64,000 bases of DNA from an uncultured archaeon (GCA_964486045.1 CAZALK010000002.1:265811-329810); one strand, 5' to 3'. Shown: positions 1 through 64,000, numbered from the stretch's first letter. The notes: generated by a model not told the origin, from the letters alone. Program-made: numbers and translations.

Positions 1-402
1 GTTGCTTGCCCTAATGGCTCTGAATATTCTCCTGAGCAAATAGTTTTAGATGAAGTTGAAGAGATTTCTAAAAAAACTAGTGCTGTTGTACGAGTTATTC
101 ATGATGTGACCCAAGGTGCAAAGGAAGCCGATGTAATCTACACAGATAGCTGGATGAGTTACGGAATACCACAAGAACAAGAAGAAATACGGAAAAAAGC
201 TTTTATGCCTTTTCAAGTTACATCATCAGTTATGAAAGCAGCAAAATCAAATGCAATTTTTATGAATTGTTTACCGGCAATGAGGGGATATGAACAAACT
301 ACTGAAGTAATTGATAGCCCCCAATCTATTGTTTTTGATCAAGCAGAAAATAGATTGCATATTCAGAAAGCTATAATGCTATTTTTACGAGAAAAATTTT
401 AG
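1..402 (+). CDS. arcB: Ornithine carbamoyltransferase, C-terminal part (5' end outside window); probably catabolic
   Basis: Frame open from base 1; motifs ADVIYTDSWMSYG, FMNCLP and FDQAENRLH; carbamate kinase gene nearby. Confidence 0.9.
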   Translation, partial: VACPNGSEYSPEQIVLDEVEEISKKTSAVVRVIHDVTQGAKEADVIYTDSWMSYGIPQEQEEIRKKAFMPFQVTSSVMKAAKSNAIFMNCLPAMRGYEQTTEVIDSPQSIVFDQAENRLHIQKAIMLFLREKF

Positions 403-426
403 ACTTAAATAAAATTTCTCTAAATT

Positions 427-458
427 TATGTATGTGTATGTATATGTGTATACATATG
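427..458. promoter_or_regulatory. Alternating purine-pyrimidine tract with imperfect palindrome over the vapB start; likely VapBC operator
   Basis: 32 nt strictly alternating Y/R (TATGTATGTGTATGTATATGTGTATACATATG) containing ATGTATA-tgtg-TATACAT. Confidence 0.4.
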
Positions 459-695
459 ACCTCTAAAAATATTAGTATTACTGAGGAAGTATATAAAAAA
501 TTAATGAAGATTAAACGAGAGAATGAAAGCTTCTCTGAACTTTTCCTAAGACTGTTAAAAATCCAAAAAACCAACATGAAAAGAACTTTTGGAGCGTGGA
601 ATTTATCAAAAGAAGAGGAATCTGAGATATGGAAGGCTATTTCAAGTCGTTCTGGTCGAAAATGGGAACGATCAGAAATGGGTGAAATCAAGTGA
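456..695 (+). CDS. vapB: VapB-type antitoxin (archaeal DUF217-like)
   Basis: MTSKNISITEEVYKKLMKIKRENESFSELFLRL signature; GTGA overlap with the PIN gene; start moved from 432 to 456. Confidence 0.85.
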   Translation: MTSKNISITEEVYKKLMKIKRENESFSELFLRLLKIQKTNMKRTFGAWNLSKEEESEIWKAISSRSGRKWERSEMGEIK

Positions 696-1099
696 TAATT
701 CTTGATACTTCTGCATGTATAGATTATCTAAATGGTAATCCTAATCTTAAAAAAGTTATATTTGAACAAGAGAATCTTGTACACCTTACTTCAATTACAA
801 TATATGAAGTAAATATTGGTTTAGAACGAACAAAAAGGAAGATTTCCGAAACTAGATATAAAGAACTATATAAATTTTGGATGGAATTCATTAGTGGTAT
901 GGAAATCTTCTCTTTAGGATTAAAGGAAGCTGAAAAAGCAGCAGAAATTCATGATATTCTTGAATCTAAAGGAAAAATGATTGATGATAACGATATCTTA
1001 ATTGCTGGAATTATGCTTTCAAATGGTATAAATAAAATTATAACTAAAAACATTAAGCATTTTGAATTAATCCAAGAATTAGAAATAATTCAATATTAA
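692..1099 (+). CDS. vapC: VapC PIN-domain toxin
   Basis: ILDTS...YE...DILIAG...TKNIKHF PIN motifs. Confidence 0.92.
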   Translation: MIILDTSACIDYLNGNPNLKKVIFEQENLVHLTSITIYEVNIGLERTKRKISETRYKELYKFWMEFISGMEIFSLGLKEAEKAAEIHDILESKGKMIDDNDILIAGIMLSNGINKIITKNIKHFELIQELEIIQY

Positions 1100-1196
1100 A
1101 ATCAAATAGAAAACTTATGTGAAAAATTTTAAATAATAAGTTAAATACTATAATTTTTCCATTTGTGTTAATTATTTTAGCATTAGAGGTTTTTCT

Positions 1197-2105
1197 TTGA
1201 AAACATTAATTGTAGCATTAGGTGGGAATGCTTTAATAAAATTTGGTGATGAGGGTACAACAGAAGAACAATTTCGAAATTTACGTGTTCCCATAAGTCA
1301 AATCGCAGAATTAGCTAAAGAATATAATATAATTATAACCCATGGTAACGGTCCCCAAGTAGGAAACTTATTGTTACAACAAGAAGCTACTAAAGCAGTT
1401 TCGAAGAGACCATTACAAATTTTAGTTGCTGAGACTCAAGGCCAAATAGGCTTCATGATTGAGTCTACCTTAGATGAAGCACTTATGAAAATTGGTCTTG
1501 ATAAAGAAAAGCTGTTTCTTACTGTTCTTACTTATGTTGAGGTAAATTCTGAAGACCCTGCATTTTTAAATCCTACTAAACCGATAGGTCCCGCTTATTC
1601 GGTGCCAAAAGCGGGATATGTTAAAACAGTAAAAGGATATCGCCGTGTAGTTCCCTCACCAAAACCCATTAAAATATATCAATGGCGTGAGATAAAAAGA
1701 TTAATGGAATTAGGAAGTTGGATTATAATTGCTTGCGGAGGTGGCGGAATTCCTGTAATAAAAGAAAAAAAAAGACTTTATGGTGTCGAAGCTGTAATAG
1801 ATAAAGATCTTGCAAGTGCTAAATTAGCTGAACAAATTAATGCTGATATTTTATTAATAGCAACTGATGTAGAAAAAGTTTCTCTTAATTATGGAAGGTC
1901 AAATCAAGTGGATTTAGATAGTGTTTCTGTTTCTGAAGCAAAAAAATATTTAGAAGAAGATCAATTCCCACCAGGAAGCATGGGACCTAAAATTCAGGCA
2001 GTTATAAACTTTTTAGAATCAGGTGGAGAAAAAGCAATAATAACTTCTATCGATAAAATAATTAAAGCTTTAGATGGAAAAGCGGGGACACAGATATATA
2101 TATAA
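1197..2105 (+). CDS. arcC: Carbamate kinase
   Basis: VALGGNAL, THGNGPQVG, KPIGP, VEAVIDKD and GSMGPK motifs. Confidence 0.95.
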   Translation: MKTLIVALGGNALIKFGDEGTTEEQFRNLRVPISQIAELAKEYNIIITHGNGPQVGNLLLQQEATKAVSKRPLQILVAETQGQIGFMIESTLDEALMKIGLDKEKLFLTVLTYVEVNSEDPAFLNPTKPIGPAYSVPKAGYVKTVKGYRRVVPSPKPIKIYQWREIKRLMELGSWIIIACGGGGIPVIKEKKRLYGVEAVIDKDLASAKLAEQINADILLIATDVEKVSLNYGRSNQVDLDSVSVSEAKKYLEEDQFPPGSMGPKIQAVINFLESGGEKAIITSIDKIIKALDGKAGTQIYI

Positions 2106-2167
2106 GATTATGATTATTTAGGTAAACAATAAATCTCCAATGATAAAACAAAAATTTTGAGCCATAT

Positions 2168-3430
2168 TTAGTCTCGAATTAGGATCTTTTCTATAATTTC
2201 CAGAGCCCAATCAATTTCCTCTCGAGTTATTACTAATGGTGGAGCAAATCTAATCGTAGTCGAATGGGTATCCTTTGCAAGTATCCCATTATTTTTTAAG
2301 TCTTCAACAATTTGCCTAGCATCTTTAGTAAATTCAACTGCAATAAGCAAACCCTTACCCCTTATGTCTTTAATTGGAATTCTTGTTTTCTTTTCACCAA
2401 TTTCTCTTAGTCTCTTGATAAAATATGCTCCCATTTCCTTTGATCGTTCAGCGAGGTTTTCACGTAAGTGAATATCGATGGATTTCATTGCAACAGCACA
2501 TGCCAACGGATTTCCCCCAAATGTACTTCCATGAGTGCCGGGTGTAATTACATCAGGTCCGACTATATCTTTAGTTGTTACGCACGCAGAAACAGGATAA
2601 ATACCACCTCCAAGTGCTTTGCCTATTAGTAACATATCTGGCTTCACGTCTTCATGATCACAAGCAAAAAATTTCCCAGTTCTACAAAACCCAGTCTGAA
2701 TTTCATCTAAAACCATTAGAATATTATATTTTGTACAAACTTCCCTTACACTTCTTAGATAACCCTCCGGAGGGATGTTAACACCAGCTTCTCCTTGTAT
2801 TGGTTCAAATAAAAAACCAGCTACTTTTTCAGGTCCAGTTTCTAGAATAATACTCTCTAATTCTTCTATATCTCCGTAGGAAATTATTTTAAATCCTGGT
2901 GTGTATGGTCCAAAATTTCCGTAATACCTGACTGCCGAGATGTCAGAACTAAAACCGATAATTGTTATCGTTCTTCCATGAAAATTATTTCTACATACTA
3001 TAATTATCGCTTCGTCTTTTGGTATCTTTTTCTTAATATACCCCCATGCCCTTATTATTTTCAAACCTGTAGAAACTGCTTCTGTTCCAGTATTCATTGG
3101 AATAGACATTATTCCTGAATCTGATGGATCATTAATATGAGGACCAACAATTTCAGCTAATAATTTCAAGAAAGGCCCCATCATATCATTATGAAAAGCC
3201 CTTGAGGTTAAAGTAACCTTACTAGCTTGTTCTGTTAAAGCGGCTATGATTTCTGGGTGACAATGGCCAGTGTTTTGACTTGAGTATGCTGATAAACAGT
3301 CAAGATACTTTTTTCCTTCCGGATCATAAACCCAAACTCCTTCTGCTCTAGAGATTACCACGGGAATCGGATGATAATTGTGAGCGCAATACTTTAAATC
3401 CATATCAATATAATCTTTTGAGGTTGGCAT
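2168..3430 (-). CDS. rocD: Ornithine--oxo-acid aminotransferase (class III PLP)
   Basis: AHNYHP, LSAYS, TLTSRAF, EPIQGEAG, DEIQTG, GKALGGG and GSTFGGNPLAC. Confidence 0.93.
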   Translation of the reverse strand: MPTSKDYIDMDLKYCAHNYHPIPVVISRAEGVWVYDPEGKKYLDCLSAYSSQNTGHCHPEIIAALTEQASKVTLTSRAFHNDMMGPFLKLLAEIVGPHINDPSDSGIMSIPMNTGTEAVSTGLKIIRAWGYIKKKIPKDEAIIIVCRNNFHGRTITIIGFSSDISAVRYYGNFGPYTPGFKIISYGDIEELESIILETGPEKVAGFLFEPIQGEAGVNIPPEGYLRSVREVCTKYNILMVLDEIQTGFCRTGKFFACDHEDVKPDMLLIGKALGGGIYPVSACVTTKDIVGPDVITPGTHGSTFGGNPLACAVAMKSIDIHLRENLAERSKEMGAYFIKRLREIGEKKTRIPIKDIRGKGLLIAVEFTKDARQIVEDLKNNGILAKDTHSTTIRFAPPLVITREEIDWALEIIEKILIRD

Positions 3431-3562
3431 AATACTTCAAATAACTTTACTTAAAAAATTATTACTAAATTAAATGAAAGAATTCATTAAAGTTTTAGAT
3501 TTTTTGTAAAATAAGCCTTGGGAAAGCGATGGGAATTCTTTATACTTAGAGACAAAATTCAA

Positions 3563-4057
3563 TTAAAATTCAATATTATCTCCAAATTCTTTTATAGGCC
3601 ATTGCCAATAGAGATCTGTTTTAATAACTCCCTTATCTTTTAATTCTGTAAATAACTTTTCTCTTAAATTATGAAGAAAATTATCGGGATCATAGAGAAT
3701 CTGACCTTCATCTAATGCATCTAAAATTAAATAATATTTTGAATCCGCATAACTTTTCATTTCCTTTGAAGTTCTCCAGAGAGCTTGAATACCTGAACAA
3801 ACAGACATAGTTAAATTAATACCCCACTTACTCCTCTTAAGAAGATCAACAGTAATTTTATCAGAAATAATAAATAAATCAATATCGCTTATATATTCTG
3901 AATCATCCCTAGACCTTCCAGTTGCAACAGACCCATAAAGTAAGATTGAGCGTATTTCTAAGTCTAATTTAAAAATATATTGAAGAAACTCACTTAGTTT
4001 GTTTTTAAAATACTCTTCTTTAATAAAAAATAGGTTTATATCCTCAACTTGAGTCAT
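3563..4057 (-). CDS. Minimal nucleotidyltransferase (MNT) antitoxin
   Basis: LYGSVATG...SDIDL motif; 4-nt overlap with the HEPN gene. Confidence 0.85.
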   Translation of the reverse strand: MTQVEDINLFFIKEEYFKNKLSEFLQYIFKLDLEIRSILLYGSVATGRSRDDSEYISDIDLFIISDKITVDLLKRSKWGINLTMSVCSGIQALWRTSKEMKSYADSKYYLILDALDEGQILYDPDNFLHNLREKLFTELKDKGVIKTDLYWQWPIKEFGDNIEF

Positions 4058-4563
4058 TTTTCAATCAAATCATTACATTCTTTTATGAAATTTGATAATA
4101 ATATTATTTCTTGTTTGAGATTTGGTAATTCATTAATTAGTGCCTTAATATTTATCATAATTTTTTCTAAGTCTTTTAAATATTTAATTGCTTCTAATTT
4201 ATCGTATTTCTCCTCTGGAGTGATTAATTTACCCTCTTTCATAATTCCATATCTAGTGGAGGGTCCTTCTCCTTCAATCCCTTTTGCTAGAGCTGCGACG
4301 TTTTTTATTTTCTCAAGAATTTCTTTTTCAATATTAATATTTTTATTAGTTTCAATGGATTCTAATATTATTGATGGATTGTGAATTTTGCGAAATTTAA
4401 ATCCTAACAATAGGATTAATGCTTTTTGCAGTTGTTCTATTGATAATTGAATTTTAAAGACACACTCAGAATAGTCATTAATTTTATAATTCCTAATTAC
4501 TCTTTCTATATTTTTAAACGCTAAATCTATCCATTCCTTAGTTTTTTCGTAATTAGTGGTCAA
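4054..4563 (-). CDS. HEPN-domain protein (MNT partner)
   Basis: Helical protein with QLSIEQLQKA, KIHN and STRYG motifs; adjacent to MNT. Confidence 0.8.
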   Translation of the reverse strand: MTTNYEKTKEWIDLAFKNIERVIRNYKINDYSECVFKIQLSIEQLQKALILLLGFKFRKIHNPSIILESIETNKNINIEKEILEKIKNVAALAKGIEGEGPSTRYGIMKEGKLITPEEKYDKLEAIKYLKDLEKIMINIKALINELPNLKQEIILLSNFIKECNDLIEK

Positions 4564-4745
4564 ATTGATAATGAAAGTATTTAATATTCTAGTCTATAAA
4601 TAATACGAATTCTATTTTTAAAAAAATTTAGCACTCATTTATATCTATTAATCTTTTTTATGATTAATAACAAAAATCATAATCTAGAGAATTAAAAGTT
4701 TACAGAGAATTTTAAATGCACAACTTCAATCATCACTCTTATTAG

Positions 4746-5555
4746 TTAAGATATTTTATTTTTATTTTCTCTATTTCCTCGTTTTATAATTTCTTTAATA
4801 AAATAAGTTGCAACCATATTAGCCTTAGCACCTGAACCAAAACCTGCATCATATCCTAGCTCTTTTGCCAATTCATTACTTATTCTTGCTCCACCACATA
4901 TTAAAATTACTTTATCACGTATTTCTTCTGCTTCTAATAGTTCTACTAAATTAGTTAAATTCTTTACATGAATATTTTTTTGGGTAACTGTTTGAGACAC
5001 CAGTAATACATCTGCTTTTAATTCTATAGCCTTTTTTACAAATTCTTCATTTGTTATCTGGCTTCCGAGATTATAAGTTTCAATCATTTCAAATCTTTCA
5101 AGCCCATAATGACCCGCGAAGCCTTTCATATTCATAATAGCATCAATACCTACTGTATGAGCATCTGTACCTGTTGATGCCCCAAGAATTACAATTTTCC
5201 GCTTAAGGTTTTTTTTTATGAGTTCATTTATTACTTCAATTGACAAAGTTTCTACCTCAACAGATTCTGCTTGAATTGTTGTATAATCAACTGTATGATC
5301 TATACTGCCATACACTACAAAAAATGTAAAATCTTTATCTAAGGAGCTATGATAGGCTACAGTTGGATCTTTTAATCCCATCTTTTTTGCTAACTCTTTA
5401 GCTGCTACAACTGCTTTTTCATCATTTTCAATAGGAAGCGTAAAACTTAATTGAACTTTTCCATCGTTCATCGTATCGCCATAAGGTTTAATTTTTGTTA
5501 AATCGAGATGTTGATCAAATTCCCTTTTTTCAGTCGAATATAATCCCCCACCCAT
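4746..5555 (-). CDS. kamE: Lysine 5,6-aminomutase beta subunit (B12-binding)
   Basis: KPYGDTMNDGKVQLSFTLP, DAHTVG cobalamin motif and MNMKG PLP lysine. Confidence 0.96.
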   Translation of the reverse strand: MGGGLYSTEKREFDQHLDLTKIKPYGDTMNDGKVQLSFTLPIENDEKAVVAAKELAKKMGLKDPTVAYHSSLDKDFTFFVVYGSIDHTVDYTTIQAESVEVETLSIEVINELIKKNLKRKIVILGASTGTDAHTVGIDAIMNMKGFAGHYGLERFEMIETYNLGSQITNEEFVKKAIELKADVLLVSQTVTQKNIHVKNLTNLVELLEAEEIRDKVILICGGARISNELAKELGYDAGFGSGAKANMVATYFIKEIIKRGNRENKNKIS

Positions 5556-5556
5556 A

Positions 5557-7137
5557 TTAATTCCCTCCTTTTATTAAATCATTTATCATAATTTCCATAA
5601 ATGGATTATAATATTCTTCCTTTTTTTGAACTACCCCATCCATCCCCTTACCCCCATCTGTAGGTCTTTTAATTCCCGCGAAAATACCTTTTTCAATAGT
5701 CGTAAATAGTCCTTGTTTTTCAATTTCCTTTAGCAAATTGTAAGCATTATTAATGACTTCATTAGCTCTTTTTTCTATTACTCCACCTTTCTTAAAAATG
5801 ATTTCTTCACTTATAGATTTCATATTATTAAAAATATATTTAGCGTTTTCTATCGATAGTGCTCTATCAGCCATAAAGGGGGTGTGTATTGCCTCTGTCA
5901 ACATACCTAGGAGATGAATCCGTTGGTTAGTCATAATTGTAATCATATTGAATAGTGCATCTTGAATATGGCCCTTGAAGATATTTCCATTCATAAATTT
6001 TGTCGGAGGCATATATTTAAGGGGAGCGTTAGGAAAAATCTCTCGTGCCATTTGGGCTTGGGCAAGTTCATACAAAAAGCCATTCTCCAAATCAGGATTC
6101 ATTTCAAAAGCATGTCCTAGCCCCATAAGTTCCTCTTTTAACCCTGCGAGTAAGGCAAATTGTTCATTAATAAATTCTGAAGCGAGAACAGTATGCGCCG
6201 CATCAAATGCATCAGCAGTAGTTAAATAGTTATCTTCACCAGTATTAATTGTTATTCCTGCATATGCATTTATCATTCTTGAAAAATACTGATCAACAAT
6301 CGTTCTTTTCATATTGATATCACGAAATAAAATACCATAAAGGGCGTCATTAAGCATCATATCAAGCCTTTCAAATGCTCCTATTACAGCAATTTCAGGC
6401 ATACACAAGCCAGAGCAATAATTGGTTAACCTGATGTATCGTCCTAATTCTTCACTAACTTTATCCAATGCCGTTCTCATTAATCGAAAGTTCTCCTGAG
6501 TAGCATATGTTCCCCCAAATCCTTCTGTTGTAGCACCATAAGGAACATAATCAAGTAGACTCTGTACAGTAGATCTAATTACAGCGATTATATCTGCTCC
6601 TTGACGTGCTGCAGCCTGAGCCTGAACAATGTCTTCATAGATATTTCCCGTTGCTACAATAACATAAATAAGAGGTCCATCCTTTTCTCCATACTTAGTA
6701 ATTAATTGATTTCTTTTGCTTTTATTGAAAGAAATTTGCTTCAAATTTTCTTGAGCAATTAATTTTATTTTTGCCTTTATTTCTGAAATATCTTCTAAAG
6801 GAAGATCTACTAGATCCAATTCACCTCTACTAACTTTTTCAGCAATCTCTTGAGGTGTAAGATTAGTTTGTAATATAGCATTCCCAATATATAGTGCTAC
6901 TCCAACTCCCAAATTGTTTTTAATGTTATCAATTACAACGTTTGGTAAGGGAACATCAAACTCATCTACACCATCAATACCAAAGAATCTACACACAGTC
7001 CTCTCAACGGTTGTAGTAGTATATTGATCTATAAATTTTTGAGTATCTAAAGCAATATTTTTTGCTGATTCTCTTGCTTTACTTACAGTTGAAAAATCTA
7101 AATTTAACTTACTTTCTTTTTCCATCATAATTTTCAC
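5557..7137 (-). CDS. kamD: Lysine 5,6-aminomutase alpha subunit
   Basis: YVIVATGNIYED, GGTYATQENFR, NYCSGLCMPE and INTGEDNY; true start may be ATG at 7128 or 7125. Confidence 0.96.
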   Translation of the reverse strand: MKIMMEKESKLNLDFSTVSKARESAKNIALDTQKFIDQYTTTTVERTVCRFFGIDGVDEFDVPLPNVVIDNIKNNLGVGVALYIGNAILQTNLTPQEIAEKVSRGELDLVDLPLEDISEIKAKIKLIAQENLKQISFNKSKRNQLITKYGEKDGPLIYVIVATGNIYEDIVQAQAAARQGADIIAVIRSTVQSLLDYVPYGATTEGFGGTYATQENFRLMRTALDKVSEELGRYIRLTNYCSGLCMPEIAVIGAFERLDMMLNDALYGILFRDINMKRTIVDQYFSRMINAYAGITINTGEDNYLTTADAFDAAHTVLASEFINEQFALLAGLKEELMGLGHAFEMNPDLENGFLYELAQAQMAREIFPNAPLKYMPPTKFMNGNIFKGHIQDALFNMITIMTNQRIHLLGMLTEAIHTPFMADRALSIENAKYIFNNMKSISEEIIFKKGGVIEKRANEVINNAYNLLKEIEKQGLFTTIEKGIFAGIKRPTDGGKGMDGVVQKKEEYYNPFMEIMINDLIKGGN

Positions 7138-7151
7138 TTATTTTTATTAAT

Positions 7152-8186
7152 TTACTCATTAACTCCAAGGTTATAAACAGGAATAGTGAGTAGTTCAGTA
7201 AATGACTTTAAAAATAAATCTTTATCGAACTCATATCCATTTGGAGATGTAGGATTTATTGTTACAGCGATAATTTTTATAGGTTTTAATACTTTTATGA
7301 TTCCTTCATTCTTTTGGAATTTCATTAGAGTATTATTACTTAAAAATAATTTTGTTCCATCCTTTACCAAAAAAGTGCAACCCTTATACTTTTGGGTAGA
7401 TTTCATTAAGTCTTCTAATAACCTATCTGTAATGGCGCCATTTATTACGATATATTTTGAGTCTTCATCTAAATTTTCAACAATTTCTTGAGCTGAATCT
7501 AATGCTGTGGGGACTTTTAAAAACTTAATCGAATTAGTTTTACTGATAATACCTATTTTTGATTTTTTCATTATTTCTTTTGAGAGATTTATAGTTTTTT
7601 CATTAACCTCTTGCTCCAAATTTAATAAGTTAATAGTATGAATTGTTAAATCTATAACCTCACTCATGTTTCTGGATACCGAAGCTCCTGTCGAGATGAT
7701 AGTAGCATCTGAGATTAAAGGAGTTGAATAAGATCTTCTATCAAACGCTCCATCGACCAGTATGAGATCGCAACCAAGGTTTTTTAATTCTAAACAGATC
7801 TTCTTTAATTGGATGTTTATTGAAGGTCCAGCTAATTCAATATACCCCTCCCCTTCTGTTTTTAAGATCATGACCTCTCCTAAGGGAGTATAAAATCCTG
7901 TATTTTTAATAACCTCAAAATCTATTTTACTATCTTCAAAACATTGTTTTGCTGTAACTACAAAAGTCCCTTTCTTAACATAAATTTGCGGTTTAGGTAA
8001 ATCAGTTATAACATCATATTTTTCACCATCTCTCCCAATTGAAGTGAGACCTAAAACATAAGTTTCTTCTATATTTCTTATAATATAATTTAAGGTAGTC
8101 GTTTTAGAAACATTTTTAGCAAGCCCTATTATCGAGATTACTCTTGGTTCATCAGTTTTATTGAAAAAGTCAGATATAAAGTCCAT
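7152..8186 (-). CDS. kamB: KamB-like lysine 5,6-aminomutase accessory/reactivase subunit
   Basis: IIGLAKNVSKTT degenerate P-loop, LTSIGRDGE and LVDGAFDRRS; lies between kamA and kamD. Confidence 0.8.
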   Translation of the reverse strand: MDFISDFFNKTDEPRVISIIGLAKNVSKTTTLNYIIRNIEETYVLGLTSIGRDGEKYDVITDLPKPQIYVKKGTFVVTAKQCFEDSKIDFEVIKNTGFYTPLGEVMILKTEGEGYIELAGPSINIQLKKICLELKNLGCDLILVDGAFDRRSYSTPLISDATIISTGASVSRNMSEVIDLTIHTINLLNLEQEVNEKTINLSKEIMKKSKIGIISKTNSIKFLKVPTALDSAQEIVENLDEDSKYIVINGAITDRLLEDLMKSTQKYKGCTFLVKDGTKLFLSNNTLMKFQKNEGIIKVLKPIKIIAVTINPTSPNGYEFDKDLFLKSFTELLTIPVYNLGVNE

Positions 8187-8309
8187 TTTCTCACTAAAAA
8201 ATTAATGAGTTATTAATAATATGAGAAATAGTTCTTGCCTATTTAAATTTTAAATTAAGTATAAATATTAACTCGATTTCTGTTATAAATCTCAATATAA
8301 TTTACTGTT

Positions 8310-9548
8310 TTATTTACTTAATTTCTTCCTTCTTAACTTTCTTACCATATCTTCTGGTTCGATAGTCATTTTCTGTCCACTCAATAAAGCACTAACTCCA
8401 ATTTGTTTCTCACAATCTTCGCAATGACAATTTGGAATATAATCGTTAGGTTCTTCATATGTAGTTATAACGCCCTCAAAGTTTCTTAAAACAACACGAG
8501 TATTTCCCTGAGAAATAACGTAATCTGGCATCACTGGAATTTTTCCACCACCTCCAGGGGCATCAACGACAAATGTAGGTACACATAATCCAGAAGTATG
8601 ACCCCTCAAACCTTCAATAATTTCAATACCCTGAGCAACACTAGTTCTAAAATGTCCTAGCCCTATAGAGAGATCGCATTGATAAATATAATAAGGTCTG
8701 ACTCTTATTTTTACTAGTTCCCGTACTAATTTCTTCATTACATGAATACAATCATTTACTCCTCTTAAAAGAACAGACTGGTTTCCCATAGGGATTCCCG
8801 CATCTGCTAACATCTCACAAGCTCTCGTAGAATCTCTTGTGATTTCATTTGAGTGATTGAAGTGTGTATTAAACCAAATAGGTTGATTTTTTTTAAGTAT
8901 TTCACATAACTCTGGAGTAATTCGATGAGGATTTGTAACAGGGGCTCTAGAACCTATACGTATTATTTCTACGTGATGGATCTCTTTCAATCCCTTTAAA
9001 ATTTCTTCCAGTTTCCTATCGGATATTAATAATGCGTCACCTCCTGATAAAAGGACATCTCTAATAGAAGGAGTGTCTCTTATATACTCAATGCATGCAT
9101 CAATTTGAGGTTGTGGTGGTGACATATCATGATGACCTGCAAATCTTCTTCTAGTGCAATGTCTACAGTACATGGAGCAATTTTCTGTTACGAGAAATAA
9201 TACTCGATCAGGATAACGATGGGTTAATCCTTCGACAGGAGAATCCACATCTTCGCTTAGAGGGTCTTCAAGGTCACCAGTATATCTCTGTAATTCGTGA
9301 ATAGTTGGGATAGCTTGTTTTCTGATTGGATCAAAAGGATCGTCGGGGTCAATTAAAGATAAGTAATAGGGGGTAATCGCCATTCGATATTCTTTCAATA
9401 ATCTAGGATCATCTTCTTCATTAGTCAACTTAATATATTTTTTAAGTTCTTCAAAAGTGGTTATTCTATTTTTAACTTGCCAATGCCAGTCATCCCAATC
9501 CTCATCATTTACATGAGAAAACAAATCATTACGTCTATTAACTTTCAT
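8310..9548 (-). CDS. kamA: Lysine 2,3-aminomutase (radical SAM, PLP)
   Basis: LTHRYPDRVL, CSMYCRHC, DAPGGGGKIP and C-terminal CHCEDC. Confidence 0.97.
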   Translation of the reverse strand: MKVNRRNDLFSHVNDEDWDDWHWQVKNRITTFEELKKYIKLTNEEDDPRLLKEYRMAITPYYLSLIDPDDPFDPIRKQAIPTIHELQRYTGDLEDPLSEDVDSPVEGLTHRYPDRVLFLVTENCSMYCRHCTRRRFAGHHDMSPPQPQIDACIEYIRDTPSIRDVLLSGGDALLISDRKLEEILKGLKEIHHVEIIRIGSRAPVTNPHRITPELCEILKKNQPIWFNTHFNHSNEITRDSTRACEMLADAGIPMGNQSVLLRGVNDCIHVMKKLVRELVKIRVRPYYIYQCDLSIGLGHFRTSVAQGIEIIEGLRGHTSGLCVPTFVVDAPGGGGKIPVMPDYVISQGNTRVVLRNFEGVITTYEEPNDYIPNCHCEDCEKQIGVSALLSGQKMTIEPEDMVRKLRRKKLSK

Positions 9549-9690
9549 GTCATTAAAATTGTAAATGTAATTAGATCTTATAATCTGTAAAGTTTTCTAT
9601 ACTAAAAATATTGTTTAATTAGATGAATTGAAAGATTCTTTAAAATAGTAAAATTAAATTCATTTAATTCTTTCTAATTTTTGGAACAAA

Positions 9691-10806
9691 ATGAATCCGG
9701 ATCAAATAAAGACTAAAAGAATATTTACTAACCAAAATTCTGATATCAAAAAGAAAAAGTCGAGAACTACAGAAAACCCAGAAGTTAAATACTTAACCAG
9801 GTGTCGTGCATTCTCAGATCGACTAATAACTTCTGATGAAAATTCGACTCAAGAGGGATTTGAATATCTTTATAAAAATTATAAAAAATCAGAACTTTTT
9901 AAGCCTGAAACAACCGATTCAAAAATTCGAAGAAGAAACACTTACGGAAAGTATGGGTTTAAAATATTTAATGCTATGGTGAAAAGCTATAGTGATATAA
10001 ATCCCTATTTATCTGAAGTAGAGCAAAAGGAGCATTTTAGCCCAATTAATCAAGTTCTTCAAAATATTATTGGTTTATATCCTAATAAGGAGTTATGGTC
10101 TAATCTTCAAAAATATGCTGAGAAAAAATGGGAGATTATAAAGATAGGATTTACTGAACTCCCAGAATCATTAATTTTCAAGAACAAAATGGTTTTGTTT
10201 CGATACGTGTTAGTTTTCATGCAAGAAATGAAGAAGAACAAAATCGATAAAGCTCCGAATATTGAAGCCAGTGATGAAACTATGCGAGTTTACGCAGCGT
10301 TAGGTGAGGCTGTGAATGATATTGCTAATTGGCTTCGTTCAAAGGGAATAAGAAGCCAGAGTAATCATCCAATGGGAGGTTTAGTATGCACCCCACCGCT
10401 TGCAGGAAAAGCAGGAATGGGTTGGCAGGGTAAACAAGGAATATTAATTACACCAGAATTTGGACCTCGTCAAAGATTAGCCCCTATTTTTATTAAAGAG
10501 AAGATCTTTGAATTTACTGATAGTAAAGAACATAGGTGGATTGAAGAATACTGTGTTACTTGTGATTTATGTCAAAAAAATTGTCCAGGTAAAGCAGTTT
10601 ATACTGAAAAAAAAGTCACCATTGAAAATATACCTACGATTGGGGCTATGAAAACTTGTATTGATAATGCTAAATGTTATCCATTTTTTCTTAAAAATAT
10701 GGGATGTTCAATATGCATTGCGGTATGTCCATTTTCAGAAGGACAAATAATATATTCTAAACTGAAAAAATATGTGGAAAAAAAGTCTGTATCTGGAAAG
10801 TTATAA
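9691..10806 (+). CDS. Reductive dehalogenase/QueG-like cobalamin and 2x[4Fe-4S] protein
   Basis: AGMGWQGKQGILITPEFGPRQRL, CVTCDLCQKNCP and C...C...CSICIAVCP. Confidence 0.75.
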   Translation: MNPDQIKTKRIFTNQNSDIKKKKSRTTENPEVKYLTRCRAFSDRLITSDENSTQEGFEYLYKNYKKSELFKPETTDSKIRRRNTYGKYGFKIFNAMVKSYSDINPYLSEVEQKEHFSPINQVLQNIIGLYPNKELWSNLQKYAEKKWEIIKIGFTELPESLIFKNKMVLFRYVLVFMQEMKKNKIDKAPNIEASDETMRVYAALGEAVNDIANWLRSKGIRSQSNHPMGGLVCTPPLAGKAGMGWQGKQGILITPEFGPRQRLAPIFIKEKIFEFTDSKEHRWIEEYCVTCDLCQKNCPGKAVYTEKKVTIENIPTIGAMKTCIDNAKCYPFFLKNMGCSICIAVCPFSEGQIIYSKLKKYVEKKSVSGKL

Positions 10807-11850
10807 CTAGCTCTTAACATATTTTTCCTCGAATATTTTCCTTAAAGTACTTGATTCTCTCAGAACATCTAACGCAATTTGACCATGGTTTTTAGTATAA
10901 CCATTACCAATAATCATTGTGACATCTTTTCCTACACCTTCCGCCCCTAAAGCGGCTTTAGTAAAACTGGTGGCCATTGAGAAAAAATATACAATACCTC
11001 CATCTCGAACAGGAAGAATACTTGACATTTCCGTATTTGGTATGCTCAAACAATTGATTGTGAGATCTACTTCTTGTCCTTTATTAATTTTTAACATTTC
11101 TTCTAGCACTTCTACTGGTTTCAATACGTCAGCAATAATAATCTCATCACAAAATTCTGTTTTTCTAAGAAATTCGGCTCGAGCATCATTTCTTGCCTGA
11201 CCAATTACTTTTCCTTCCTTACCAACAAGTTTTTTAGCAACATAGGAACACATTAACCCAGATTTACCAGTTGCACCTAGAACTAAAACAATATTGCCAT
11301 TTTTCACTAAGCGCTTAACCTGAGCTGGTGCTCCAGCCACATCCAAAGCGGCTAATGCTAATGTATCTTCCATATCAGTAGGAAGTATAGTAAATATTCC
11401 ACTCTCAAAAAGAATAGCCTTCCCCTTTATTTCAACTCTATCAATGTCAGGATTAATATTCAAGATTTTATCTATTCTAAGAGGAGTTAAAGATAAAGAC
11501 ACTAGCGTAGCAATTTTATCACCCTCATTAATCTCAAGTTTACCTTTTAAATCATCCCCAATCTTTTCGATTTTGCCGATCAGCATCCCACCCGAACCGG
11601 TTATTGGATTTTGCATTTTACCTCTTTCGTTTACAATTTCTATTATTTTTAGTTTAACTTTTTCCATATCATTCTGTGCTTCTTCTTTGAGTTGGGTAAA
11701 ACTCGCGGAATCAATATTTAAATACTCTACATCAATTAAAATTTCATTATCAAATATAATCATATCGTTTGAAACCTTTGTTGCGGGTTGAGGTAAAGCT
11801 CCTTTTGGTTCAATTACTCTATGAGTTCCATATTTATTTCCTTTTTTCAT
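10807..11850 (-). CDS. kdd: L-erythro-3,5-diaminohexanoate dehydrogenase
   Basis: YGTHRVIEP, LNIDSASF, RGKMQNPITGSGGM and DVAGAP. Confidence 0.95.
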   Translation of the reverse strand: MKKGNKYGTHRVIEPKGALPQPATKVSNDMIIFDNEILIDVEYLNIDSASFTQLKEEAQNDMEKVKLKIIEIVNERGKMQNPITGSGGMLIGKIEKIGDDLKGKLEINEGDKIATLVSLSLTPLRIDKILNINPDIDRVEIKGKAILFESGIFTILPTDMEDTLALAALDVAGAPAQVKRLVKNGNIVLVLGATGKSGLMCSYVAKKLVGKEGKVIGQARNDARAEFLRKTEFCDEIIIADVLKPVEVLEEMLKINKGQEVDLTINCLSIPNTEMSSILPVRDGGIVYFFSMATSFTKAALGAEGVGKDVTMIIGNGYTKNHGQIALDVLRESSTLRKIFEEKYVKS

Positions 11851-11858
11851 ATCACATC

Positions 11859-12692
11859 TTAGTCCTTTATTTTTAATCCTAATATTTTTCTTGCTTCATT
11901 AGGTGTCGCGATATCTCTTCCTAATTCCTTTGATATTCTAACCACTTTTTCCACTAATTCTCCATTCGATTTGGCTAATATACCTTTAGAAAGATATACG
12001 TTATCCTCAAAACCGACTCTAGCATGACCTCCTTTCTCAATGGATAATGATACCATTGGAAATTCGTATCTTCCAATTGCGCACACTGTATATGTAGAAT
12101 CTTTTGGAATACTTTCTATAAGGAAGGTTAGATCTCGAGGAGATGCACTAATCCCTCCAATCACTCCAAGTACAAAGTTAAAGTGCATTGGTTTTTCGAT
12201 ATATCCTTTTTTATGTAATCGTAATACCGTATCAATCATACCTTTATCAAAACATTCCAGTTCATACATAATATTTCTTTTGTTCATTTCTTCCGCAAAA
12301 TAGATTATCGTATTTTCGGTATTTACGAAAATATCATCTCCTCCAAAATTCATAGTCCCACAATCTAAGGTTGCCATTTCAGGTACTGGGTCTAAATAAA
12401 TCGGCTGTAATCTTTCTTCATTTGTCATTCCTATTGCACCACCAGTAGAAGGTTGAATTATAACATCAGGGCATCGTTTCCTAATTTTTTCGGTGTTTAC
12501 CTTGAACTTTTCTATATCTTGAGTAGGATTCCCATTATCTTCTCTTACATGCAGATGAATTATGCTCGCACCGGCATTATAGGCAGATTCTGCCTCTCGT
12601 CCTATTTCCTCAACAGTGTATGGCGTATTAGGGTTATGTTCCTTAGATACCTCTGCTCCACATATAGCAGCAGTTATTATTAATTTCTCCAT
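11859..12692 (-). CDS. kce: 3-keto-5-aminohexanoate cleavage enzyme
   Basis: IITAAICGAE, IIHLHVRE, STGGA and RVGFEDN. Confidence 0.95.
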   Translation of the reverse strand: MEKLIITAAICGAEVSKEHNPNTPYTVEEIGREAESAYNAGASIIHLHVREDNGNPTQDIEKFKVNTEKIRKRCPDVIIQPSTGGAIGMTNEERLQPIYLDPVPEMATLDCGTMNFGGDDIFVNTENTIIYFAEEMNKRNIMYELECFDKGMIDTVLRLHKKGYIEKPMHFNFVLGVIGGISASPRDLTFLIESIPKDSTYTVCAIGRYEFPMVSLSIEKGGHARVGFEDNVYLSKGILAKSNGELVEKVVRISKELGRDIATPNEARKILGLKIKD

Positions 12693-12742
12693 TAGTTATC
12701 CCAGATATTAATTAGATTAAGTTGAAGTATAAGAAGATTTTT

Positions 12743-13096
12743 CTATGTCATTTCAGATCTTATTCTTATTTGACTAAATTCTATTATGATTATTTTCCCT
12801 TCTAGTTTTTCTAAACTATAACTATTCAAGAATCTTTCAAATAGCTCTTTAACCGCATTTTTTCCTTGCTTTTTAGATCTTAGAATAATAATCCCATAAA
12901 AATTTTCTGTAGGATCAATAAAGTCTGAATTTAACGTTATTAAAACTCGTTTTTCCTTAAAACACTTTCTAATTAAACTTTTATCATCTATACCTACAAT
13001 TTTTTCATGAAAAACAGAATCTACTTTATGTTGTCCAATATTTTCAATTATATTTTTTAAAACCCAAGGCACATTTTCATCTAATTTGAATTTCAC
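12743..13096 (-). CDS. DUF5615/VapC45-like PIN toxin
   Basis: FKLDENV...D..L...RVLIT; downstream of a DUF433 gene. Confidence 0.85.
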   Translation of the reverse strand: MKFKLDENVPWVLKNIIENIGQHKVDSVFHEKIVGIDDKSLIRKCFKEKRVLITLNSDFIDPTENFYGIIILRSKKQGKNAVKELFERFLNSYSLEKLEGKIIIIEFSQIRIRSEMT

Positions 13097-13099
13097 TCT

Positions 13100-13336
13100 T
13101 TATCCCTGATTTTCGGTTAATGGAAGAATTTCCTCTCTAGCTAAAGCGGCTCCGTATTGAAGAGCCGCTTGAATATGCTCTTTCTGTAATGAAAGGTAAT
13201 TTTTTAGTATCTCATCATCTGACATTCCTTCCGCTAAACAGTCTAAAATGATTGAAACGAAGACTCGAGTGCCTTTAAAACAAGCCTTCCCGTGACAAAT
13301 ATTAGGATCAAAACTAATGTAATCTTTCCACATCAC
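13100..13336 (-). CDS. DUF433 antitoxin
   Basis: DPNICHGKACFKGTRV...ILKNYLSL. Confidence 0.92.
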   Translation of the reverse strand: MMWKDYISFDPNICHGKACFKGTRVFVSIILDCLAEGMSDDEILKNYLSLQKEHIQAALQYGAALAREEILPLTENQG

Positions 13337-13488
13337 TAAGATTATAGATACTATTAAGCTATTTAATTTTAATTTAATTTTTCTAAAAGATAAGATTAAA
13401 TAAAATTACTTTCTGATTCTTCTTTTCTTATTTTTGATTTAATTATTAAGCTTTAAGATCTGAATATCTAGATTCTTTGAATAAATTC

Positions 13489-14340
13489 TTACACAAATGA
13501 TGCTCTCACATCATTAGCAAATGTTTTGGCAGCTGGTAAACATTGATCTGCTGTTAATGGTTTTGGCCAGCCAACAACAGGAACATAGTAATTGCAACCC
13601 GCATCTACAAAAGCTTCGACTCTTTCGAGGGAGTCTCCAATGCTTGCCTGGATTGCAAATGTGAATTTATCAGGATCTTTACCAAATTCTTGAAGATATT
13701 TTTTAACCTTTTCTACTTGTTTTGTGTATTCTTCTGCGTCCTTTTGCTGCCAATTTACGCTTACCCATCCATCAAAGTATTTTGCCGTCATCCTTTGCAT
13801 GAAATCTCCTGACCCACCTGACCAAATTTGGGGATAAGGTTTTTGAAAGGGTTTCGGTTCAAGTTCTGCATCCTTTAAAGAATAATATTTTCCTTCAAAG
13901 TTAACTTTCTTTTCAGTCCAAAGCTTAAAAATCAGTTTCATCCCTTCTATTGTTCTGTTAACTCGTTCAGAAGGGCTATGAAAGGTTTGATCTTGACAAT
14001 AAGTAGTAAATTCGGGGGGATGCCACCCAGCGCCAATTCCAAGGATAATACGGCCTTCAGAGAGATGATCCACATGAGCTACAATTTTTGCTAATTGTGG
14101 TGGAAAATATCTTGGAACCGGAGTTACCATTGTTCCAAGTTTTATTTGTTTAGTTCTTGCTGCAAGATATGAGAGAGTAGTGAACGGGTCTAAGCAATCT
14201 TGGATTGGCCCGGGAAGATTGTAGTGATCAGCCATGAAATAGCCATCATATCCAAGTTCCTCTGAAAGTACCGCCATGTCAGAAAATAATTTTAAGGGAT
14301 ATTGTTTCATAACAGCTATAAGATTAATTCCAAACTTCAT
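13489..14340 (-). CDS. LLM-class (probably F420-dependent) oxidoreductase
   Basis: MADH, LGTMVTP, GRIILGIGAGW and PKPFQKPYP. Confidence 0.9.
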   Translation of the reverse strand: MKFGINLIAVMKQYPLKLFSDMAVLSEELGYDGYFMADHYNLPGPIQDCLDPFTTLSYLAARTKQIKLGTMVTPVPRYFPPQLAKIVAHVDHLSEGRIILGIGAGWHPPEFTTYCQDQTFHSPSERVNRTIEGMKLIFKLWTEKKVNFEGKYYSLKDAELEPKPFQKPYPQIWSGGSGDFMQRMTAKYFDGWVSVNWQQKDAEEYTKQVEKVKKYLQEFGKDPDKFTFAIQASIGDSLERVEAFVDAGCNYYVPVVGWPKPLTADQCLPAAKTFANDVRASFV

Positions 14341-14464
14341 AATTGATTTTACACCTTATTTTTATCGTCATATTTTTCCATCTTAATACATATGCTTTAT
14401 TCAAAACAATTTAAGTTTTATTTTAAAAAAGTTACGGTTAAATCTCCTTATCCCCAAGTGTAGT

Positions 14465-15652
14465 CTAAATTACTAGTTCCTCTTGCATTTCATCAATATC
14501 TTTGTCCGAATACCCTAATTCAATGAGTATTTCTTTGTTATGTTGCCCAAGAATTGGAGGAGCTGATAATATTTCTCCTGGTGTATCAGACAATTTAACT
14601 GGGATACCCGTTAACTTGATATTTCCAGCTTTAGGGTGTGCAATTTCATGGACCATTCGTCTGTGTAAAACCTGAGGATCGTTAAAAATCTTGTGCAAAT
14701 TATTGATAGGTCCGCAAGGAACTCCAGCATCAGTCAAAATTTTAAGCCACTCTTCTCCTTTTTTAGTCTTAATTAAATTTCCTATTATCTTAACTATTTC
14801 ATCTCTATTTTCTACACGTTTAGGATTTGTAGAAAATTTAACGTTATCTTTTACATTTTCCAATCCAACAGCTTCACAAAATTTTTGCCATAATTGATCA
14901 TTACCGACAGCAATATTGATATATGCATCTTTTGATTTGAAAGCTTGATAAGGAACGACAACTGGATGACCTGAGCCTAATGGTTTTGGGATTTTTCCTG
15001 ATGCGAAATAAGAACCTGCTTGATAAGTCAACCATGCAACTTGACAATCTAATAAAGATATATCAATTTGTTGTCCTTTTCCGGTTTTTTCTCTATTGTA
15101 AAGAGCGATCATTATCGCAAAGGCAGCAAACATACCTCCAGCAATATCGGCAACAGCCACCCCAACTTTGATAGGCGGCCCTCCCGGTTCCCCTGTAATA
15201 CTCATTAATCCTCCCATTCCTTGAAGAACTTGATCCATTCCCGGTAACAATCTGTATGGACCATCTTGTCCAAACCCCGAAATACTACAATATAATACCT
15301 CGGAATTAGTTTTTTTAACGTTATTATAACTTAAACCTAGCTTTTCCATTGTACCCGGTCGAAAATTTTCTATTATTACATCTGACTGCTTAATTAACTT
15401 GTGTATGATTTCTCTGGATTTTTCTTTTTTAAGGTTTAATGTCAAACTTTTTTTGTTTCGGTTAACACTCATAAAATAGGCACTTTCTCCTTCTATAAAA
15501 GGTGGTCCCCATGCTCTCGAGTCATCACCTCTCCCGGGTATCTCTACTTTTATTATTTCAGCACCCATATCTGCTAACATCATAGTACAATAAGGTCCAG
15601 CTAGCGCTCTCGATAAATCCAACACTTTAATTCCTTCCAGTGGTCTAACCAT
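14465..15652 (-). CDS. Family III CoA transferase (CaiB/BaiF)
   Basis: VLDLSRALAGP, NRNKKS, ENFRPG and VADIAGG (catalytic Asp). Confidence 0.95.
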   Translation of the reverse strand: MVRPLEGIKVLDLSRALAGPYCTMMLADMGAEIIKVEIPGRGDDSRAWGPPFIEGESAYFMSVNRNKKSLTLNLKKEKSREIIHKLIKQSDVIIENFRPGTMEKLGLSYNNVKKTNSEVLYCSISGFGQDGPYRLLPGMDQVLQGMGGLMSITGEPGGPPIKVGVAVADIAGGMFAAFAIMIALYNREKTGKGQQIDISLLDCQVAWLTYQAGSYFASGKIPKPLGSGHPVVVPYQAFKSKDAYINIAVGNDQLWQKFCEAVGLENVKDNVKFSTNPKRVENRDEIVKIIGNLIKTKKGEEWLKILTDAGVPCGPINNLHKIFNDPQVLHRRMVHEIAHPKAGNIKLTGIPVKLSDTPGEILSAPPILGQHNKEILIELGYSDKDIDEMQEELVI

Positions 15653-15659
15653 AGTTTTT

Positions 15660-16907
15660 TCACTTCATCATTTTCTTACATTCATTTAAAGATTCATTAA
15701 TCATTTCTGCTGCATAATCTAAATCATTATCTGTATGTCGATAACAAATATACCCATGATGGAATGGTTGGAGAAATATTCTACGACGGATTAATTGTCT
15801 GTAAAATTCTTCTCGTAACTTTTTGTAGAGATTATGAGAATCGCGTTTAAAAGTAATATAAGGCATCCAGGGTTCACCTGTGTAAACACATGGAACGCCA
15901 CTATCTTCTATTATATTTTTAACGTTTTTAGCAAATCTATTTCCATTCTCCTTGATTTTATCTAACACATTTTCACGTTCCATTATTGCTATTGTTTTAA
16001 GAGCTGCAATTTGTGCAAGACTATTCGGGAAAAAAGTAGAGCTAAGAAATACATTTTCAACTAGTTCATCCATAAACTCTTTTTTACCAGCAAGTACACC
16101 AATAGGATAACCATTCGCCATAGCTTTCCCGAAAGTAGCTAAATCGGGGATAATACCCGAAATTTTCTGAAATCCACCCAGATCTACACGGAACCCCGTC
16201 CGTATCTCATCATAAATTAAGAGGGAGCCATAATTATTAGTAATTTCACGAACACCTTCGAGAAATCCATTTTTAGGCATCTCTACTTCATGTCCACCGG
16301 GATGATTAATCGGTGTAAGAATGATGGCAGCGACATCATTACCATGTTGATTCATAAGATGCTTGATTTGTTCTAAGTTATTATACTCAAATTCTATAAC
16401 ATCCTCATATAATTTTTCTGGTATTCCGCCTTTTTGTTCGACACACCAATCATGCCAACCGTGATAACCACATCGCAATATTTTTGTTCTATTTGTATAG
16501 CTTCTAGCAACACGAATTGCTGAAGTTGTAGCATCAGAACCCATCTTAACAAAAACCATCTTCTCAGCACATGGGATCAATTGTCTTAATTTTTTAGCTA
16601 ATAGATTTTGTACTGGCTGAGTTAGAGACATGCAAAAACCTTTTTCTTTTATTTGGTTAATAACTGCGTTATCAATTTCCTCTTCTCTATGACCAATTAT
16701 TATAGGTCCGTATGCACACAACATATCTAAATATTCATTTCCATCAACATCAATAACCTTTCCCCCTTTAGCTGTCTCGAAAAAAATTGGATATTCACCT
16801 TCCACGAAATTGTAAGGTCTTCTAATACCCAATATTGCCCCTGGAATTAATCCAAGTGCTTCATTATACAGATTAAAAGTATTGTCAAGTGATAATCTTT
16901 TGGACAT
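15660..16907 (-). CDS. kat: Class III aminotransferase (GSA-like), probable 3-aminobutyryl-CoA aminotransferase
   Basis: GIRRPYNFVEGEYPIF, DMLCAYGPII, GYHGWHDWC and FGKAMANG; resembles Cloacimonas Kat as I recall it (not searched); near a kal-less kam cluster. Confidence 0.75.
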   Translation of the reverse strand: MSKRLSLDNTFNLYNEALGLIPGAILGIRRPYNFVEGEYPIFFETAKGGKVIDVDGNEYLDMLCAYGPIIIGHREEEIDNAVINQIKEKGFCMSLTQPVQNLLAKKLRQLIPCAEKMVFVKMGSDATTSAIRVARSYTNRTKILRCGYHGWHDWCVEQKGGIPEKLYEDVIEFEYNNLEQIKHLMNQHGNDVAAIILTPINHPGGHEVEMPKNGFLEGVREITNNYGSLLIYDEIRTGFRVDLGGFQKISGIIPDLATFGKAMANGYPIGVLAGKKEFMDELVENVFLSSTFFPNSLAQIAALKTIAIMERENVLDKIKENGNRFAKNVKNIIEDSGVPCVYTGEPWMPYITFKRDSHNLYKKLREEFYRQLIRRRIFLQPFHHGYICYRHTDNDLDYAAEMINESLNECKKMMK

Positions 16908-17146
16908 TTTTGATCTCCAACTTTATTAAATGATATGAATTAATGATATACCATAATTATTGAAGATTTCTAAAAGGATACCTCTCTCGAGTAAAATCTT
17001 AGAAGTTATATATCACAGAATTTAAGCGATTTTTCCCTTATTTAAACAAAGAATTCTTACACTTAAATTATAAACTATAAAAGTAGGATTTTAGTTTTTG
17101 AATTTTCTTAGAATTTATAGAGAACATACACAAATTGGTGAAAATT

Positions 17147-17314
17147 ATGGAAGGAAAATTAATCTGTTCGGTTTGCGGTAGAGAACAGGAAGTACCGAGA
17201 TGTTGCGATAAATCAATGATTATGAAGAATAGCTATTTATTGTGTTGCTGCTCAAAAGAATGTGGGTATAAACCTATTCCTGATTGTTGTGGAAAACAAA
17301 TGGTGTATACTTAA
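17147..17314 (+). CDS. 55-aa Cys-rich peptide with two desulforedoxin-like motifs (absent from the ORF track)
   Basis: Hand translation MEGKLICSVCGREQEVPRCCDKSMIMKNSYLLCCCSKECGYKPIPDCCGKQMVYT*; GGTGA upstream. Confidence 0.8.
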   Translation: MEGKLICSVCGREQEVPRCCDKSMIMKNSYLLCCCSKECGYKPIPDCCGKQMVYT

Positions 17315-17359
17315 GATGAAAAATCTTGGAAAAATTAGTGTTAAAAAAAAAGGATTTCA

Positions 17360-18940
17360 TTACCAAATTAAATCGGCTATAACACTTTTCGCGGATTCAG
17401 CTAATTTTTTGCTTAAAATCTTTCGAATTCTCAGATCATTAACTGCATCCTCTAAACGAGAATCCAAATTTTTCATTTCCATCAAGTTATTTTTATCCCC
17501 CTGAGTTTCAACCAAACTAATCATAGCATTATCTTTCATCATTAAATCACGCAATTTTTGTCTAAAGCTTGTTTTAACTTTTGTACTAACTATTTTCCCT
17601 TTATCAATTAAAATGGGAAGCACAGGAGCTCTTTCAGTTGTGCTATTTGTATTTGGATCTACAAAGTAAAAGATATAAATTGGTATCCCAACGGTAACAT
17701 TCTGTGATTTAACTTCAAGAGAGTAATTATTGAGAAAAGTTTGAACATTTGTCATTTCTTTATCTTTTAAGTTTTCAATATTATCTAAGCACGATTGTTT
17801 TTCTATTTTAATTTTAGCTACAACATCTTCTGCGGAAACTAAATCCTTACTTAACCCTGAATGCTTCGCTTCAATTTGTTTTTCAACTTCGGTTTTTTTT
17901 TTCTCTAGTTCTCTAATTTTTTGTTGTTTTGATTTTTCTTGGTCAGAGACTTCCCGTTGCACATTTTTCCTTAACTGAGCTATTTCATTCTTATAACGAT
18001 TTATAGAACTTCCTAAATCTTTGTATTTTAGATCGATATCTTTTAAACTTTCTTCTGTAATAAAAAGATCTCTCTGGTTAATAGCATTTCTCATACTATC
18101 AACACTACTTTTTATAGCATTCAGATTATTATTCAATTCTCCTGTTTTATCATTGATTTTATATTTTCCACTTTTAACTAGTTCTTCTGGGGTCTTCTCT
18201 ATCGTTCTTTCTTTCTCTGCTTGTAATTCTTTATTAAGGATGACTAGTTGTTTTTCTTCTTCACCAGTATCGACTTTAGTGTCTCTAATTTTGTCTGCAT
18301 CTTTTCCAGCTTTTTGTTCCCATCTTTCACACAATTTCGTAATTGCATCCCCAAACGTATCGAGAAGATGAACATCCTTTTGGGATACGAAGTCAGTAAT
18401 TTCGGGAACGATTCTCGTTTGGTTTACACTTTTTGTTATTGAACCTCCCTCAAGAAGAAAATAGGGAGACGTATGTGAGCCGATATTGTATTGGTTCAGA
18501 AAAAAATTCTGAAAGTACCCAACCTCAATCGTATTGAATAAAGCTTCTTGAATTACTACACCTCTTTTAAAGTTTTTAACTCTTCTTAAATATGTATTAT
18601 TGTATTGTTGCAGGGAATTTAGAAAGCTTATGGGATCCGCTCCTTTAATAATTGCTTCAGGTCTAGGTGGTACCTGTGCGAATTTGCCAACATTTAATCT
18701 CTCTTGTTTATTATATAGATAACTACATACACATGCCCTAGTATCAGATAATGGAATTAAGCGAACAGGCCAAAAAGCCGTAGCTATTTTTGATAATCTT
18801 CCCAGTTTTTTAAGCCTTTTACCATAAATTTCGATACATTCAATTAACGCCATTGTTAACTCATTCAATAAAGAAGCTTGACTTCTGGCTGGAATAACTT
18901 CACCCATATTAATTAAAAAAGGTACTACTTTATCAACCAT
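17360..18940 (-). CDS. Uncharacterised protein with a long central coiled coil between two globular domains
   Basis: Heptad-rich E/K/Q segment at about aa 200-400; FWPVRL and GIPIYI motifs in the flanking domains. Confidence 0.8.
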   Translation of the reverse strand: MVDKVVPFLINMGEVIPARSQASLLNELTMALIECIEIYGKRLKKLGRLSKIATAFWPVRLIPLSDTRACVCSYLYNKQERLNVGKFAQVPPRPEAIIKGADPISFLNSLQQYNNTYLRRVKNFKRGVVIQEALFNTIEVGYFQNFFLNQYNIGSHTSPYFLLEGGSITKSVNQTRIVPEITDFVSQKDVHLLDTFGDAITKLCERWEQKAGKDADKIRDTKVDTGEEEKQLVILNKELQAEKERTIEKTPEELVKSGKYKINDKTGELNNNLNAIKSSVDSMRNAINQRDLFITEESLKDIDLKYKDLGSSINRYKNEIAQLRKNVQREVSDQEKSKQQKIRELEKKKTEVEKQIEAKHSGLSKDLVSAEDVVAKIKIEKQSCLDNIENLKDKEMTNVQTFLNNYSLEVKSQNVTVGIPIYIFYFVDPNTNSTTERAPVLPILIDKGKIVSTKVKTSFRQKLRDLMMKDNAMISLVETQGDKNNLMEMKNLDSRLEDAVNDLRIRKILSKKLAESAKSVIADLIW

Positions 18941-19116
18941 ATTAGACTCACTTGATATTTCTATATTATTTTTTAATTACGATTTAGTAATTAAAGTTTT
19001 GGTTTTAAATCTTCTTGAAATATTCTTTATTAAAATTATAAATAGAGCTTAGTATTAAGGAATATAGGTTAAATATAAATAATGCAAGCACAAAAGAAGT
19101 TAGGCAACAGTAAATA

Positions 19117-20223
19117 ATGAAGAAAATTGGGTTAATTTTGAACCCAATTGCAGGAATGGGTGGATCTGTTGGGCTTAAAGGTACAGATGGAGAAATATAT
19201 AGGAAGGCTATAAAAATGGGTGCTACATCAATAGCACCCTATAGATTAAACCAATTTCTATTGTATCTTAAAAATAAGCAAAAAATGTTATTATTAATAG
19301 CTCCGGGTAAAATGGGTGCTGATTTAATTATAAATAAGGGAATTAATTTTGAGATTATTGGCGTAATTGATAAAATAACAACATCAGAAGATACTAAAAG
19401 AATAGCAAAGCAGATGGTTAAAAATGACATCGAATTGCTTATTTTTTGTGGTGGGGATGGAACGGCACGAGATATTTATAATATAATTGGATTAAAAATC
19501 CCGGTGATCGCGATTCCTTCTGGAGTTAAAATGTTTAGTTCTGTATTTGCTCTTAATCCTCGAGCTGCTGCTCAGATTTTAGATAAGTTCTTGGATGAAT
19601 CAGTTGAAACACAGGAAAAAGAGGTATTAGACATTGACGAAGATCTTGTTAGAAATGACATATTGGAAACCAGATTATATGGTTATTTAAAAGTACCAAA
19701 AATCTTGAATTTAACTCAATTTGCTAAATCAGGTTCAAGACATGGAAATTCAATTCAAGAAAATAAACAAGAAATCGCAGAATTTATAATCGAAAATATG
19801 AATAATGACATTTTGTATTTGTTAGGTCCGGGGACAACAGTTAAAGCGATAACTGATCACTTGAAAGTTCATAAAACTCTACTTGGGATCGATGCATTAC
19901 TTAATAAAATAAGCGCAGGAGTAGATCTAAATGAAAGAAGGATCCTTGATTTATTAAGTAAATACCCAAAAACAGAAATTATTATATCTCCGATTGGAGG
20001 TCAAGGATTCATTTTTGGGAGAGGAAATAAGCAACTAACTCCTAAAATTTTAAAACAAGTAGGGAAAAAAAATATTAAAATAATAGCAACAGCTGAAAAA
20101 ATGAGAGAACTTGACTGTTTAAGAGTTGATACTGGTGATATAGATATCGATAATATGCTAGAAGGATTTGGAAAAGTAATTATTGGGTATAAAGAAGAAT
20201 TAATTGTAGAAATTCAATGCTGA
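19117..20223 (+). CDS. ATP-NAD kinase-like family protein
   Basis: NPIAGMGG, GGDGTARD, GVKMFS and GGQGFIFGRGN. Confidence 0.88.
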   Translation: MKKIGLILNPIAGMGGSVGLKGTDGEIYRKAIKMGATSIAPYRLNQFLLYLKNKQKMLLLIAPGKMGADLIINKGINFEIIGVIDKITTSEDTKRIAKQMVKNDIELLIFCGGDGTARDIYNIIGLKIPVIAIPSGVKMFSSVFALNPRAAAQILDKFLDESVETQEKEVLDIDEDLVRNDILETRLYGYLKVPKILNLTQFAKSGSRHGNSIQENKQEIAEFIIENMNNDILYLLGPGTTVKAITDHLKVHKTLLGIDALLNKISAGVDLNERRILDLLSKYPKTEIIISPIGGQGFIFGRGNKQLTPKILKQVGKKNIKIIATAEKMRELDCLRVDTGDIDIDNMLEGFGKVIIGYKEELIVEIQC

Positions 20224-20355
20224 TCTTCTTATAAAGAAGATTACAACTTTTTTTAAAAATTAAATTATAAAAGCATTATTCATTCTCAAAAATACATTTT
20301 TATTCTTGAAAGAAATTAGGAATTTTTAAAATTTAAAAAGAGGTTACAAGATAAA

Positions 20356-21471
20356 TTGCAAAAAAGTGAAGTTATTAATAAAGCATTAGAAATAGGTTTT
20401 GAAGATATTGGGTTCACAACAATTGAACCTTTTGAATCTCAACGAGAAATTTTGAATTCTAGAAGAGAAGAGTATGAATGGATTATAAATAGCTCTTTCG
20501 ATCTAGAGAAAGGTCTTGATGCTAAAAATATTATGCCTGATGGTAAATCTATTATTGTTTTGATTGATTTTCATTTCAGGGAAGCGTATCCCTCGAGTTT
20601 AGAAGGTCACTTTGGCCGTGCATATTTAGATGATGATCGTATAACTAGAAATAATATATACCTGCGTATAAAAGCATTCCGAAGCTATTTACGAGATAAT
20701 GGGATTAGTTCGAGAGCACCAGGCAATATTCCACATAGATTAACAGCAGCTAGAGCAGGATTAGGAACTTTTGGGAGGAATAATTTTCTTTATTCAAACA
20801 GAATCGCGCGAAAAAGCTCTTGGTTAACTCCAATACCTTTAATAGTGGATTATGAATTTGAACCAGATGAACCGACAGTTGAAATAGGATGCCCTAAATG
20901 GTGTAAAAATACTTGCATTGCTTCCTGTCCCACTGGTGCTCTTAGAGCTCCTAATACTATTGATCCTAGGAAATGTATATCATATCTTAGTTATTACCAA
21001 GAAGGAATAACTCCACTAGAACTTCGAGAGGCTTTAGGGACTTGGGTTTATGGTTGTGATCGATGTCAAGAAGTTTGCCCACGTAATAGGCCATGGTTAT
21101 CTCAGAATTTGCCTATAAATAAAAGAGTTGCTGCTAAGGAAAAAGATTTCGATTTGATAAACCTGCTCCATATGGATCTGAAATATTATCAAAAAAGAAT
21201 TTGGCCTCACATGTTTTATCAGTCATATAACGAGACATGGCGTTGGAAAATGAATGTGGCAAGAGCTATGGGAAATTCACAAGATTCAAAATATATACCT
21301 GAGCTTATTAAAGCTTTTAAAGAAAACTCAGATGAACGGGTAACTAGAATGATTGCATGGGCTTTGGGAAGACTAGGTGGAGTGGAGTCTAAAAAAGCGT
21401 TAGAATCCTTTCTTGATAAAGGTAATGGTGAAGTTCGAGAAGAAATTTCAATTGCTTTGAGAAATTTTTAA
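20356..21471 (+). CDS. Epoxyqueuosine reductase (QueG)-like protein with C-terminal HEAT repeats
   Basis: AGLGTFGRNN, CIASCPTGA, KCISY, GCDRCQEVCP and AWALGRLG. Confidence 0.8.
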   Translation: MQKSEVINKALEIGFEDIGFTTIEPFESQREILNSRREEYEWIINSSFDLEKGLDAKNIMPDGKSIIVLIDFHFREAYPSSLEGHFGRAYLDDDRITRNNIYLRIKAFRSYLRDNGISSRAPGNIPHRLTAARAGLGTFGRNNFLYSNRIARKSSWLTPIPLIVDYEFEPDEPTVEIGCPKWCKNTCIASCPTGALRAPNTIDPRKCISYLSYYQEGITPLELREALGTWVYGCDRCQEVCPRNRPWLSQNLPINKRVAAKEKDFDLINLLHMDLKYYQKRIWPHMFYQSYNETWRWKMNVARAMGNSQDSKYIPELIKAFKENSDERVTRMIAWALGRLGGVESKKALESFLDKGNGEVREEISIALRNF

Positions 21472-21530
21472 ACTTTGAAAGTAAATTATCTTGGATCTAT
21501 ATAATCAAGTAGAAAAAAAAAGGAAAAATA

Positions 21531-23411
21531 CTATTTACTTATCTTTAATTCATTCAATTTCTCTTCTGTTGGTCTTCCAGTTTCCCAATCCCAACCTCTA
21601 AATTTATAGTATTTTTGTAAATTGCCTTCTAATTCAATTTTTACATCAGTAGTTTTTCCAGATTTTAAGACTTTCAGCAGATGGCTAGGTAATCTATCAT
21701 CAGTCCTTGTTATCCCTAAATTACAATTTATTACTCTTTTCAAAGTATTGATTCGTTCACCAACAGTTGAAATTGATTTTACATCATAATTAAAATTAGT
21801 CGAGGCATTTATATGTCCCACTATGTCTTCTAGACTTGGATGTGGAAAGTTACAGTTTACAGCAGAATCATCAATAGCTCTTATATCTTGCAATGCCATA
21901 ACACCTTTCTCTCTTCGTTTAACTGTAGTTCTGTCTCCCCCTTGTATTTTTAATTTAGGGTAATTTATAGAACCAATCTCTACTGTAAACCAATCACATT
22001 TTTCATGGTTGGCACCAACACAACAAGTTATATAACTTAAAGCTTGTCCGGCAAATGCTCTAGGATCATGCATAGGTACTTCCAATCCTTTTACATGAGC
22101 AGCTAAGCCTGGGTCTACTTCAAATTTCTCTGCCATTGAACGTACACCTTCAGCAAGAATATTTCCAATACCTTTTCTCTTAGAAATCATTTCTATTAGT
22201 TTTAAAAGCAGATCCCCATTGCCCCAATGAATATCTTCAATGCTAAGATCATTTAAGTTTTGTTTTATTCTTTCAATGCCAAGCTTGTTTTCAACTAAAT
22301 ATATTAAGAACGCAATGCTTACACCACATGAAATTGTATCTACACCATAAACATTGCTCAAATGATTAGCTAAAATTACTTTTTTAGAATTAAACACGCC
22401 ACACAAAGGACCGAAGGCAGCAACTGACTCATATTCAGGACCATCTACCTTAATTTCTTTGCCGTTATCCTCAACGATTGTTTGTTTTCCACACTTTAAC
22501 GTACAACCAGCACATCCATAATCAAGCACCGGGTATTCTTCTCTTAACGTCTTTCCTGTTAATCTTTCTGCTAAAAACTCCGTTTCTGTATAATAATAGG
22601 CGGGAGTATCCCCGAGTGCCATTCCTATATCAAGATAACCATTTGTACCATATAATGTATATAAAAAAGATCCTAATCTCGCGGTGGCATCTCCTCTTAG
22701 CGCATCTTCAGCTTCTTTAATTAATACCTTTCCGATTTTATTATCATGTATTTGAACTCTACCACTTCCTATAACAGCTAAGGCTTTAACATTTTTCGAA
22801 GCCATAAGTGCCCCTAATCCACACCTACCAATCGCTCTTCCCTCATCATTTATCATTGCTGCATATTTCACTAAATTTTCTGCTGCTAAACCAACGGTAA
22901 CTACTCTTACTCGTTCACTATTTAAGTCTCCTTTTATAAGTTCCTGTGTTTCGTAAGTATCTTTTCCCCAATATTTACTTGCATCTTTAAACTCAATAGT
23001 CTTATCATGAATATACAAATAAGTAGGAGATTCAGATTTTCCGGTAATGACAATTGCATCAAAACCACTATTTCGTAGTGAAATACAGAAATATCCCCCA
23101 GAAGAACCTTCACCCCATATTTTTGTAAGAGGTGATATCCCTGTTACAGTATATCTGCCCGAAGATGGTCGAATTGTGCCCGTTACAGGTCCGGTTGCAA
23201 AGATTAAAGGATTAATTTCATGGAAAGGATCATTTTTCAAGGTTTCATAATCATTATCTGACAGTAAATCATATGTTAATTTTGCACTTAATCCTGTTCC
23301 ACCTAAATATTCCTTGGCAATTTGAGGATCTAAATCTTTAGACTCCCACTTTTTATTACTTAAATCGACATATGCGATTTTTCCATTATAACCAATTAAA
23401 TTATTACTCAT
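21531..23411 (-). CDS. aor: Aldehyde:ferredoxin oxidoreductase (tungstopterin)
   Basis: ISPLT, GRCGLGA, CAGCTLKC, GPEYE, HVKGLE and RGWD. Confidence 0.93.
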   Translation of the reverse strand: MSNNLIGYNGKIAYVDLSNKKWESKDLDPQIAKEYLGGTGLSAKLTYDLLSDNDYETLKNDPFHEINPLIFATGPVTGTIRPSSGRYTVTGISPLTKIWGEGSSGGYFCISLRNSGFDAIVITGKSESPTYLYIHDKTIEFKDASKYWGKDTYETQELIKGDLNSERVRVVTVGLAAENLVKYAAMINDEGRAIGRCGLGALMASKNVKALAVIGSGRVQIHDNKIGKVLIKEAEDALRGDATARLGSFLYTLYGTNGYLDIGMALGDTPAYYYTETEFLAERLTGKTLREEYPVLDYGCAGCTLKCGKQTIVEDNGKEIKVDGPEYESVAAFGPLCGVFNSKKVILANHLSNVYGVDTISCGVSIAFLIYLVENKLGIERIKQNLNDLSIEDIHWGNGDLLLKLIEMISKRKGIGNILAEGVRSMAEKFEVDPGLAAHVKGLEVPMHDPRAFAGQALSYITCCVGANHEKCDWFTVEIGSINYPKLKIQGGDRTTVKRREKGVMALQDIRAIDDSAVNCNFPHPSLEDIVGHINASTNFNYDVKSISTVGERINTLKRVINCNLGITRTDDRLPSHLLKVLKSGKTTDVKIELEGNLQKYYKFRGWDWETGRPTEEKLNELKISK

Positions 23412-23432
23412 AATCTTCCCTCAATGTATTTG

Positions 23433-24725
23433 TTAAAAATCTATATCTTTTCCATCCCATGCATATTCATATATTTTTTTAAAAAGATTTTTAGACATAG
23501 GTCGATAAGAAGTAAGAGCGACGGCATCATTATCAGCATATTCTGCTAATATATCAACCTTTTCTATATACTCCTCCTGAGTAATTGGTGGTTCCTTTAA
23601 TTCTTTTACACAGGAGGGACCCTCAATAGAATGGATGAAATCTTTTACTGCAGCCAAAAACTCTTTTAATAACATATCTTTGTCTTTACCTTCAGTTCTA
23701 ACACCAAAAACAGGACATAAATCCATCCATCTTTCTGTTACTTTTGCTTGGAACCCAACTGAATAAGGTAAAAACAGACCTACAGAAAGTCCATGATGCA
23801 CCTTGAATATTTTCCCAAAACTATGACCTAAAGCATGATCAATTCCGGGCATAGTGTTTCCAAATCCAAGCCCTGCTAAAGCTGCTGCTAATTGCATATG
23901 ACTCCTAGCTTCTATATCTCCCTTTCCATATTTATAAGCACGTGGTAGATATTTTAAGGTCTCTTTTATTCCAGCTATATTCAATGCATCAGCAAGGGGG
24001 TTTCCCCAATTAGATACATAACTTCCAACAGCATGCGCAAGAACATCTAATCCAGATCCTCTTGTTAAAGAAGGAGGCATATCTTCTACAAAACTAGGAT
24101 CCAAAATTGCAATATCTGGTACTATTTCGGGATTTGAGATTGTTAACTTCTTGTGAGGTGTTCTATTAGTATCCGTCAAAACGGCAGCAGGAGTTACTTC
24201 CGAACCTGTTCCTGATGTAGTAGGAATAGCTACTAAATATCTAATTTTCTTTCGTAATCCTAATGGGTCACCAATTGGTAGCATCATATGAAAGTTTGCT
24301 TCGGGTTTTTCGTATTTAATCATAATAGCTTTAGCAGCATCCATTACACTCCCTCCACCAATCGCTATTAGGACTGTAGGTTTAAATTCTTGGCATATTT
24401 TTACCCCACCATCAACATTTGCTAATGGTACTTCTGGTTCTACTCCAGAATAAATCTTATACTCTATTTCGCAAAAGTCAAGGTTTTCAGTAACTATACT
24501 AGAAAACTTTTGTGTAAAGGAATCAACAATGATTAAAGCTCTTCTATCTTTTTTATCAATAACAGCTTTAATCAATTGTGCCATCGTAAGAACCCCAGCT
24601 TTACCCATAAAAATCTTCGATGAACTAAATGTTGATGTGATACCTCTAATGGCTTTTCCCCCAAACAAACCCATCATATCCTTAACAACTTGTTGTTCAT
24701 ACCAAGTAGGTTGATTTTGACTCAT
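23433..24725 (-). CDS. Iron-containing alcohol dehydrogenase
   Basis: GGGSVMD, PTTSGTGSE, DVLAHA and HALGH...HHG. Confidence 0.93.
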   Translation of the reverse strand: MSQNQPTWYEQQVVKDMMGLFGGKAIRGITSTFSSSKIFMGKAGVLTMAQLIKAVIDKKDRRALIIVDSFTQKFSSIVTENLDFCEIEYKIYSGVEPEVPLANVDGGVKICQEFKPTVLIAIGGGSVMDAAKAIMIKYEKPEANFHMMLPIGDPLGLRKKIRYLVAIPTTSGTGSEVTPAAVLTDTNRTPHKKLTISNPEIVPDIAILDPSFVEDMPPSLTRGSGLDVLAHAVGSYVSNWGNPLADALNIAGIKETLKYLPRAYKYGKGDIEARSHMQLAAALAGLGFGNTMPGIDHALGHSFGKIFKVHHGLSVGLFLPYSVGFQAKVTERWMDLCPVFGVRTEGKDKDMLLKEFLAAVKDFIHSIEGPSCVKELKEPPITQEEYIEKVDILAEYADNDAVALTSYRPMSKNLFKKIYEYAWDGKDIDF

Positions 24726-24884
24726 ATTATATCTACTCTCTTTAATTTTTTTATTTTTTTTGGGTTTCTTTTAAAGTTGTTAATAGGTATTAGTTAAGGT
24801 CATTAATAAATGCTTTAGGATTAAATTAATTTGCTATTGTGCATATAAATTACTAATCTAGTCAAATTCAAAGGATAGCATATT

Positions 24885-25727
24885 ATGGATAGAGAAATTA
24901 ATATTGTATCTGTTATAGGTGCGGGTTATTTGGGAAAACAAATTATTGAGAAATCACTCCTTTATAATTATAAATTTAAAGTTTTTGATACCAATAAGGA
25001 TGATTTAGACGCTTTCACAAAAAAAATGGAAGAAAAAATTAAACGTGAAAATTTAGGAAGTTCAATAACTCAATATTCTTCTATTGCTGAAGCAGTTAAG
25101 GAGGTTGATCTTGTCATTGAAGCTGTTCCTGAAAAGCTCGAGTTAAAACGTGAAATCTTCCCTAAGATAGATCAAGCTGCTTCACCTCACACAATTATCG
25201 CCACAAATAGTTCATCCATACCGATTTCAAAGATTGAAGACGTTGTAGAAAGAAGAGATAAGGTCATGAATATTCACTTCTACGATCTTTTTACTCTCCC
25301 TGTAGCTGATATTATGCGGGGAACTCAAACAAGTGAAGAAACCTTCGATAAGGGTAGGACTTGGTTAGAGAGTATCGAAATCACGCCCCTTGAAGTTAAA
25401 AAAGAATGTTATGGTTTTGTCATGAATCGGATTTGGAGAGCTATTAAAAAAGATTGTCTAAAGATTTGGGCGGGTGGTCATGCGGATATAGAAACTGTTG
25501 ATAAGGCATGGAAATTTTTTTGTCAATTTTTCCTCAAAAATGATTATGGACCTTTCCAATTCATGGATCGGATTGGATTAGACGTAGTTCGTGATATAGA
25601 GATGTCCTACTTTAAAAATACCGGTCTCCCTGATGATAAACCACCAGACCTGTTGGATGAGATGGTTGATAGAAGCGAATTGGGGGTTAAAACGGGAAAA
25701 GGATTTTATAATTATGAAAACAAATAA
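24885..25727 (+). CDS. 3-hydroxyacyl-CoA dehydrogenase
   Basis: GAGYLG, IEAVPEKLELK, TNSSS, GFVMNR and GPFQFMDRIGLD. Confidence 0.92.
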   Translation: MDREINIVSVIGAGYLGKQIIEKSLLYNYKFKVFDTNKDDLDAFTKKMEEKIKRENLGSSITQYSSIAEAVKEVDLVIEAVPEKLELKREIFPKIDQAASPHTIIATNSSSIPISKIEDVVERRDKVMNIHFYDLFTLPVADIMRGTQTSEETFDKGRTWLESIEITPLEVKKECYGFVMNRIWRAIKKDCLKIWAGGHADIETVDKAWKFFCQFFLKNDYGPFQFMDRIGLDVVRDIEMSYFKNTGLPDDKPPDLLDEMVDRSELGVKTGKGFYNYENK

Positions 25728-25792
25728 TTTTATTTCAATTTTTAATTTAAAAAAGTAATCCTTATAGTCTTTTTTTATATTTATTAATAAGA

Positions 25793-26509
25793 ATGTCAGA
25801 AAAAAGAAAACAAGAAATTCAACGGATAAAAGAACTAGAGAGTATTAATTTAGCTACAGACGATATTAGAGATCTTGTAGTTCAAACTAAAATGGAAGTA
25901 GAAAAAGATAATGAAAACCTGGCACAGCAGAATAATCAAGAACTAAAGAAGTTTAATATAAAATCAGTGGACATTGTTGGAGCTATTGGTGCTGGAAAAA
26001 CTGCAATCATTGAAAAAATTGTTGAAATCTTATCCAAGAAGTATAGAATTTTAGTAATTTGTGGTGATATAACTACAAGAGTAGACGCGGATAGAATCCA
26101 ATCACATAATGCTGAAACGATTCAGATAAACACCGGTCGAGAATGTGCCTTAAATGCATATCATATTCATCAAATTATCGAAAATAAAGATCTAAACAAC
26201 TATGATTTACTATTCATTGAAAATGTGGGAAATTTGATTTGCCCGTCTGATTTTACTCTTGGTACTGATAAACGTATTACTATCGTCTCTACAACTGAGG
26301 GAGAATGGGTTATAGAAAAGCATCCTATGCTATTTAAAATGTCTCAAGTTGCCGTTATTAATAAAATTGATTTAGCGGAGAGATTAGGAACTGATATTCA
26401 AAAGATGATTCAGGATGCTAAAGAAATTAATCCTGAAATCCATGTTATAACTACAAGTGCTAAAACTGGGAAAAATATTGAAAAATTAATTGAGATATTA
26501 GAATTATAA
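25793..26509 (+). CDS. hypB: Hydrogenase nickel incorporation GTPase HypB
   Basis: GAIGAGKT, ENVGNLICP and NKID. Confidence 0.9.
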   Translation: MSEKRKQEIQRIKELESINLATDDIRDLVVQTKMEVEKDNENLAQQNNQELKKFNIKSVDIVGAIGAGKTAIIEKIVEILSKKYRILVICGDITTRVDADRIQSHNAETIQINTGRECALNAYHIHQIIENKDLNNYDLLFIENVGNLICPSDFTLGTDKRITIVSTTEGEWVIEKHPMLFKMSQVAVINKIDLAERLGTDIQKMIQDAKEINPEIHVITTSAKTGKNIEKLIEILEL

Positions 26510-26521
26510 TTCTTCTTTTAA

Positions 26522-26953
26522 ATGAGAATAATGAAAGAATTACTAAAGCAATTAGAGAATCTACTTAACGAAAAAGAAATTGATTTAGCAAAAATTAATC
26601 TATTAAAAACGAAACTTTTAAAGGACCATATTAATGGATTAAAAATAGATAATTTTATAGGGGACTACCCTACTTTCATGGAACCCGTTATTCTTGGAGA
26701 CAAAGTCAAAATAGGTGATGATGTGCTCATTGGTCCCAAGGTTTACATTGGAAATAATTCGGATATTAAGGACTATTCAGAAATTTCTAATTGTATAGTA
26801 TTTGATAATGTTACAATTGGGAATAACTTCAAATTAAATAATTGTATAGTCGTAAAAGGTAGTAAACTTAATTTTGATAATTTCAGCGATCAGAATTGCA
26901 TCTTAAAGGGAAAAGCAGAATCTAAGGAAGAGTTAGAAATAATTTTACTTTAA
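26522..26953 (+). CDS. Left-handed beta-helix (hexapeptide repeat) protein
   Basis: VILGDKVKIGDDVLIGPKVYIGNN repeats. Confidence 0.8.
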   Translation: MRIMKELLKQLENLLNEKEIDLAKINLLKTKLLKDHINGLKIDNFIGDYPTFMEPVILGDKVKIGDDVLIGPKVYIGNNSDIKDYSEISNCIVFDNVTIGNNFKLNNCIVVKGSKLNFDNFSDQNCILKGKAESKEELEIILL

Positions 26954-27019
26954 ATCCACGATTTAAATTTTAGGAATTTATCAAACGACACCAGGTTACG
27001 CGCAACTCGCCTCGGTGCG

Positions 27020-27078
27020 CTATAACAATTTGTACCATTTAACATGGAACCTTCGGTTAATGAACCAAATTGTTATTT
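27020..27078 (+). mobile_element. Solo attC-like integron recombination site (59 bp)
   Basis: CTATAAC-aattt-GTACCATT-taacatggaaccttcggtt-AATGAAC-caaatt-GTTATTT: 7/5/8 and 7/6/7 box geometry with an extra C at position 4 of L''. Confidence 0.5.
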
Positions 27079-27194
27079 TTATCATCGATACCCTTCGCTG
27101 GAGTGTTGTAACCAAATGTGAGCACTTCATTATATATTGATATTCATTTTCTAAATATTAATGTTTTTTGAATTCTTTTAGAATATATTATAAA

Positions 27195-28133
27195 ATGAAA
27201 GATAGAAGATTAGGGAAGGTAAAGAAGATTCTCCAGAAAAAAGAGGAATTTTCTGATTTAAGCAATTGGGAAATTGAAAAAATTAAAGTGGGAAATACCA
27301 GTCCGATTAAGTTAAAATTATCTATAGAAAGCACCAAGTATTTTGTTAAACTGATAAAAGATAATGAGAAACAAATTCTTAAAATCTTGAGTTCCATGAA
27401 TTCGGAATTGATTCCAAAGGTAATTTATCCTGACTTGCTTGATCAAAACATTCTTTTATGCCAATTTATTGATGGAGGTACCCTTAAAAATCGAAATCTT
27501 GATCCCGAACTAATAAAAAATTTTGCTCAAATGCAAAATCTATTGAATGATGATATATTCATAAAATGGAGCAAATTTCTAGATGGATATATTAGAACAA
27601 AAATAGATAATGGTATGTTCCGTAATTATGTCTTGGAAAGCATTCCTCTAGGATATGATAACTTGCTTGAACTAAAAAAATTAAGATTGGATATCGTTGA
27701 AGATTTTCTAGAAATCTTTGATGTTTTAATAAAAAAGTCCGATTTAATCGCCCGTGAATACGCAAAAATGCCATTTGCAAGGCAACATCATGATTTCAGA
27801 GAGGATAGTATTACTAGATCACCCCAAAAACTTGTGGATTGGGGATCTTCATATGGTCATGGTCCTTTTCTTTTTGATCTATCTCCATTTTTGTGGAAGA
27901 ATCCGAAAAGTCTCAAAATCTTTATGGATAGTTCATCAATTTGTCGGAATTCGAATGAAGAGCATATTATGAGATGGTTGTTTATTGCTACATGCTTCAG
28001 ATTTATCTTAATGTGTAGATACTTTCTGTTGATTATCAGAAAAGGCTTTAAATTCAAGCAGCGCCTCGAAGAATTTTTCATTTATAACCATGAAACATAT
28101 AAAAATCTGACCGAACAGGAACATTGGATTTAA
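27195..28133 (+). CDS. Phosphotransferase of the APH/choline kinase-like fold
   Basis: YFVK, HHDFREDSI (Brenner-like) and LVDWG; ATG 27195 preferred over TTG 27168. Confidence 0.8.
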   Translation: MKDRRLGKVKKILQKKEEFSDLSNWEIEKIKVGNTSPIKLKLSIESTKYFVKLIKDNEKQILKILSSMNSELIPKVIYPDLLDQNILLCQFIDGGTLKNRNLDPELIKNFAQMQNLLNDDIFIKWSKFLDGYIRTKIDNGMFRNYVLESIPLGYDNLLELKKLRLDIVEDFLEIFDVLIKKSDLIAREYAKMPFARQHHDFREDSITRSPQKLVDWGSSYGHGPFLFDLSPFLWKNPKSLKIFMDSSSICRNSNEEHIMRWLFIATCFRFILMCRYFLLIIRKGFKFKQRLEEFFIYNHETYKNLTEQEHWI

Positions 28134-28200
28134 TACTGACTTTGTAGTATTCTTCAAAAAATCTATGGATATCAATAAACATTATCGAGATTAAATCCTT

Positions 28201-29049
28201 TCATCGAAATGAAGGAATTATTTCCTCAGCAAATTGTTTTATTGTATCCGTCATTTTTGTACCTCGTTGAAAACTTGCTAGAAAATAACCTGCACCAGAA
28301 TCTACAGCCTGTTCCACTTTTGTACGATATTCTTCTACATCAGGAGGTCTCATTTCTCCTGCCATGAATGAGACTTCATCAACTCGATTATGAAATCGTG
28401 CCGATTCAATAACAATTTTCCTCATTTCCTCCGGATCACTCCCCGGCCAAGGTGGGAGAAAACAAATGTTTCCATATTGACCTACTAGTTTCAACATTCG
28501 TGTTCCTCGACTTCCAAAAAGGATTTTTGGGTAAGGTTTCTGTACAGGTTTTGGATCCAAAATCGCTCCTTTAGCTTGATAATATTTTCCTTCGAAATTA
28601 ACCTCTTCTTTAGTCCATAATTGGATCATCAACTCAAGACCTTCATATGTTTTATCTACTCTCACTTTTGGCCCATTCCATTCACTATATCCTTCAAATT
28701 CTATTTGAGACCATCCAGCACCTACTCCAACTATAGTACGTCCACCAGATAAAACATCTGCAGTTGCTATCATTTTAGCTAATACCCCTGGAGGTCGAAA
28801 AGGGACGGGGGAGACAAGTGTACCTATTTTGATATTTTCTGTTTTTGCTAATAAATATGTTATAGCTATCCATGTTTCAAGAGTTCTATTTGTATCTGGT
28901 CTAGGAAGCCAAGGTAATTTTCCCCACATATAATGATCAGGGAGTATTGCTCCATCAAAACCAGATTTATCCGCTTCTATAATAGCTTCTTCAATCATTT
29001 TATAATCATTATACCAGTTTCCTAAACCACCTAAAATGAATTTCATCAT
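28201..29049 (-). CDS. LLM-class oxidoreductase
   Basis: LPDH, IGTLVSP, GRTIVGVGAGW and PKPVQKPYP; paralog of 13489..14340. Confidence 0.9.
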   Translation of the reverse strand: MMKFILGGLGNWYNDYKMIEEAIIEADKSGFDGAILPDHYMWGKLPWLPRPDTNRTLETWIAITYLLAKTENIKIGTLVSPVPFRPPGVLAKMIATADVLSGGRTIVGVGAGWSQIEFEGYSEWNGPKVRVDKTYEGLELMIQLWTKEEVNFEGKYYQAKGAILDPKPVQKPYPKILFGSRGTRMLKLVGQYGNICFLPPWPGSDPEEMRKIVIESARFHNRVDEVSFMAGEMRPPDVEEYRTKVEQAVDSGAGYFLASFQRGTKMTDTIKQFAEEIIPSFR

Positions 29050-29123
29050 ATAAATATTATATACCTCAAGTTTTATTAATTAATGGAGTAAGTTTTATCT
29101 GTCAACCTTTCCATTTTTATTTC
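29028..29123 (+). repeat. Direct repeat copy A: LLM gene 5' end plus upstream region
   Basis: Ungapped match to 29948..30043, 77/96 by hand count, starting with 21 identical bases CACCTAAAATGAATTTCATCA. Confidence 0.9.
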
Positions 29124-29185
29124 CCCAAATGCAATCAAAATATCTTCCATCTAATTTAATAAGATTAATTGATACTTATACAATA

Positions 29186-29533
29186 ATGATCCATAAAGTT
29201 AGATTGCTTAAGGAGAAGCATTTAAAAGAGTTAGAACAAGAATTAAGTCGTGTAATTTCAGAATTAATTAAATTGGGTGCTATAAAAATTATACAATTTG
29301 GATCATCCATCCGAGAGGAATTAAGCTTAACAAGTGATATTGATTTAATTGTAATCATTAAATCTGAACAAAATTTTATAGAACGATCAGCAGAAATTTA
29401 TAAAAAGATAAAACCTAAAGATGTTGATTTGCTCATCTATACTCCTATTGAGTTTAAACATATGAAAGAAGAAAATTTATTTATACAACATGTATTAAAA
29501 GAAGGAAAAATTATTCATGAGCGAATTAAGTAA
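29186..29533 (+). CDS. MNT antitoxin
   Basis: FGSSIR...SDIDL...DVDLLIYT; start moved from 29129. Confidence 0.88.
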   Translation: MIHKVRLLKEKHLKELEQELSRVISELIKLGAIKIIQFGSSIREELSLTSDIDLIVIIKSEQNFIERSAEIYKKIKPKDVDLLIYTPIEFKHMKEENLFIQHVLKEGKIIHERIK

Positions 29534-29930
29534 ACATTCTAAGGAAGCAAAAAGATGGTTTGATCAATCATTAGAAGATTTAAAGAGTGCTACAATTCTA
29601 TTTGAAAATGAACGCTATTATCTCGTCTGTTTTATATCTCAACAAATTGTTGAAAAAGCTTTAAAATCTGTGATTTATTTTAATAAAGAAGATCTCGTTC
29701 TAGGGCATTCAGTTAAGAAATTGGCTGATTGGGCTGGTACTTTCGATAATAAGTTTGCAAAGTTGGGCGAAGATGTATCTATTTTAGATAGTTATTATAT
29801 TCCAACTAGATATCCTAACGGACTACCAGAGGGGATACCTGCTGAAGTATTTAACAAAAAGTATGCTAAGGATGCCTTAGAATTAGCTGAAACTACTATT
29901 AAAATAGTAAAATCATATCTAAACTCATAA
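29517..29930 (+). CDS. HEPN-domain protein
   Basis: QQIVEKALK, GHSVKKL and YIPTRYP. Confidence 0.9.
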   Translation: MSELSKHSKEAKRWFDQSLEDLKSATILFENERYYLVCFISQQIVEKALKSVIYFNKEDLVLGHSVKKLADWAGTFDNKFAKLGEDVSILDSYYIPTRYPNGLPEGIPAEVFNKKYAKDALELAETTIKIVKSYLNS

Positions 29931-29947
29931 AAGAAGATATGGTATTT

Positions 29948-30043
29948 CACCTAAAATGAATTTCATCACAATTGTATTTTATATCTCAAGTTTTATTTAT
30001 TATTAGATTTAGTATTATTTCTCAATCTTACCCTTTTTAATTC
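29948..30043 (+). repeat. Direct repeat copy B: orphan copy of the LLM gene start and upstream region
   Basis: Offset exactly 920 bp from copy A. Confidence 0.9.
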
Positions 30044-30103
30044 ATGAGGTGTAATACAAAATTCTTACAAATTCTTTAGTCAGATTAATTCTTACTCACG
30101 TTA

Positions 30104-30721
30104 TTATTCAATTTTTCGCAGCATAGCCCAATACGGAATACTAGTTTCTGGAATTATTCCTTCTTCAACAATTTTAAATCCAAAATATTGATAGAAAGTT
30201 ACATTTTTTTCCTTATTAGTTTCTAAATAACAAGGTACATTTTGCTTATCAATCTCCGCAAGTTTCGTTCTTAATAATTGACCTGCATAACCTTTACCCT
30301 GATAAACAGGATCTACACCAATAGGATATAAGTACCAATGAGAAAAATTAGCATACTTTTTATGGCATGATTCTTCACATTTGAATATAGGTTCATACCT
30401 CTTACTATACTCTTTTCCCAAACTTAAACCAAGTTCTCTACCACCACATTTATACCTCTTCTCTCGTATCATTTCAGCTTCCCAAAAAGGCAGCCAAACA
30501 GCAACTCCTTCGAGATTTGGAGAAGTACCAAATACTTCACCGAACATAATTCCATAGCGTACAAAAAACTCATAAATTTCTGGCAGTTTTACTCTTTTTT
30601 CATATATATTAGGAAATAAGTGATCAAATGTTGGATAATCGTAGAACGCTCGAGTAAGCATTTTACCTGCTATCTTAGCTTGTTCTTCAGTTAAACGAAT
30701 AAGATTATTTGATCCACTCAT
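30104..30721 (-). CDS. GNAT family N-acetyltransferase
   Basis: HWYLYPIGVDPVYQGKGYA, CYLET and NVTFYQYFGF. Confidence 0.92.
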   Translation of the reverse strand: MSGSNNLIRLTEEQAKIAGKMLTRAFYDYPTFDHLFPNIYEKRVKLPEIYEFFVRYGIMFGEVFGTSPNLEGVAVWLPFWEAEMIREKRYKCGGRELGLSLGKEYSKRYEPIFKCEESCHKKYANFSHWYLYPIGVDPVYQGKGYAGQLLRTKLAEIDKQNVPCYLETNKEKNVTFYQYFGFKIVEEGIIPETSIPYWAMLRKIE

Positions 30722-30943
30722 AATAATAAAATATATTTAAATTTGTTTTTAACATTTATTTAGGCACCAATTGAGAATTCTGAACAAGTGGAATAATGTG
30801 AACTAAGATATTTCATGTAATAAAAAATATTGAATTAAAAAATAATTATTTCAAATTCGTGAAACAGACCTTTCACGAAGATCTCAATTTATAAGGATCG
30901 ATTTGAAGTAAAATTATATATTAAAAAAATAATCTTATCATAT

Positions 30944-31327
30944 ATGCATAAGGAAGAAGTAGAGCTGTTTCTTAAACGAGCTGAAAATTTTTTGGATGGA
31001 GCCCAAGAAAGATTCCAGAAAAATGATTGGGATTTAACTTGTTTTATGGCAGAACAATCAGCTCAACTTTTTGTAAAAGCGATTATTCTTGAAAAAGGTG
31101 GAGAGCTTCCAAAAACCCATTCAATTAGAAAATTATTTGGGATGCTCTATCAATTAACCAACAACGAAATATTTAAATACGATAGAAAAGCCCTAATATT
31201 TCTCGAAAGTGCATATTTGAATACTCGATATTTTAATTTCAAGTATGAAAAGGAAGATGCTGAAGAAGCTCTAAAGATAGCAGAAGAGGTAAAAGGATAT
31301 GTCAAAGATGTTAGAGATGATGATTAG
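30944..31327 (+). CDS. HEPN-domain protein
   Basis: AEQSAQL, PKTHSIRKL and YLNTRY. Confidence 0.9.
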   Translation: MHKEEVELFLKRAENFLDGAQERFQKNDWDLTCFMAEQSAQLFVKAIILEKGGELPKTHSIRKLFGMLYQLTNNEIFKYDRKALIFLESAYLNTRYFNFKYEKEDAEEALKIAEEVKGYVKDVRDDD

Positions 31328-31652
31328 GATGAGGGAGATGCTTAAAAATTATAGGGTATATTTAAAAAGGATTAATGAGAGCATTAGAACTGTTTTAGAT
31401 GATTCAGAAGTCTATTTGTTCGGCAGTATCATTGACGGAAATCTAGTCGGTGCAAGTGATATTGACATACTCATAGTCGCGGATGTCCCCAAGAAACACT
31501 TGAGAAGAGCCGAAATAATCGCTAAAATTGAGGAGAATGCAGGTTTACCTCTTAGTCATCCATTTGAATTTCATCTAATAACTGAAAATGAACTCAATAC
31601 TTGGTTAAAAATTTATAAACTAAAAATTGAGAAGATCTCATCATATCTATAG
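31299..31652 (+). CDS. MNT antitoxin
   Basis: VYLFGS...SDIDILI...PFEFHL. Confidence 0.9.
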   Translation: MSKMLEMMIRMREMLKNYRVYLKRINESIRTVLDDSEVYLFGSIIDGNLVGASDIDILIVADVPKKHLRRAEIIAKIEENAGLPLSHPFEFHLITENELNTWLKIYKLKIEKISSYL

Positions 31653-31821
31653 ATTAAAAATTATTCTTTCTGAATTCTGAATATATCGACAAGAATATTT
31701 TCGATCATGGGGATATCTTGTAATTCAGCGACTTGATTCGTCTTAGAAAATTTTTCGAAAGTCCAGGCATATTTTTCACGTATGTCAATTATATTTTGTT
31801 TTAAATAGGAGACTTAACTTC

Positions 31822-32199
31822 TTATCCTCTTTTTACTTGCCCTTTAAAAGATGAAAATTGGTTGAAGATTTTAGCATCTCCTTCAACTTTAGCAAAGATA
31901 TTTACGGGAGAAGCTGCTTTTGGTTTGTCGTCTTTACTAGCAGGGGTAGGTCCAAAAAAGATACAAAATCCATTCCCACTGGGCCAAAACCCAATATCTC
32001 CTACTTCACATTCAACTTGAGAATTTTCTTGCCCCAAAGAGACGGGAATTTCACCATACAATTCTTCCCCCCACCGGGTGAGATTTACAGTAAAGGGTAA
32101 TGCATTCCATATTTCTTCACATGTCTTAGGGTTCTTATCTTTGAGGAGTCTAGCTTTTATTTGCCCTATTTTTTCATTTTCAATAATAATATATTCCAT
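31822..32199 (-). CDS. Cyclophilin-like fold protein (TM1367/DUF369-like)
   Basis: ALPF...WGEELY, GDIGFWPSGNGFCIFFGPTP. Confidence 0.88.
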   Translation of the reverse strand: MEYIIIENEKIGQIKARLLKDKNPKTCEEIWNALPFTVNLTRWGEELYGEIPVSLGQENSQVECEVGDIGFWPSGNGFCIFFGPTPASKDDKPKAASPVNIFAKVEGDAKIFNQFSSFKGQVKRG

Positions 32200-32281
32200 A
32201 GGAAAATCAAGATTTAAAGAAATTTTTAATTCTAAGTAAGTGATTTTATTATTTAAACGAAATTGATTTTTACCAATTTAG

Positions 32282-33094
32282 ATGATTTTAGAAAGAACTG
32301 TAGAATTTGTTAACCAAACCTTTATTAGTTATAACATTAAACCTCCAAAAATTTCCAAGATTGTAGTAGGCTTAGGTTATACAGGTGTAGAAGTTTCAGC
32401 TAATATTTATGATCCTATTCTAGGATTAGCATCTACTCTTATGAATGTGATTACTATGAAAGATCGTTCTACAATTGAATTCGCAGGAAATTTAACTAAC
32501 AAAACTCTAATAGAATTAATGAATTGGTCTTACGAGCCACCAAGTATAAAAAGAATTATAGGAATAGCAACTCTTAATGCAGCTTCTCAATATCTTTTTA
32601 AATTAATACAACCTCCTGCTAGATTGAACAGAGCCTTAATTCAACAATTAGCGATTAAAAGAGATACAACAATTACAGTTATTGGATTAATGAAACCTTT
32701 AGTACGAAAACTAAGCAAATACACAAAATATATCTCATTAATAGAGGATGTTATTCCGATCTCACCAGAATTTAATAAATTTAGTTTTAAAAATACTATC
32801 GATAAATTAAATGATACTAATCTCGTCACTGATATCTTAATTTGCACTGGAACTGTTTTGATAAATAATACTATTGAAAAAATTTTAAAATTATTCAAGA
32901 ATAAAGCTCGAAAAATAATTTTAATCGGACCCTCTGCAAGTATGATCCCGGATATATTATTTGAAAATGGTGTTAATATAGTTGGGGGCATGGAAATAGT
33001 TGACTCAGAAGCAACATTACGAGTTTTACAAGAAGGAGGAGGAACTAAGTTATTTAAGCAATATGGAAAAAAGTACAATTTAATAAAGGAATAA
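32282..33094 (+). CDS. DUF364 Rossmann-like protein
   Basis: GIATLNA, CTGTVLINNT, IGPSA and GVNIVGG. Confidence 0.85.
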   Translation: MILERTVEFVNQTFISYNIKPPKISKIVVGLGYTGVEVSANIYDPILGLASTLMNVITMKDRSTIEFAGNLTNKTLIELMNWSYEPPSIKRIIGIATLNAASQYLFKLIQPPARLNRALIQQLAIKRDTTITVIGLMKPLVRKLSKYTKYISLIEDVIPISPEFNKFSFKNTIDKLNDTNLVTDILICTGTVLINNTIEKILKLFKNKARKIILIGPSASMIPDILFENGVNIVGGMEIVDSEATLRVLQEGGGTKLFKQYGKKYNLIKE

Positions 33095-33132
33095 CGTATT
33101 ATTGAATTATAAGAACTTTAAACCTTCTAACA

Positions 33133-33660
33133 ATGACAGCAGAATATACTTTTAAGTGTATAGTGATTGGACCAGGTGCTGTAGGAAAGTCCAGTCTTGT
33201 GCGTCGATTTGTTGATAATAAATTCGAGCTTAGTTATAAATTTACAATAGGAGTAGATTTTTTTGCTAACATTATAGAATATGAAAAGAGGAAATTTGCT
33301 AAACTCTCAATTTGGGATGTAGGGGGTCAAGAACGCTTCAGAGTTCTACGTCGTAGTTTTTATGAAGGAACGCATGGTGCCCTATTGGTTTTCGATCTTT
33401 CGAGGGCAAACACGTTTCATAAAATGAAAGACTGGTTTATAGATTTATGTAGCTTAATTAAAGAAAAGATACCTATTGTAGTTTTAGGTAATAAAGCTGA
33501 TTTAATACCTGATATTGGTGAAGTAATAAATAAAAATGAGCCTAAACAATTTGCAGAAGGAGAAGAAAGTGTATATATTGAAACTTCTGCAAAAACTGGT
33601 GATAATGTTGAAAAAGCGTTTGTTGAGCTTACACGGCGAATGAAGAAGCACAATTCTTAA
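33133..33660 (+). CDS. Rab-like small GTPase
   Basis: GPGAVGKS, TIGVDF, WDVGGQERF, NKAD and TSAK. Confidence 0.95.
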   Translation: MTAEYTFKCIVIGPGAVGKSSLVRRFVDNKFELSYKFTIGVDFFANIIEYEKRKFAKLSIWDVGGQERFRVLRRSFYEGTHGALLVFDLSRANTFHKMKDWFIDLCSLIKEKIPIVVLGNKADLIPDIGEVINKNEPKQFAEGEESVYIETSAKTGDNVEKAFVELTRRMKKHNS

Positions 33661-33894
33661 TCCGGCTATTATTTATGTCTAGATGCGTAGATTCCAAGAA
33701 TAATTAACTTTCGGTATTGAAAATATTTAAATATCTAACCAAGATTATTTAATAAACCATATTTTAATCTTAAAAAATATTAATAATTTCAAGTATAGTA
33801 GACACACTTCAGCAAAGTGAGGTGTTTTAAAGTCTCCCTCTTAAAAAACCAGTTTATTGTGGTTTTTTCTCGAAGTGGCGCAGCTTGGTGACCT

Positions 33895-34437
33895 ATGATG
33901 GCAAGTCTCTATGTTTTTAAAGTTATTTTGATCGGATCAGGAGCGGTGGGAAAGACAAGTCTATTGCATCGATTCGTCGAGAATCAATTCACCTTTCGTT
34001 ATAAATTAACGATAGGAGCAGATTTCCTTTCAAAAACTATCGATGGATACCCAAAACCAGATATTAAATGTAAATTACAAATATGGGACATTGGTGGACA
34101 AGACCGATACAAATTCCTTCGAGCAAGTTTTTTTGATGGAGCTAATGGGGCATTAGTGGTTTTCGATATCTCAAGATGGCATACATTCAAAGAACTAGAT
34201 GATTGGATTTCAGATTTACAAGAATTTGCAAGAAAAGATATACCTTTTGTATTGATTGGAAATAAAGCAGATTTAATAGAAGATATTGGTGGAGAGTATG
34301 ATAAAGATAGTGCTGAAGATCTAGCTAAAAGAGAAAATAGTATGTTTATCTCTACCTCTGCCAAAACAGGTGAAAATGTTGAGGATGCCTTTTTAAATCT
34401 AACTAGTAAAATGTTTAAAAATGCAAAGGTTAAGTAG
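33895..34437 (+). CDS. Rab-like small GTPase
   Basis: GSGAVGKT, TIGADF, KLQIWDIGGQ, NKAD and TSAK. Confidence 0.95.
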   Translation: MMASLYVFKVILIGSGAVGKTSLLHRFVENQFTFRYKLTIGADFLSKTIDGYPKPDIKCKLQIWDIGGQDRYKFLRASFFDGANGALVVFDISRWHTFKELDDWISDLQEFARKDIPFVLIGNKADLIEDIGGEYDKDSAEDLAKRENSMFISTSAKTGENVEDAFLNLTSKMFKNAKVK

Positions 34438-37400
34438 AATCTTCGATTCGTATAATAGCAAGGGATAGCAGGTTCGTATAGAATTTAGCTAAGTTCCTTC
34501 TTTTCATTTCATTTTTTACATCCTCATATTCAAAGGATAAACCGTCTAATTTTTTTTTTGCTATCTGGATATCCTTCTCAATAAACCGTATTTCCTCCTC
34601 GAATTTCTTGATTTTTTGAATTCTTTCATACTTCTTTGTTTCATCTCTTAAATTGTTAATATTCTGAAGTTGTCGACTAGTAGGTTTTTTGTTTTTATTA
34701 TTAAGTAGTTTTTGATTTAATGATTCTATTTTAATATTTAACACCTTTCTGTTATGTGAATAAATTTTCTTCTTTTTCTCTTGTTCCTTGGCAAATATTT
34801 TGTCGTTGAGAGTTTTAATTTCTCTTTTCCATATGGATGTTTTAGATTTTATTATTCTTTTAGCCTGGGTTTGAAGATTTGGTATAACTTCAGTTTTGTT
34901 ATCTAAAGATATGGGATGATGATTGAACTCAAAACTATTTTCAAAGTTTTCCATATTTAAAACAAAATCCTGTAAATCCTTTATTTCTCTTCCATCTTTA
35001 TCTACTAGTACAGGTAATATCTGGTTTTCAATTATGTATCCTTGAAACTTAACTGTAAAAACAAATAAGTAGAATTCATTTTGGTGTGAAATTTTAGAAT
35101 CAATATTTACTGGTAAAGATTTTCTCTTCAAATTCAAGATTGTGTAAGTTCCTTTAAATGAATCACTTAAACAATAATTAAGAATTGTATTAATTAGAGG
35201 GTGCCCTAAAGCAAAAAAATCAAATTCCTCTCTCTCTCTTGCCAAATCTAAATTAAATGTTCCAATATATTCATCTAGGAGCTTATATTTCTGGTTTTTT
35301 ACTAATTCCTCACTTACTCTTATTTTTGAAAGAAATCGGTCAATTATTCCTGTATTATCTACTTTTTCTTGAAGTTTTTCCAATATTCCATATTTATTAT
35401 TTTTAAGATTTAGAAAGTAGGTAATGAGTAAATAAAGTTCATTATGAGTAAGTTTTACATCTAAGCAAGATGCCAACGAACTAATAGAACTTTCCATTTG
35501 AAAAGACTTCTTATCAATCATTAAGTCATCTAATTGCATTTCAATTTCTTTTGCCCTATGAATTTCTTCATCTAATGTTCGATAAAATTCGTTCAATTTC
35601 TTTCTCTTTTTCCTGTCATCCTCAGCAAAAATAACGTTTTTTAGATCACGTTCAATTCTCCCTATTATGGGTTCTAATACACCTACTGATTCTTCGAATA
35701 AGTTGATTCTTTTTAACAAAGCAAAAATTACGTCTGTTTCAACTGTTCCCTCCATATAGAAGTTGTAGATAAATATCTCTCTGGATTCTTGTCCTATTCT
35801 GTCAAGGCGCCCAATTCTTTGTTCTAGTTTCATTGGATTCCATGGTAGATCATAATTTATGAGCGTTCTACAGAATTGAAAATTACGACCCTCACCTCCA
35901 ATTTCTGTGGATAACAATATTGAAAAGTTTTGATCACCCCGAAATCTCTCAACTGCTTGATCCTTTTGATCTTTGTCTAATCCTCCATAAAATATTTCTA
36001 TAGAATAATCACTATTTTGTTTTTTTAGCAAATCCTTTAAATAATTAAGTGTATCAACGAATTGGGTAAATATTATTAACTTCTCTTTTGGATTACGAGA
36101 ATAAATCTGATGAAGAATCTCGAGCAATTTATCAGATTTTGAATCGTAAGAGATATTTTTTAATTTAATATAGAATTCATTTAGGATCTTTTGTTGGTTA
36201 AACACATTTGAACCTAATTCAATTTGTTCTTCAGTAAATTTATCTTTATATTTTTCGAATGCAACTGAATCGAGAAACTCATCTTCTAACTCTAACTCAT
36301 AAAATTCTGGATCCTCTTCTTTAATGGCATCAAAATTTAGAAAAATATTTTTATACCTTTTAATCTGTTCTAATCTTCTTTCAAGACTTTTTAAAATGGC
36401 ATATTTTGAGCTAGTTAACAATTTCTGTAAAGTTGTTAATACAAATCCTAAGCCTACATTTTCTTTACTTGGAGATGAATTATAAATCTGAGCGAGATAT
36501 AGACGAATTTCATTATAGACGCTTAACTCTTCTTTAGTAGGATTGACAACAATGGTGTAAACAATTCTTTTGTTAAGATATTCTTCAGTGAAAATGTTTT
36601 TCTTTCGATTTCTTATTAAGAATTTTGACAACGTGTGGTCCTGTTCAATTTTCGTTAATATTTTCTGTCTAAAAGATTCGTTTTTAATTTCTGTTAGTAT
36701 TTGCCTATTACTTTTGTCTTTACTAATGTATTTAAGATCTTTTAGAAGGTTTACTGTAGTTTTTACTTCGAAATTATTTAATCTATCAATTTGTTTTATA
36801 TTGTTAATTAGAAGATTGATAAAAGGCATATTCTTTCGAAAATGTTCAAAATCACTGAAAGAATTAAATGATTCAGGCGAAATCAGCTCAATCAATGAAA
36901 ATAACTCAAATGAATGGAGTTGCAATGGTGTAGCTGTTAACAATAGCATGCATTCTGAGTTAAAGCTTAAACTTTTAGCTAATTCATAATTTAACGTTTC
37001 TCTGTATCTACCTGTAGTTGAATTGATTAAATATCGCCTTAAATGATGAGCTTCATCAAATATTACAATATCCCAGGAAATTGCAGATATTAATTCAATA
37101 TATTTTTGATTTCGAGCAAATTGGAGTGAACAAATAATTAAATTTTCATAATAAAAAGGATTTTGATACTTCTCGGCACTTCTATAGTTTCCTATACGCT
37201 CTAATTCCTTTATTTTTTTCCCATCATAAATAGTGAAATTGATTGAGAACTTATTTTTCATCTCAAACTGCCATTGTTTTACTAATGAAGCAGGTACAAT
37301 TATTATAATGCGTTCGACAAGATTTCTTGCCATCATCTCTTTTATGTATATTCCAGCTTCTATTGTTTTCCCTAGTCCAACTTCATCTGCTAGGATAATC

Positions 37401-38044
37401 CTTGGAAAAAATTCTTCAGATAATCGATGGGTAACATTTATTTGATGTGGCATTAACGTTAAACGAGAATTCGTAATACATTTAATCTGATATGAGGTAT
37501 AATACGAGCTAAAGAGATTTGCCCAATATTTAATCAAGAATTGTTGTGGGGGGTCAATTTGACCTTGGGAAATTTGCATATGGATATTAGGTATATATTT
37601 AGAATAAATCTCAGATTCATTTATTTGAGATAATTTTCCACTTTCTTTTAAAAATTCATAAGAGATTTTCCCATCCCTAATTATAAAGTCTTTAGAATTT
37701 ATTATCCCAATTCCTTGTTTACTTTGAACTTTTTCGTCTATATCAAAAATAAAATGAATCAAATCAATAGGATGTATAATTTTTACTATATCATTTTTGA
37801 AACGGACTTTAAATTTCGAGAATAATCGAGTATCATCGTCATCCAAAGATTTTGAAGTAGGAATTTCGATTTTTCTCATAATTCTCCCAATTCCTAAATC
37901 AGGATTTAGCCTATAAATAATTAAATTTCCCTTGTTAAACTTCTGACCCTGGCAATAGATATTAAAACATTTAGAATACTTCGATTCTAATTCCTTCCTA
38001 CAGAATGGACAATTAAACTTATAGTGATTTATCTTGGGAATCAT
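34430..38044 (-). CDS. SNF2-family (RapA/HepA-like) helicase with C-terminal coiled coil
   Basis: LADEVGLGKT, DEAHH, LTATP, GGEGRN and PWNPMKLEQRIGRLDRIGQ. Confidence 0.93.
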   Translation of the reverse strand: MIPKINHYKFNCPFCRKELESKYSKCFNIYCQGQKFNKGNLIIYRLNPDLGIGRIMRKIEIPTSKSLDDDDTRLFSKFKVRFKNDIVKIIHPIDLIHFIFDIDEKVQSKQGIGIINSKDFIIRDGKISYEFLKESGKLSQINESEIYSKYIPNIHMQISQGQIDPPQQFLIKYWANLFSSYYTSYQIKCITNSRLTLMPHQINVTHRLSEEFFPRIILADEVGLGKTIEAGIYIKEMMARNLVERIIIIVPASLVKQWQFEMKNKFSINFTIYDGKKIKELERIGNYRSAEKYQNPFYYENLIICSLQFARNQKYIELISAISWDIVIFDEAHHLRRYLINSTTGRYRETLNYELAKSLSFNSECMLLLTATPLQLHSFELFSLIELISPESFNSFSDFEHFRKNMPFINLLINNIKQIDRLNNFEVKTTVNLLKDLKYISKDKSNRQILTEIKNESFRQKILTKIEQDHTLSKFLIRNRKKNIFTEEYLNKRIVYTIVVNPTKEELSVYNEIRLYLAQIYNSSPSKENVGLGFVLTTLQKLLTSSKYAILKSLERRLEQIKRYKNIFLNFDAIKEEDPEFYELELEDEFLDSVAFEKYKDKFTEEQIELGSNVFNQQKILNEFYIKLKNISYDSKSDKLLEILHQIYSRNPKEKLIIFTQFVDTLNYLKDLLKKQNSDYSIEIFYGGLDKDQKDQAVERFRGDQNFSILLSTEIGGEGRNFQFCRTLINYDLPWNPMKLEQRIGRLDRIGQESREIFIYNFYMEGTVETDVIFALLKRINLFEESVGVLEPIIGRIERDLKNVIFAEDDRKKRKKLNEFYRTLDEEIHRAKEIEMQLDDLMIDKKSFQMESSISSLASCLDVKLTHNELYLLITYFLNLKNNKYGILEKLQEKVDNTGIIDRFLSKIRVSEELVKNQKYKLLDEYIGTFNLDLAREREEFDFFALGHPLINTILNYCLSDSFKGTYTILNLKRKSLPVNIDSKISHQNEFYLFVFTVKFQGYIIENQILPVLVDKDGREIKDLQDFVLNMENFENSFEFNHHPISLDNKTEVIPNLQTQAKRIIKSKTSIWKREIKTLNDKIFAKEQEKKKKIYSHNRKVLNIKIESLNQKLLNNKNKKPTSRQLQNINNLRDETKKYERIQKIKKFEEEIRFIEKDIQIAKKKLDGLSFEYEDVKNEMKRRNLAKFYTNLLSLAIIRIEDST

Positions 38045-38266
38045 TCTCTTTATATATGATTTAATGTAAACAAAAGTAAAAATTTTTGTTTTTTCGATTT
38101 AAGCAATTTAAATGTCTGTCTTAAGGAGTTCCTAGGATATAAAAATCGAAATTATGATGCGAAAAAAGCAGTTATAAGTTTTTAAAATCAAAGTGTAATA
38201 GTTAGATTCAAATTAAAACAACATTTTAATTTAACAGTACTATAAACATATTTTTATTTAGATAAT

Positions 38267-41029
38267 ATGACTGAAATTGAGGATAAATCATCTGAGGAAA
38301 AAATTACAAGTAGTGCTTCATTAGAATTGCTTAAAAAAGTAAACTCTGCCGCAAATTATTGTTACTCTTGTAATCGTTGTAATAATGTTTGTCCAACAGC
38401 ATATCTTGATATTTTTTACCCTCGGAGTTTAATAATGGATCTAACTTTTTCGACACCGGAAGAATCTTTAGAGAAAAATGATATTTGGAAATGTCTTACT
38501 TGCGGTTTATGTTCAGTATACTGTCCTATGACTAAAGAGGAAATTGGAGTTAATTTTACAAAAATAATTAAAGATCTTCGGTCTTTAGCTTCAGAGTATC
38601 AACCACTACAAGAGGCATTACAAAGCTGTAATCACGAAAGAGTGTATTCAAGCTTGCCAAAATTAATGGCTGAGGATAAGATCAAATTTCCAAATAAAAC
38701 AGGATTTTTAGCAGGAACAGGATTAAAGACAACCAATATGGGAGAGATTGCCTATTTCATGGGGTGTGTGCCCTTTTTATCAGGTACAGCTCCTTGTGTG
38801 ATTGGATGTCCTGCGGGTGTTGATGTTCAAGGTTATGTGTCGTTAATTTCAGAAGGCAAGTTTCAAGAATCTATCGATCTTATTCGAGATAAAAATCCAT
38901 TACCTTATTTATGTGGAAGGATTTGTACTGCACAATGTGCATTAAATTGTAATCGTGAGTTTTTTGATGATCCTGTTGCTATCCGGGAACTTAAACGATT
39001 CGTATCTGATTGGGAAGTTGAACATCCTAATCAAAGTAGGATAAAGCCTGTACATCAAACCAAAGAAAAAGTAGCGATAATTGGAGCGGGTCCTGGTGGA
39101 TTATCAGCTGCTTATTTTCTTGCTCGAATGGGATATAAGCCCACGATTTTCGAAAAGGGCGACAAAACGGGTGGTGCGGTTAGATATGGTGTTCCACAAT
39201 ACAGAATTTCTGATAAAGCACTTGACCATGATGTTGATTTTATAAAAAAAATGGGAGTAGAGATTGTTTTAAACAAAGAATTTGGTCCAAGTTTCACATT
39301 GGAAGATATCTGGAAAGAAGGATTTAAGGCTGTCTTCATTGCTGTTGGTTTATATGTGCCAAAAACTTTAAGGCTTGAAGGGGAAGATTTACCTAATGTT
39401 CATGTAGCACTTGATTTCCTCTTAGACCGAAAATATAAATGCGTTGAAAACCCAGATGAATTCAAAGGGAAAACTTTTGGAATTATTGGCGGGGGAGCTG
39501 TAGCCGTCGATGTAGGTGAGACAGCTATAAGGTTAGGGGCAACTAAAGCTGATCTCGTAGACATACTTACCGAAGATGCTTTAAAGAATGTTCTCAAAGA
39601 CTTACATAAAGCTGAACGCGAGATAATGGAATTTCATTTTGAAACATCAACAGCGAACATCACGAAAGAATTTGATGGAAAATTAGCTTTAAATTGCTAT
39701 AAGATTGAATGGGGAGATCCAGATCCTGAAACAGGAAGAAGACCCTTAGACAAAGTTGAAGGATCAGAATTTAAAATTGTCGTTGATTATATTGTAATAG
39801 CTATTGGTCAAGGTCTTGATCCTGAGCCTATTAATGCTGCCACGGATAATAAATTAAAACTTGAAAGAGGTAAAATTGTAGTCGATAATTTAACTTATGA
39901 AACAGGCATTCCAGGCGTATTTGCTGGTGGAGATATTATTTATAATTCATTGATGTGCGCAGTTGATGCTATAGGGGATGGTCGAGAGACGGCTTTCACT
40001 ATTGACAGGTATCTGCGAGGACGAGATTTAAAAGAAGGAAGAATTGTGAAAGGTAATTTAAAACGTTCAACAATACCTAAAAAATATATCCAAACTAATT
40101 CATGTCAAGAAATGAATTTCATGCCTGGTGAGGAAAGACTTGTTTGTTTTGATGAAATGGAATTAGGTTTTACTGAAGAACAAGCCAAAAGAGAGGCAAA
40201 TAGATGTTTAAACTGTAATTGCTGCTGTAATTCTGACCAAATCCCTGAAGATTTTGAAAAAGCCTTAGACGCTTCAGGAATAATGATATCTAATTATGGA
40301 AGTCAAGATAATTGGAGCTCATTAAATGCCCCCGATTATTTACAAATCCCTAAAAGTGTAATTGGTATATTAAATCAGAACGATATTATACCAGTTGTCT
40401 TACCTGAAGAAAAATGCTGCGGTCACGATGCTGTATGGCGTGGGGATATTGAAACTTTTTATACTTTAGCAGAATATAATGTAAATCTATTTAAAGATGC
40501 AGGAGTCAAGACTCTTATCTTTAGCTGTGCTGAAGGCTATTATACGTGGAAACATGATTATAAAAATTTATTCAAAGGTAAAGAAGAGTTTAATTTTGAG
40601 ATCTATCACATTACTGAATATATCTTAAAGGAGAAACTATTAGAAGATATTTCATTTCCGAGTCTAAATAAAATTAAGGTAACATACCATGACCCCTGCA
40701 GACTTGGGAGGATGAGTAATGTTTTCGATGCACCCAGAGACGTGTTAAAGCAAATTCCAAATGTAGAAATGATTGAGATGGAAGATACTATGCAAGATGC
40801 GGAATGTTGTGGTGTATCCGCATACATATCTTGTAATGAAGATTCAAAAAAATTACAAGCGAAAAAAATACACCAAGCAATAGAAACAGGCGCTGAATAC
40901 CTAATTACCTCATGTCCTAAATGTATTGCTCACCTCAATTGTTATATCAATGAAAACAGAGAATTAAAAGATAAAATTAAGGTTATTGACATTGTAAGTT
41001 TTCTTGGGAAACTACTCTTTCTGATATAA
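38267..41029 (+). CDS. HdrD-like Fe-S/CCG oxidoreductase with an inserted GltD/NfnB-like FAD/NAD(P)H module
   Basis: Two CxxCxxCxxxCP; YFMGC; then TAPCVIGCP...CGRIC...GAGPGG...GGGAVA...FAGGD...EANRCLNC; then KCCGH...CAEG, HDPC...CCG...CPKC. Confidence 0.88.
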   Translation: MTEIEDKSSEEKITSSASLELLKKVNSAANYCYSCNRCNNVCPTAYLDIFYPRSLIMDLTFSTPEESLEKNDIWKCLTCGLCSVYCPMTKEEIGVNFTKIIKDLRSLASEYQPLQEALQSCNHERVYSSLPKLMAEDKIKFPNKTGFLAGTGLKTTNMGEIAYFMGCVPFLSGTAPCVIGCPAGVDVQGYVSLISEGKFQESIDLIRDKNPLPYLCGRICTAQCALNCNREFFDDPVAIRELKRFVSDWEVEHPNQSRIKPVHQTKEKVAIIGAGPGGLSAAYFLARMGYKPTIFEKGDKTGGAVRYGVPQYRISDKALDHDVDFIKKMGVEIVLNKEFGPSFTLEDIWKEGFKAVFIAVGLYVPKTLRLEGEDLPNVHVALDFLLDRKYKCVENPDEFKGKTFGIIGGGAVAVDVGETAIRLGATKADLVDILTEDALKNVLKDLHKAEREIMEFHFETSTANITKEFDGKLALNCYKIEWGDPDPETGRRPLDKVEGSEFKIVVDYIVIAIGQGLDPEPINAATDNKLKLERGKIVVDNLTYETGIPGVFAGGDIIYNSLMCAVDAIGDGRETAFTIDRYLRGRDLKEGRIVKGNLKRSTIPKKYIQTNSCQEMNFMPGEERLVCFDEMELGFTEEQAKREANRCLNCNCCCNSDQIPEDFEKALDASGIMISNYGSQDNWSSLNAPDYLQIPKSVIGILNQNDIIPVVLPEEKCCGHDAVWRGDIETFYTLAEYNVNLFKDAGVKTLIFSCAEGYYTWKHDYKNLFKGKEEFNFEIYHITEYILKEKLLEDISFPSLNKIKVTYHDPCRLGRMSNVFDAPRDVLKQIPNVEMIEMEDTMQDAECCGVSAYISCNEDSKKLQAKKIHQAIETGAEYLITSCPKCIAHLNCYINENRELKDKIKVIDIVSFLGKLLFLI

Positions 41030-41063
41030 TCTAAGCTAAAATTCTTTAAATTTTCTAATCCAA

Positions 41064-41123
41064 TAAACTTTTAGTGGTAAATTTAAGCTTTTATCAGTAA
41101 ATTTAAACTTTTGATGGTAAAAA
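41064..41123 (+). repeat. Three tandem imperfect 20-bp repeats
   Basis: TAAACTTTTAGTGGTAAATT / TAAGCTTTTATCAGTAAATT / TAAACTTTTGATGGTAAAAA. Confidence 0.8.
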
Positions 41124-41467
41124 CTTTCAATATTCTTTTTAAATACTTTTTCTTTGATATATAAAAGAAACCATCACGTTTTTGGTGTAAGGAAAAATCG
41201 AAATCGATCCTTAATATATTATTGAAGTGAATGTTATGAAATCGTATACTAAAATGAAAATTTCAGAGATTTTCTTATGAAAATTACCATTATTGAGACC
41301 AAATATATCTTACTATTTTACTTGTCTAAACCTTACTATTATTATACATAACAACAATTGATCAAATTCAATAAGAAGAAATTAAAAAGCTTAAATAAAA
41401 ACTTGTCCAACTATATTATAGCGAAATATATTAAAATTCTTCATAGCTTTTCAGTGATAATAGAATC

Positions 41468-42313
41468 ATGAAGAAACAAAGGGAAGAAAAGAGAGATTTT
41501 ATGGACTTAACTTGGTTAAATAGTCAGTATTATGAGTTGGGGAGATCTATTCAAGATATCGCGGATGATCAAGGCGTAAGTATGATAACAATCAGGAAGT
41601 GGGTCGATAAAATTGAAAAACCAATTTCAGACAAAAAAGACAAAAAGGAAGAAAAAATTGTAAAATTTTTTAATAAATCAATTAAAACATGCCCTCATTG
41701 TGGGCAAAAGTTAAACCTAAGAGCAAGTTTTTGCATTAGATGTGGAGAAAAAGTCGAAGACAATCAGGTACTTCCGTCAACTTCGGATAAAAAAGAAGAA
41801 ACACTGGTTTCAGACAGTCCCCAGATGAAATTTGCACAGAAACAATTGATTCCATCAATTTCAGACACAAAAGAAGAAAAAACCGTAGTAAAAATTCCGC
41901 TAATAAAAAATGAACAGGTACCAACTCGAAAAAAAACAAACTTAAAAAAACAGAGATTTTGTCCAAATTGTAATGCCATCATAGGCAGATATAGTGAAAT
42001 ATGTAAACAATGTGAATTTATACTAATAAAAAGATGTCCTTTATGTGGAGATTATTTCAGTCATGATAAACAGCATATCTGTAAAGAAACGAAAGGAACT
42101 AAAATTAAAGAGGTAAAAGATGAAAGGCAGGTAACAGAAGAATCTTTAACTGGAACTGAGGAAAAACGACCTGTTCAGCCTATTTTAGAAGCAATAGAGA
42201 AAAAATCTAAAGTAATTCAACGTTTTTGTAAATTCTGTGAATTGAAATTAAATAAAAAGGCAACATTTTGTCCGCAATGTGGGACAAGAGTAAAACAAAG
42301 TAAATTATTTTGA
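41468..42313 (+). CDS. HTH plus multiple zinc-ribbon protein
   Basis: SIQDIADDQGVSMITIRKW helix-turn-helix; CPHC/CIRC, CPNC/CKQC, CPLC..H.C and CKFC/CPQC. Confidence 0.8.
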   Translation: MKKQREEKRDFMDLTWLNSQYYELGRSIQDIADDQGVSMITIRKWVDKIEKPISDKKDKKEEKIVKFFNKSIKTCPHCGQKLNLRASFCIRCGEKVEDNQVLPSTSDKKEETLVSDSPQMKFAQKQLIPSISDTKEEKTVVKIPLIKNEQVPTRKKTNLKKQRFCPNCNAIIGRYSEICKQCEFILIKRCPLCGDYFSHDKQHICKETKGTKIKEVKDERQVTEESLTGTEEKRPVQPILEAIEKKSKVIQRFCKFCELKLNKKATFCPQCGTRVKQSKLF

Positions 42314-42482
42314 AATTTTTCTTTAATATTTTTTCTTATCTTTTTTGGTCATTCAGAATCTGCCTAATTTAAAGAGAGATATTTTTAGAGTTAACAAGAA
42401 AATAAATAAATACTGGAATATTGAAAATAAATATTGAGTTAATATATTTTAAAATTCAACCACACAATTAATTGTGAAAAAC

Positions 42483-44408
42483 ATGAGTAAAACTAAGGAA
42501 ATACCAGTTCCTGATGAAGTTAAAGGATTTACGCAAGTAAGACTTGATGTGGATCTCACTAATGGAAAAATTGGAAAAACTAAACTATCTAATGAATTCT
42601 GTCGCGACTGGATTGGGGGATATGGATTCGGTGCTAAAGTACTTTGGGATGAATGTCCAGCTGGAGTTGACCCCTTAAGCCCAGAAAATGTATTTGTGTA
42701 CGCACAAGGTCCATTTCCGGGAACCATCCTTCCTACAAGTTCTAAATATGGTGTATTTGCGAAATCTCCGTTAACTGGTATGTTTGGGATGGCAATCTCT
42801 TCTGGATCTGTCGGTGCTCAAGCTCGACGCGCTGGAATCAATATGATTGTGATTAAAGGAAAAGCTCCAGAACCTGTTTACTTGGTTGTCGACGACGATG
42901 ATTATTATCTCGTTCCTTGTAAAGATAGTGTTTGGGGAAAAGGTTGTTGGGAGACGGAAGAACTTTTAAGAGAAGAATTTCAAGATCAACGACTAGGAAT
43001 AATGACTATAGGGCCAGGAGGAGAACGTGGTGGGTTTATGGGATGTATCACTAATGATCGCAATAGACAGGCTGGAAGAACTGGAATGGGTGCCGTAATG
43101 GGATCCAAAAACCTTAAAGCAATATGTTTTAGAGGTACTAAAGGTATTAGTGTTGCTCATCCTGTTGAGTTCTTCAAACTTGCTAAAAAACTAATAAAAG
43201 TCGCAAATGGTCCTGCTACAGCAAAATATCGTGATTTAGGCACTCCTGCAGGCATTACAAGTTATAATAAGTTAGGGATGATGCCAATATTTAATCATCG
43301 TGAAGGTACCTGGGATAAGATTGATGATGGAACTTTTACAGGTGATATACTTAATCAAGACTGGGTAGTTAAAAAGGTTGCTTGTTCACAATGCTCGATA
43401 GGCTGTGATCACATTACTAAGGTACCAAAAGACCATCCGAATTGGCCTAATCTCTATTCAAGTATTGATCAAGAATTATGTTATAGCTTTGGAACTGCAT
43501 GCGGTAATTATGATTGGCCAAGTGTTTTCAAATGTGTCTCACTTGCTGATGATTTGGGTATTGATGCTATAAGTGGAGGGGCCACAGCTGCCATGGCTTG
43601 TGAGTGCTTCGAGGAAGGTATTATCACTAAGAAAGATTTAGGATATGAACTACCTTTTGGCTCTACTATCAATCTAGTAAGATTTACTGAGGAAATGGCT
43701 CTAGGTAAAGGCTTTGCGGGTAAGATTTTTGGAGATGGAACAAGAGTAGCAGGAAAACGATTAGAAGAAATGGGTAGAAAAAATGCAAGCTATTATGCCA
43801 TGCATGTAAAAGGTTTAGAAATACCTGCTTTTGATGTACATGGAATGAGTTCATTCGCAGTTGGAATGAGCGTTTCTATTCGTGGTGCATGCCACTTGCG
43901 TAATGGTTCTTACGGTCTTGATGCTAAAGGTAAATTTGACAGATTTGGTTACGATAAACCAGTTGAAAGAGGGGAAGCAATAAAAGTATTAGAAGATATC
44001 TATGGGATAATTGATTCTTATATCGTTTGCAAATTTACTCGGGGAATTTACGAAAATGATGCTGAAATGGCTAAAGTTTTCGAACTTGTTACTGGAATCC
44101 CTGTAACTGAGAAATTCATACAACATCGAGGAGAAGCGATAGTAAACCTTTCAAAATGCTTTAATATTCGAGAAGGATGGAAACGAGAAGACGATCATCC
44201 TCCAGAAAGATTTTTCAAGCAACCTCATACAAGAGGTCCTGCAAAAGGCGTTGTTTTGAAGGAAGATGGATATCAAGAGGTGCTAAGTGGTTATTTTGAA
44301 GCTCGTGGATGGGATACTAAAACAGGAATTCCAACTGATGAGAAGTTAAAATCGCTTGGATTAGACTTTGTTGTTGGTAAATTACAACCTGCTGGAGGGA
44401 AGAAATAA
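42483..44408 (+). CDS. aor: Aldehyde:ferredoxin oxidoreductase family, large subunit
   Basis: AKSPLT, AGRTGMGAVMGSKNLKA, CSQCSIGC, HVKGLE, GACH and RGWD; alternative GTG start at 42474. Confidence 0.93.
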   Translation: MSKTKEIPVPDEVKGFTQVRLDVDLTNGKIGKTKLSNEFCRDWIGGYGFGAKVLWDECPAGVDPLSPENVFVYAQGPFPGTILPTSSKYGVFAKSPLTGMFGMAISSGSVGAQARRAGINMIVIKGKAPEPVYLVVDDDDYYLVPCKDSVWGKGCWETEELLREEFQDQRLGIMTIGPGGERGGFMGCITNDRNRQAGRTGMGAVMGSKNLKAICFRGTKGISVAHPVEFFKLAKKLIKVANGPATAKYRDLGTPAGITSYNKLGMMPIFNHREGTWDKIDDGTFTGDILNQDWVVKKVACSQCSIGCDHITKVPKDHPNWPNLYSSIDQELCYSFGTACGNYDWPSVFKCVSLADDLGIDAISGGATAAMACECFEEGIITKKDLGYELPFGSTINLVRFTEEMALGKGFAGKIFGDGTRVAGKRLEEMGRKNASYYAMHVKGLEIPAFDVHGMSSFAVGMSVSIRGACHLRNGSYGLDAKGKFDRFGYDKPVERGEAIKVLEDIYGIIDSYIVCKFTRGIYENDAEMAKVFELVTGIPVTEKFIQHRGEAIVNLSKCFNIREGWKREDDHPPERFFKQPHTRGPAKGVVLKEDGYQEVLSGYFEARGWDTKTGIPTDEKLKSLGLDFVVGKLQPAGGKK

Positions 44409-44411
44409 GAA

Positions 44412-44966
44412 ATGTCAAAAACTACCAAAAAGAGAGGCGGAGTTATTCATCAGTTTATTATTGTTGACCCTAATTTATGCAGTGGATGCGAAACATGCGA
44501 ATCTGTATGCTCTTTTGTGCATGACGGAGAATTTAATCCAATAAATACAAGAATTCACAGAGTAAGAATTGAACCAGTTTTAAATGTCGCATTAGCGTGT
44601 CAGAAGTGTGATGATGCGCCATGCGTTCGTAGTTGTCCTGAAAAGGCTTTGGAACAAGATAAAGAAACAGGTTCTATTATTGTAGATGATGATAAGTGTA
44701 ACGGATGTGCTTTTTGTATTCGTGCGTGCGACTTTGGCGTTCTCAACTTACATATACAATCTCAAAAGGCGCTTATTTGTGATCTATGCATTACCATGAG
44801 AGATGACTATATCAATCCTGAAAGAGGAGAAAAATATCCCGCATGCATTGATCTCTGTCCAAAAGAAGCGATTTCATTGAAAGACGTAGAACAAATCGGT
44901 GAAGAGAAGCGGATCGATGCTGTCAAACGGCTTTTTGGTGAAATTCTTTCAGAATCCGAAGGATAA
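44412..44966 (+). CDS. 4x[4Fe-4S] ferredoxin-like partner subunit of AOR
   Basis: CSGCETCESVC, CQKCDDAPC...CP, CNGCAFCIRAC and CDLC...CIDLCP. Confidence 0.92.
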   Translation: MSKTTKKRGGVIHQFIIVDPNLCSGCETCESVCSFVHDGEFNPINTRIHRVRIEPVLNVALACQKCDDAPCVRSCPEKALEQDKETGSIIVDDDKCNGCAFCIRACDFGVLNLHIQSQKALICDLCITMRDDYINPERGEKYPACIDLCPKEAISLKDVEQIGEEKRIDAVKRLFGEILSESEG

Positions 44967-44991
44967 ATCTTACTTTTTTTTATATTCTTTT
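44912..44991 (+). repeat. Left 80-bp direct repeat (ferredoxin gene 3' end plus T-tract)
   Basis: Identical to 48291..48370; extends to 85 bp with one mismatch. Confidence 0.97.
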
Positions 44992-45758
44992 TTTTCTAAC
45001 TCTTTAATTAATTTTACTATCTTTTTTTCTCCATTAATGCTTAGATAGCATACTCCACTTTTACGGTAGATTAACCTTTTATTCTCCAAGTTATAAAGTG
45101 AGGTTGTTATATTTGCTTTTGAATGAAGTTTAATCATCTCTTTTATTTTATCGATCTCACATCTTCTATCTACGGAAAAGTATAATAAACTTAATATTTC
45201 ATTAGCAGCAGATAGAGAGGCTAATACCAAAATGTCGCCTTCAAATCTCTGAATATGCGGTGTTGGAATTTCAATAATTTCATCAATCAGTGAATTACTA
45301 TCCACTAAGCTCATATTTGAATAAATACGGATCATTTCAGCTAAGGACCACTTGGATATACTTATTACATAATAGGCATCAATCTTATTAGATATAAAAT
45401 CATTTGAATGTGCACCATCACGAGAATTTCGAAACTTATAAGCAATTTTAAGTGAATCAGCGACAAGTGATTTTACGGATGGTTGAATTTTTTGAAGTGT
45501 TATTGCAGTTTTAAGTCTTTTTCTAATTTTCGTAAGATTTGGTTTAGAAGCGATGCTTTGCCTAGCAGCAAAGTCTAAAACTTGGTAAAAATCTTCAATA
45601 AATTTGCCACATTTTACAAGAACTATTTCGTAATTATTTAAAAGAAATTCAGAGACCATTTCTTCATATTTATCTACTAACTTATCTACTTGGTTGATGT
45701 TAGCAACAGATTTTAAAATTTTGTTTATTTGTCCTTTTTTTTCCTTTGCAGAAATCAT
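44970..45758 (-). CDS. HEPN (Abi_C-like) nuclease domain fused to a C-terminal winged helix
   Basis: KCGKFIE...YKFRNSRDGAH (Rx6H)...DAYY...KWSLAEMIR; C-terminal ILSLLY...LYNLENKRLIY...YLSING. Confidence 0.7.
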   Translation of the reverse strand: MISAKEKKGQINKILKSVANINQVDKLVDKYEEMVSEFLLNNYEIVLVKCGKFIEDFYQVLDFAARQSIASKPNLTKIRKRLKTAITLQKIQPSVKSLVADSLKIAYKFRNSRDGAHSNDFISNKIDAYYVISISKWSLAEMIRIYSNMSLVDSNSLIDEIIEIPTPHIQRFEGDILVLASLSAANEILSLLYFSVDRRCEIDKIKEMIKLHSKANITTSLYNLENKRLIYRKSGVCYLSINGEKKIVKLIKELEKKEYKKK

Positions 45759-45761
45759 TTC

Positions 45762-46244
45762 TTATAGTTGTCCTTTCTTTTTAATTAGTTCTTCAGCATT
45801 TAGGATCCCAGTTTTTGTGATCTCGAACCCTTTTTTATTATCAATTTCAGAAGAGCTTCTTAGTAATCCTCTTCTTATAAGGTTATTCAATGTATCTGAC
45901 ATATTTTTAGGTTTAACTGCTCTTGTTTTATTGAATCTATCTTTAATGTGATCAACATTAAAATTTGTAATATTCTCAAATTTAAATAAGTAGTAACTTA
46001 TTATTAAAGCCGTATCAGAATATGTACCAGGTCTAATTCCTGCAATTAATTCCGATAATGTTAAGGGTGTCTCTTGCTGAATTTCATTGATAATTTTTGG
46101 TAAGTGTCTAGTATTTTGAAGTAAATAAGATAAAACAACCTTAAAAGCCTCTAATTTATATTGATTATCAATTTTATCAACAATGCTAATTGCAAATTCG
46201 ATCTTTTCTTTCAATTTTTTTTCAAGTTCATTCATATCTATCAC
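45762..46244 (-). CDS. Helical N-domain plus winged-helix protein
   Basis: YYL...KPKNMSDTLNNLIRRGLL...FEITKTG. Confidence 0.7.
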   Translation of the reverse strand: MIDMNELEKKLKEKIEFAISIVDKIDNQYKLEAFKVVLSYLLQNTRHLPKIINEIQQETPLTLSELIAGIRPGTYSDTALIISYYLFKFENITNFNVDHIKDRFNKTRAVKPKNMSDTLNNLIRRGLLRSSSEIDNKKGFEITKTGILNAEELIKKKGQL

Positions 46245-46256
46245 ATAATAATAATT

Positions 46257-46847
46257 TTAAATCTCTTCTAAGATTGTTTTTAAATAATCTGGTGCACAAT
46301 ATATATTGACTCTATACTCTCCACGTTCGACTCTTTTTAATTTATCTTCCTTGACTAAGTCAGATAACCTTGAGCGAACTTGTTGGATTTCTAAATTCAA
46401 TTTTTCAGATATATATTCAGCTGTCACGGTATCTTCCTTTATTAGATTTTCTTCAAATAAAAGCATTTTTTCAAGAGAAGAAATATAAATTTGTTCAACA
46501 TTTTTTAAATCTTTTAATCTAATTTTATAAATCAAGTCTCCTTCCCTACTAAATTTAAAGAATTTGCTAGCTAACATTTTAGTTTTAGAAATAAAACTAG
46601 AAAAATCTTCGAAAAGAATTGAATTTTTAATATCATCTGGATTACTAATATTTTCATTTCTTTCATTATGATCTATTACTTTTAATTTGGGTTTAGGTTC
46701 ATGAAAATTATTGTTTTGTAATAATTCTCTTTTTTCATCTATGAAGTTTAAAAATTTATCTAAAAAACTAAAAAAATCACCCTCTTTAATAGAATCTTCA
46801 ACTTCTAAATTAAATCCGATATAACTAAAATTTATTTTAAAATTGAT
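46257..46847 (-). CDS. Winged-helix protein, probably ~196 aa from a non-ATG (ATC) start; paralog of 46853..47476
   Basis: Frame stays open to 46859; GAGGTG 8 nt before ATC at 46847; N-terminus INFKINFSYIGFNLEVEDSIKEGDFFSFLDKFLNFI; C-terminal VRSRLSDLVKEDKLKRVERGEY. Confidence 0.65.
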   Translation of the reverse strand: MNFKINFSYIGFNLEVEDSIKEGDFFSFLDKFLNFIDEKRELLQNNNFHEPKPKLKVIDHNERNENISNPDDIKNSILFEDFSSFISKTKMLASKFFKFSREGDLIYKIRLKDLKNVEQIYISSLEKMLLFEENLIKEDTVTAEYISEKLNLEIQQVRSRLSDLVKEDKLKRVERGEYRVNIYCAPDYLKTILEEI

Positions 46848-46852
46848 AGTAT

Positions 46853-47476
46853 TTACACCTCAACAAGTTCGCTCAATTGCTTCAAACATTTCCTAGCTTC
46901 CAAAATCCCTTGCTGAGTAATTCTATAAGTTTTACCATCAATTTTTACAAATTTAGTATAATTTCCTCTAAACGCTTTTGATAAAGAAGTCGGATCGATG
47001 TTTGATTTTGTTAAAATCGGTGTGAGGATTTTTGAGGAAACTTTATCCTCATTATTGATTAAATTATTTTCATAAAGGAGCACTAAAATTGCTATTCGTT
47101 GTTGCTCCGTTCTTGTATCCTTTTCTATTGGTATTAAAATTGGGGGAATTTTTGTTTCAGCTCCAAAATCAAAGATCATTTGAATTTTATCAGGTGAAAT
47201 TCTTGAATCTTTTGCGAGTAGAAAAATCTCATCAGAAGTTTTATCACTTTGAATATTTATTGAATTGGTTAATTTCCCAATTCTCTTTCTATAAATTTCA
47301 TCATGTGCTAAACGAGGTATTTGTGATTCCATCTCTTTCATAGAAATAATACTTTCATTAGATGAAATGAATTCTATTATTCTCTCGAAAAACTCAAATA
47401 TATCACCGTCGTACTCAAAATTTTCTACTTCAATAAGTACTCCTTTTACATTCAATTTTATCTTTATATTTGTCAA
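46853..47476 (-). CDS. Small N-domain, linker and winged-helix protein
   Basis: IKIKLNVKGVLIEVEN...; C-terminal LVLLY...SLSKAF...YRITQQG. Confidence 0.7.
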   Translation of the reverse strand: MTNIKIKLNVKGVLIEVENFEYDGDIFEFFERIIEFISSNESIISMKEMESQIPRLAHDEIYRKRIGKLTNSINIQSDKTSDEIFLLAKDSRISPDKIQMIFDFGAETKIPPILIPIEKDTRTEQQRIAILVLLYENNLINNEDKVSSKILTPILTKSNIDPTSLSKAFRGNYTKFVKIDGKTYRITQQGILEARKCLKQLSELVEV

Positions 47477-48290
47477 AATTCTAACCTTAATGTGTTTATC
47501 AATATTTTTAAAGAAAAATCAAATTTAAAGTTTTGTAAAAAACATTTAGATGATTTTTTTTTTGCTTCGTTTATTCTTTTAAATAGGGAATTCGATGTCT
47601 TTTTTAATAAAATAAACAAGAGTTCATCAATTTCTACATATTCAACGGTATTATGTACATATTATATTCGGATTTATTTTATAGTGTTAATATTAATTAG
47701 TTAATATATAGGTTGTAGATTTATGTTTAAATTCATTTATAAATAAAACCATTTTTTTTAATAAAAATACAATAGTTTTTATATATTCAATATTCCTTTA
47801 TTTGAGATTAATAAGACTGAATTATCCCTTACAATTATTTGGTTAAGTTTGCAAACAGTTTCTTAGGACAGATTTAACTATGATTTTGGTTTTTACTAGA
47901 ATGAAGGGAAAGTGATAACTCGATTTATAAGAAAAAACGAATCAATATCTACTTGTGAGTAGATGTGTATTATTATCTCAAATCTATGTTATTGCTAAAT
48001 ACTAACAAACATACTTTTTATTTGAAATTATCTATTCGTTTTACAGAAATTATGATGAATCAAGATTCGTATAATATTATTTTAAAATTTTTAATTGCTT
48101 TTGGTAGATAATAAAAGATCTCAAATAATTTAAAAAGGAGAAGTGGACTAGTTCTATTAAGTTTTTTCGAGTTTATCTAAAAAAACTGAAGATTAACTAT
48201 TTGCTTTTTTTTGTTTGATTTTTTTATTTGAATTTTTCAGTTGATTGGGTTGAATTCTCCATCACTGACAAATAACGAACAGATTAAGCA

Positions 48291-48370
48291 GATCGATGCT
48301 GTCAAACGGCTTTTTGGTGAAATTCTTTCAGAATCCGAAGGATAAATCTTACTTTTTTTTATATTCTTTT
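48291..48370 (+). repeat. Right 80-bp direct repeat (orphan copy of the ferredoxin gene 3' end)
   Basis: Identical to 44912..44991. Confidence 0.97.
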
Positions 48371-48489
48371 ATTTTTAGTTTCTTATATGTAAATCTTGCT
48401 TAATTTAGATTCACATAGAACATTAAAAAAAGTTAATTTTATTAAGACTTACGTCGTTAATTACTTTAAAATTATCTTAGTGAAATTAT

Positions 48490-49626
48490 ATGGTTGAAAT
48501 ACATGGATTTTGTGATGAGCAATTTAAATCAGTTAAAGAGGCTTTTACTCAAAATTTTGAGGAAGGATTAGAAGTCGGTGCCTCTTTTGCAGCTACTTTA
48601 AACGGTAAACCTGTAATAGACATATGGGCGGGATATAGTGATGCCGCCCAAACAAAACCTTGGGAAAAGGATACCATAGTAAACGTATATTCAACGACAA
48701 AGGTAATGACTGCAATATGTACACTCATGTGTGTTGATCGAGGATTATTAGATCTCGATGCACCTGTTGCTAAATATTGGCCAGAGTTTGCTCAAGGAGG
48801 TAAAGAGAAAATACCAGTTAGAAATCTCCTCAGCCATACTGCAGGTCTTTCTGGTTTCGATAAACCTATTTCAATAGAAACTTTGTATAATTGGGAAAAA
48901 GTTGTAAACTTACTGGCTGCGCAAAAACCTTGGTGGGAACCCGGAACTAAAAGTGGTTATCATGCTATTACATTTGGTCATCTTTTAGGCGAACTAGTAC
49001 GTCGAGTAACTGGGAAAACTATTGGAACATTTTTCAAAGAAGAAGTAGCAGATCCCCTTGGCGCAGATTTCCATATTGGTCTTCCTGAGGAACATGATTC
49101 TCGGGTTGGTGAATTAATCCCACCTCCCGAAATGGATTTGAGTCAGTTAGGAGCTGTTGATCCAAACTCTGTAGCAGTAAAGACATTTATGAGTGTTGCA
49201 ACTAGTCCTGCAGAAACTAAGACTCGTGCTTGGCGTGCTGCTGAGATTCCTGCCGCTAATGGACATGGAAATGCTCGGGCTGTGGCTAGAATAACATCTG
49301 CAGTGGCATGTGGTGGTGAAATTGATGGAGTACGTTTATTTTCCTTAGAAACAATAGAAAAAGCTTTAGAGGAACAATCCTATGGAACGGATTTAGTACT
49401 TATGGTGCCAATACGTTTTGGTTTAGGTCTTGGTCTCCAGGGAAAAGAAGCTCCTATAGGACCGAATCAACGTGTTTTATACTGGGGCGGATGGGGAGGT
49501 TCTGTAAGTATAATGGATCTTGATGCTAAGTTAAGCATTGCCTATGTTATGAACAAAATGGTATCAACCTTGACAGGAGATCCTCGAAGTGTAAGACCCA
49601 TTGAAGCATTATATAACTCATTGTAG
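48490..49626 (+). CDS. Serine hydrolase, beta-lactamase class C/EstA family
   Basis: SxxK (YSTTK), LLSHTAGL, GYHA and WGGWGGS. Confidence 0.94.
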   Translation: MVEIHGFCDEQFKSVKEAFTQNFEEGLEVGASFAATLNGKPVIDIWAGYSDAAQTKPWEKDTIVNVYSTTKVMTAICTLMCVDRGLLDLDAPVAKYWPEFAQGGKEKIPVRNLLSHTAGLSGFDKPISIETLYNWEKVVNLLAAQKPWWEPGTKSGYHAITFGHLLGELVRRVTGKTIGTFFKEEVADPLGADFHIGLPEEHDSRVGELIPPPEMDLSQLGAVDPNSVAVKTFMSVATSPAETKTRAWRAAEIPAANGHGNARAVARITSAVACGGEIDGVRLFSLETIEKALEEQSYGTDLVLMVPIRFGLGLGLQGKEAPIGPNQRVLYWGGWGGSVSIMDLDAKLSIAYVMNKMVSTLTGDPRSVRPIEALYNSL

Positions 49627-49643
49627 TTCTTCTTTTTTTTTTT
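49627..49643 (+). terminator. Oligo-T archaeal-type terminator
   Basis: TTCTTC followed by a long T run immediately after the stop codon. Confidence 0.55.
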
Positions 49644-49656
49644 GGTAATTCGAGAA

Positions 49657-49709
49657 TCTGAATCCGAAGGGTAAAAATTAATTTTTTTTAATATCTTTTT
49701 TATTTTAGT
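49657..49709 (+). repeat. Third, diverged copy of the ferredoxin gene 3' end plus T-tract
   Basis: TCT GAA TCC GAA GGG TAA vs TCA GAA TCC GAA GGA TAA (SESEG*), followed by a similar T-rich tail. Confidence 0.8.
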
Positions 49710-49784
49710 AATTTTTCTTTTATGAAAAGTATAATTTACTGCTCATTTTTTCTATTATCAAGAATTTCATTTTTTATTGTTCGA

Positions 49785-50070
49785 TCAAGGATTAACTACC
49801 TCTGTCTCAGTTCCAATAACAATAAATGATCCATCTCCAGAAATAGCAAGAGCATCTGTATAAACTTGACTTCCGTGATCATAACTCCAAACCTCTTGTA
49901 CACTAGACATATGAAGGTTTTCCGTTTTTTGTTGTATATAATTGCCATTCAAAACTAAGGGAAAAATATTTATTCTCACAATTTTTTTCAAGGAAATTCA
50001 AGTTGAATAAAAAATGAGAAGAGAATGAGTCCTCCTATAGCAATTACTAATTTAATGAGAAATCCAGCAA
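49785..50070 (-). pseudogene. Decayed 5' fragment of a secreted WD40/PQQ-like propeller gene
   Basis: VWSYDHGSQVYTDALAISGDGSFIVIG blade; hydrophobic LVIAIGGLILFSFF segment upstream in another frame. Confidence 0.55.
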
Positions 50071-50179
50071 AGCGGAGTCAGTCACGGGTCTTATGTAAGA
50101 TGTAAAAGAAATATATAGCAATTTATATCAAATTGAGAATTGAGTGAAAATAAAAAAAAAAGAGAGTTAATGACTTTTT

Positions 50180-52324
50180 TTAGCTGAATCTAATTTTTCC
50201 TTTGATTTGTTTATGCAAATAAGACAGTATAATCAACGACGCAATTGAAATAAATAATAGTGAATAACCTGGAATTCCGGGTTCCACAGGGACTTCCATT
50301 TTAGACTCTACAGTGACAATAACGATATCTTCAGCAGTTTCATTGGCATTGTGTATTTCAATGCGATATTCATAAAATCCAACGGGAAGAGCATCAACGC
50401 TAATAACAACAGGTATTCCTGATACCCATGAATCCGTGTTACTAAATGAACTATTTTGATAGACGGTATAGCTATGATTAAAAGTGTAATCTGCAGTTAT
50501 GATCCATGTAATAGTATTACCAGTGCTACCAAACTCGTAATTAATGTCTAATGGATGTGATACTACTATGGAATAATCATAGGGAGCATAAAAAGCCCAT
50601 TGGCAAGAATAGAAATCTAGTTTTTCATAAGCATTTGGCTGAAATCCCGTTAAATTGACGTTGTAAGCATAATATAATTTGTCTACATAAACCCAAGCCC
50701 ATGGATAGTCTCTTTCAATCAAGAGTTCTTGAATCCTATCATAATAAGCTTCTCTTAAAGCAGGGTCAGTTTCTATAAGAGCAATTTCCATCAAGAGCTG
50801 GACATTATCATTTAGAACGGTTGAATTGCCTGATGAAAGCCATCCATTATACTGTGCTCCATTAGAAGCAATAGATCTATTAGTAAACAAATTATTAATG
50901 TAGTGGCTCGGATCGTTATAAAGTGGTTTCCAATCTAGCCAATAAAGTTCCAACATATCTCTATGACGAATACCTATTTCATATAACCTGTAAATTAATT
51001 CCATGAACGTCATGCCATCATCTATCACTCTAATGCCAATTTTTGACAGATTATTCTGCAGTAAAACTAGTATACCCTCTCGAAAAGTATTACCGATGTT
51101 ATAGCTATAATTAAAAATTGCAAAAGGAGAAGTGGATTCTTGATTTACCCATTCTGTATCGTCACTCACGTTGAACCCCATCCCAAATCCCATGGATTGC
51201 ATTATTAGTCTTGCGTGAGTGAGATTAAAGATCGGCGCATCAAATGTGGCATTAGAATACCTAATGCCTAACGGAATAGGAGATTTAGCTCTTACAGCAT
51301 TACCCCCTTTAAGGGTATTGATACTGTAATCATAATCCAACGCATAAGAAATTGCCTTCCTAAAGGTTACATTTATCAGGTTGTTATTCATCCCTAGGTA
51401 CTGAAGAATTACACTTTGTGGCCCTTCTTCGAAGGTAAGACCCGCTGTTGAATTTAATACTCCGTAATATGATTCTGATGGATCATATAGAAAATGGATA
51501 TCCCCCGCTAATAAAGCCAAACTTCTAGCAGTTGTATTGGTAATTTCTTTAAAAACTAATTCTTCAATACTCGCTTTTCCTTTCCAATAATCGTCGAAGG
51601 CGTGAAATTTTACATCGACACCCACTTCGTACGAATCATAAACAAAAGGACCTGTGCCAACGATATCTCCAGTATACGTGTCAATGTAAGTATTCGAGAG
51701 CGAAGTTATATATGTAGGTGATTGAATATATGAGCCACTGAAGGCTAACAAAGCTTCAAAAGGTACATAAGGGCCATTCAGGAAAAACGTTACGGTGTTA
51801 TCACCATTATCAACAACATTACTTACGATGGGCGTACGATTTGGAAATTCATATAATTCTCTTAACTGTGTTATACTAATCGTGTTGGTGCCAGTAGTGT
51901 TTAAAGCCCAAGCCATTCTATCCCAGTGGGCAACAACAGCAGCCGCATTAAAGTCTGTTCCGTCATGAAATTTAACGCCAGTTCTGAGAGGTATTGTATA
52001 TTCATCACCACTAGCATTCCACGTGCCCAAAGCGGAGGCTAGTCGTGGTATTAAGGCAAGATTAGGATCACCTAAATCATAAGCAAATAAACCCTCAACT
52101 ACTTGATCAATTACATCAAAGGCCGGGTAACCCCAAGCTATAATTGGATCAATATCTGCTGGTAAATACGGTAAGCCAACTTTAAAAGGAATGACGGGGA
52201 ATCCAGCACTAGCAACCAAGTTAAGATCTCTAAGATTGTTGTTTCTTTTGAAATTCACAAAACCAATAGAAAAAGATGAAGTCACTACAATTATTATTAT
52301 TATATTTTTAAAACTTTTTTTCAT
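50180..52324 (-). CDS. Family 5 (peptide) ABC substrate-binding protein with Ig-like domain and Loki-CTERM-like anchor
   Basis: LRTGVKFHDGTDFNA, GTGPF and RKAISYALD; C-terminal IPGY, TM segment and basic tail. Confidence 0.9.
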   Translation of the reverse strand: MKKSFKNIIIIIVVTSSFSIGFVNFKRNNNLRDLNLVASAGFPVIPFKVGLPYLPADIDPIIAWGYPAFDVIDQVVEGLFAYDLGDPNLALIPRLASALGTWNASGDEYTIPLRTGVKFHDGTDFNAAAVVAHWDRMAWALNTTGTNTISITQLRELYEFPNRTPIVSNVVDNGDNTVTFFLNGPYVPFEALLAFSGSYIQSPTYITSLSNTYIDTYTGDIVGTGPFVYDSYEVGVDVKFHAFDDYWKGKASIEELVFKEITNTTARSLALLAGDIHFLYDPSESYYGVLNSTAGLTFEEGPQSVILQYLGMNNNLINVTFRKAISYALDYDYSINTLKGGNAVRAKSPIPLGIRYSNATFDAPIFNLTHARLIMQSMGFGMGFNVSDDTEWVNQESTSPFAIFNYSYNIGNTFREGILVLLQNNLSKIGIRVIDDGMTFMELIYRLYEIGIRHRDMLELYWLDWKPLYNDPSHYINNLFTNRSIASNGAQYNGWLSSGNSTVLNDNVQLLMEIALIETDPALREAYYDRIQELLIERDYPWAWVYVDKLYYAYNVNLTGFQPNAYEKLDFYSCQWAFYAPYDYSIVVSHPLDINYEFGSTGNTITWIITADYTFNHSYTVYQNSSFSNTDSWVSGIPVVISVDALPVGFYEYRIEIHNANETAEDIVIVTVESKMEVPVEPGIPGYSLLFISIASLIILSYLHKQIKGKIRFS

Positions 52325-52452
52325 TAAAAATACCCAAAATTTTTGGTCTATAATATTTTATCCTTAGATTATATAAAAGTTATTATTTTCTCACGATAAC
52401 AAGAAATTCAAATTTATTTCATAATAAAGTAATAAACTGATTTCTTAATCTT

Positions 52453-52677
52453 TTGGATGCTCTAAAAGAATCTTTATTTAAAAAAGGGTATAAGGAACAC
52501 AAAAGTGGGAAGGGAATGGGATTTGAATTATCCCTTGTCAAAACAATCATCAATCCTTATGAGGAACTCTTCTGGGTAGAGAATTGGGTAGAAGAAAATT
52601 ACACACACGGCAGTTATTTTACCATATTATTTATTATTTTTCCGAAGATCCTTCACAATTTCACTATTACTGCATAA
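52453..52677 (+). pseudogene. Histidine-kinase HATPase C-terminal remnant
   Basis: LFKKGY...GKGMGFELSLVKTII...WVEN...GSYFTI (degenerate F and G2 boxes); no N-terminal part. Confidence 0.7.
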
Positions 52678-52782
52678 TTGTTCTTTATAATCAAGATGAA
52701 TGTTTTCTTCAATCCTATTTGGAATTAAACTCTCCAAAAAATCTTGATTTACTTCATTAATTCGGTCTGCTGTGATTAACAT
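52627..52782 (-). pseudogene. Truncated Schlafen/AlbA_2 domain gene (N-terminal 51 aa)
   Basis: Hand translation MLITADRINEVNQDFLESLIPNRIEENIHLDYKEQLCSNSEIVKDLRKNNK*. Confidence 0.65.
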
Positions 52783-52964
52783 TATCAATCTATTGGTTAT
52801 ATTTACACCTATTTATTATTATTTTTGTCTTAACCCATAACAAATGAAACAGAAATATATCCTTTTCCCCATTCTCTCCTATGATTATTATCTCCCTCCC
52901 CTGTGGTATCCTCTCCTAAAAAAGCGAAGTATTGCCTTACCCCATTCTTTTTCTTGAAATAGGA

Positions 52965-53084
52965 GACTCCTACCAGCAAGACCTAATTCTAAGGTCAAAA
53001 TTTAATCAGGGTGAGGAGGGCGAAATTAGAGTGTAATTCCTTACACTACCAAAAGACAAAAATCCAGGGTGCTTGGTAGGAGTC
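52965..53084. mobile_element. 120-bp MITE-like element with 11-bp terminal inverted repeats
   Basis: GACTCCTACCA...TGGTAGGAGTC; internal palindrome AGTGTAA-ttcc-TTACACT; no clear target duplication. Confidence 0.45.
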
Positions 53085-53301
53085 ATGGTTGGTTTTTTTA
53101 TCTTTTCTCTAATAATATTTTTTCATCTAATCCATTTAATAGTTTGGATTTTAGATTTTTTAAAGGAAAAGTCTCTATCGGAAATCATCAAAATATCAGA
53201 AAAATTCATTCAACATCAAATTTTAATGTATCAAGGTGTGCCAAAGCGAATACCAATAAAAATTATATATTAATTATCCTTATATTCTTCTTGAAATTAA
53301 A

Positions 53302-53667
53302 ATGACAAAAAGAATTCAAAATATTATTTTTTTTCTTATGGGCTTCATTTTTCTAGCGGTTGCTATCTACCCATTAGTTTATTTTATTGTAATATTTTCC
53401 GTTAAGAGCAATAGCTCTGTCTATTCCTACTTTCGAAATAATACTTTTTACAATTTAATCTTTTTTACATTTATATTCTTTTTCTTTAGCCTTATTTTTA
53501 TAATTCCTGGAACTGGTTTGTTCCAACGTGAAAAAGTAAAGAAACTATTCTCGTTTAAACGAACCTTTTATATCCTTATGTACGTCTCACTAATTGAAGT
53601 TTTAATAATGATAATTCTTTTTCCAGAACCAATCAACATATACAGAATAGCACCCCCTCTAAATTAA
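53302..53667 (+). CDS. Three-TM membrane protein, paralog 1
   Basis: Hydrophobic; aligns full length with 53826..54191 (IQN, P.VYF.VIF, YFRN.TF, IE, LFPE). Confidence 0.8.
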   Translation: MTKRIQNIIFFLMGFIFLAVAIYPLVYFIVIFSVKSNSSVYSYFRNNTFYNLIFFTFIFFFFSLIFIIPGTGLFQREKVKKLFSFKRTFYILMYVSLIEVLIMIILFPEPINIYRIAPPLN

Positions 53668-53825
53668 CTTTATAATTAATAAAGTCATCTTTAAAATACT
53701 GACGATATCAGTAACCTCATTTATCATAAAAATTATTTACCTAGAATTAAATTTTTCTGTGGAGAAGCGAATATTATGAAAAATTGTAAAATTAATTGTG
53801 TTTATATCCTACCTGAAAAAAGACG

Positions 53826-54191
53826 ATGAAAAAAAAAATTCAGAATGTTACAAATTTTATTTTTCTTCTTATTGGCTTCATTCTGATATCAATTGCTATC
53901 TTCCCAATAGTTTATTTTCATGTAATTTTTTTAGATCGTAAGTATGGCATTGCTTATTACTACTTTCGAAATTTGACATTTCACATGGTATTTTTGTTTT
54001 CATTTATTTTCTTTTTTTTAGGCTTCATGTTTATAAGTTCTGGAATAAGTTTGTTCCTACGTGGAAAAATAAAGGAACCATACTCATATAAACAAAGTTG
54101 TTATATTCTTCTATTTATATACATAATTGAAATCTTTGTAATGCGTGCTCTTTTCCCGGAAGCAATCATAGGTTGGCTTGCTCCTAATTAG
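53826..54191 (+). CDS. Three-TM membrane protein, paralog 2
   Basis: Same length (121 aa) and motifs as 53302..53667. Confidence 0.8.
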   Translation: MKKKIQNVTNFIFLLIGFILISIAIFPIVYFHVIFLDRKYGIAYYYFRNLTFHMVFLFSFIFFFLGFMFISSGISLFLRGKIKEPYSYKQSCYILLFIYIIEIFVMRALFPEAIIGWLAPN

Positions 54192-54222
54192 TTTTATAAT
54201 TTTTACTACTTCCTCCTTTTCT

Positions 54223-54303
54223 ACATGTGGTTATATCCTTAAAAAAATTCAGCTATTCAAAAAATCATTAAAATTATAGAAAGGTAAATTCAGAGTCTGA
54301 TTT
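54223..54303 (+). repeat. ~81-bp inverted repeat, arm 1
   Basis: Reverse complement of 59214..59294 with 4 substitutions and 2 single-base indels. Confidence 0.9.
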
Positions 54304-54501
54304 CAATGAAAATATGATTGAAAAAACAGAATATGTAAGAAAGAATGATAACCATAATCATCTATGGGGCATGATATTAATAAGTTTTGTTAAATCAGTA
54401 AACATCCTCACGATAGATAAAATATTTTAATATTATAAAATTAAATTATAATTATAAAAAAGACAATAATTACAAATAATAATAATAGTTGGAGTCAGAA
54501 T

Positions 54502-55359
54502 ATGATGAAAAAACCAGTATGGGAAGATAGAAGCATGATTTTACCTCATGAACTTAAAATCATTGAGGAACTAGAAGAAGGTGCCAATCAGCAAGTATTT
54601 ATTGATATAAATGAAAGAAATGAGATTGTTGAGTTATCCACATTAGATTGTGGAATTAAAAAGATTCCTCAAGATATCGATCGATTACTATCCCTTGAAT
54701 CCCTTGATATTAGAGATAAAAAATTATCAGAATTACCTGATTCAATTGGAAATCTGCAAAGATTAAAAAATTTATTAATTTATGAGAGTAATATAAAAAC
54801 TTTGCCACAATCTATAGGAAATTTAAAAAATATCACCCAACTTCGAATAGTAAATAGTGGTATTAAAGAATTCCCAACACAAATATGCAACCTCAAAAGT
54901 TTAACTACACTTGATTTAAGTTATAATGCATTATCTAAGATTCATGGCAATATCAGCGAATTAATAAATTTAAAGAATCTATTCTTGAATAATAATAAAA
55001 TCTCCGATCTCCCAGAAACATTAAGCAATTTAACGCAATTATGGAAAGTAAATTTTAATGACAATAAATTTAAAACTTTTCCTGCTATTATTCTAGAATT
55101 AAATTTAGGCACAATAGCTATCCATAACAATCCATTTAAGAAAATACCTAGGAAGATAACACTTTGTAGAAAGGATGGGGATATGTTAATATTAAATCCA
55201 GATGTCTATAATAAAATGATGACTGCCGCAATGTCAGCAGTAACAGAGGATTATGGTCCAGATTTATGGAGGGCGAACAATCAAGCTGATCATAAAAAGA
55301 CTAATCGAGAAAAAGCTAAAAGAGAAAGTAGAGACAGACTTAAACGCTTATTACAATAA
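54502..55359 (+). CDS. Leucine-rich repeat protein
   Basis: About six 23-aa LxxLxLxxNxLxxLPxxIxxL repeats. Confidence 0.93.
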   Translation: MMKKPVWEDRSMILPHELKIIEELEEGANQQVFIDINERNEIVELSTLDCGIKKIPQDIDRLLSLESLDIRDKKLSELPDSIGNLQRLKNLLIYESNIKTLPQSIGNLKNITQLRIVNSGIKEFPTQICNLKSLTTLDLSYNALSKIHGNISELINLKNLFLNNNKISDLPETLSNLTQLWKVNFNDNKFKTFPAIILELNLGTIAIHNNPFKKIPRKITLCRKDGDMLILNPDVYNKMMTAAMSAVTEDYGPDLWRANNQADHKKTNREKAKRESRDRLKRLLQ

Positions 55360-55430
55360 CAATTAAAATAATTGATTGAACTTAGAAACTTAAATTCAAG
55401 AAATTAATAATAAAATGATGTGATACATTC

Positions 55431-56744
55431 ATGTTTAAGACAGAAGAATTAATTCCGATCTTAGAAAGGGAATTTAGAGAAAAGCGAATTTATGGTGATG
55501 ATGAGGATTTTAAATTTTTGAATCCAAAAAAAGATGAAAATGGCCCAAATTGTAAGATTCTCATAAATGAATATTATAGTCACGGCGGTTATCATTATCC
55601 TGATAATAGTACTGCAGAAAAAGATCCCACAAATTATATTGAAACAAGTATCGGAAGTGTTCGAGAAGCAATTAAAAAATTCATTACAATTAAAATCCAA
55701 AATGTACCTTTGATTGAGAGACCCTTATTCCGAATAGACCTAAAAAAACCTCCAATTATGTCGAATATAATTCCCTTGAGCCTCTCCCAGTATGTTCAAG
55801 AAATTGCTCCACGGAAAGTTGATTTTTTAAAAAAAAATCCTTATTATTCCTATGGTCAAGATTTAACGTGCTTAGCTAAAAAAAGGAACGACATTGTTCT
55901 TGATATGAGAGAAAATCCTAGATTAACAAATCCTCAATCAGAGTCTATGAAGAATTTTAATAAAATTTATTCCGAAATGATGACAATAGAAAACATTATC
56001 ATTAAAAGGCATATAGAAACCAATCTTGGTGAAATAAAGCATACTACATATGTTGATGACGATGAATTTCTTCCTATTTATATTTATCAAATACTAAAAT
56101 TAGACAATGAAGATTTTGGAGTATTAATAACTTCCGGTTTTAGTACAATGCCATTAACTGTTCCGAATGAGCTACAATTTATCTATAACTATTTAGAATT
56201 TTTAATAACAATACCCACTGATTTTCCATATCCTTTAGAGAACAATAAAAATCACGAATATTATTGGTTAATTGAAAAACTCATATTTTTTATTCATTAT
56301 ATTCATAGAGAAAAGACATAGTTTTGCCATGGACATACCTATGGCAATGGTAACCCTCCAAAACCATTTACAAGTGCTTCTGATTTGAGCGGCTTTTTAT
56401 TTCAGTTTCCCTTCCAAGGATTTCCTACTTATTTCTGTGAACTGATTATTCCTCCAATTAAAAACATTCACTTCCTACAAATTATTTCATTATACGATAA
56501 TGAAATGTATTATGCCCTTGAAAAAGGTGGTGAGGAATTGGTGAAGCTGTTTCGAGTAAACAATATTCCCTTATATGTAAATCCAAAAAGGAAAAACTTG
56601 CTTAGTAAAAACGATTATAGAGCGAAAGATTATGGAAAAAGTGCAAATTTTTGTCAAAAATGTGGAACTATAATTAGAGATATTCAATCAAAAGCTAAGA
56701 AAGTGAAATGCCCTAATTGTGGAAACAAAATTAAACTAAAATAG
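55431..56744 (+). pseudogene. SUFU (suppressor of fused) domain plus zinc ribbon, interrupted by an in-frame TAG at 56319-56321
   Basis: ORFs 55431..56321 and 56385..56744 share a frame and join through IHREKT*FCHGHTYGNG; LITSGFS, IHFLQIISLY..E, CQKC and CPNC. Confidence 0.85.
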
Positions 56745-57095
56745 AAGAGAAGAAAATACTAGTAAAAAATTCATAAGAGTTATTTGAGGGTTTTTTGATA
56801 GCTAAAAGAAAACCATTTGAAGCTATAATTGGATTAACAAAAGAAGGGGTTGTAAAGCATAAATCAAAGGCATACCAAAAACTCACTTTTAAGTTCCATG
56901 TTAAGAAATTTTTTAGAGTGAAAACCATATAATTTAGTTTATTTAATTAATGCAACATTAGGGAAAAGGATATAATATTGGTCCGGTTTCTTTAAATATA
57001 TGGCAAAAATTAAATTGAATGAATTAAAGATTGCTTAAGAAGTATATTGGGATATTTTGGAGAGAACCTCTACATAAAAAATAAACATATGACAA

Positions 57096-58001
57096 ATGAA
57101 AGAGTTTAAGATTAACGATTATATTACACTTAAGTTAGAATTTAATAAGACAGTTATTTATGTGGATAAAGAACGATTTCTTCAGTGTAAATATCTTTTA
57201 TTGAAATTAGAAAAGGGAAATTTTGAACAATATGATGAGCTAGAATCCATTGACGAAGCTGCTGAACATTTAGATCATTCGCAAGAGGGTTTTGGAAGTG
57301 GATTAATAAAACCAGAGACTGAATTTTGGGCTCATTGTTCAAATTTACAAGCATGGGTTGAAAACAATTATGATACTAGGTTACTACATTCTAATTTATC
57401 CTTTCCCCTTCTAAAGAAACTATCTGATAAAGGAGATCCATTAACTAACATTAAATTTCAAGAAGAAATTGCTTATAGACTAGAAAGTGGATATTTATCC
57501 GTAATATTTTTTTTAATTGAACAAGAGTACTTACAATACTTACCTTTAGATTATTTAAATGTTTTAATGGAAAAGATTAGTGGGACACTTTTTCCACAGA
57601 TTTTTAGAATCTTAAATGAAAAAAAGCATCAACGAAATAGAGTTTATTCTAAAAATTATATTAGAATTTTAAAAAAATTGAAAGCTCTTATAAATCTCCC
57701 TCTTGTAATTCATCAGATTGACCATAAAGATTTTGTAATAGGATTAGCTAATATTAACTTCTCCTTTTTAGACTTCTTTATTCATCCTAAAATCGAGAAT
57801 CAGCTTAAATATCTGAATTCATTACTAGAAATATTTATAGAGGGATTATACAGTAAGGATACTGATTTTTTTATGGCAACTAAAAATCCTGTTCCGGTAG
57901 CTATATCTAAAATAATATCACCAGGTGTTATTTTGATAATTTCTTTGAAGCCTTCGTATTCTTCTAAGGCATTTTCATCTTCCCACCACATCGAATCATA
58001 A
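57096..58001 (+). CDS. Lokiarchaeal expanded-family protein; 3' end probably replaced by read-through into an antisense gene remnant
   Basis: KEFKINDYITLKLE, QCKYLL, SIDEAAE and EFWAHCSNLQAWVENNYDTRLLHSNLSFPLLKKL. Confidence 0.75.
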   Translation: MKEFKINDYITLKLEFNKTVIYVDKERFLQCKYLLLKLEKGNFEQYDELESIDEAAEHLDHSQEGFGSGLIKPETEFWAHCSNLQAWVENNYDTRLLHSNLSFPLLKKLSDKGDPLTNIKFQEEIAYRLESGYLSVIFFLIEQEYLQYLPLDYLNVLMEKISGTLFPQIFRILNEKKHQRNRVYSKNYIRILKKLKALINLPLVIHQIDHKDFVIGLANINFSFLDFFIHPKIENQLKYLNSLLEIFIEGLYSKDTDFFMATKNPVPVAISKIISPGVILIISLKPSYSSKAFSSSHHIES

Positions 58002-58075
58002 TCATTGGCATGTTCATCGTAAAATTTCTTTCTATAGTTCTTTATTTTTTCAATTTCCTTATCTGCTTTCTTCAT
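57800..58075 (-). pseudogene. Class I SAM methyltransferase truncated after motif I
   Basis: FYDEHANDYD...ILDIATGTGFL, after which similarity is lost. Confidence 0.75.
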
Positions 58076-58678
58076 TTTCGAATAGCTATTTCATTTCAAT
58101 TAATATTTGTCCTAATCCACTAAAAACCTAACAGAAATATAATTTTTTCCTTAATATCTCCTATCATTATTAATCCAACGTCAATAAGGAAGTTAGTAAT
58201 AACTCTAGGCTCAGCAATTGTTCCTTTTTTTCTTTCGTTTTTAGGATTAGGATAAAAAATAGCATAAAAAATCGTAAATCCGACTCTTTTCCCATTTTTA
58301 ATAGTATTACAAACGCTGATGCTGCTAAACATATTCTTATATAGATAAACTCGCTTTAAGAAGCTAAACAAAATGTCGCAGAATTTTTTGATTTGTGTTA
58401 TACCAGGAAATTGTATAAAAAAAAGTAATGAAATTCTAGGGTTTCTAGAGAAATCTCAAAATAAGATAATTCAAAGGCTTCTATGGAATTCTCGAAATAC
58501 CTTATATTTGCGATCTTAACCTCTATCGAAAACTTTGGAATTCAATTCCTTTTGAGAAATCTCTATTCTAACTTGACAAAAACAAACTAAAGCATTAAGA
58601 AAACTTAAAAGGTTTTAATAATGTCATTTATAGAGTATTAAGTCATTATACCATAATCAAATGAGTTGAGTCAGTAGT

Positions 58679-59170
58679 TTGAAGATATTGCATTATGAAC
58701 AAAGTTATGAAACTCAATTAATAGCTCTTATTGCCATAAATCGAATCGCGCTAGCTGAATTAAGGAAAAGAGAAAAACAGCTCGATATGGATGCTGCAAG
58801 AGAAGAGCTGAATTATTATCTCAATAAGGATTTTCCCATTTTTTTAGCTGTCAGTGAAAATCAGGACTTAATTGGATTTACCGTATGTAGAGTGGATGAA
58901 GAAATTGTTTGGGATGAATTGTTATTTGTCATACCTGAAGAAAGGCGAAAGGGAGTCGGATCTGCATTATTTAAAAGGGCTGAAGAATTTGCGAAAGAAT
59001 TGGGAGGATATACATTATATAACTGGGTTCTTCCAAATAATTATAGGAGCATTCCCTTTTTAAAAAAGCATGGATATGAGGTTTTGAATCTTATAGAAGT
59101 TCGCAAAAGGTTACCTAATGAGACTTTAACTCAAAAAATCAAAATAGGTAAATTTGAATATGATTATTAG
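58679..59170 (+). CDS. GNAT family N-acetyltransferase
   Basis: LFVIPEERRKGVGSAL and NYRSIPFLKKHGY. Confidence 0.92.
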   Translation: MKILHYEQSYETQLIALIAINRIALAELRKREKQLDMDAAREELNYYLNKDFPIFLAVSENQDLIGFTVCRVDEEIVWDELLFVIPEERRKGVGSALFKRAEEFAKELGGYTLYNWVLPNNYRSIPFLKKHGYEVLNLIEVRKRLPNETLTQKIKIGKFEYDY

Positions 59171-59213
59171 ACTTTAATGACAACTTGTTTTAAAAAGGAA
59201 TCTAAAGATTCCT

Positions 59214-59294
59214 AAATCAGACTTTGAATTTCCTTTACTATACTTTTAAGGATTTTTTGAATAGTTGAATTTTTTTAAGGATATAACCACATGT
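59214..59294 (-). repeat. ~81-bp inverted repeat, arm 2 (3' end of a small membrane ORF)
   Basis: Matches 54223..54303. Confidence 0.9.
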
Positions 59295-59420
59295 CCCAAT
59301 ACATATCAAGCTGATAATAAGATTAGACAACCCTAAAAATAAAATTTGGTAATAAATTGTTATGTTATACTGATAAATTGTACATGCATCAAATAAAACC
59401 TTAAATGCGTTAAACATCAA
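59238..59420 (-). pseudogene. Small membrane-protein ORF, likely a 3' remnant
   Basis: One TM segment and basic tail; C-terminus TCGYILKKIQLFKKSLK is also encoded at 54223. Confidence 0.5.
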
Positions 59421-59500
59421 TAGTGTGAAGAGGAAAAATTTTAAATTTAGATCTCCTAGCTCTATTCATGTAATCAATCATTGGAAATCTATCTTTAAAG

Positions 59501-62239
59501 TTATTCTCCCTTTTTTTTTATAACTTTTTTGCGATATTTTGAAATAAGAATTAAAGAAGCTACCCCAACTGATAGAACTATTACCATAATTATTGTTAAA
59601 GTAATAGATAGATTACTTAATGATGATAATGGGTCAGTACCCATTTGAATTTCTTGTTCATCACTATATCGATCACCATCAGTATCAGAGCTGGTAGGAT
59701 CTGTGTGATATTTATTAACTTCATCACCATCACTTAATCCATCACCATCGGTATCAGCGTTTGTAGGATCCGCATCATATTGATACTCTTCCTGATTCGT
59801 GAGTCCATCACTATCCCCATCAAACGAAGCATCACTACTCCATAAAGGGTTTAAACCAAAATTAACCTCCCAACCATCACTTAATCCATCACCGTCAGTA
59901 TCAGAATTATTTGAATCAGTAAAATAAGTGATATTCTCATTTCTATCACTTAATCCATCACCGTCAGTATCTAATTCATGTTTTAATAGAAATACATCAA
60001 CATCACTTTCTTCCCCAGAATTACCAGTATTACCCGTGATAAATGTATTTCCCGAAGAGTCTAATGCTATTCCTCTTACAGAATCATCTGCAGAGCCCCC
60101 CCATGTTTTAGTCCATAACATATTCCCAGACGAATTGTACTTTAAAAAAAATACATCTGAAGAACCTGCTCCATAACTCCGAGTCACACCTGTTATATAT
60201 GTGTTTCCTGAAGCATCCAACGCGATTCCTCTTCCATAATCATTATCAGAGCCTCCCCATGTTTTATCCCACAAAAGATTTCCAAATGAATCATATTTTA
60301 ATAAAAATGCATCAGAATAACCTGCTCCGTAACTAGAAGTCTCACCTGTTATATACTGGTTTCCCGAGTTATCTACAGCAATTTCACGTCCAGTTTCACC
60401 ACTAGAGCCTCCCCATGTTATATCCCACAGTAGATTTCCAGATGAATCGTACTTTAATACAAATACACTCGAATGACCTGCTCCGAAACTCCAAGTCACG
60501 CCTGTTATACAAGTGTTTCCTGAAGCATCTAACGCTATACCATATGTATACTCATGACTAACTCCTCCCCATGTGTTATTCCACAGCAAATTTCCAGCCG
60601 AATTGTACTTCAATAAGAATATATCATCAGAACCAGCTCCGTAACTCAAAGTCTGACCCATAATAAACGCGTTTCCTAAATCATCTAACACTATTCCAAT
60701 TCCTAAATCCCTTTCAGAGCCCCCCCATGTTTTATACCACAGGATTTTTCCAGATGAATCTAATTTTAATATAAATGCATTGGGAGAACCAGTTCCATAA
60801 CTCTCAGTTGAGCCCGAGATATATACGTTTCCTGAAGCATCTAAAGCTATATTAGGTGCCCACTCATCATCAGAACCACCCCATATTCTTTTCCACAGTA
60901 GATTTCCCATCGAACTATACTTTAATATAAATACATCGGAATAATATCCACTGAAGGTATGAGTCTTTCCTGTGATATAGGCGTTCCCCGTTGAGTCTAT
61001 GGCTATTCCATAACTATAATCATAGTCTGATTGCCCCCATGTTCTAGACCATAACAAATTTCCATCCGAATCGAACTTTAATAAGAATACATTATCTTCA
61101 CCTTCTCCCTCATAAATACCAATAGTACCAGTGATAAATATGTTTCCCGAAGAATCTAACGCTATTTCAGAGACATCTTCATGAGAAGAACCTCCCCAAG
61201 TTTTATTCCACTTAAAGCTGTTTATATTAGCAAGAGTTTGTAAAGATGTTATAGTTCGTTTGCCTGTATCTAAGGAAAAGCCAAGAAAAATGGTAAAAAA
61301 CATGATTAAACTAATTAAAAGAGATATTTGTATCACTAACTTTTTTTTTTTTTTAATTAGTGTGATTAAACTCACATCCAAATTCTTTTTTAATATAGAT
61401 ACACCATGAATTATTAATCCAATCCCCACCAAAATAAATAACACAAAAATTGAGTTCAAGTCCATCATGCTTGCAGATGTTCCTTCTGATTCCAATCCTT
61501 TCACATACATATTAAAACTTAAAATGCCGAAAAGCGAGAAAATAACGATTACGCCACCGAAAATTATTAAAATCATCCCAACGAGCAATTTATTGCTCCC
61601 TTTTTCAGGAGGATTAAAATAAAAAAAACCGATAAGTAGTGATGAGGCGCCAATAATTAAAAGGTTTAAGTGAAATGCCGTATTAAAAAATGGATATAAG
61701 GTCGAAGATATGATTGACAGGTATAATGGACGGGACACCCAAACGACTAGTGTTATTCCAATCGAAACAAAAATCACACCCCTGATAAGCTTCATATTTT
61801 TTTGGTTTGTGATGATTATGAATAGCCCGTGTAAGAGTAAAACCATTCCTGATATTATAAAAGAAGCCAAGATTGGAATATCGTTCCAAAATATATAGAT
61901 GGTTGAAGTTCCCCCAAATCTTACCACAAGAACAACTATCATAAACATTGTAGAAAGAAATAGAAACCCCCCTATAATGGTTGAAATTGAACCAAGGACA
62001 ATAATTCCCTTCCTCGTTCTCCTTGGTTTTAAAGTGAATGTACCGGTAAGAATGAAGGCTATTCCAAGGATACAATAATTTATCATGCGCATCGTTCCAA
62101 AGGTAAATGGAAGACTTATCATGTAAAATAATGGGAAGAAAAATATTGCTATAATAATTATTCCAATTAAATTTAAGACGACTCCTTGTAATCTCCTTTT
62201 TTCCTTTGGTTCCATTTTTTCAAGCATTTTATTGATCAA
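59501..62239 (-). CDS. Multi-TM surface protein: ~9 TM, SBBP-type beta-propeller, DxDxDG calcium-binding repeats, C-terminal TM
   Basis: Eight KYDSSGNLLWxxTWGGS...IALDxSGN repeats; five D[TS]DGD[GR]L-type repeats. Confidence 0.9.
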   Translation of the reverse strand: MINKMLEKMEPKEKRRLQGVVLNLIGIIIIAIFFFPLFYMISLPFTFGTMRMINYCILGIAFILTGTFTLKPRRTRKGIIVLGSISTIIGGFLFLSTMFMIVVLVVRFGGTSTIYIFWNDIPILASFIISGMVLLLHGLFIIITNQKNMKLIRGVIFVSIGITLVVWVSRPLYLSIISSTLYPFFNTAFHLNLLIIGASSLLIGFFYFNPPEKGSNKLLVGMILIIFGGVIVIFSLFGILSFNMYVKGLESEGTSASMMDLNSIFVLFILVGIGLIIHGVSILKKNLDVSLITLIKKKKKLVIQISLLISLIMFFTIFLGFSLDTGKRTITSLQTLANINSFKWNKTWGGSSHEDVSEIALDSSGNIFITGTIGIYEGEGEDNVFLLKFDSDGNLLWSRTWGQSDYDYSYGIAIDSTGNAYITGKTHTFSGYYSDVFILKYSSMGNLLWKRIWGGSDDEWAPNIALDASGNVYISGSTESYGTGSPNAFILKLDSSGKILWYKTWGGSERDLGIGIVLDDLGNAFIMGQTLSYGAGSDDIFLLKYNSAGNLLWNNTWGGVSHEYTYGIALDASGNTCITGVTWSFGAGHSSVFVLKYDSSGNLLWDITWGGSSGETGREIAVDNSGNQYITGETSSYGAGYSDAFLLKYDSFGNLLWDKTWGGSDNDYGRGIALDASGNTYITGVTRSYGAGSSDVFFLKYNSSGNMLWTKTWGGSADDSVRGIALDSSGNTFITGNTGNSGEESDVDVFLLKHELDTDGDGLSDRNENITYFTDSNNSDTDGDGLSDGWEVNFGLNPLWSSDASFDGDSDGLTNQEEYQYDADPTNADTDGDGLSDGDEVNKYHTDPTSSDTDGDRYSDEQEIQMGTDPLSSLSNLSITLTIIMVIVLSVGVASLILISKYRKKVIKKKGE

Positions 62240-62633
62240 TATTTAAATGTGTCTTTTTATTTTTTAATCCTTTCTTATTGAGACCTGGGGAAAGAAAAAA
62301 GATTAATGCCAAAGTTCTCTAATGATTTCGTCATTGAAATTCATTTTTAATCTGTATTTCTATAATTCTTGTCGTATAAAACTAAATATGCTCTTAAAAT
62401 AAAAATTTTTTGGTCAAATTATTTATTAATAAATTTCGTACCCACTCTTGTAGGAGTGGAAATGTAATAATGTTCCTAGTTTTTGGGCATCTTCATATCT
62501 CACAATTGAGCAAATTGACCCCATTCTTGATTTTTGACCTTAAAATAAACTATCTATTTCTATCTAACTTATCTTGAAAATATCCCATAGCAGTAATAAG
62601 TTAATTTTTATAAAATACTCTGAACTAAAGCAT

Positions 62634-62662
62634 AAAGGGAAATATAAGGAAGATTTCCCTTT
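62634..62662. promoter_or_regulatory. Perfect 10-bp inverted repeat between divergent genes
   Basis: AAAGGGAAAT-ataaggaag-ATTTCCCTTT. Confidence 0.4.
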
Positions 62663-62740
62663 TCTATTATAAGCAAGAAGAAATGTGTTTCTAATATTCA
62701 TAGGAAAATTCCGTATGAAACATACTTAAGAGGGTGTAAA

Positions 62741-63184
62741 TTGTCAAAAATAGGCTTGAGTATAAGTATGATTGGAGGTATTTTATTCTTTATTTTAATG
62801 TATTTCTTTGCTAGATGGTATTATTATCTGTTGAAATTTGATATGGAATCTGTTCTATTCTTTTATTTTTTTCTACTCACTAATGGAGGTGCAATAGTTG
62901 GGGCACTTTTAGGATTCATAGACAAAAGTTGGCAAATAGGTCAAAATAGACAAATAAAATCGGTAAGAGCTGGGCGTATTATGTGTTTTTTTGTAGGATT
63001 CAGTTTACCTCTATTTTTGTTAATTAGTTTTTTAGGCGCTAAATCTCTTACTTTTGCAGAGTTTTTTGAAGTTTTAATTGAAATATTTTACATCTCTCTC
63101 CCAGAATTGCTCTTATTTATCGGTGGTATTACCAGTATTATAGAATTGGAATTAGAACTAAGAAAAAATAATTTAAAAATATAA
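62741..63184 (+). CDS. Four-TM hypothetical membrane protein
   Basis: Four hydrophobic segments; GAGGGTG upstream of TTG. Confidence 0.75.
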   Translation: MSKIGLSISMIGGILFFILMYFFARWYYYLLKFDMESVLFFYFFLLTNGGAIVGALLGFIDKSWQIGQNRQIKSVRAGRIMCFFVGFSLPLFLLISFLGAKSLTFAEFFEVLIEIFYISLPELLLFIGGITSIIELELELRKNNLKI

Positions 63185-63513
63185 AAAATATAAGTATAGA
63201 AATTTTAAAGAATTCATAGATGGTGAGATATATGATAGAAAAAGAAAATAGAAGGGGATTGGTTCGAATTTCTATGGATTTAAAGGGAGAAAAAAGCCTT
63301 ATTTAAGAGAGTGATACCCAGGTTATATGAAGCAAAACGACTTAAAGCTTGCGAAATTGTTTATGTCGTATAAATAATTATGTAGAATCAATAAAACTGA
63401 TATGATTATTAAATCCAATTACTGTACAACCATTTACTAACGGAAGATAAAAACTTCAAGCTCTCCGTATTTAGAGGCTTAAGAATATAATCTTTAATAT
63501 AATCTTTAAGATA

Positions 63514-63852
63514 TCAAATTGCAATACCTTTCTTTCTGAATGATGGTATAACAGCTAATTTACTTTGCCCTAGTTCTTCAAACGTTTCAACAAACCACAT
63601 AGTCAATATTTCATTATCCTTTTTTTCTGTCCTCTGAGAGCAATGCACATACCCCACAGGTTCATTATCCACATAAGCAAGCCAAATTTTACTTTGGGGA
63701 TCTTTTATCCAGCTACCTATTTCATTTGGACTTAGGTTTCTATAGCCATAAAGTATCCCAAATTCTTCAATGTACGACATAAAGGCTGAATTATGAATAA
63801 AGCACACATCTTCAGTTTTATCTTCTTCATATGTTATAATTAAAATATCCAC
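63514..63852 (-). pseudogene. GNAT acetyltransferase truncated after motif A
   Basis: EPVGY...LAVIPSFRKKGIAI*; no motif B. Confidence 0.7.
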
Positions 63853-64000
63853 TATAAGACAACCATTAAAGATTTTTTTTGAAACTATTTTAAATTAAGA
63901 TTTTTGATAAAAAAAGATTAATGTTTGGTTTTTAAACTTTTTTTAAATGAATATAAGTTTATGAATGTGTCACTCTTTTGCAAGTCCTGAGATTTAGATC

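Follow-up and report, generated by a model that had tools for sequence, protein, structure and literature searches.

How small sets of accessory genes come to lie between a conserved gene and a second copy of that gene's own end or start, with no integrase nearby, is the question raised by a stretch of 64,000 nt (hereafter, the window) on a 330-kb contig (C2) of an Asgard (Loki-type) archaeon, the genome of which was assembled in 45 contigs with 7.8% contamination. A preliminary description of the window had reported this arrangement at four places in three host loci, and all four observations proved to be real by repeat search, null tests, and comparison with congeners. The repeats at the three host loci were unrelated to each other in sequence, as had been described. 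Integrase-free insertions have left dead ends of anchor genes in this genome, and small foreign gene sets are bracketed by a live end and its dead copy. Judging from the relatives compared, such gene gain beside conserved genes is recurrent and most likely proceeds via the host's own recombination.

Duplicated gene ends and starts flank the cargo

The ornithine carbamoyltransferase (OTC) gene is represented by its 3' part, at positions 1 to 402 on the plus strand (Pfam OTCace, 1.3e-42), and its last ~24 nt (379-402, ending in TAG) form the live duplicated terminus. Downstream on the same strand are the VapB-VapC cargo (432-1099), consisting of VapB (432-695, likely true start at 456; VAPB_antitox, 5e-15, 56 bits) and the PIN protein VapC (692-1099; PIN, 8e-13, 49 bits), then an orphaned old OTC terminus reading LCEKF* (1115-1132), and the carbamate kinase (CK) gene as the conserved right flank (1197-2105; Pfam AA_kinase). 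VapBC is flanked by TTACGAGAAAAATTTTAG (385-402) and TTATGTGAAAAATTTTAA (1115-1132). On sequence alone the 18-nt remnant is borderline: 0.48 occurrences with up to 3 mismatches are expected per window on both strands (pattern test), and 273 of 3229 genome windows scored equally high in a 40-nt local-alignment test. It was accepted because five congeners (G049, G014, G015, G019, and G044) have an intact OTC stop exactly at the remnant position, 67 to 72 nt before the CK start, which settled the earlier claim that VapBC lies between LREKF* and LCEKF*. The orphan terminus overlaps a conserved A/T box upstream of CK (putative promoter), and nucleotide identity across the genus is 76-88% from about position 1115 onward, into CK.

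The second anchor is a luciferase-like monooxygenase (LLM) gene on the minus strand (28201-29049; Pfam Bac_luciferase, 4e-42). A live copy of the LLM start (22 nt) and upstream region runs into the leader of an MNT-HEPN cassette (29028-29176), and an orphan copy lies beyond the cassette (29948-30096). The cassette itself (29138-29932; Pfam NTP_transf_2 and HEPN) contains MNT (29186-29533; NTP_transf_2, 35 bits) and HEPN (29517-29930; HEPN, 91 bits), and all these features are given on the plus strand. The two copies, found by repeat search and examined by alignment with and without gaps, are 74% identical over 149 nt without gaps, with a local score of 74 against a null maximum of 25 among 2720 windows, so that MNT-HEPN does lie between two LLM-start copies. 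The orphan comprises 22 nt from the beginning of the LLM gene and its upstream region, and it resembles the cassette leader over its right ~40 nt; the live copy has a homologue in the region upstream of LLM in G002. MNT-HEPN and VapBC are both pairs of adjacent small genes with family domains above curated cut-offs and are predicted type II toxin-antitoxin systems.

The third anchor, Fer4, encodes a 4Fe-4S ferredoxin-type subunit after an aldehyde:ferredoxin oxidoreductase gene (44412-44966, plus strand; Pfam Fer4 families). The repeat search revealed three plus-strand copies of its end: copy 1, which is live and consists of the last 60 nt of Fer4 and 32 nt of T-rich downstream sequence (44907-44998); copy 2, or orphan A (48286-48377); and copy 3, or orphan B (49639-49705, about -36 to +35 of the stop, ~80% identical). 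Copies 1 and 2 are 97% identical (92 nt, 3 mismatches, exact 80-nt core), consistent with the exact 80-bp copies described before, and enclose island 1 (44999-48285, minus strand), four genes with winged-helix tails: an HEPN/Ymh-like and CARF-like gene (44970-45758), a gene at 45762-46244, an AbiEi-like wHTH gene (46257-46577), and a gene at 46853-47476. The island 1 genes gave no Pfam match above cut-off; leads came from weak PADLOC matches to CARF and AbiEi and from Atlas (Hypoth_Ymh/DUF4145 at 0.76-0.79). Between copies 2 and 3 is islet 2, a gene for a beta-lactamase-fold serine hydrolase (48490-49626, plus strand; Pfam Beta-lactamase, 4e-75). Copy 3 aligned over 49639-49701 with gaps or over 49657-49705 without gaps (score 31), and 1 of 1845 null windows scored as high (score 86), which was taken as the window containing copy 2; the described position of the hydrolase gene between copies 2 and 3 was upheld.

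Recombinases and genome-wide enrichment

Profile searches of the 330-kb contig for five families, namely tyrosine recombinase (PF00589), serine recombinase (PF00239), TnpB (PF07282), DDE_Tnp_1 (PF01609), and Cas1 (PF01867), gave no match, in agreement with the statement that no integrase or transposase is nearby. The whole genome has five tyrosine recombinases and two DDE_Tnp_1 proteins, none on this contig, and no PF00239 match. No recombinase domain was found in the cargo proteins of the window or in the Fer4-site cargo of six lineages, and no terminal inverted repeats bounded any cargo. Insertion of a transposon, IS, or casposon was rejected on the lack of a transposase or Cas1 match on the contig, the lack of terminal inverted repeats, and the duplication lengths of 24, 63-92, and 149 nt.

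Genome-wide, 30 direct pairs of a gene terminus and an orphan were detected within 8 kb, at densities of 8.8, 4.5, and 1.5 per kb of separation, against a background of 0.14-0.25 per kb at 16-100 kb. About 1.5 pairs are expected from the density of distant pairs, and the inverted-repeat control gave 7. The candidates include duplications at both gene starts and gene ends, and two of the 30 touch a recombinase. One tyrosine recombinase lies 0.6 kb from the candidate at C1:471307. Local direct repeats of all kinds are also strongly enriched in this genome.

Empty, donor-like, and independently filled sites in relatives

Empty sites were found at every locus tested, that is, OTC|CK, LLM|p125 (nearly empty), and Fer4|beta-lactamase. 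Two more genome-wide candidates, C13 and C15, have empty sites in many congeners; in G014 and G016, the cargo genes of C15 are located on the upstream side of the same gene.

At the OTC|CK site, the VapBC cassette is present at the identical position in five congeners (G001, G041, G020, G005, and G068) and decayed in three (G043, G022, and G067), and its presence state requires at least five changes on the CK tree. G049 and G019 have nearly identical OTC genes and CK genes that fall in different clades. The VapBC event is an old one, shared across the genus, rather than a recent gain by this genome. The OTC end reads TTTTAG in all congeners bearing VapB(C) and TTTTAA at empty sites; counted by genome, the stop is TAG in the six VapB(C) genomes and in G016, which has a different 197-nt insert, and TAA in five empty sites and G002. 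The Leu codon located eight codons before the stop ends in A in 6/6 VapB(C) genomes and is CTC or TTG in 7/7 others (Fisher p = 0.0006, the relatives not being independent), and the OTC remnants in G022 and G020 retain CTC. This co-occurrence of the OTC-end allele (Leu codon and TAG stop) with the cassette across scattered lineages suggests that the cassette moves together with an OTC-end allele of its own, as read from ~13 related genomes and a short sequence on which OTC-end trees did not resolve. In G013, the OTC-end remnant, CK promoter, and CK start are duplicated in tandem with no foreign gene.

The LLM locus is syntenic in G002, G004, G061, G059, G062, and G052, and the nearly empty LLM|p125 sites are those of G004 and G059. 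The MNT-HEPN cassette shares 85-88% nucleotide identity with copies in G045, G050, G049, and G016, of which that in G049 is syntenic and the other three are without LLM or p125 neighbours. The CK backbone is 75-84% identical to that of G045, G016, and G049 (no G050 match), and copies elsewhere that are closer than the backbone point to a mobile cassette.

At the third locus, AFOR-Fer4 is kept in 14 congeners with variable downstream content, and island 1 was not found at any of these or at 80 Fer4 loci of other lineages. In the metagenome lineages L141, L144, and L135 (whose contig ends inside the beta-lactamase-fold gene), the beta-lactamase gene comes immediately after Fer4 and no orphan is present, a donor-like configuration in which anchor and cargo are natural neighbours; a comparable donor was found neither for island 1 nor for the LLM event. 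L152 has its own independent orphan and a cargo different from that of the present genome (G000) before the same beta-lactamase gene and an equivalent orphan after it, and both have three Fer4 ends in series. The left ends of the orphans lie at -60 and about -36 (G000), -38 (L150), -225 (L152), -159 (L191), and -108 (L208), whereas the right ends all lie at +32 to +42. These differing left ends with a common right end indicate that the Fer4 anchor took independent insertions. L177 has one inverted Fer4 orphan, which needs an extra step in the insertion model described below.

Proposed mechanism and alternative explanations

The preliminary description had proposed a homology-anchored route of gene gain. 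Two of the outcomes that it had named as refuting, namely no enrichment over the null and relatives without empty sites, were tested for and did not occur. Support for it comes from the enrichment, the empty sites, the donor-like site, the independent insertions of different cargo with varied left ends and a common right end, the allele linkage, and the lack of recombinases of the five families searched, in addition to the scars themselves, and the recombination steps and the selection filter that follow are inferred from those scars. We consider it probable that the scars arose by recombinase-free, homology-anchored insertion with an illegitimate end, either by homology-facilitated illegitimate recombination (HFIR) or in a Campbell-type manner. 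Incoming DNA from a related lineage, carrying the same conserved gene with different neighbours, would pair with the resident gene on one side only, and its other end would be joined illegitimately within the resident gene end, at a depth of a few tens to hundreds of bases. Such a joint would be the work of HFIR, and a single crossover with a circularised fragment would give an identical product. The live gene end would then be the incoming allele, followed by the cargo, and the resident end would be displaced downstream as a dead copy still joined to the gene's former neighbour. The reading frame runs unbroken from the gene into its live end, as a one-sided anchor would leave it, and the joint positions vary on the other side (Fer4 orphan left ends). 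Repeated events would stack, giving the order Fer4, island, orphan A, beta-lactamase gene, and orphan B, and, once formed, a cassette could spread through the genus or disappear from its members by ordinary homologous recombination, either in the genes beside it or between its pair of repeats. At OTC|CK, the OTC stop overlaps the putative promoter box of CK; therefore, only insertions that duplicate this overlap would keep both genes working, which may act as a selection filter. The divergence of the copies (74-97% identity) could also come from in-place decay after an initially identical duplication, and synonymous sites between species of the genus are near saturation. To our knowledge, neither HFIR nor natural DNA uptake has been demonstrated in Asgard archaea.

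The same scars could have been left by small integrative elements that bring a copy of the gene end with them and are either mobilised in trans by a site-specific recombinase whose gene lies elsewhere (CIME-like) or decayed with loss of the integrase. An integrase classically leaves direct repeats that restore the gene end: e14 and phage 21 insert into icd of E. coli with a substitute tail, the element-borne end keeps the gene intact, and the former end persists as a direct repeat on the far side of the element. The serial insertions at one site recall tandem accretion, and the tyrosine recombinases of this genome, including the one beside C1:471307, might act in trans, as might a recombinase of an unknown family. 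Elements of the e14 kind encode an integrase and use one fixed core site, and neither feature was found here: the contig and the Fer4-site cargo of six lineages lack recombinases of the searched families, the inner repeat ends range between -36 and -225 at the single Fer4 anchor, repeat sequences and lengths (24, 63-92, and 149 nt) differ among loci, gene starts as well as ends are affected, and the cargo is as small as 0.7 kb, all of which make this origin unlikely. We regard as similarly improbable a local rearrangement with no horizontal transfer, in which replication template switching, or tandem duplication with partial deletion, traps neighbouring DNA between gene-end copies. The tandem duplication in G013, the upstream position of the C15 cargo in G014 and G016, suggestive of local reshuffling, and the abundance of local direct repeats would fit such a process. 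Against it, the cargo of the window is absent from the syntenic sites of close relatives and present elsewhere or in other lineages, the MNT-HEPN cassette matches distant species more closely than the backbone does, Fer4 and the beta-lactamase gene occur in a donor-like arrangement, and the OTC-end allele travels with VapBC.

A live tail, cargo, and displaced tails in series are also the architecture of homing-type tail replacement, in which the resident end is cleaved by a cargo-encoded nuclease and the break is repaired from an element that brings a resistant tail. In the WHO elements of Torulaspora and Lachancea yeasts and the mobile ORFs of fungal mitochondria, displaced housekeeping 3' ends lie in arrays beside the cargo, and an endonuclease of the cargo drives the process with recoded tails. 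In contrast, neither such a nuclease nor a recoded tail was seen in the window by Pfam and PADLOC searches, where the cargo comprises PIN, HEPN, MNT, wHTH, and beta-lactamase-fold proteins with no DNA endonuclease family, and the PIN and HEPN domains are taken to be RNases. Fer4 copies 1 and 2 are 97% identical, and therefore the new tail was not recoded against cleavage, so that homing is very unlikely. An assembler could have concatenated strain variants, given the fragmented and partly contaminated assembly and the strain-variable hot spots. However, the copies differ from each other, so that separate reads are required for each junction, this architecture is seen again in independent assemblies of other projects (L150, L152, L191, L208, and many congeners), and the orphans of candidates C13 and C15 run directly into flanks that relatives show to be ancestral; we give an artefact hardly any credence.

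Relation to known systems and implications

In transformable bacteria, HFIR is reported to import unrelated DNA through a one-sided homologous anchor and an illegitimate joint of variable position, without a dedicated recombinase (de Vries & Wackernagel 2002, PMC122324; Prudhomme et al. 2002, PMC122325; Meier & Wackernagel 2003; all as cited in PMC5361080). The bacterial events are experimental and reportedly are usually insertions with deletion, whereas the archaeal ones are read from natural scars, and the class visible here would be the one with the joint inside the anchor, so that the gene end is duplicated. Published analogues of gene-end displacement may be found in the reported C-terminal displacement of rhs genes (Jackson et al. 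2009, PMC2935791) and in the T6SS effector-immunity arrays of Vibrio cholerae, for which HFIR without an integrase was proposed (Kirchberger et al. 2017, PMC5361080). There, new modules enter behind the conserved part of a gene and older 3' pieces are pushed downstream in series, and serial orphan 3' pieces downstream of a full gene, as in rhs, CDI, and T6SS arrays, are likewise seen in G000 and L152. In those systems a different toxin tip is displaced together with its immunity gene, and variation is what the arrangement serves, whereas here the displaced piece is a dead duplicate of the housekeeping gene's own end or start, the cargo genes are separate, and many unrelated genes are hit. Membership in the rhs/CDI/T6SS class was rejected, as no alternative toxin tips with cognate immunity were found, the orphans are dead tail copies, and the cargo is free-standing.

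Extended beyond this window, and put forward tentatively, the reading is that Loki-type Asgard archaea, which are poor in integrases and transposases, might gain most of their small accessory and defence genes beside core genes by a general recombinase-free pathway of one-sided homology, with ~30 scars per genome at gene starts and ends and with orphan ends as a readable stratigraphy of successive gains. If this is true, orphaned gene ends could be read as a layered record of acquisitions.

Duplicated termini at the Fer4 and LLM genes

The genome carrying the window (G000; 5.18 Mb, 31% G+C, 45 contigs; window at contig C2:265811-329810) was compared with 53 congeneric species genomes, whose core-gene nucleotide identity to it was roughly 75-88%. 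The last 60 nt of the ferredoxin-type Fer4 gene that follows AFOR, together with 32 nt downstream (44907-44998), are present again at 48286-48377 (3 mismatches; exact core of 80 nt), and a third, shorter copy with 80% identity was located at approximately 49639-49705. Copies 1 and 2 enclose island 1, with four wHTH-tailed genes of which one is HEPN/Ymh-like, and copies 2 and 3 enclose a beta-lactamase-fold gene; this arrangement confirmed the placement of a wHTH/HEPN island and a serine hydrolase in the preliminary description. Atlas and PADLOC searches with the island 1 proteins returned HEPN, CARF and AbiEi-like leads, all of them weak.

AFOR-Fer4 was conserved in 14 congeners, where 0.7-4 kb of species-specific genes separate it from a conserved downstream gene block, which is on contig C17 in G000. 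None of these 14 species representatives had a second Fer4 end, and the duplications surfaced only in metagenome contigs. Among 72 metagenome loci with sufficient downstream sequence, four contained a direct orphan (a dead copy of the gene end beyond the cargo), spanning, with respect to the Fer4 stop, -38 to +34 (L150), -225 to +32 (L152), -159 to +36 (L191), and -108 to +42 (L208); an inverted orphan was found at a single locus (L177). The cargo comprised an AAA_21 ATPase and a DUF4276 protein in L152 and a PIN protein in L191. The beta-lactamase-fold gene directly followed Fer4 in L141, L144 and L135, with no orphan after it in L141 and L144 (the L135 contig stops inside the gene). The metagenome arrangements thus represent a donor-like state and a pre-insertion state for island 1. 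In L152, Fer4 preceded a different cargo and an independent orphan, after which came the same beta-lactamase gene and another orphan. Together with G000, this arrangement indicates two independent insertions with different cargo, the same junction and different inner ends, and an older layer common to both.

At the LLM gene, 29028-29176 and 29948-30096 were 74% identical without gaps (local score 74 versus a genome-wide null maximum of 25). Both copies consist of the initial 22 nt of the gene (minus strand) plus upstream sequence; this upstream sequence also shows homology to the corresponding LLM region in congener G002. The MNT-HEPN pair is located between them, as had been described, and the repeats at the three host loci showed no mutual relationship, in agreement with the earlier claim. 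The backbone order was p143, a variable interval, LLM, a variable interval and cyclophilin-like p125, and the LLM-p125 interval was nearly empty in G004 and G059. The cassette (29138-29932) showed 85-88% identity to copies in G045, G050, G049 and G016, whereas backbone identity was just 75-84%, indicating that the cassette moved recently. The G049 copy occupies the syntenic hot spot without LLM. The right part of the orphan LLM copy is similar to the cassette leader, and the resident LLM locus probably already held such a cassette. The donor arrangement was present in no relative examined, and LLM-start orphans were found in 0 of 6 relatives searched.

A palindrome, TTCGTGAAAC-N5-TTTCACGAA, was found near this locus (30857-30880) and has approximately 10 genomic copies in G000, all intergenic (C1:397484, C4:32662, C5:254596, C7:89021, C9:189579, C10:38456, C13:58253 and C20:71513). 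It lies upstream of LLM in G004, G059, G061 and G052, and directly after the MNT-HEPN cassette in G045, G049 and G016. A role as an attachment site was ruled out because the copies are intergenic, unlinked to HEPN or MNT genes, and older than the cassette, being present in empty sites; the palindrome is more likely a binding site of a dimeric regulator. In G045 (L071, contig C46), the HEPN 3' end and downstream sequence were duplicated (7999-8060 and 9397-9460) around a cargo of about 1.3 kb, with the left junction midway through the palindrome. The duplication adds a case of this scar type from outside G000.

VapBC at the OTC-carbamate kinase junction

The OTC gene terminates at 402 (LREKF*) and is followed by VapB (432-695), the PIN-domain protein VapC (692-1099), an OTC-terminus remnant (TTATGTGAAAAATTTTAA; 1115-1132) and carbamate kinase (CK; start at 1197). 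For the 18-nt remnant pattern with up to 3 mismatches, 0.48 chance occurrences are expected per 64 kb on both strands, and a looser 40-nt alignment test was not significant (273 of 3229 windows); the match by itself is borderline. The remnant was accepted as real because the intact OTC stop in five relatives (G049, G014, G015, G019 and G044) precedes the CK start by 67-72 nt and coincides exactly with the remnant's position, which supports the reading of VapBC as flanked by OTC ends LREKF* and LCEKF*. In those relatives a conserved box, AAATTTTAAATAATAAG, surrounds the stop and is a putative CK promoter. The CK-side homology to most congeners starts at about 1115-1124.

The VapBC cassette with the same duplicated ~24 nt was detected at the same site in G001, G041, G020, G005 and G068, and a decayed cassette in G043, G022 and G067; further genomes carry different inserts. 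On the CK tree, the VapBC and empty states were scattered as much as shuffled labels, with at least 5 forced changes for each state, and several VapBC genomes had empty sisters. Every VapB(C) genome had TAG as its OTC stop, and every empty site had TAA. A Leu codon within the duplicated segment was CTA or TTA in 6 of 6 VapB(C) genomes and CTC or TTG in 7 of 7 others (p = 0.0006, ignoring relatedness), and the dead remnants in G022 and G020 retain CTC. The OTC-end trees were too short for resolution, and allele linkage is drawn only from this codon and stop association, by which the cassette brings along an OTC-end allele of its own. With the scattered states, this indicates that VapBC is an old cassette, spreading and lost within the genus, and not a fresh gain of G000.

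The OTC 3' parts of G049 (L081) and G019 (L096) were nearly identical (branch lengths 0.024 and 0.007) whereas their CK genes fell in different clades, indicating a recombination breakpoint at this hot spot; the sequences point to a recent allelic transfer. The hot spot is also rearranged in the closest relative, G013 (L080, contig C3), where the OTC-end remnant, CK promoter box and CK start (TTGAAATAG) are tandemly duplicated about 400 nt upstream of CK and a membrane-protein gene replaces OTC in the 1.5 kb upstream examined.

Genome-wide scan for terminus and orphan pairs

ORFs of at least 80 aa were called in G000 (4361 genes, 84% coding), and exact 14-mer seeds in both orientations were chained, refined by gapped local alignment and classified. 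A pair was counted when one copy lay across a gene start or stop and its partner beyond that terminus in non-coding DNA. As a result, 15 direct pairs were obtained at 0.3-2 kb, 9 at 2-4 kb and 6 at 4-8 kb, corresponding to 8.8, 4.5 and 1.5 per kb. The rate at separations of 16-100 kb was 0.14-0.25 per kb, so about 1.5 pairs are expected within 8 kb. The enrichment that the preliminary description called for was therefore present (30 direct pairs versus ~1.5 expected), and the inverted-orientation control gave 7 pairs. The terminus versus interior ratio of orphan partners was similar for direct and inverted pairs; this ratio was dropped, and the distance-decay and orientation nulls were used instead. 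The 30 candidates were split equally between starts and stops, and their cargo was mixed (methyltransferases, asparagine synthase, PAS kinases, acyl-CoA dehydrogenase and others).

For the candidates at C13:131.6 kb and C15:88.5 kb, the true gene end of relatives matched the G000 orphan and continued straight into the post-orphan flank, and these sites are thus single-copy and empty there, in more than 30 genomes for C15. Empty single-copy sites, also sought, were found at OTC-CK in five congeners, at Fer4-beta-lactamase in L141, L144 and L135, and at these two candidates. In G014:C157 and G016:C8, homologues of the cargo genes at C15 (L215, G000:C15:87600-92600) were located on the upstream side of the same anchor gene, and this scar may reflect replacement of the gene by a copy on the opposite side of its neighbouring genes.

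Elsewhere in the window, 70-nt direct repeats with 76% identity (52821-52890 and 58103-58172; 5.3 kb apart) surround six genes, including tandem 121-aa paralogues with 72% identity (53302-53667 and 53826-54191), and may form another island boundary. A 912-aa ORF (59501-62239, minus strand), consisting largely of 156-nt (52-aa) tandem repeats (at least 6 copies, 65-75% identity), probably encodes a repetitive surface protein.

Possible route of insertion

The pattern differs from that predicted for a transposon, for a homing nuclease or for site-specific recombination; the features that define each of these were looked for and not observed. Profile searches of the whole G000 genome detected 5 tyrosine recombinase and 2 DDE_Tnp_1 genes, and no serine recombinase, TnpB or Cas1. 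No match to any of these five families was found on contig C2, consistent with the earlier statement that no integrase or transposase is nearby, and no cargo segment checked had terminal inverted repeats. A recombinase gene was touched by just 2 of the 30 candidates (C1:471307, tyrosine recombinase; C1:834216, DDE). Contigs C40 (5.8 kb) and C45 (2.4 kb), with 58-59% G+C versus 31% in the rest of G000, are likely assembly contaminants.

One-sided homologous pairing followed by an illegitimate second joint would produce such scars, and the product would be the same if a circular fragment integrated by a single crossover. One-sided homology is favoured by the constant outer end, the variable inner ends, the unrelated anchors (the conserved genes with duplicated termini) at both starts and stops, the arbitrary cargo, the linkage between live end and cargo, and the stacking. 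The homology-anchored, sequence-independent gene gain proposed in the preliminary description was consistent with the inner ends, linkage and stacking observed; as an explanation of the scars it is somewhat favoured, with recombination steps deduced from the products. Copy-to-copy divergence could partly be decay in place.

Gene insertion at prokaryotic hot spots without mobile-element machinery is a long-standing question, and Asgard archaea, the closest known relatives of eukaryotes, have large genomes. The mechanism class is already known from bacteria; in the literature searched, no description was found of it as an apparently general process at ordinary gene ends of an Asgard archaeon. 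For rhs loci and the effector-immunity arrays of T6SS, the same insertion mechanism as that considered here has been suggested (PMC5361080).

The scars are a direct natural record of the incoming DNA, the position of the joint and the order of events, which can be read because stacked orphans behave as layers, in an Asgard archaeon with just five integrases and two DDE transposases. For annotation, care is needed before orphaned gene ends are called genes or promoters. If the pathway is general, transformation with one-sided homology is predicted to give anchor-end duplications, such scars would be a simple computational marker for recent gene gain, and the growth of accessory and defence genes around core genes would be explained.
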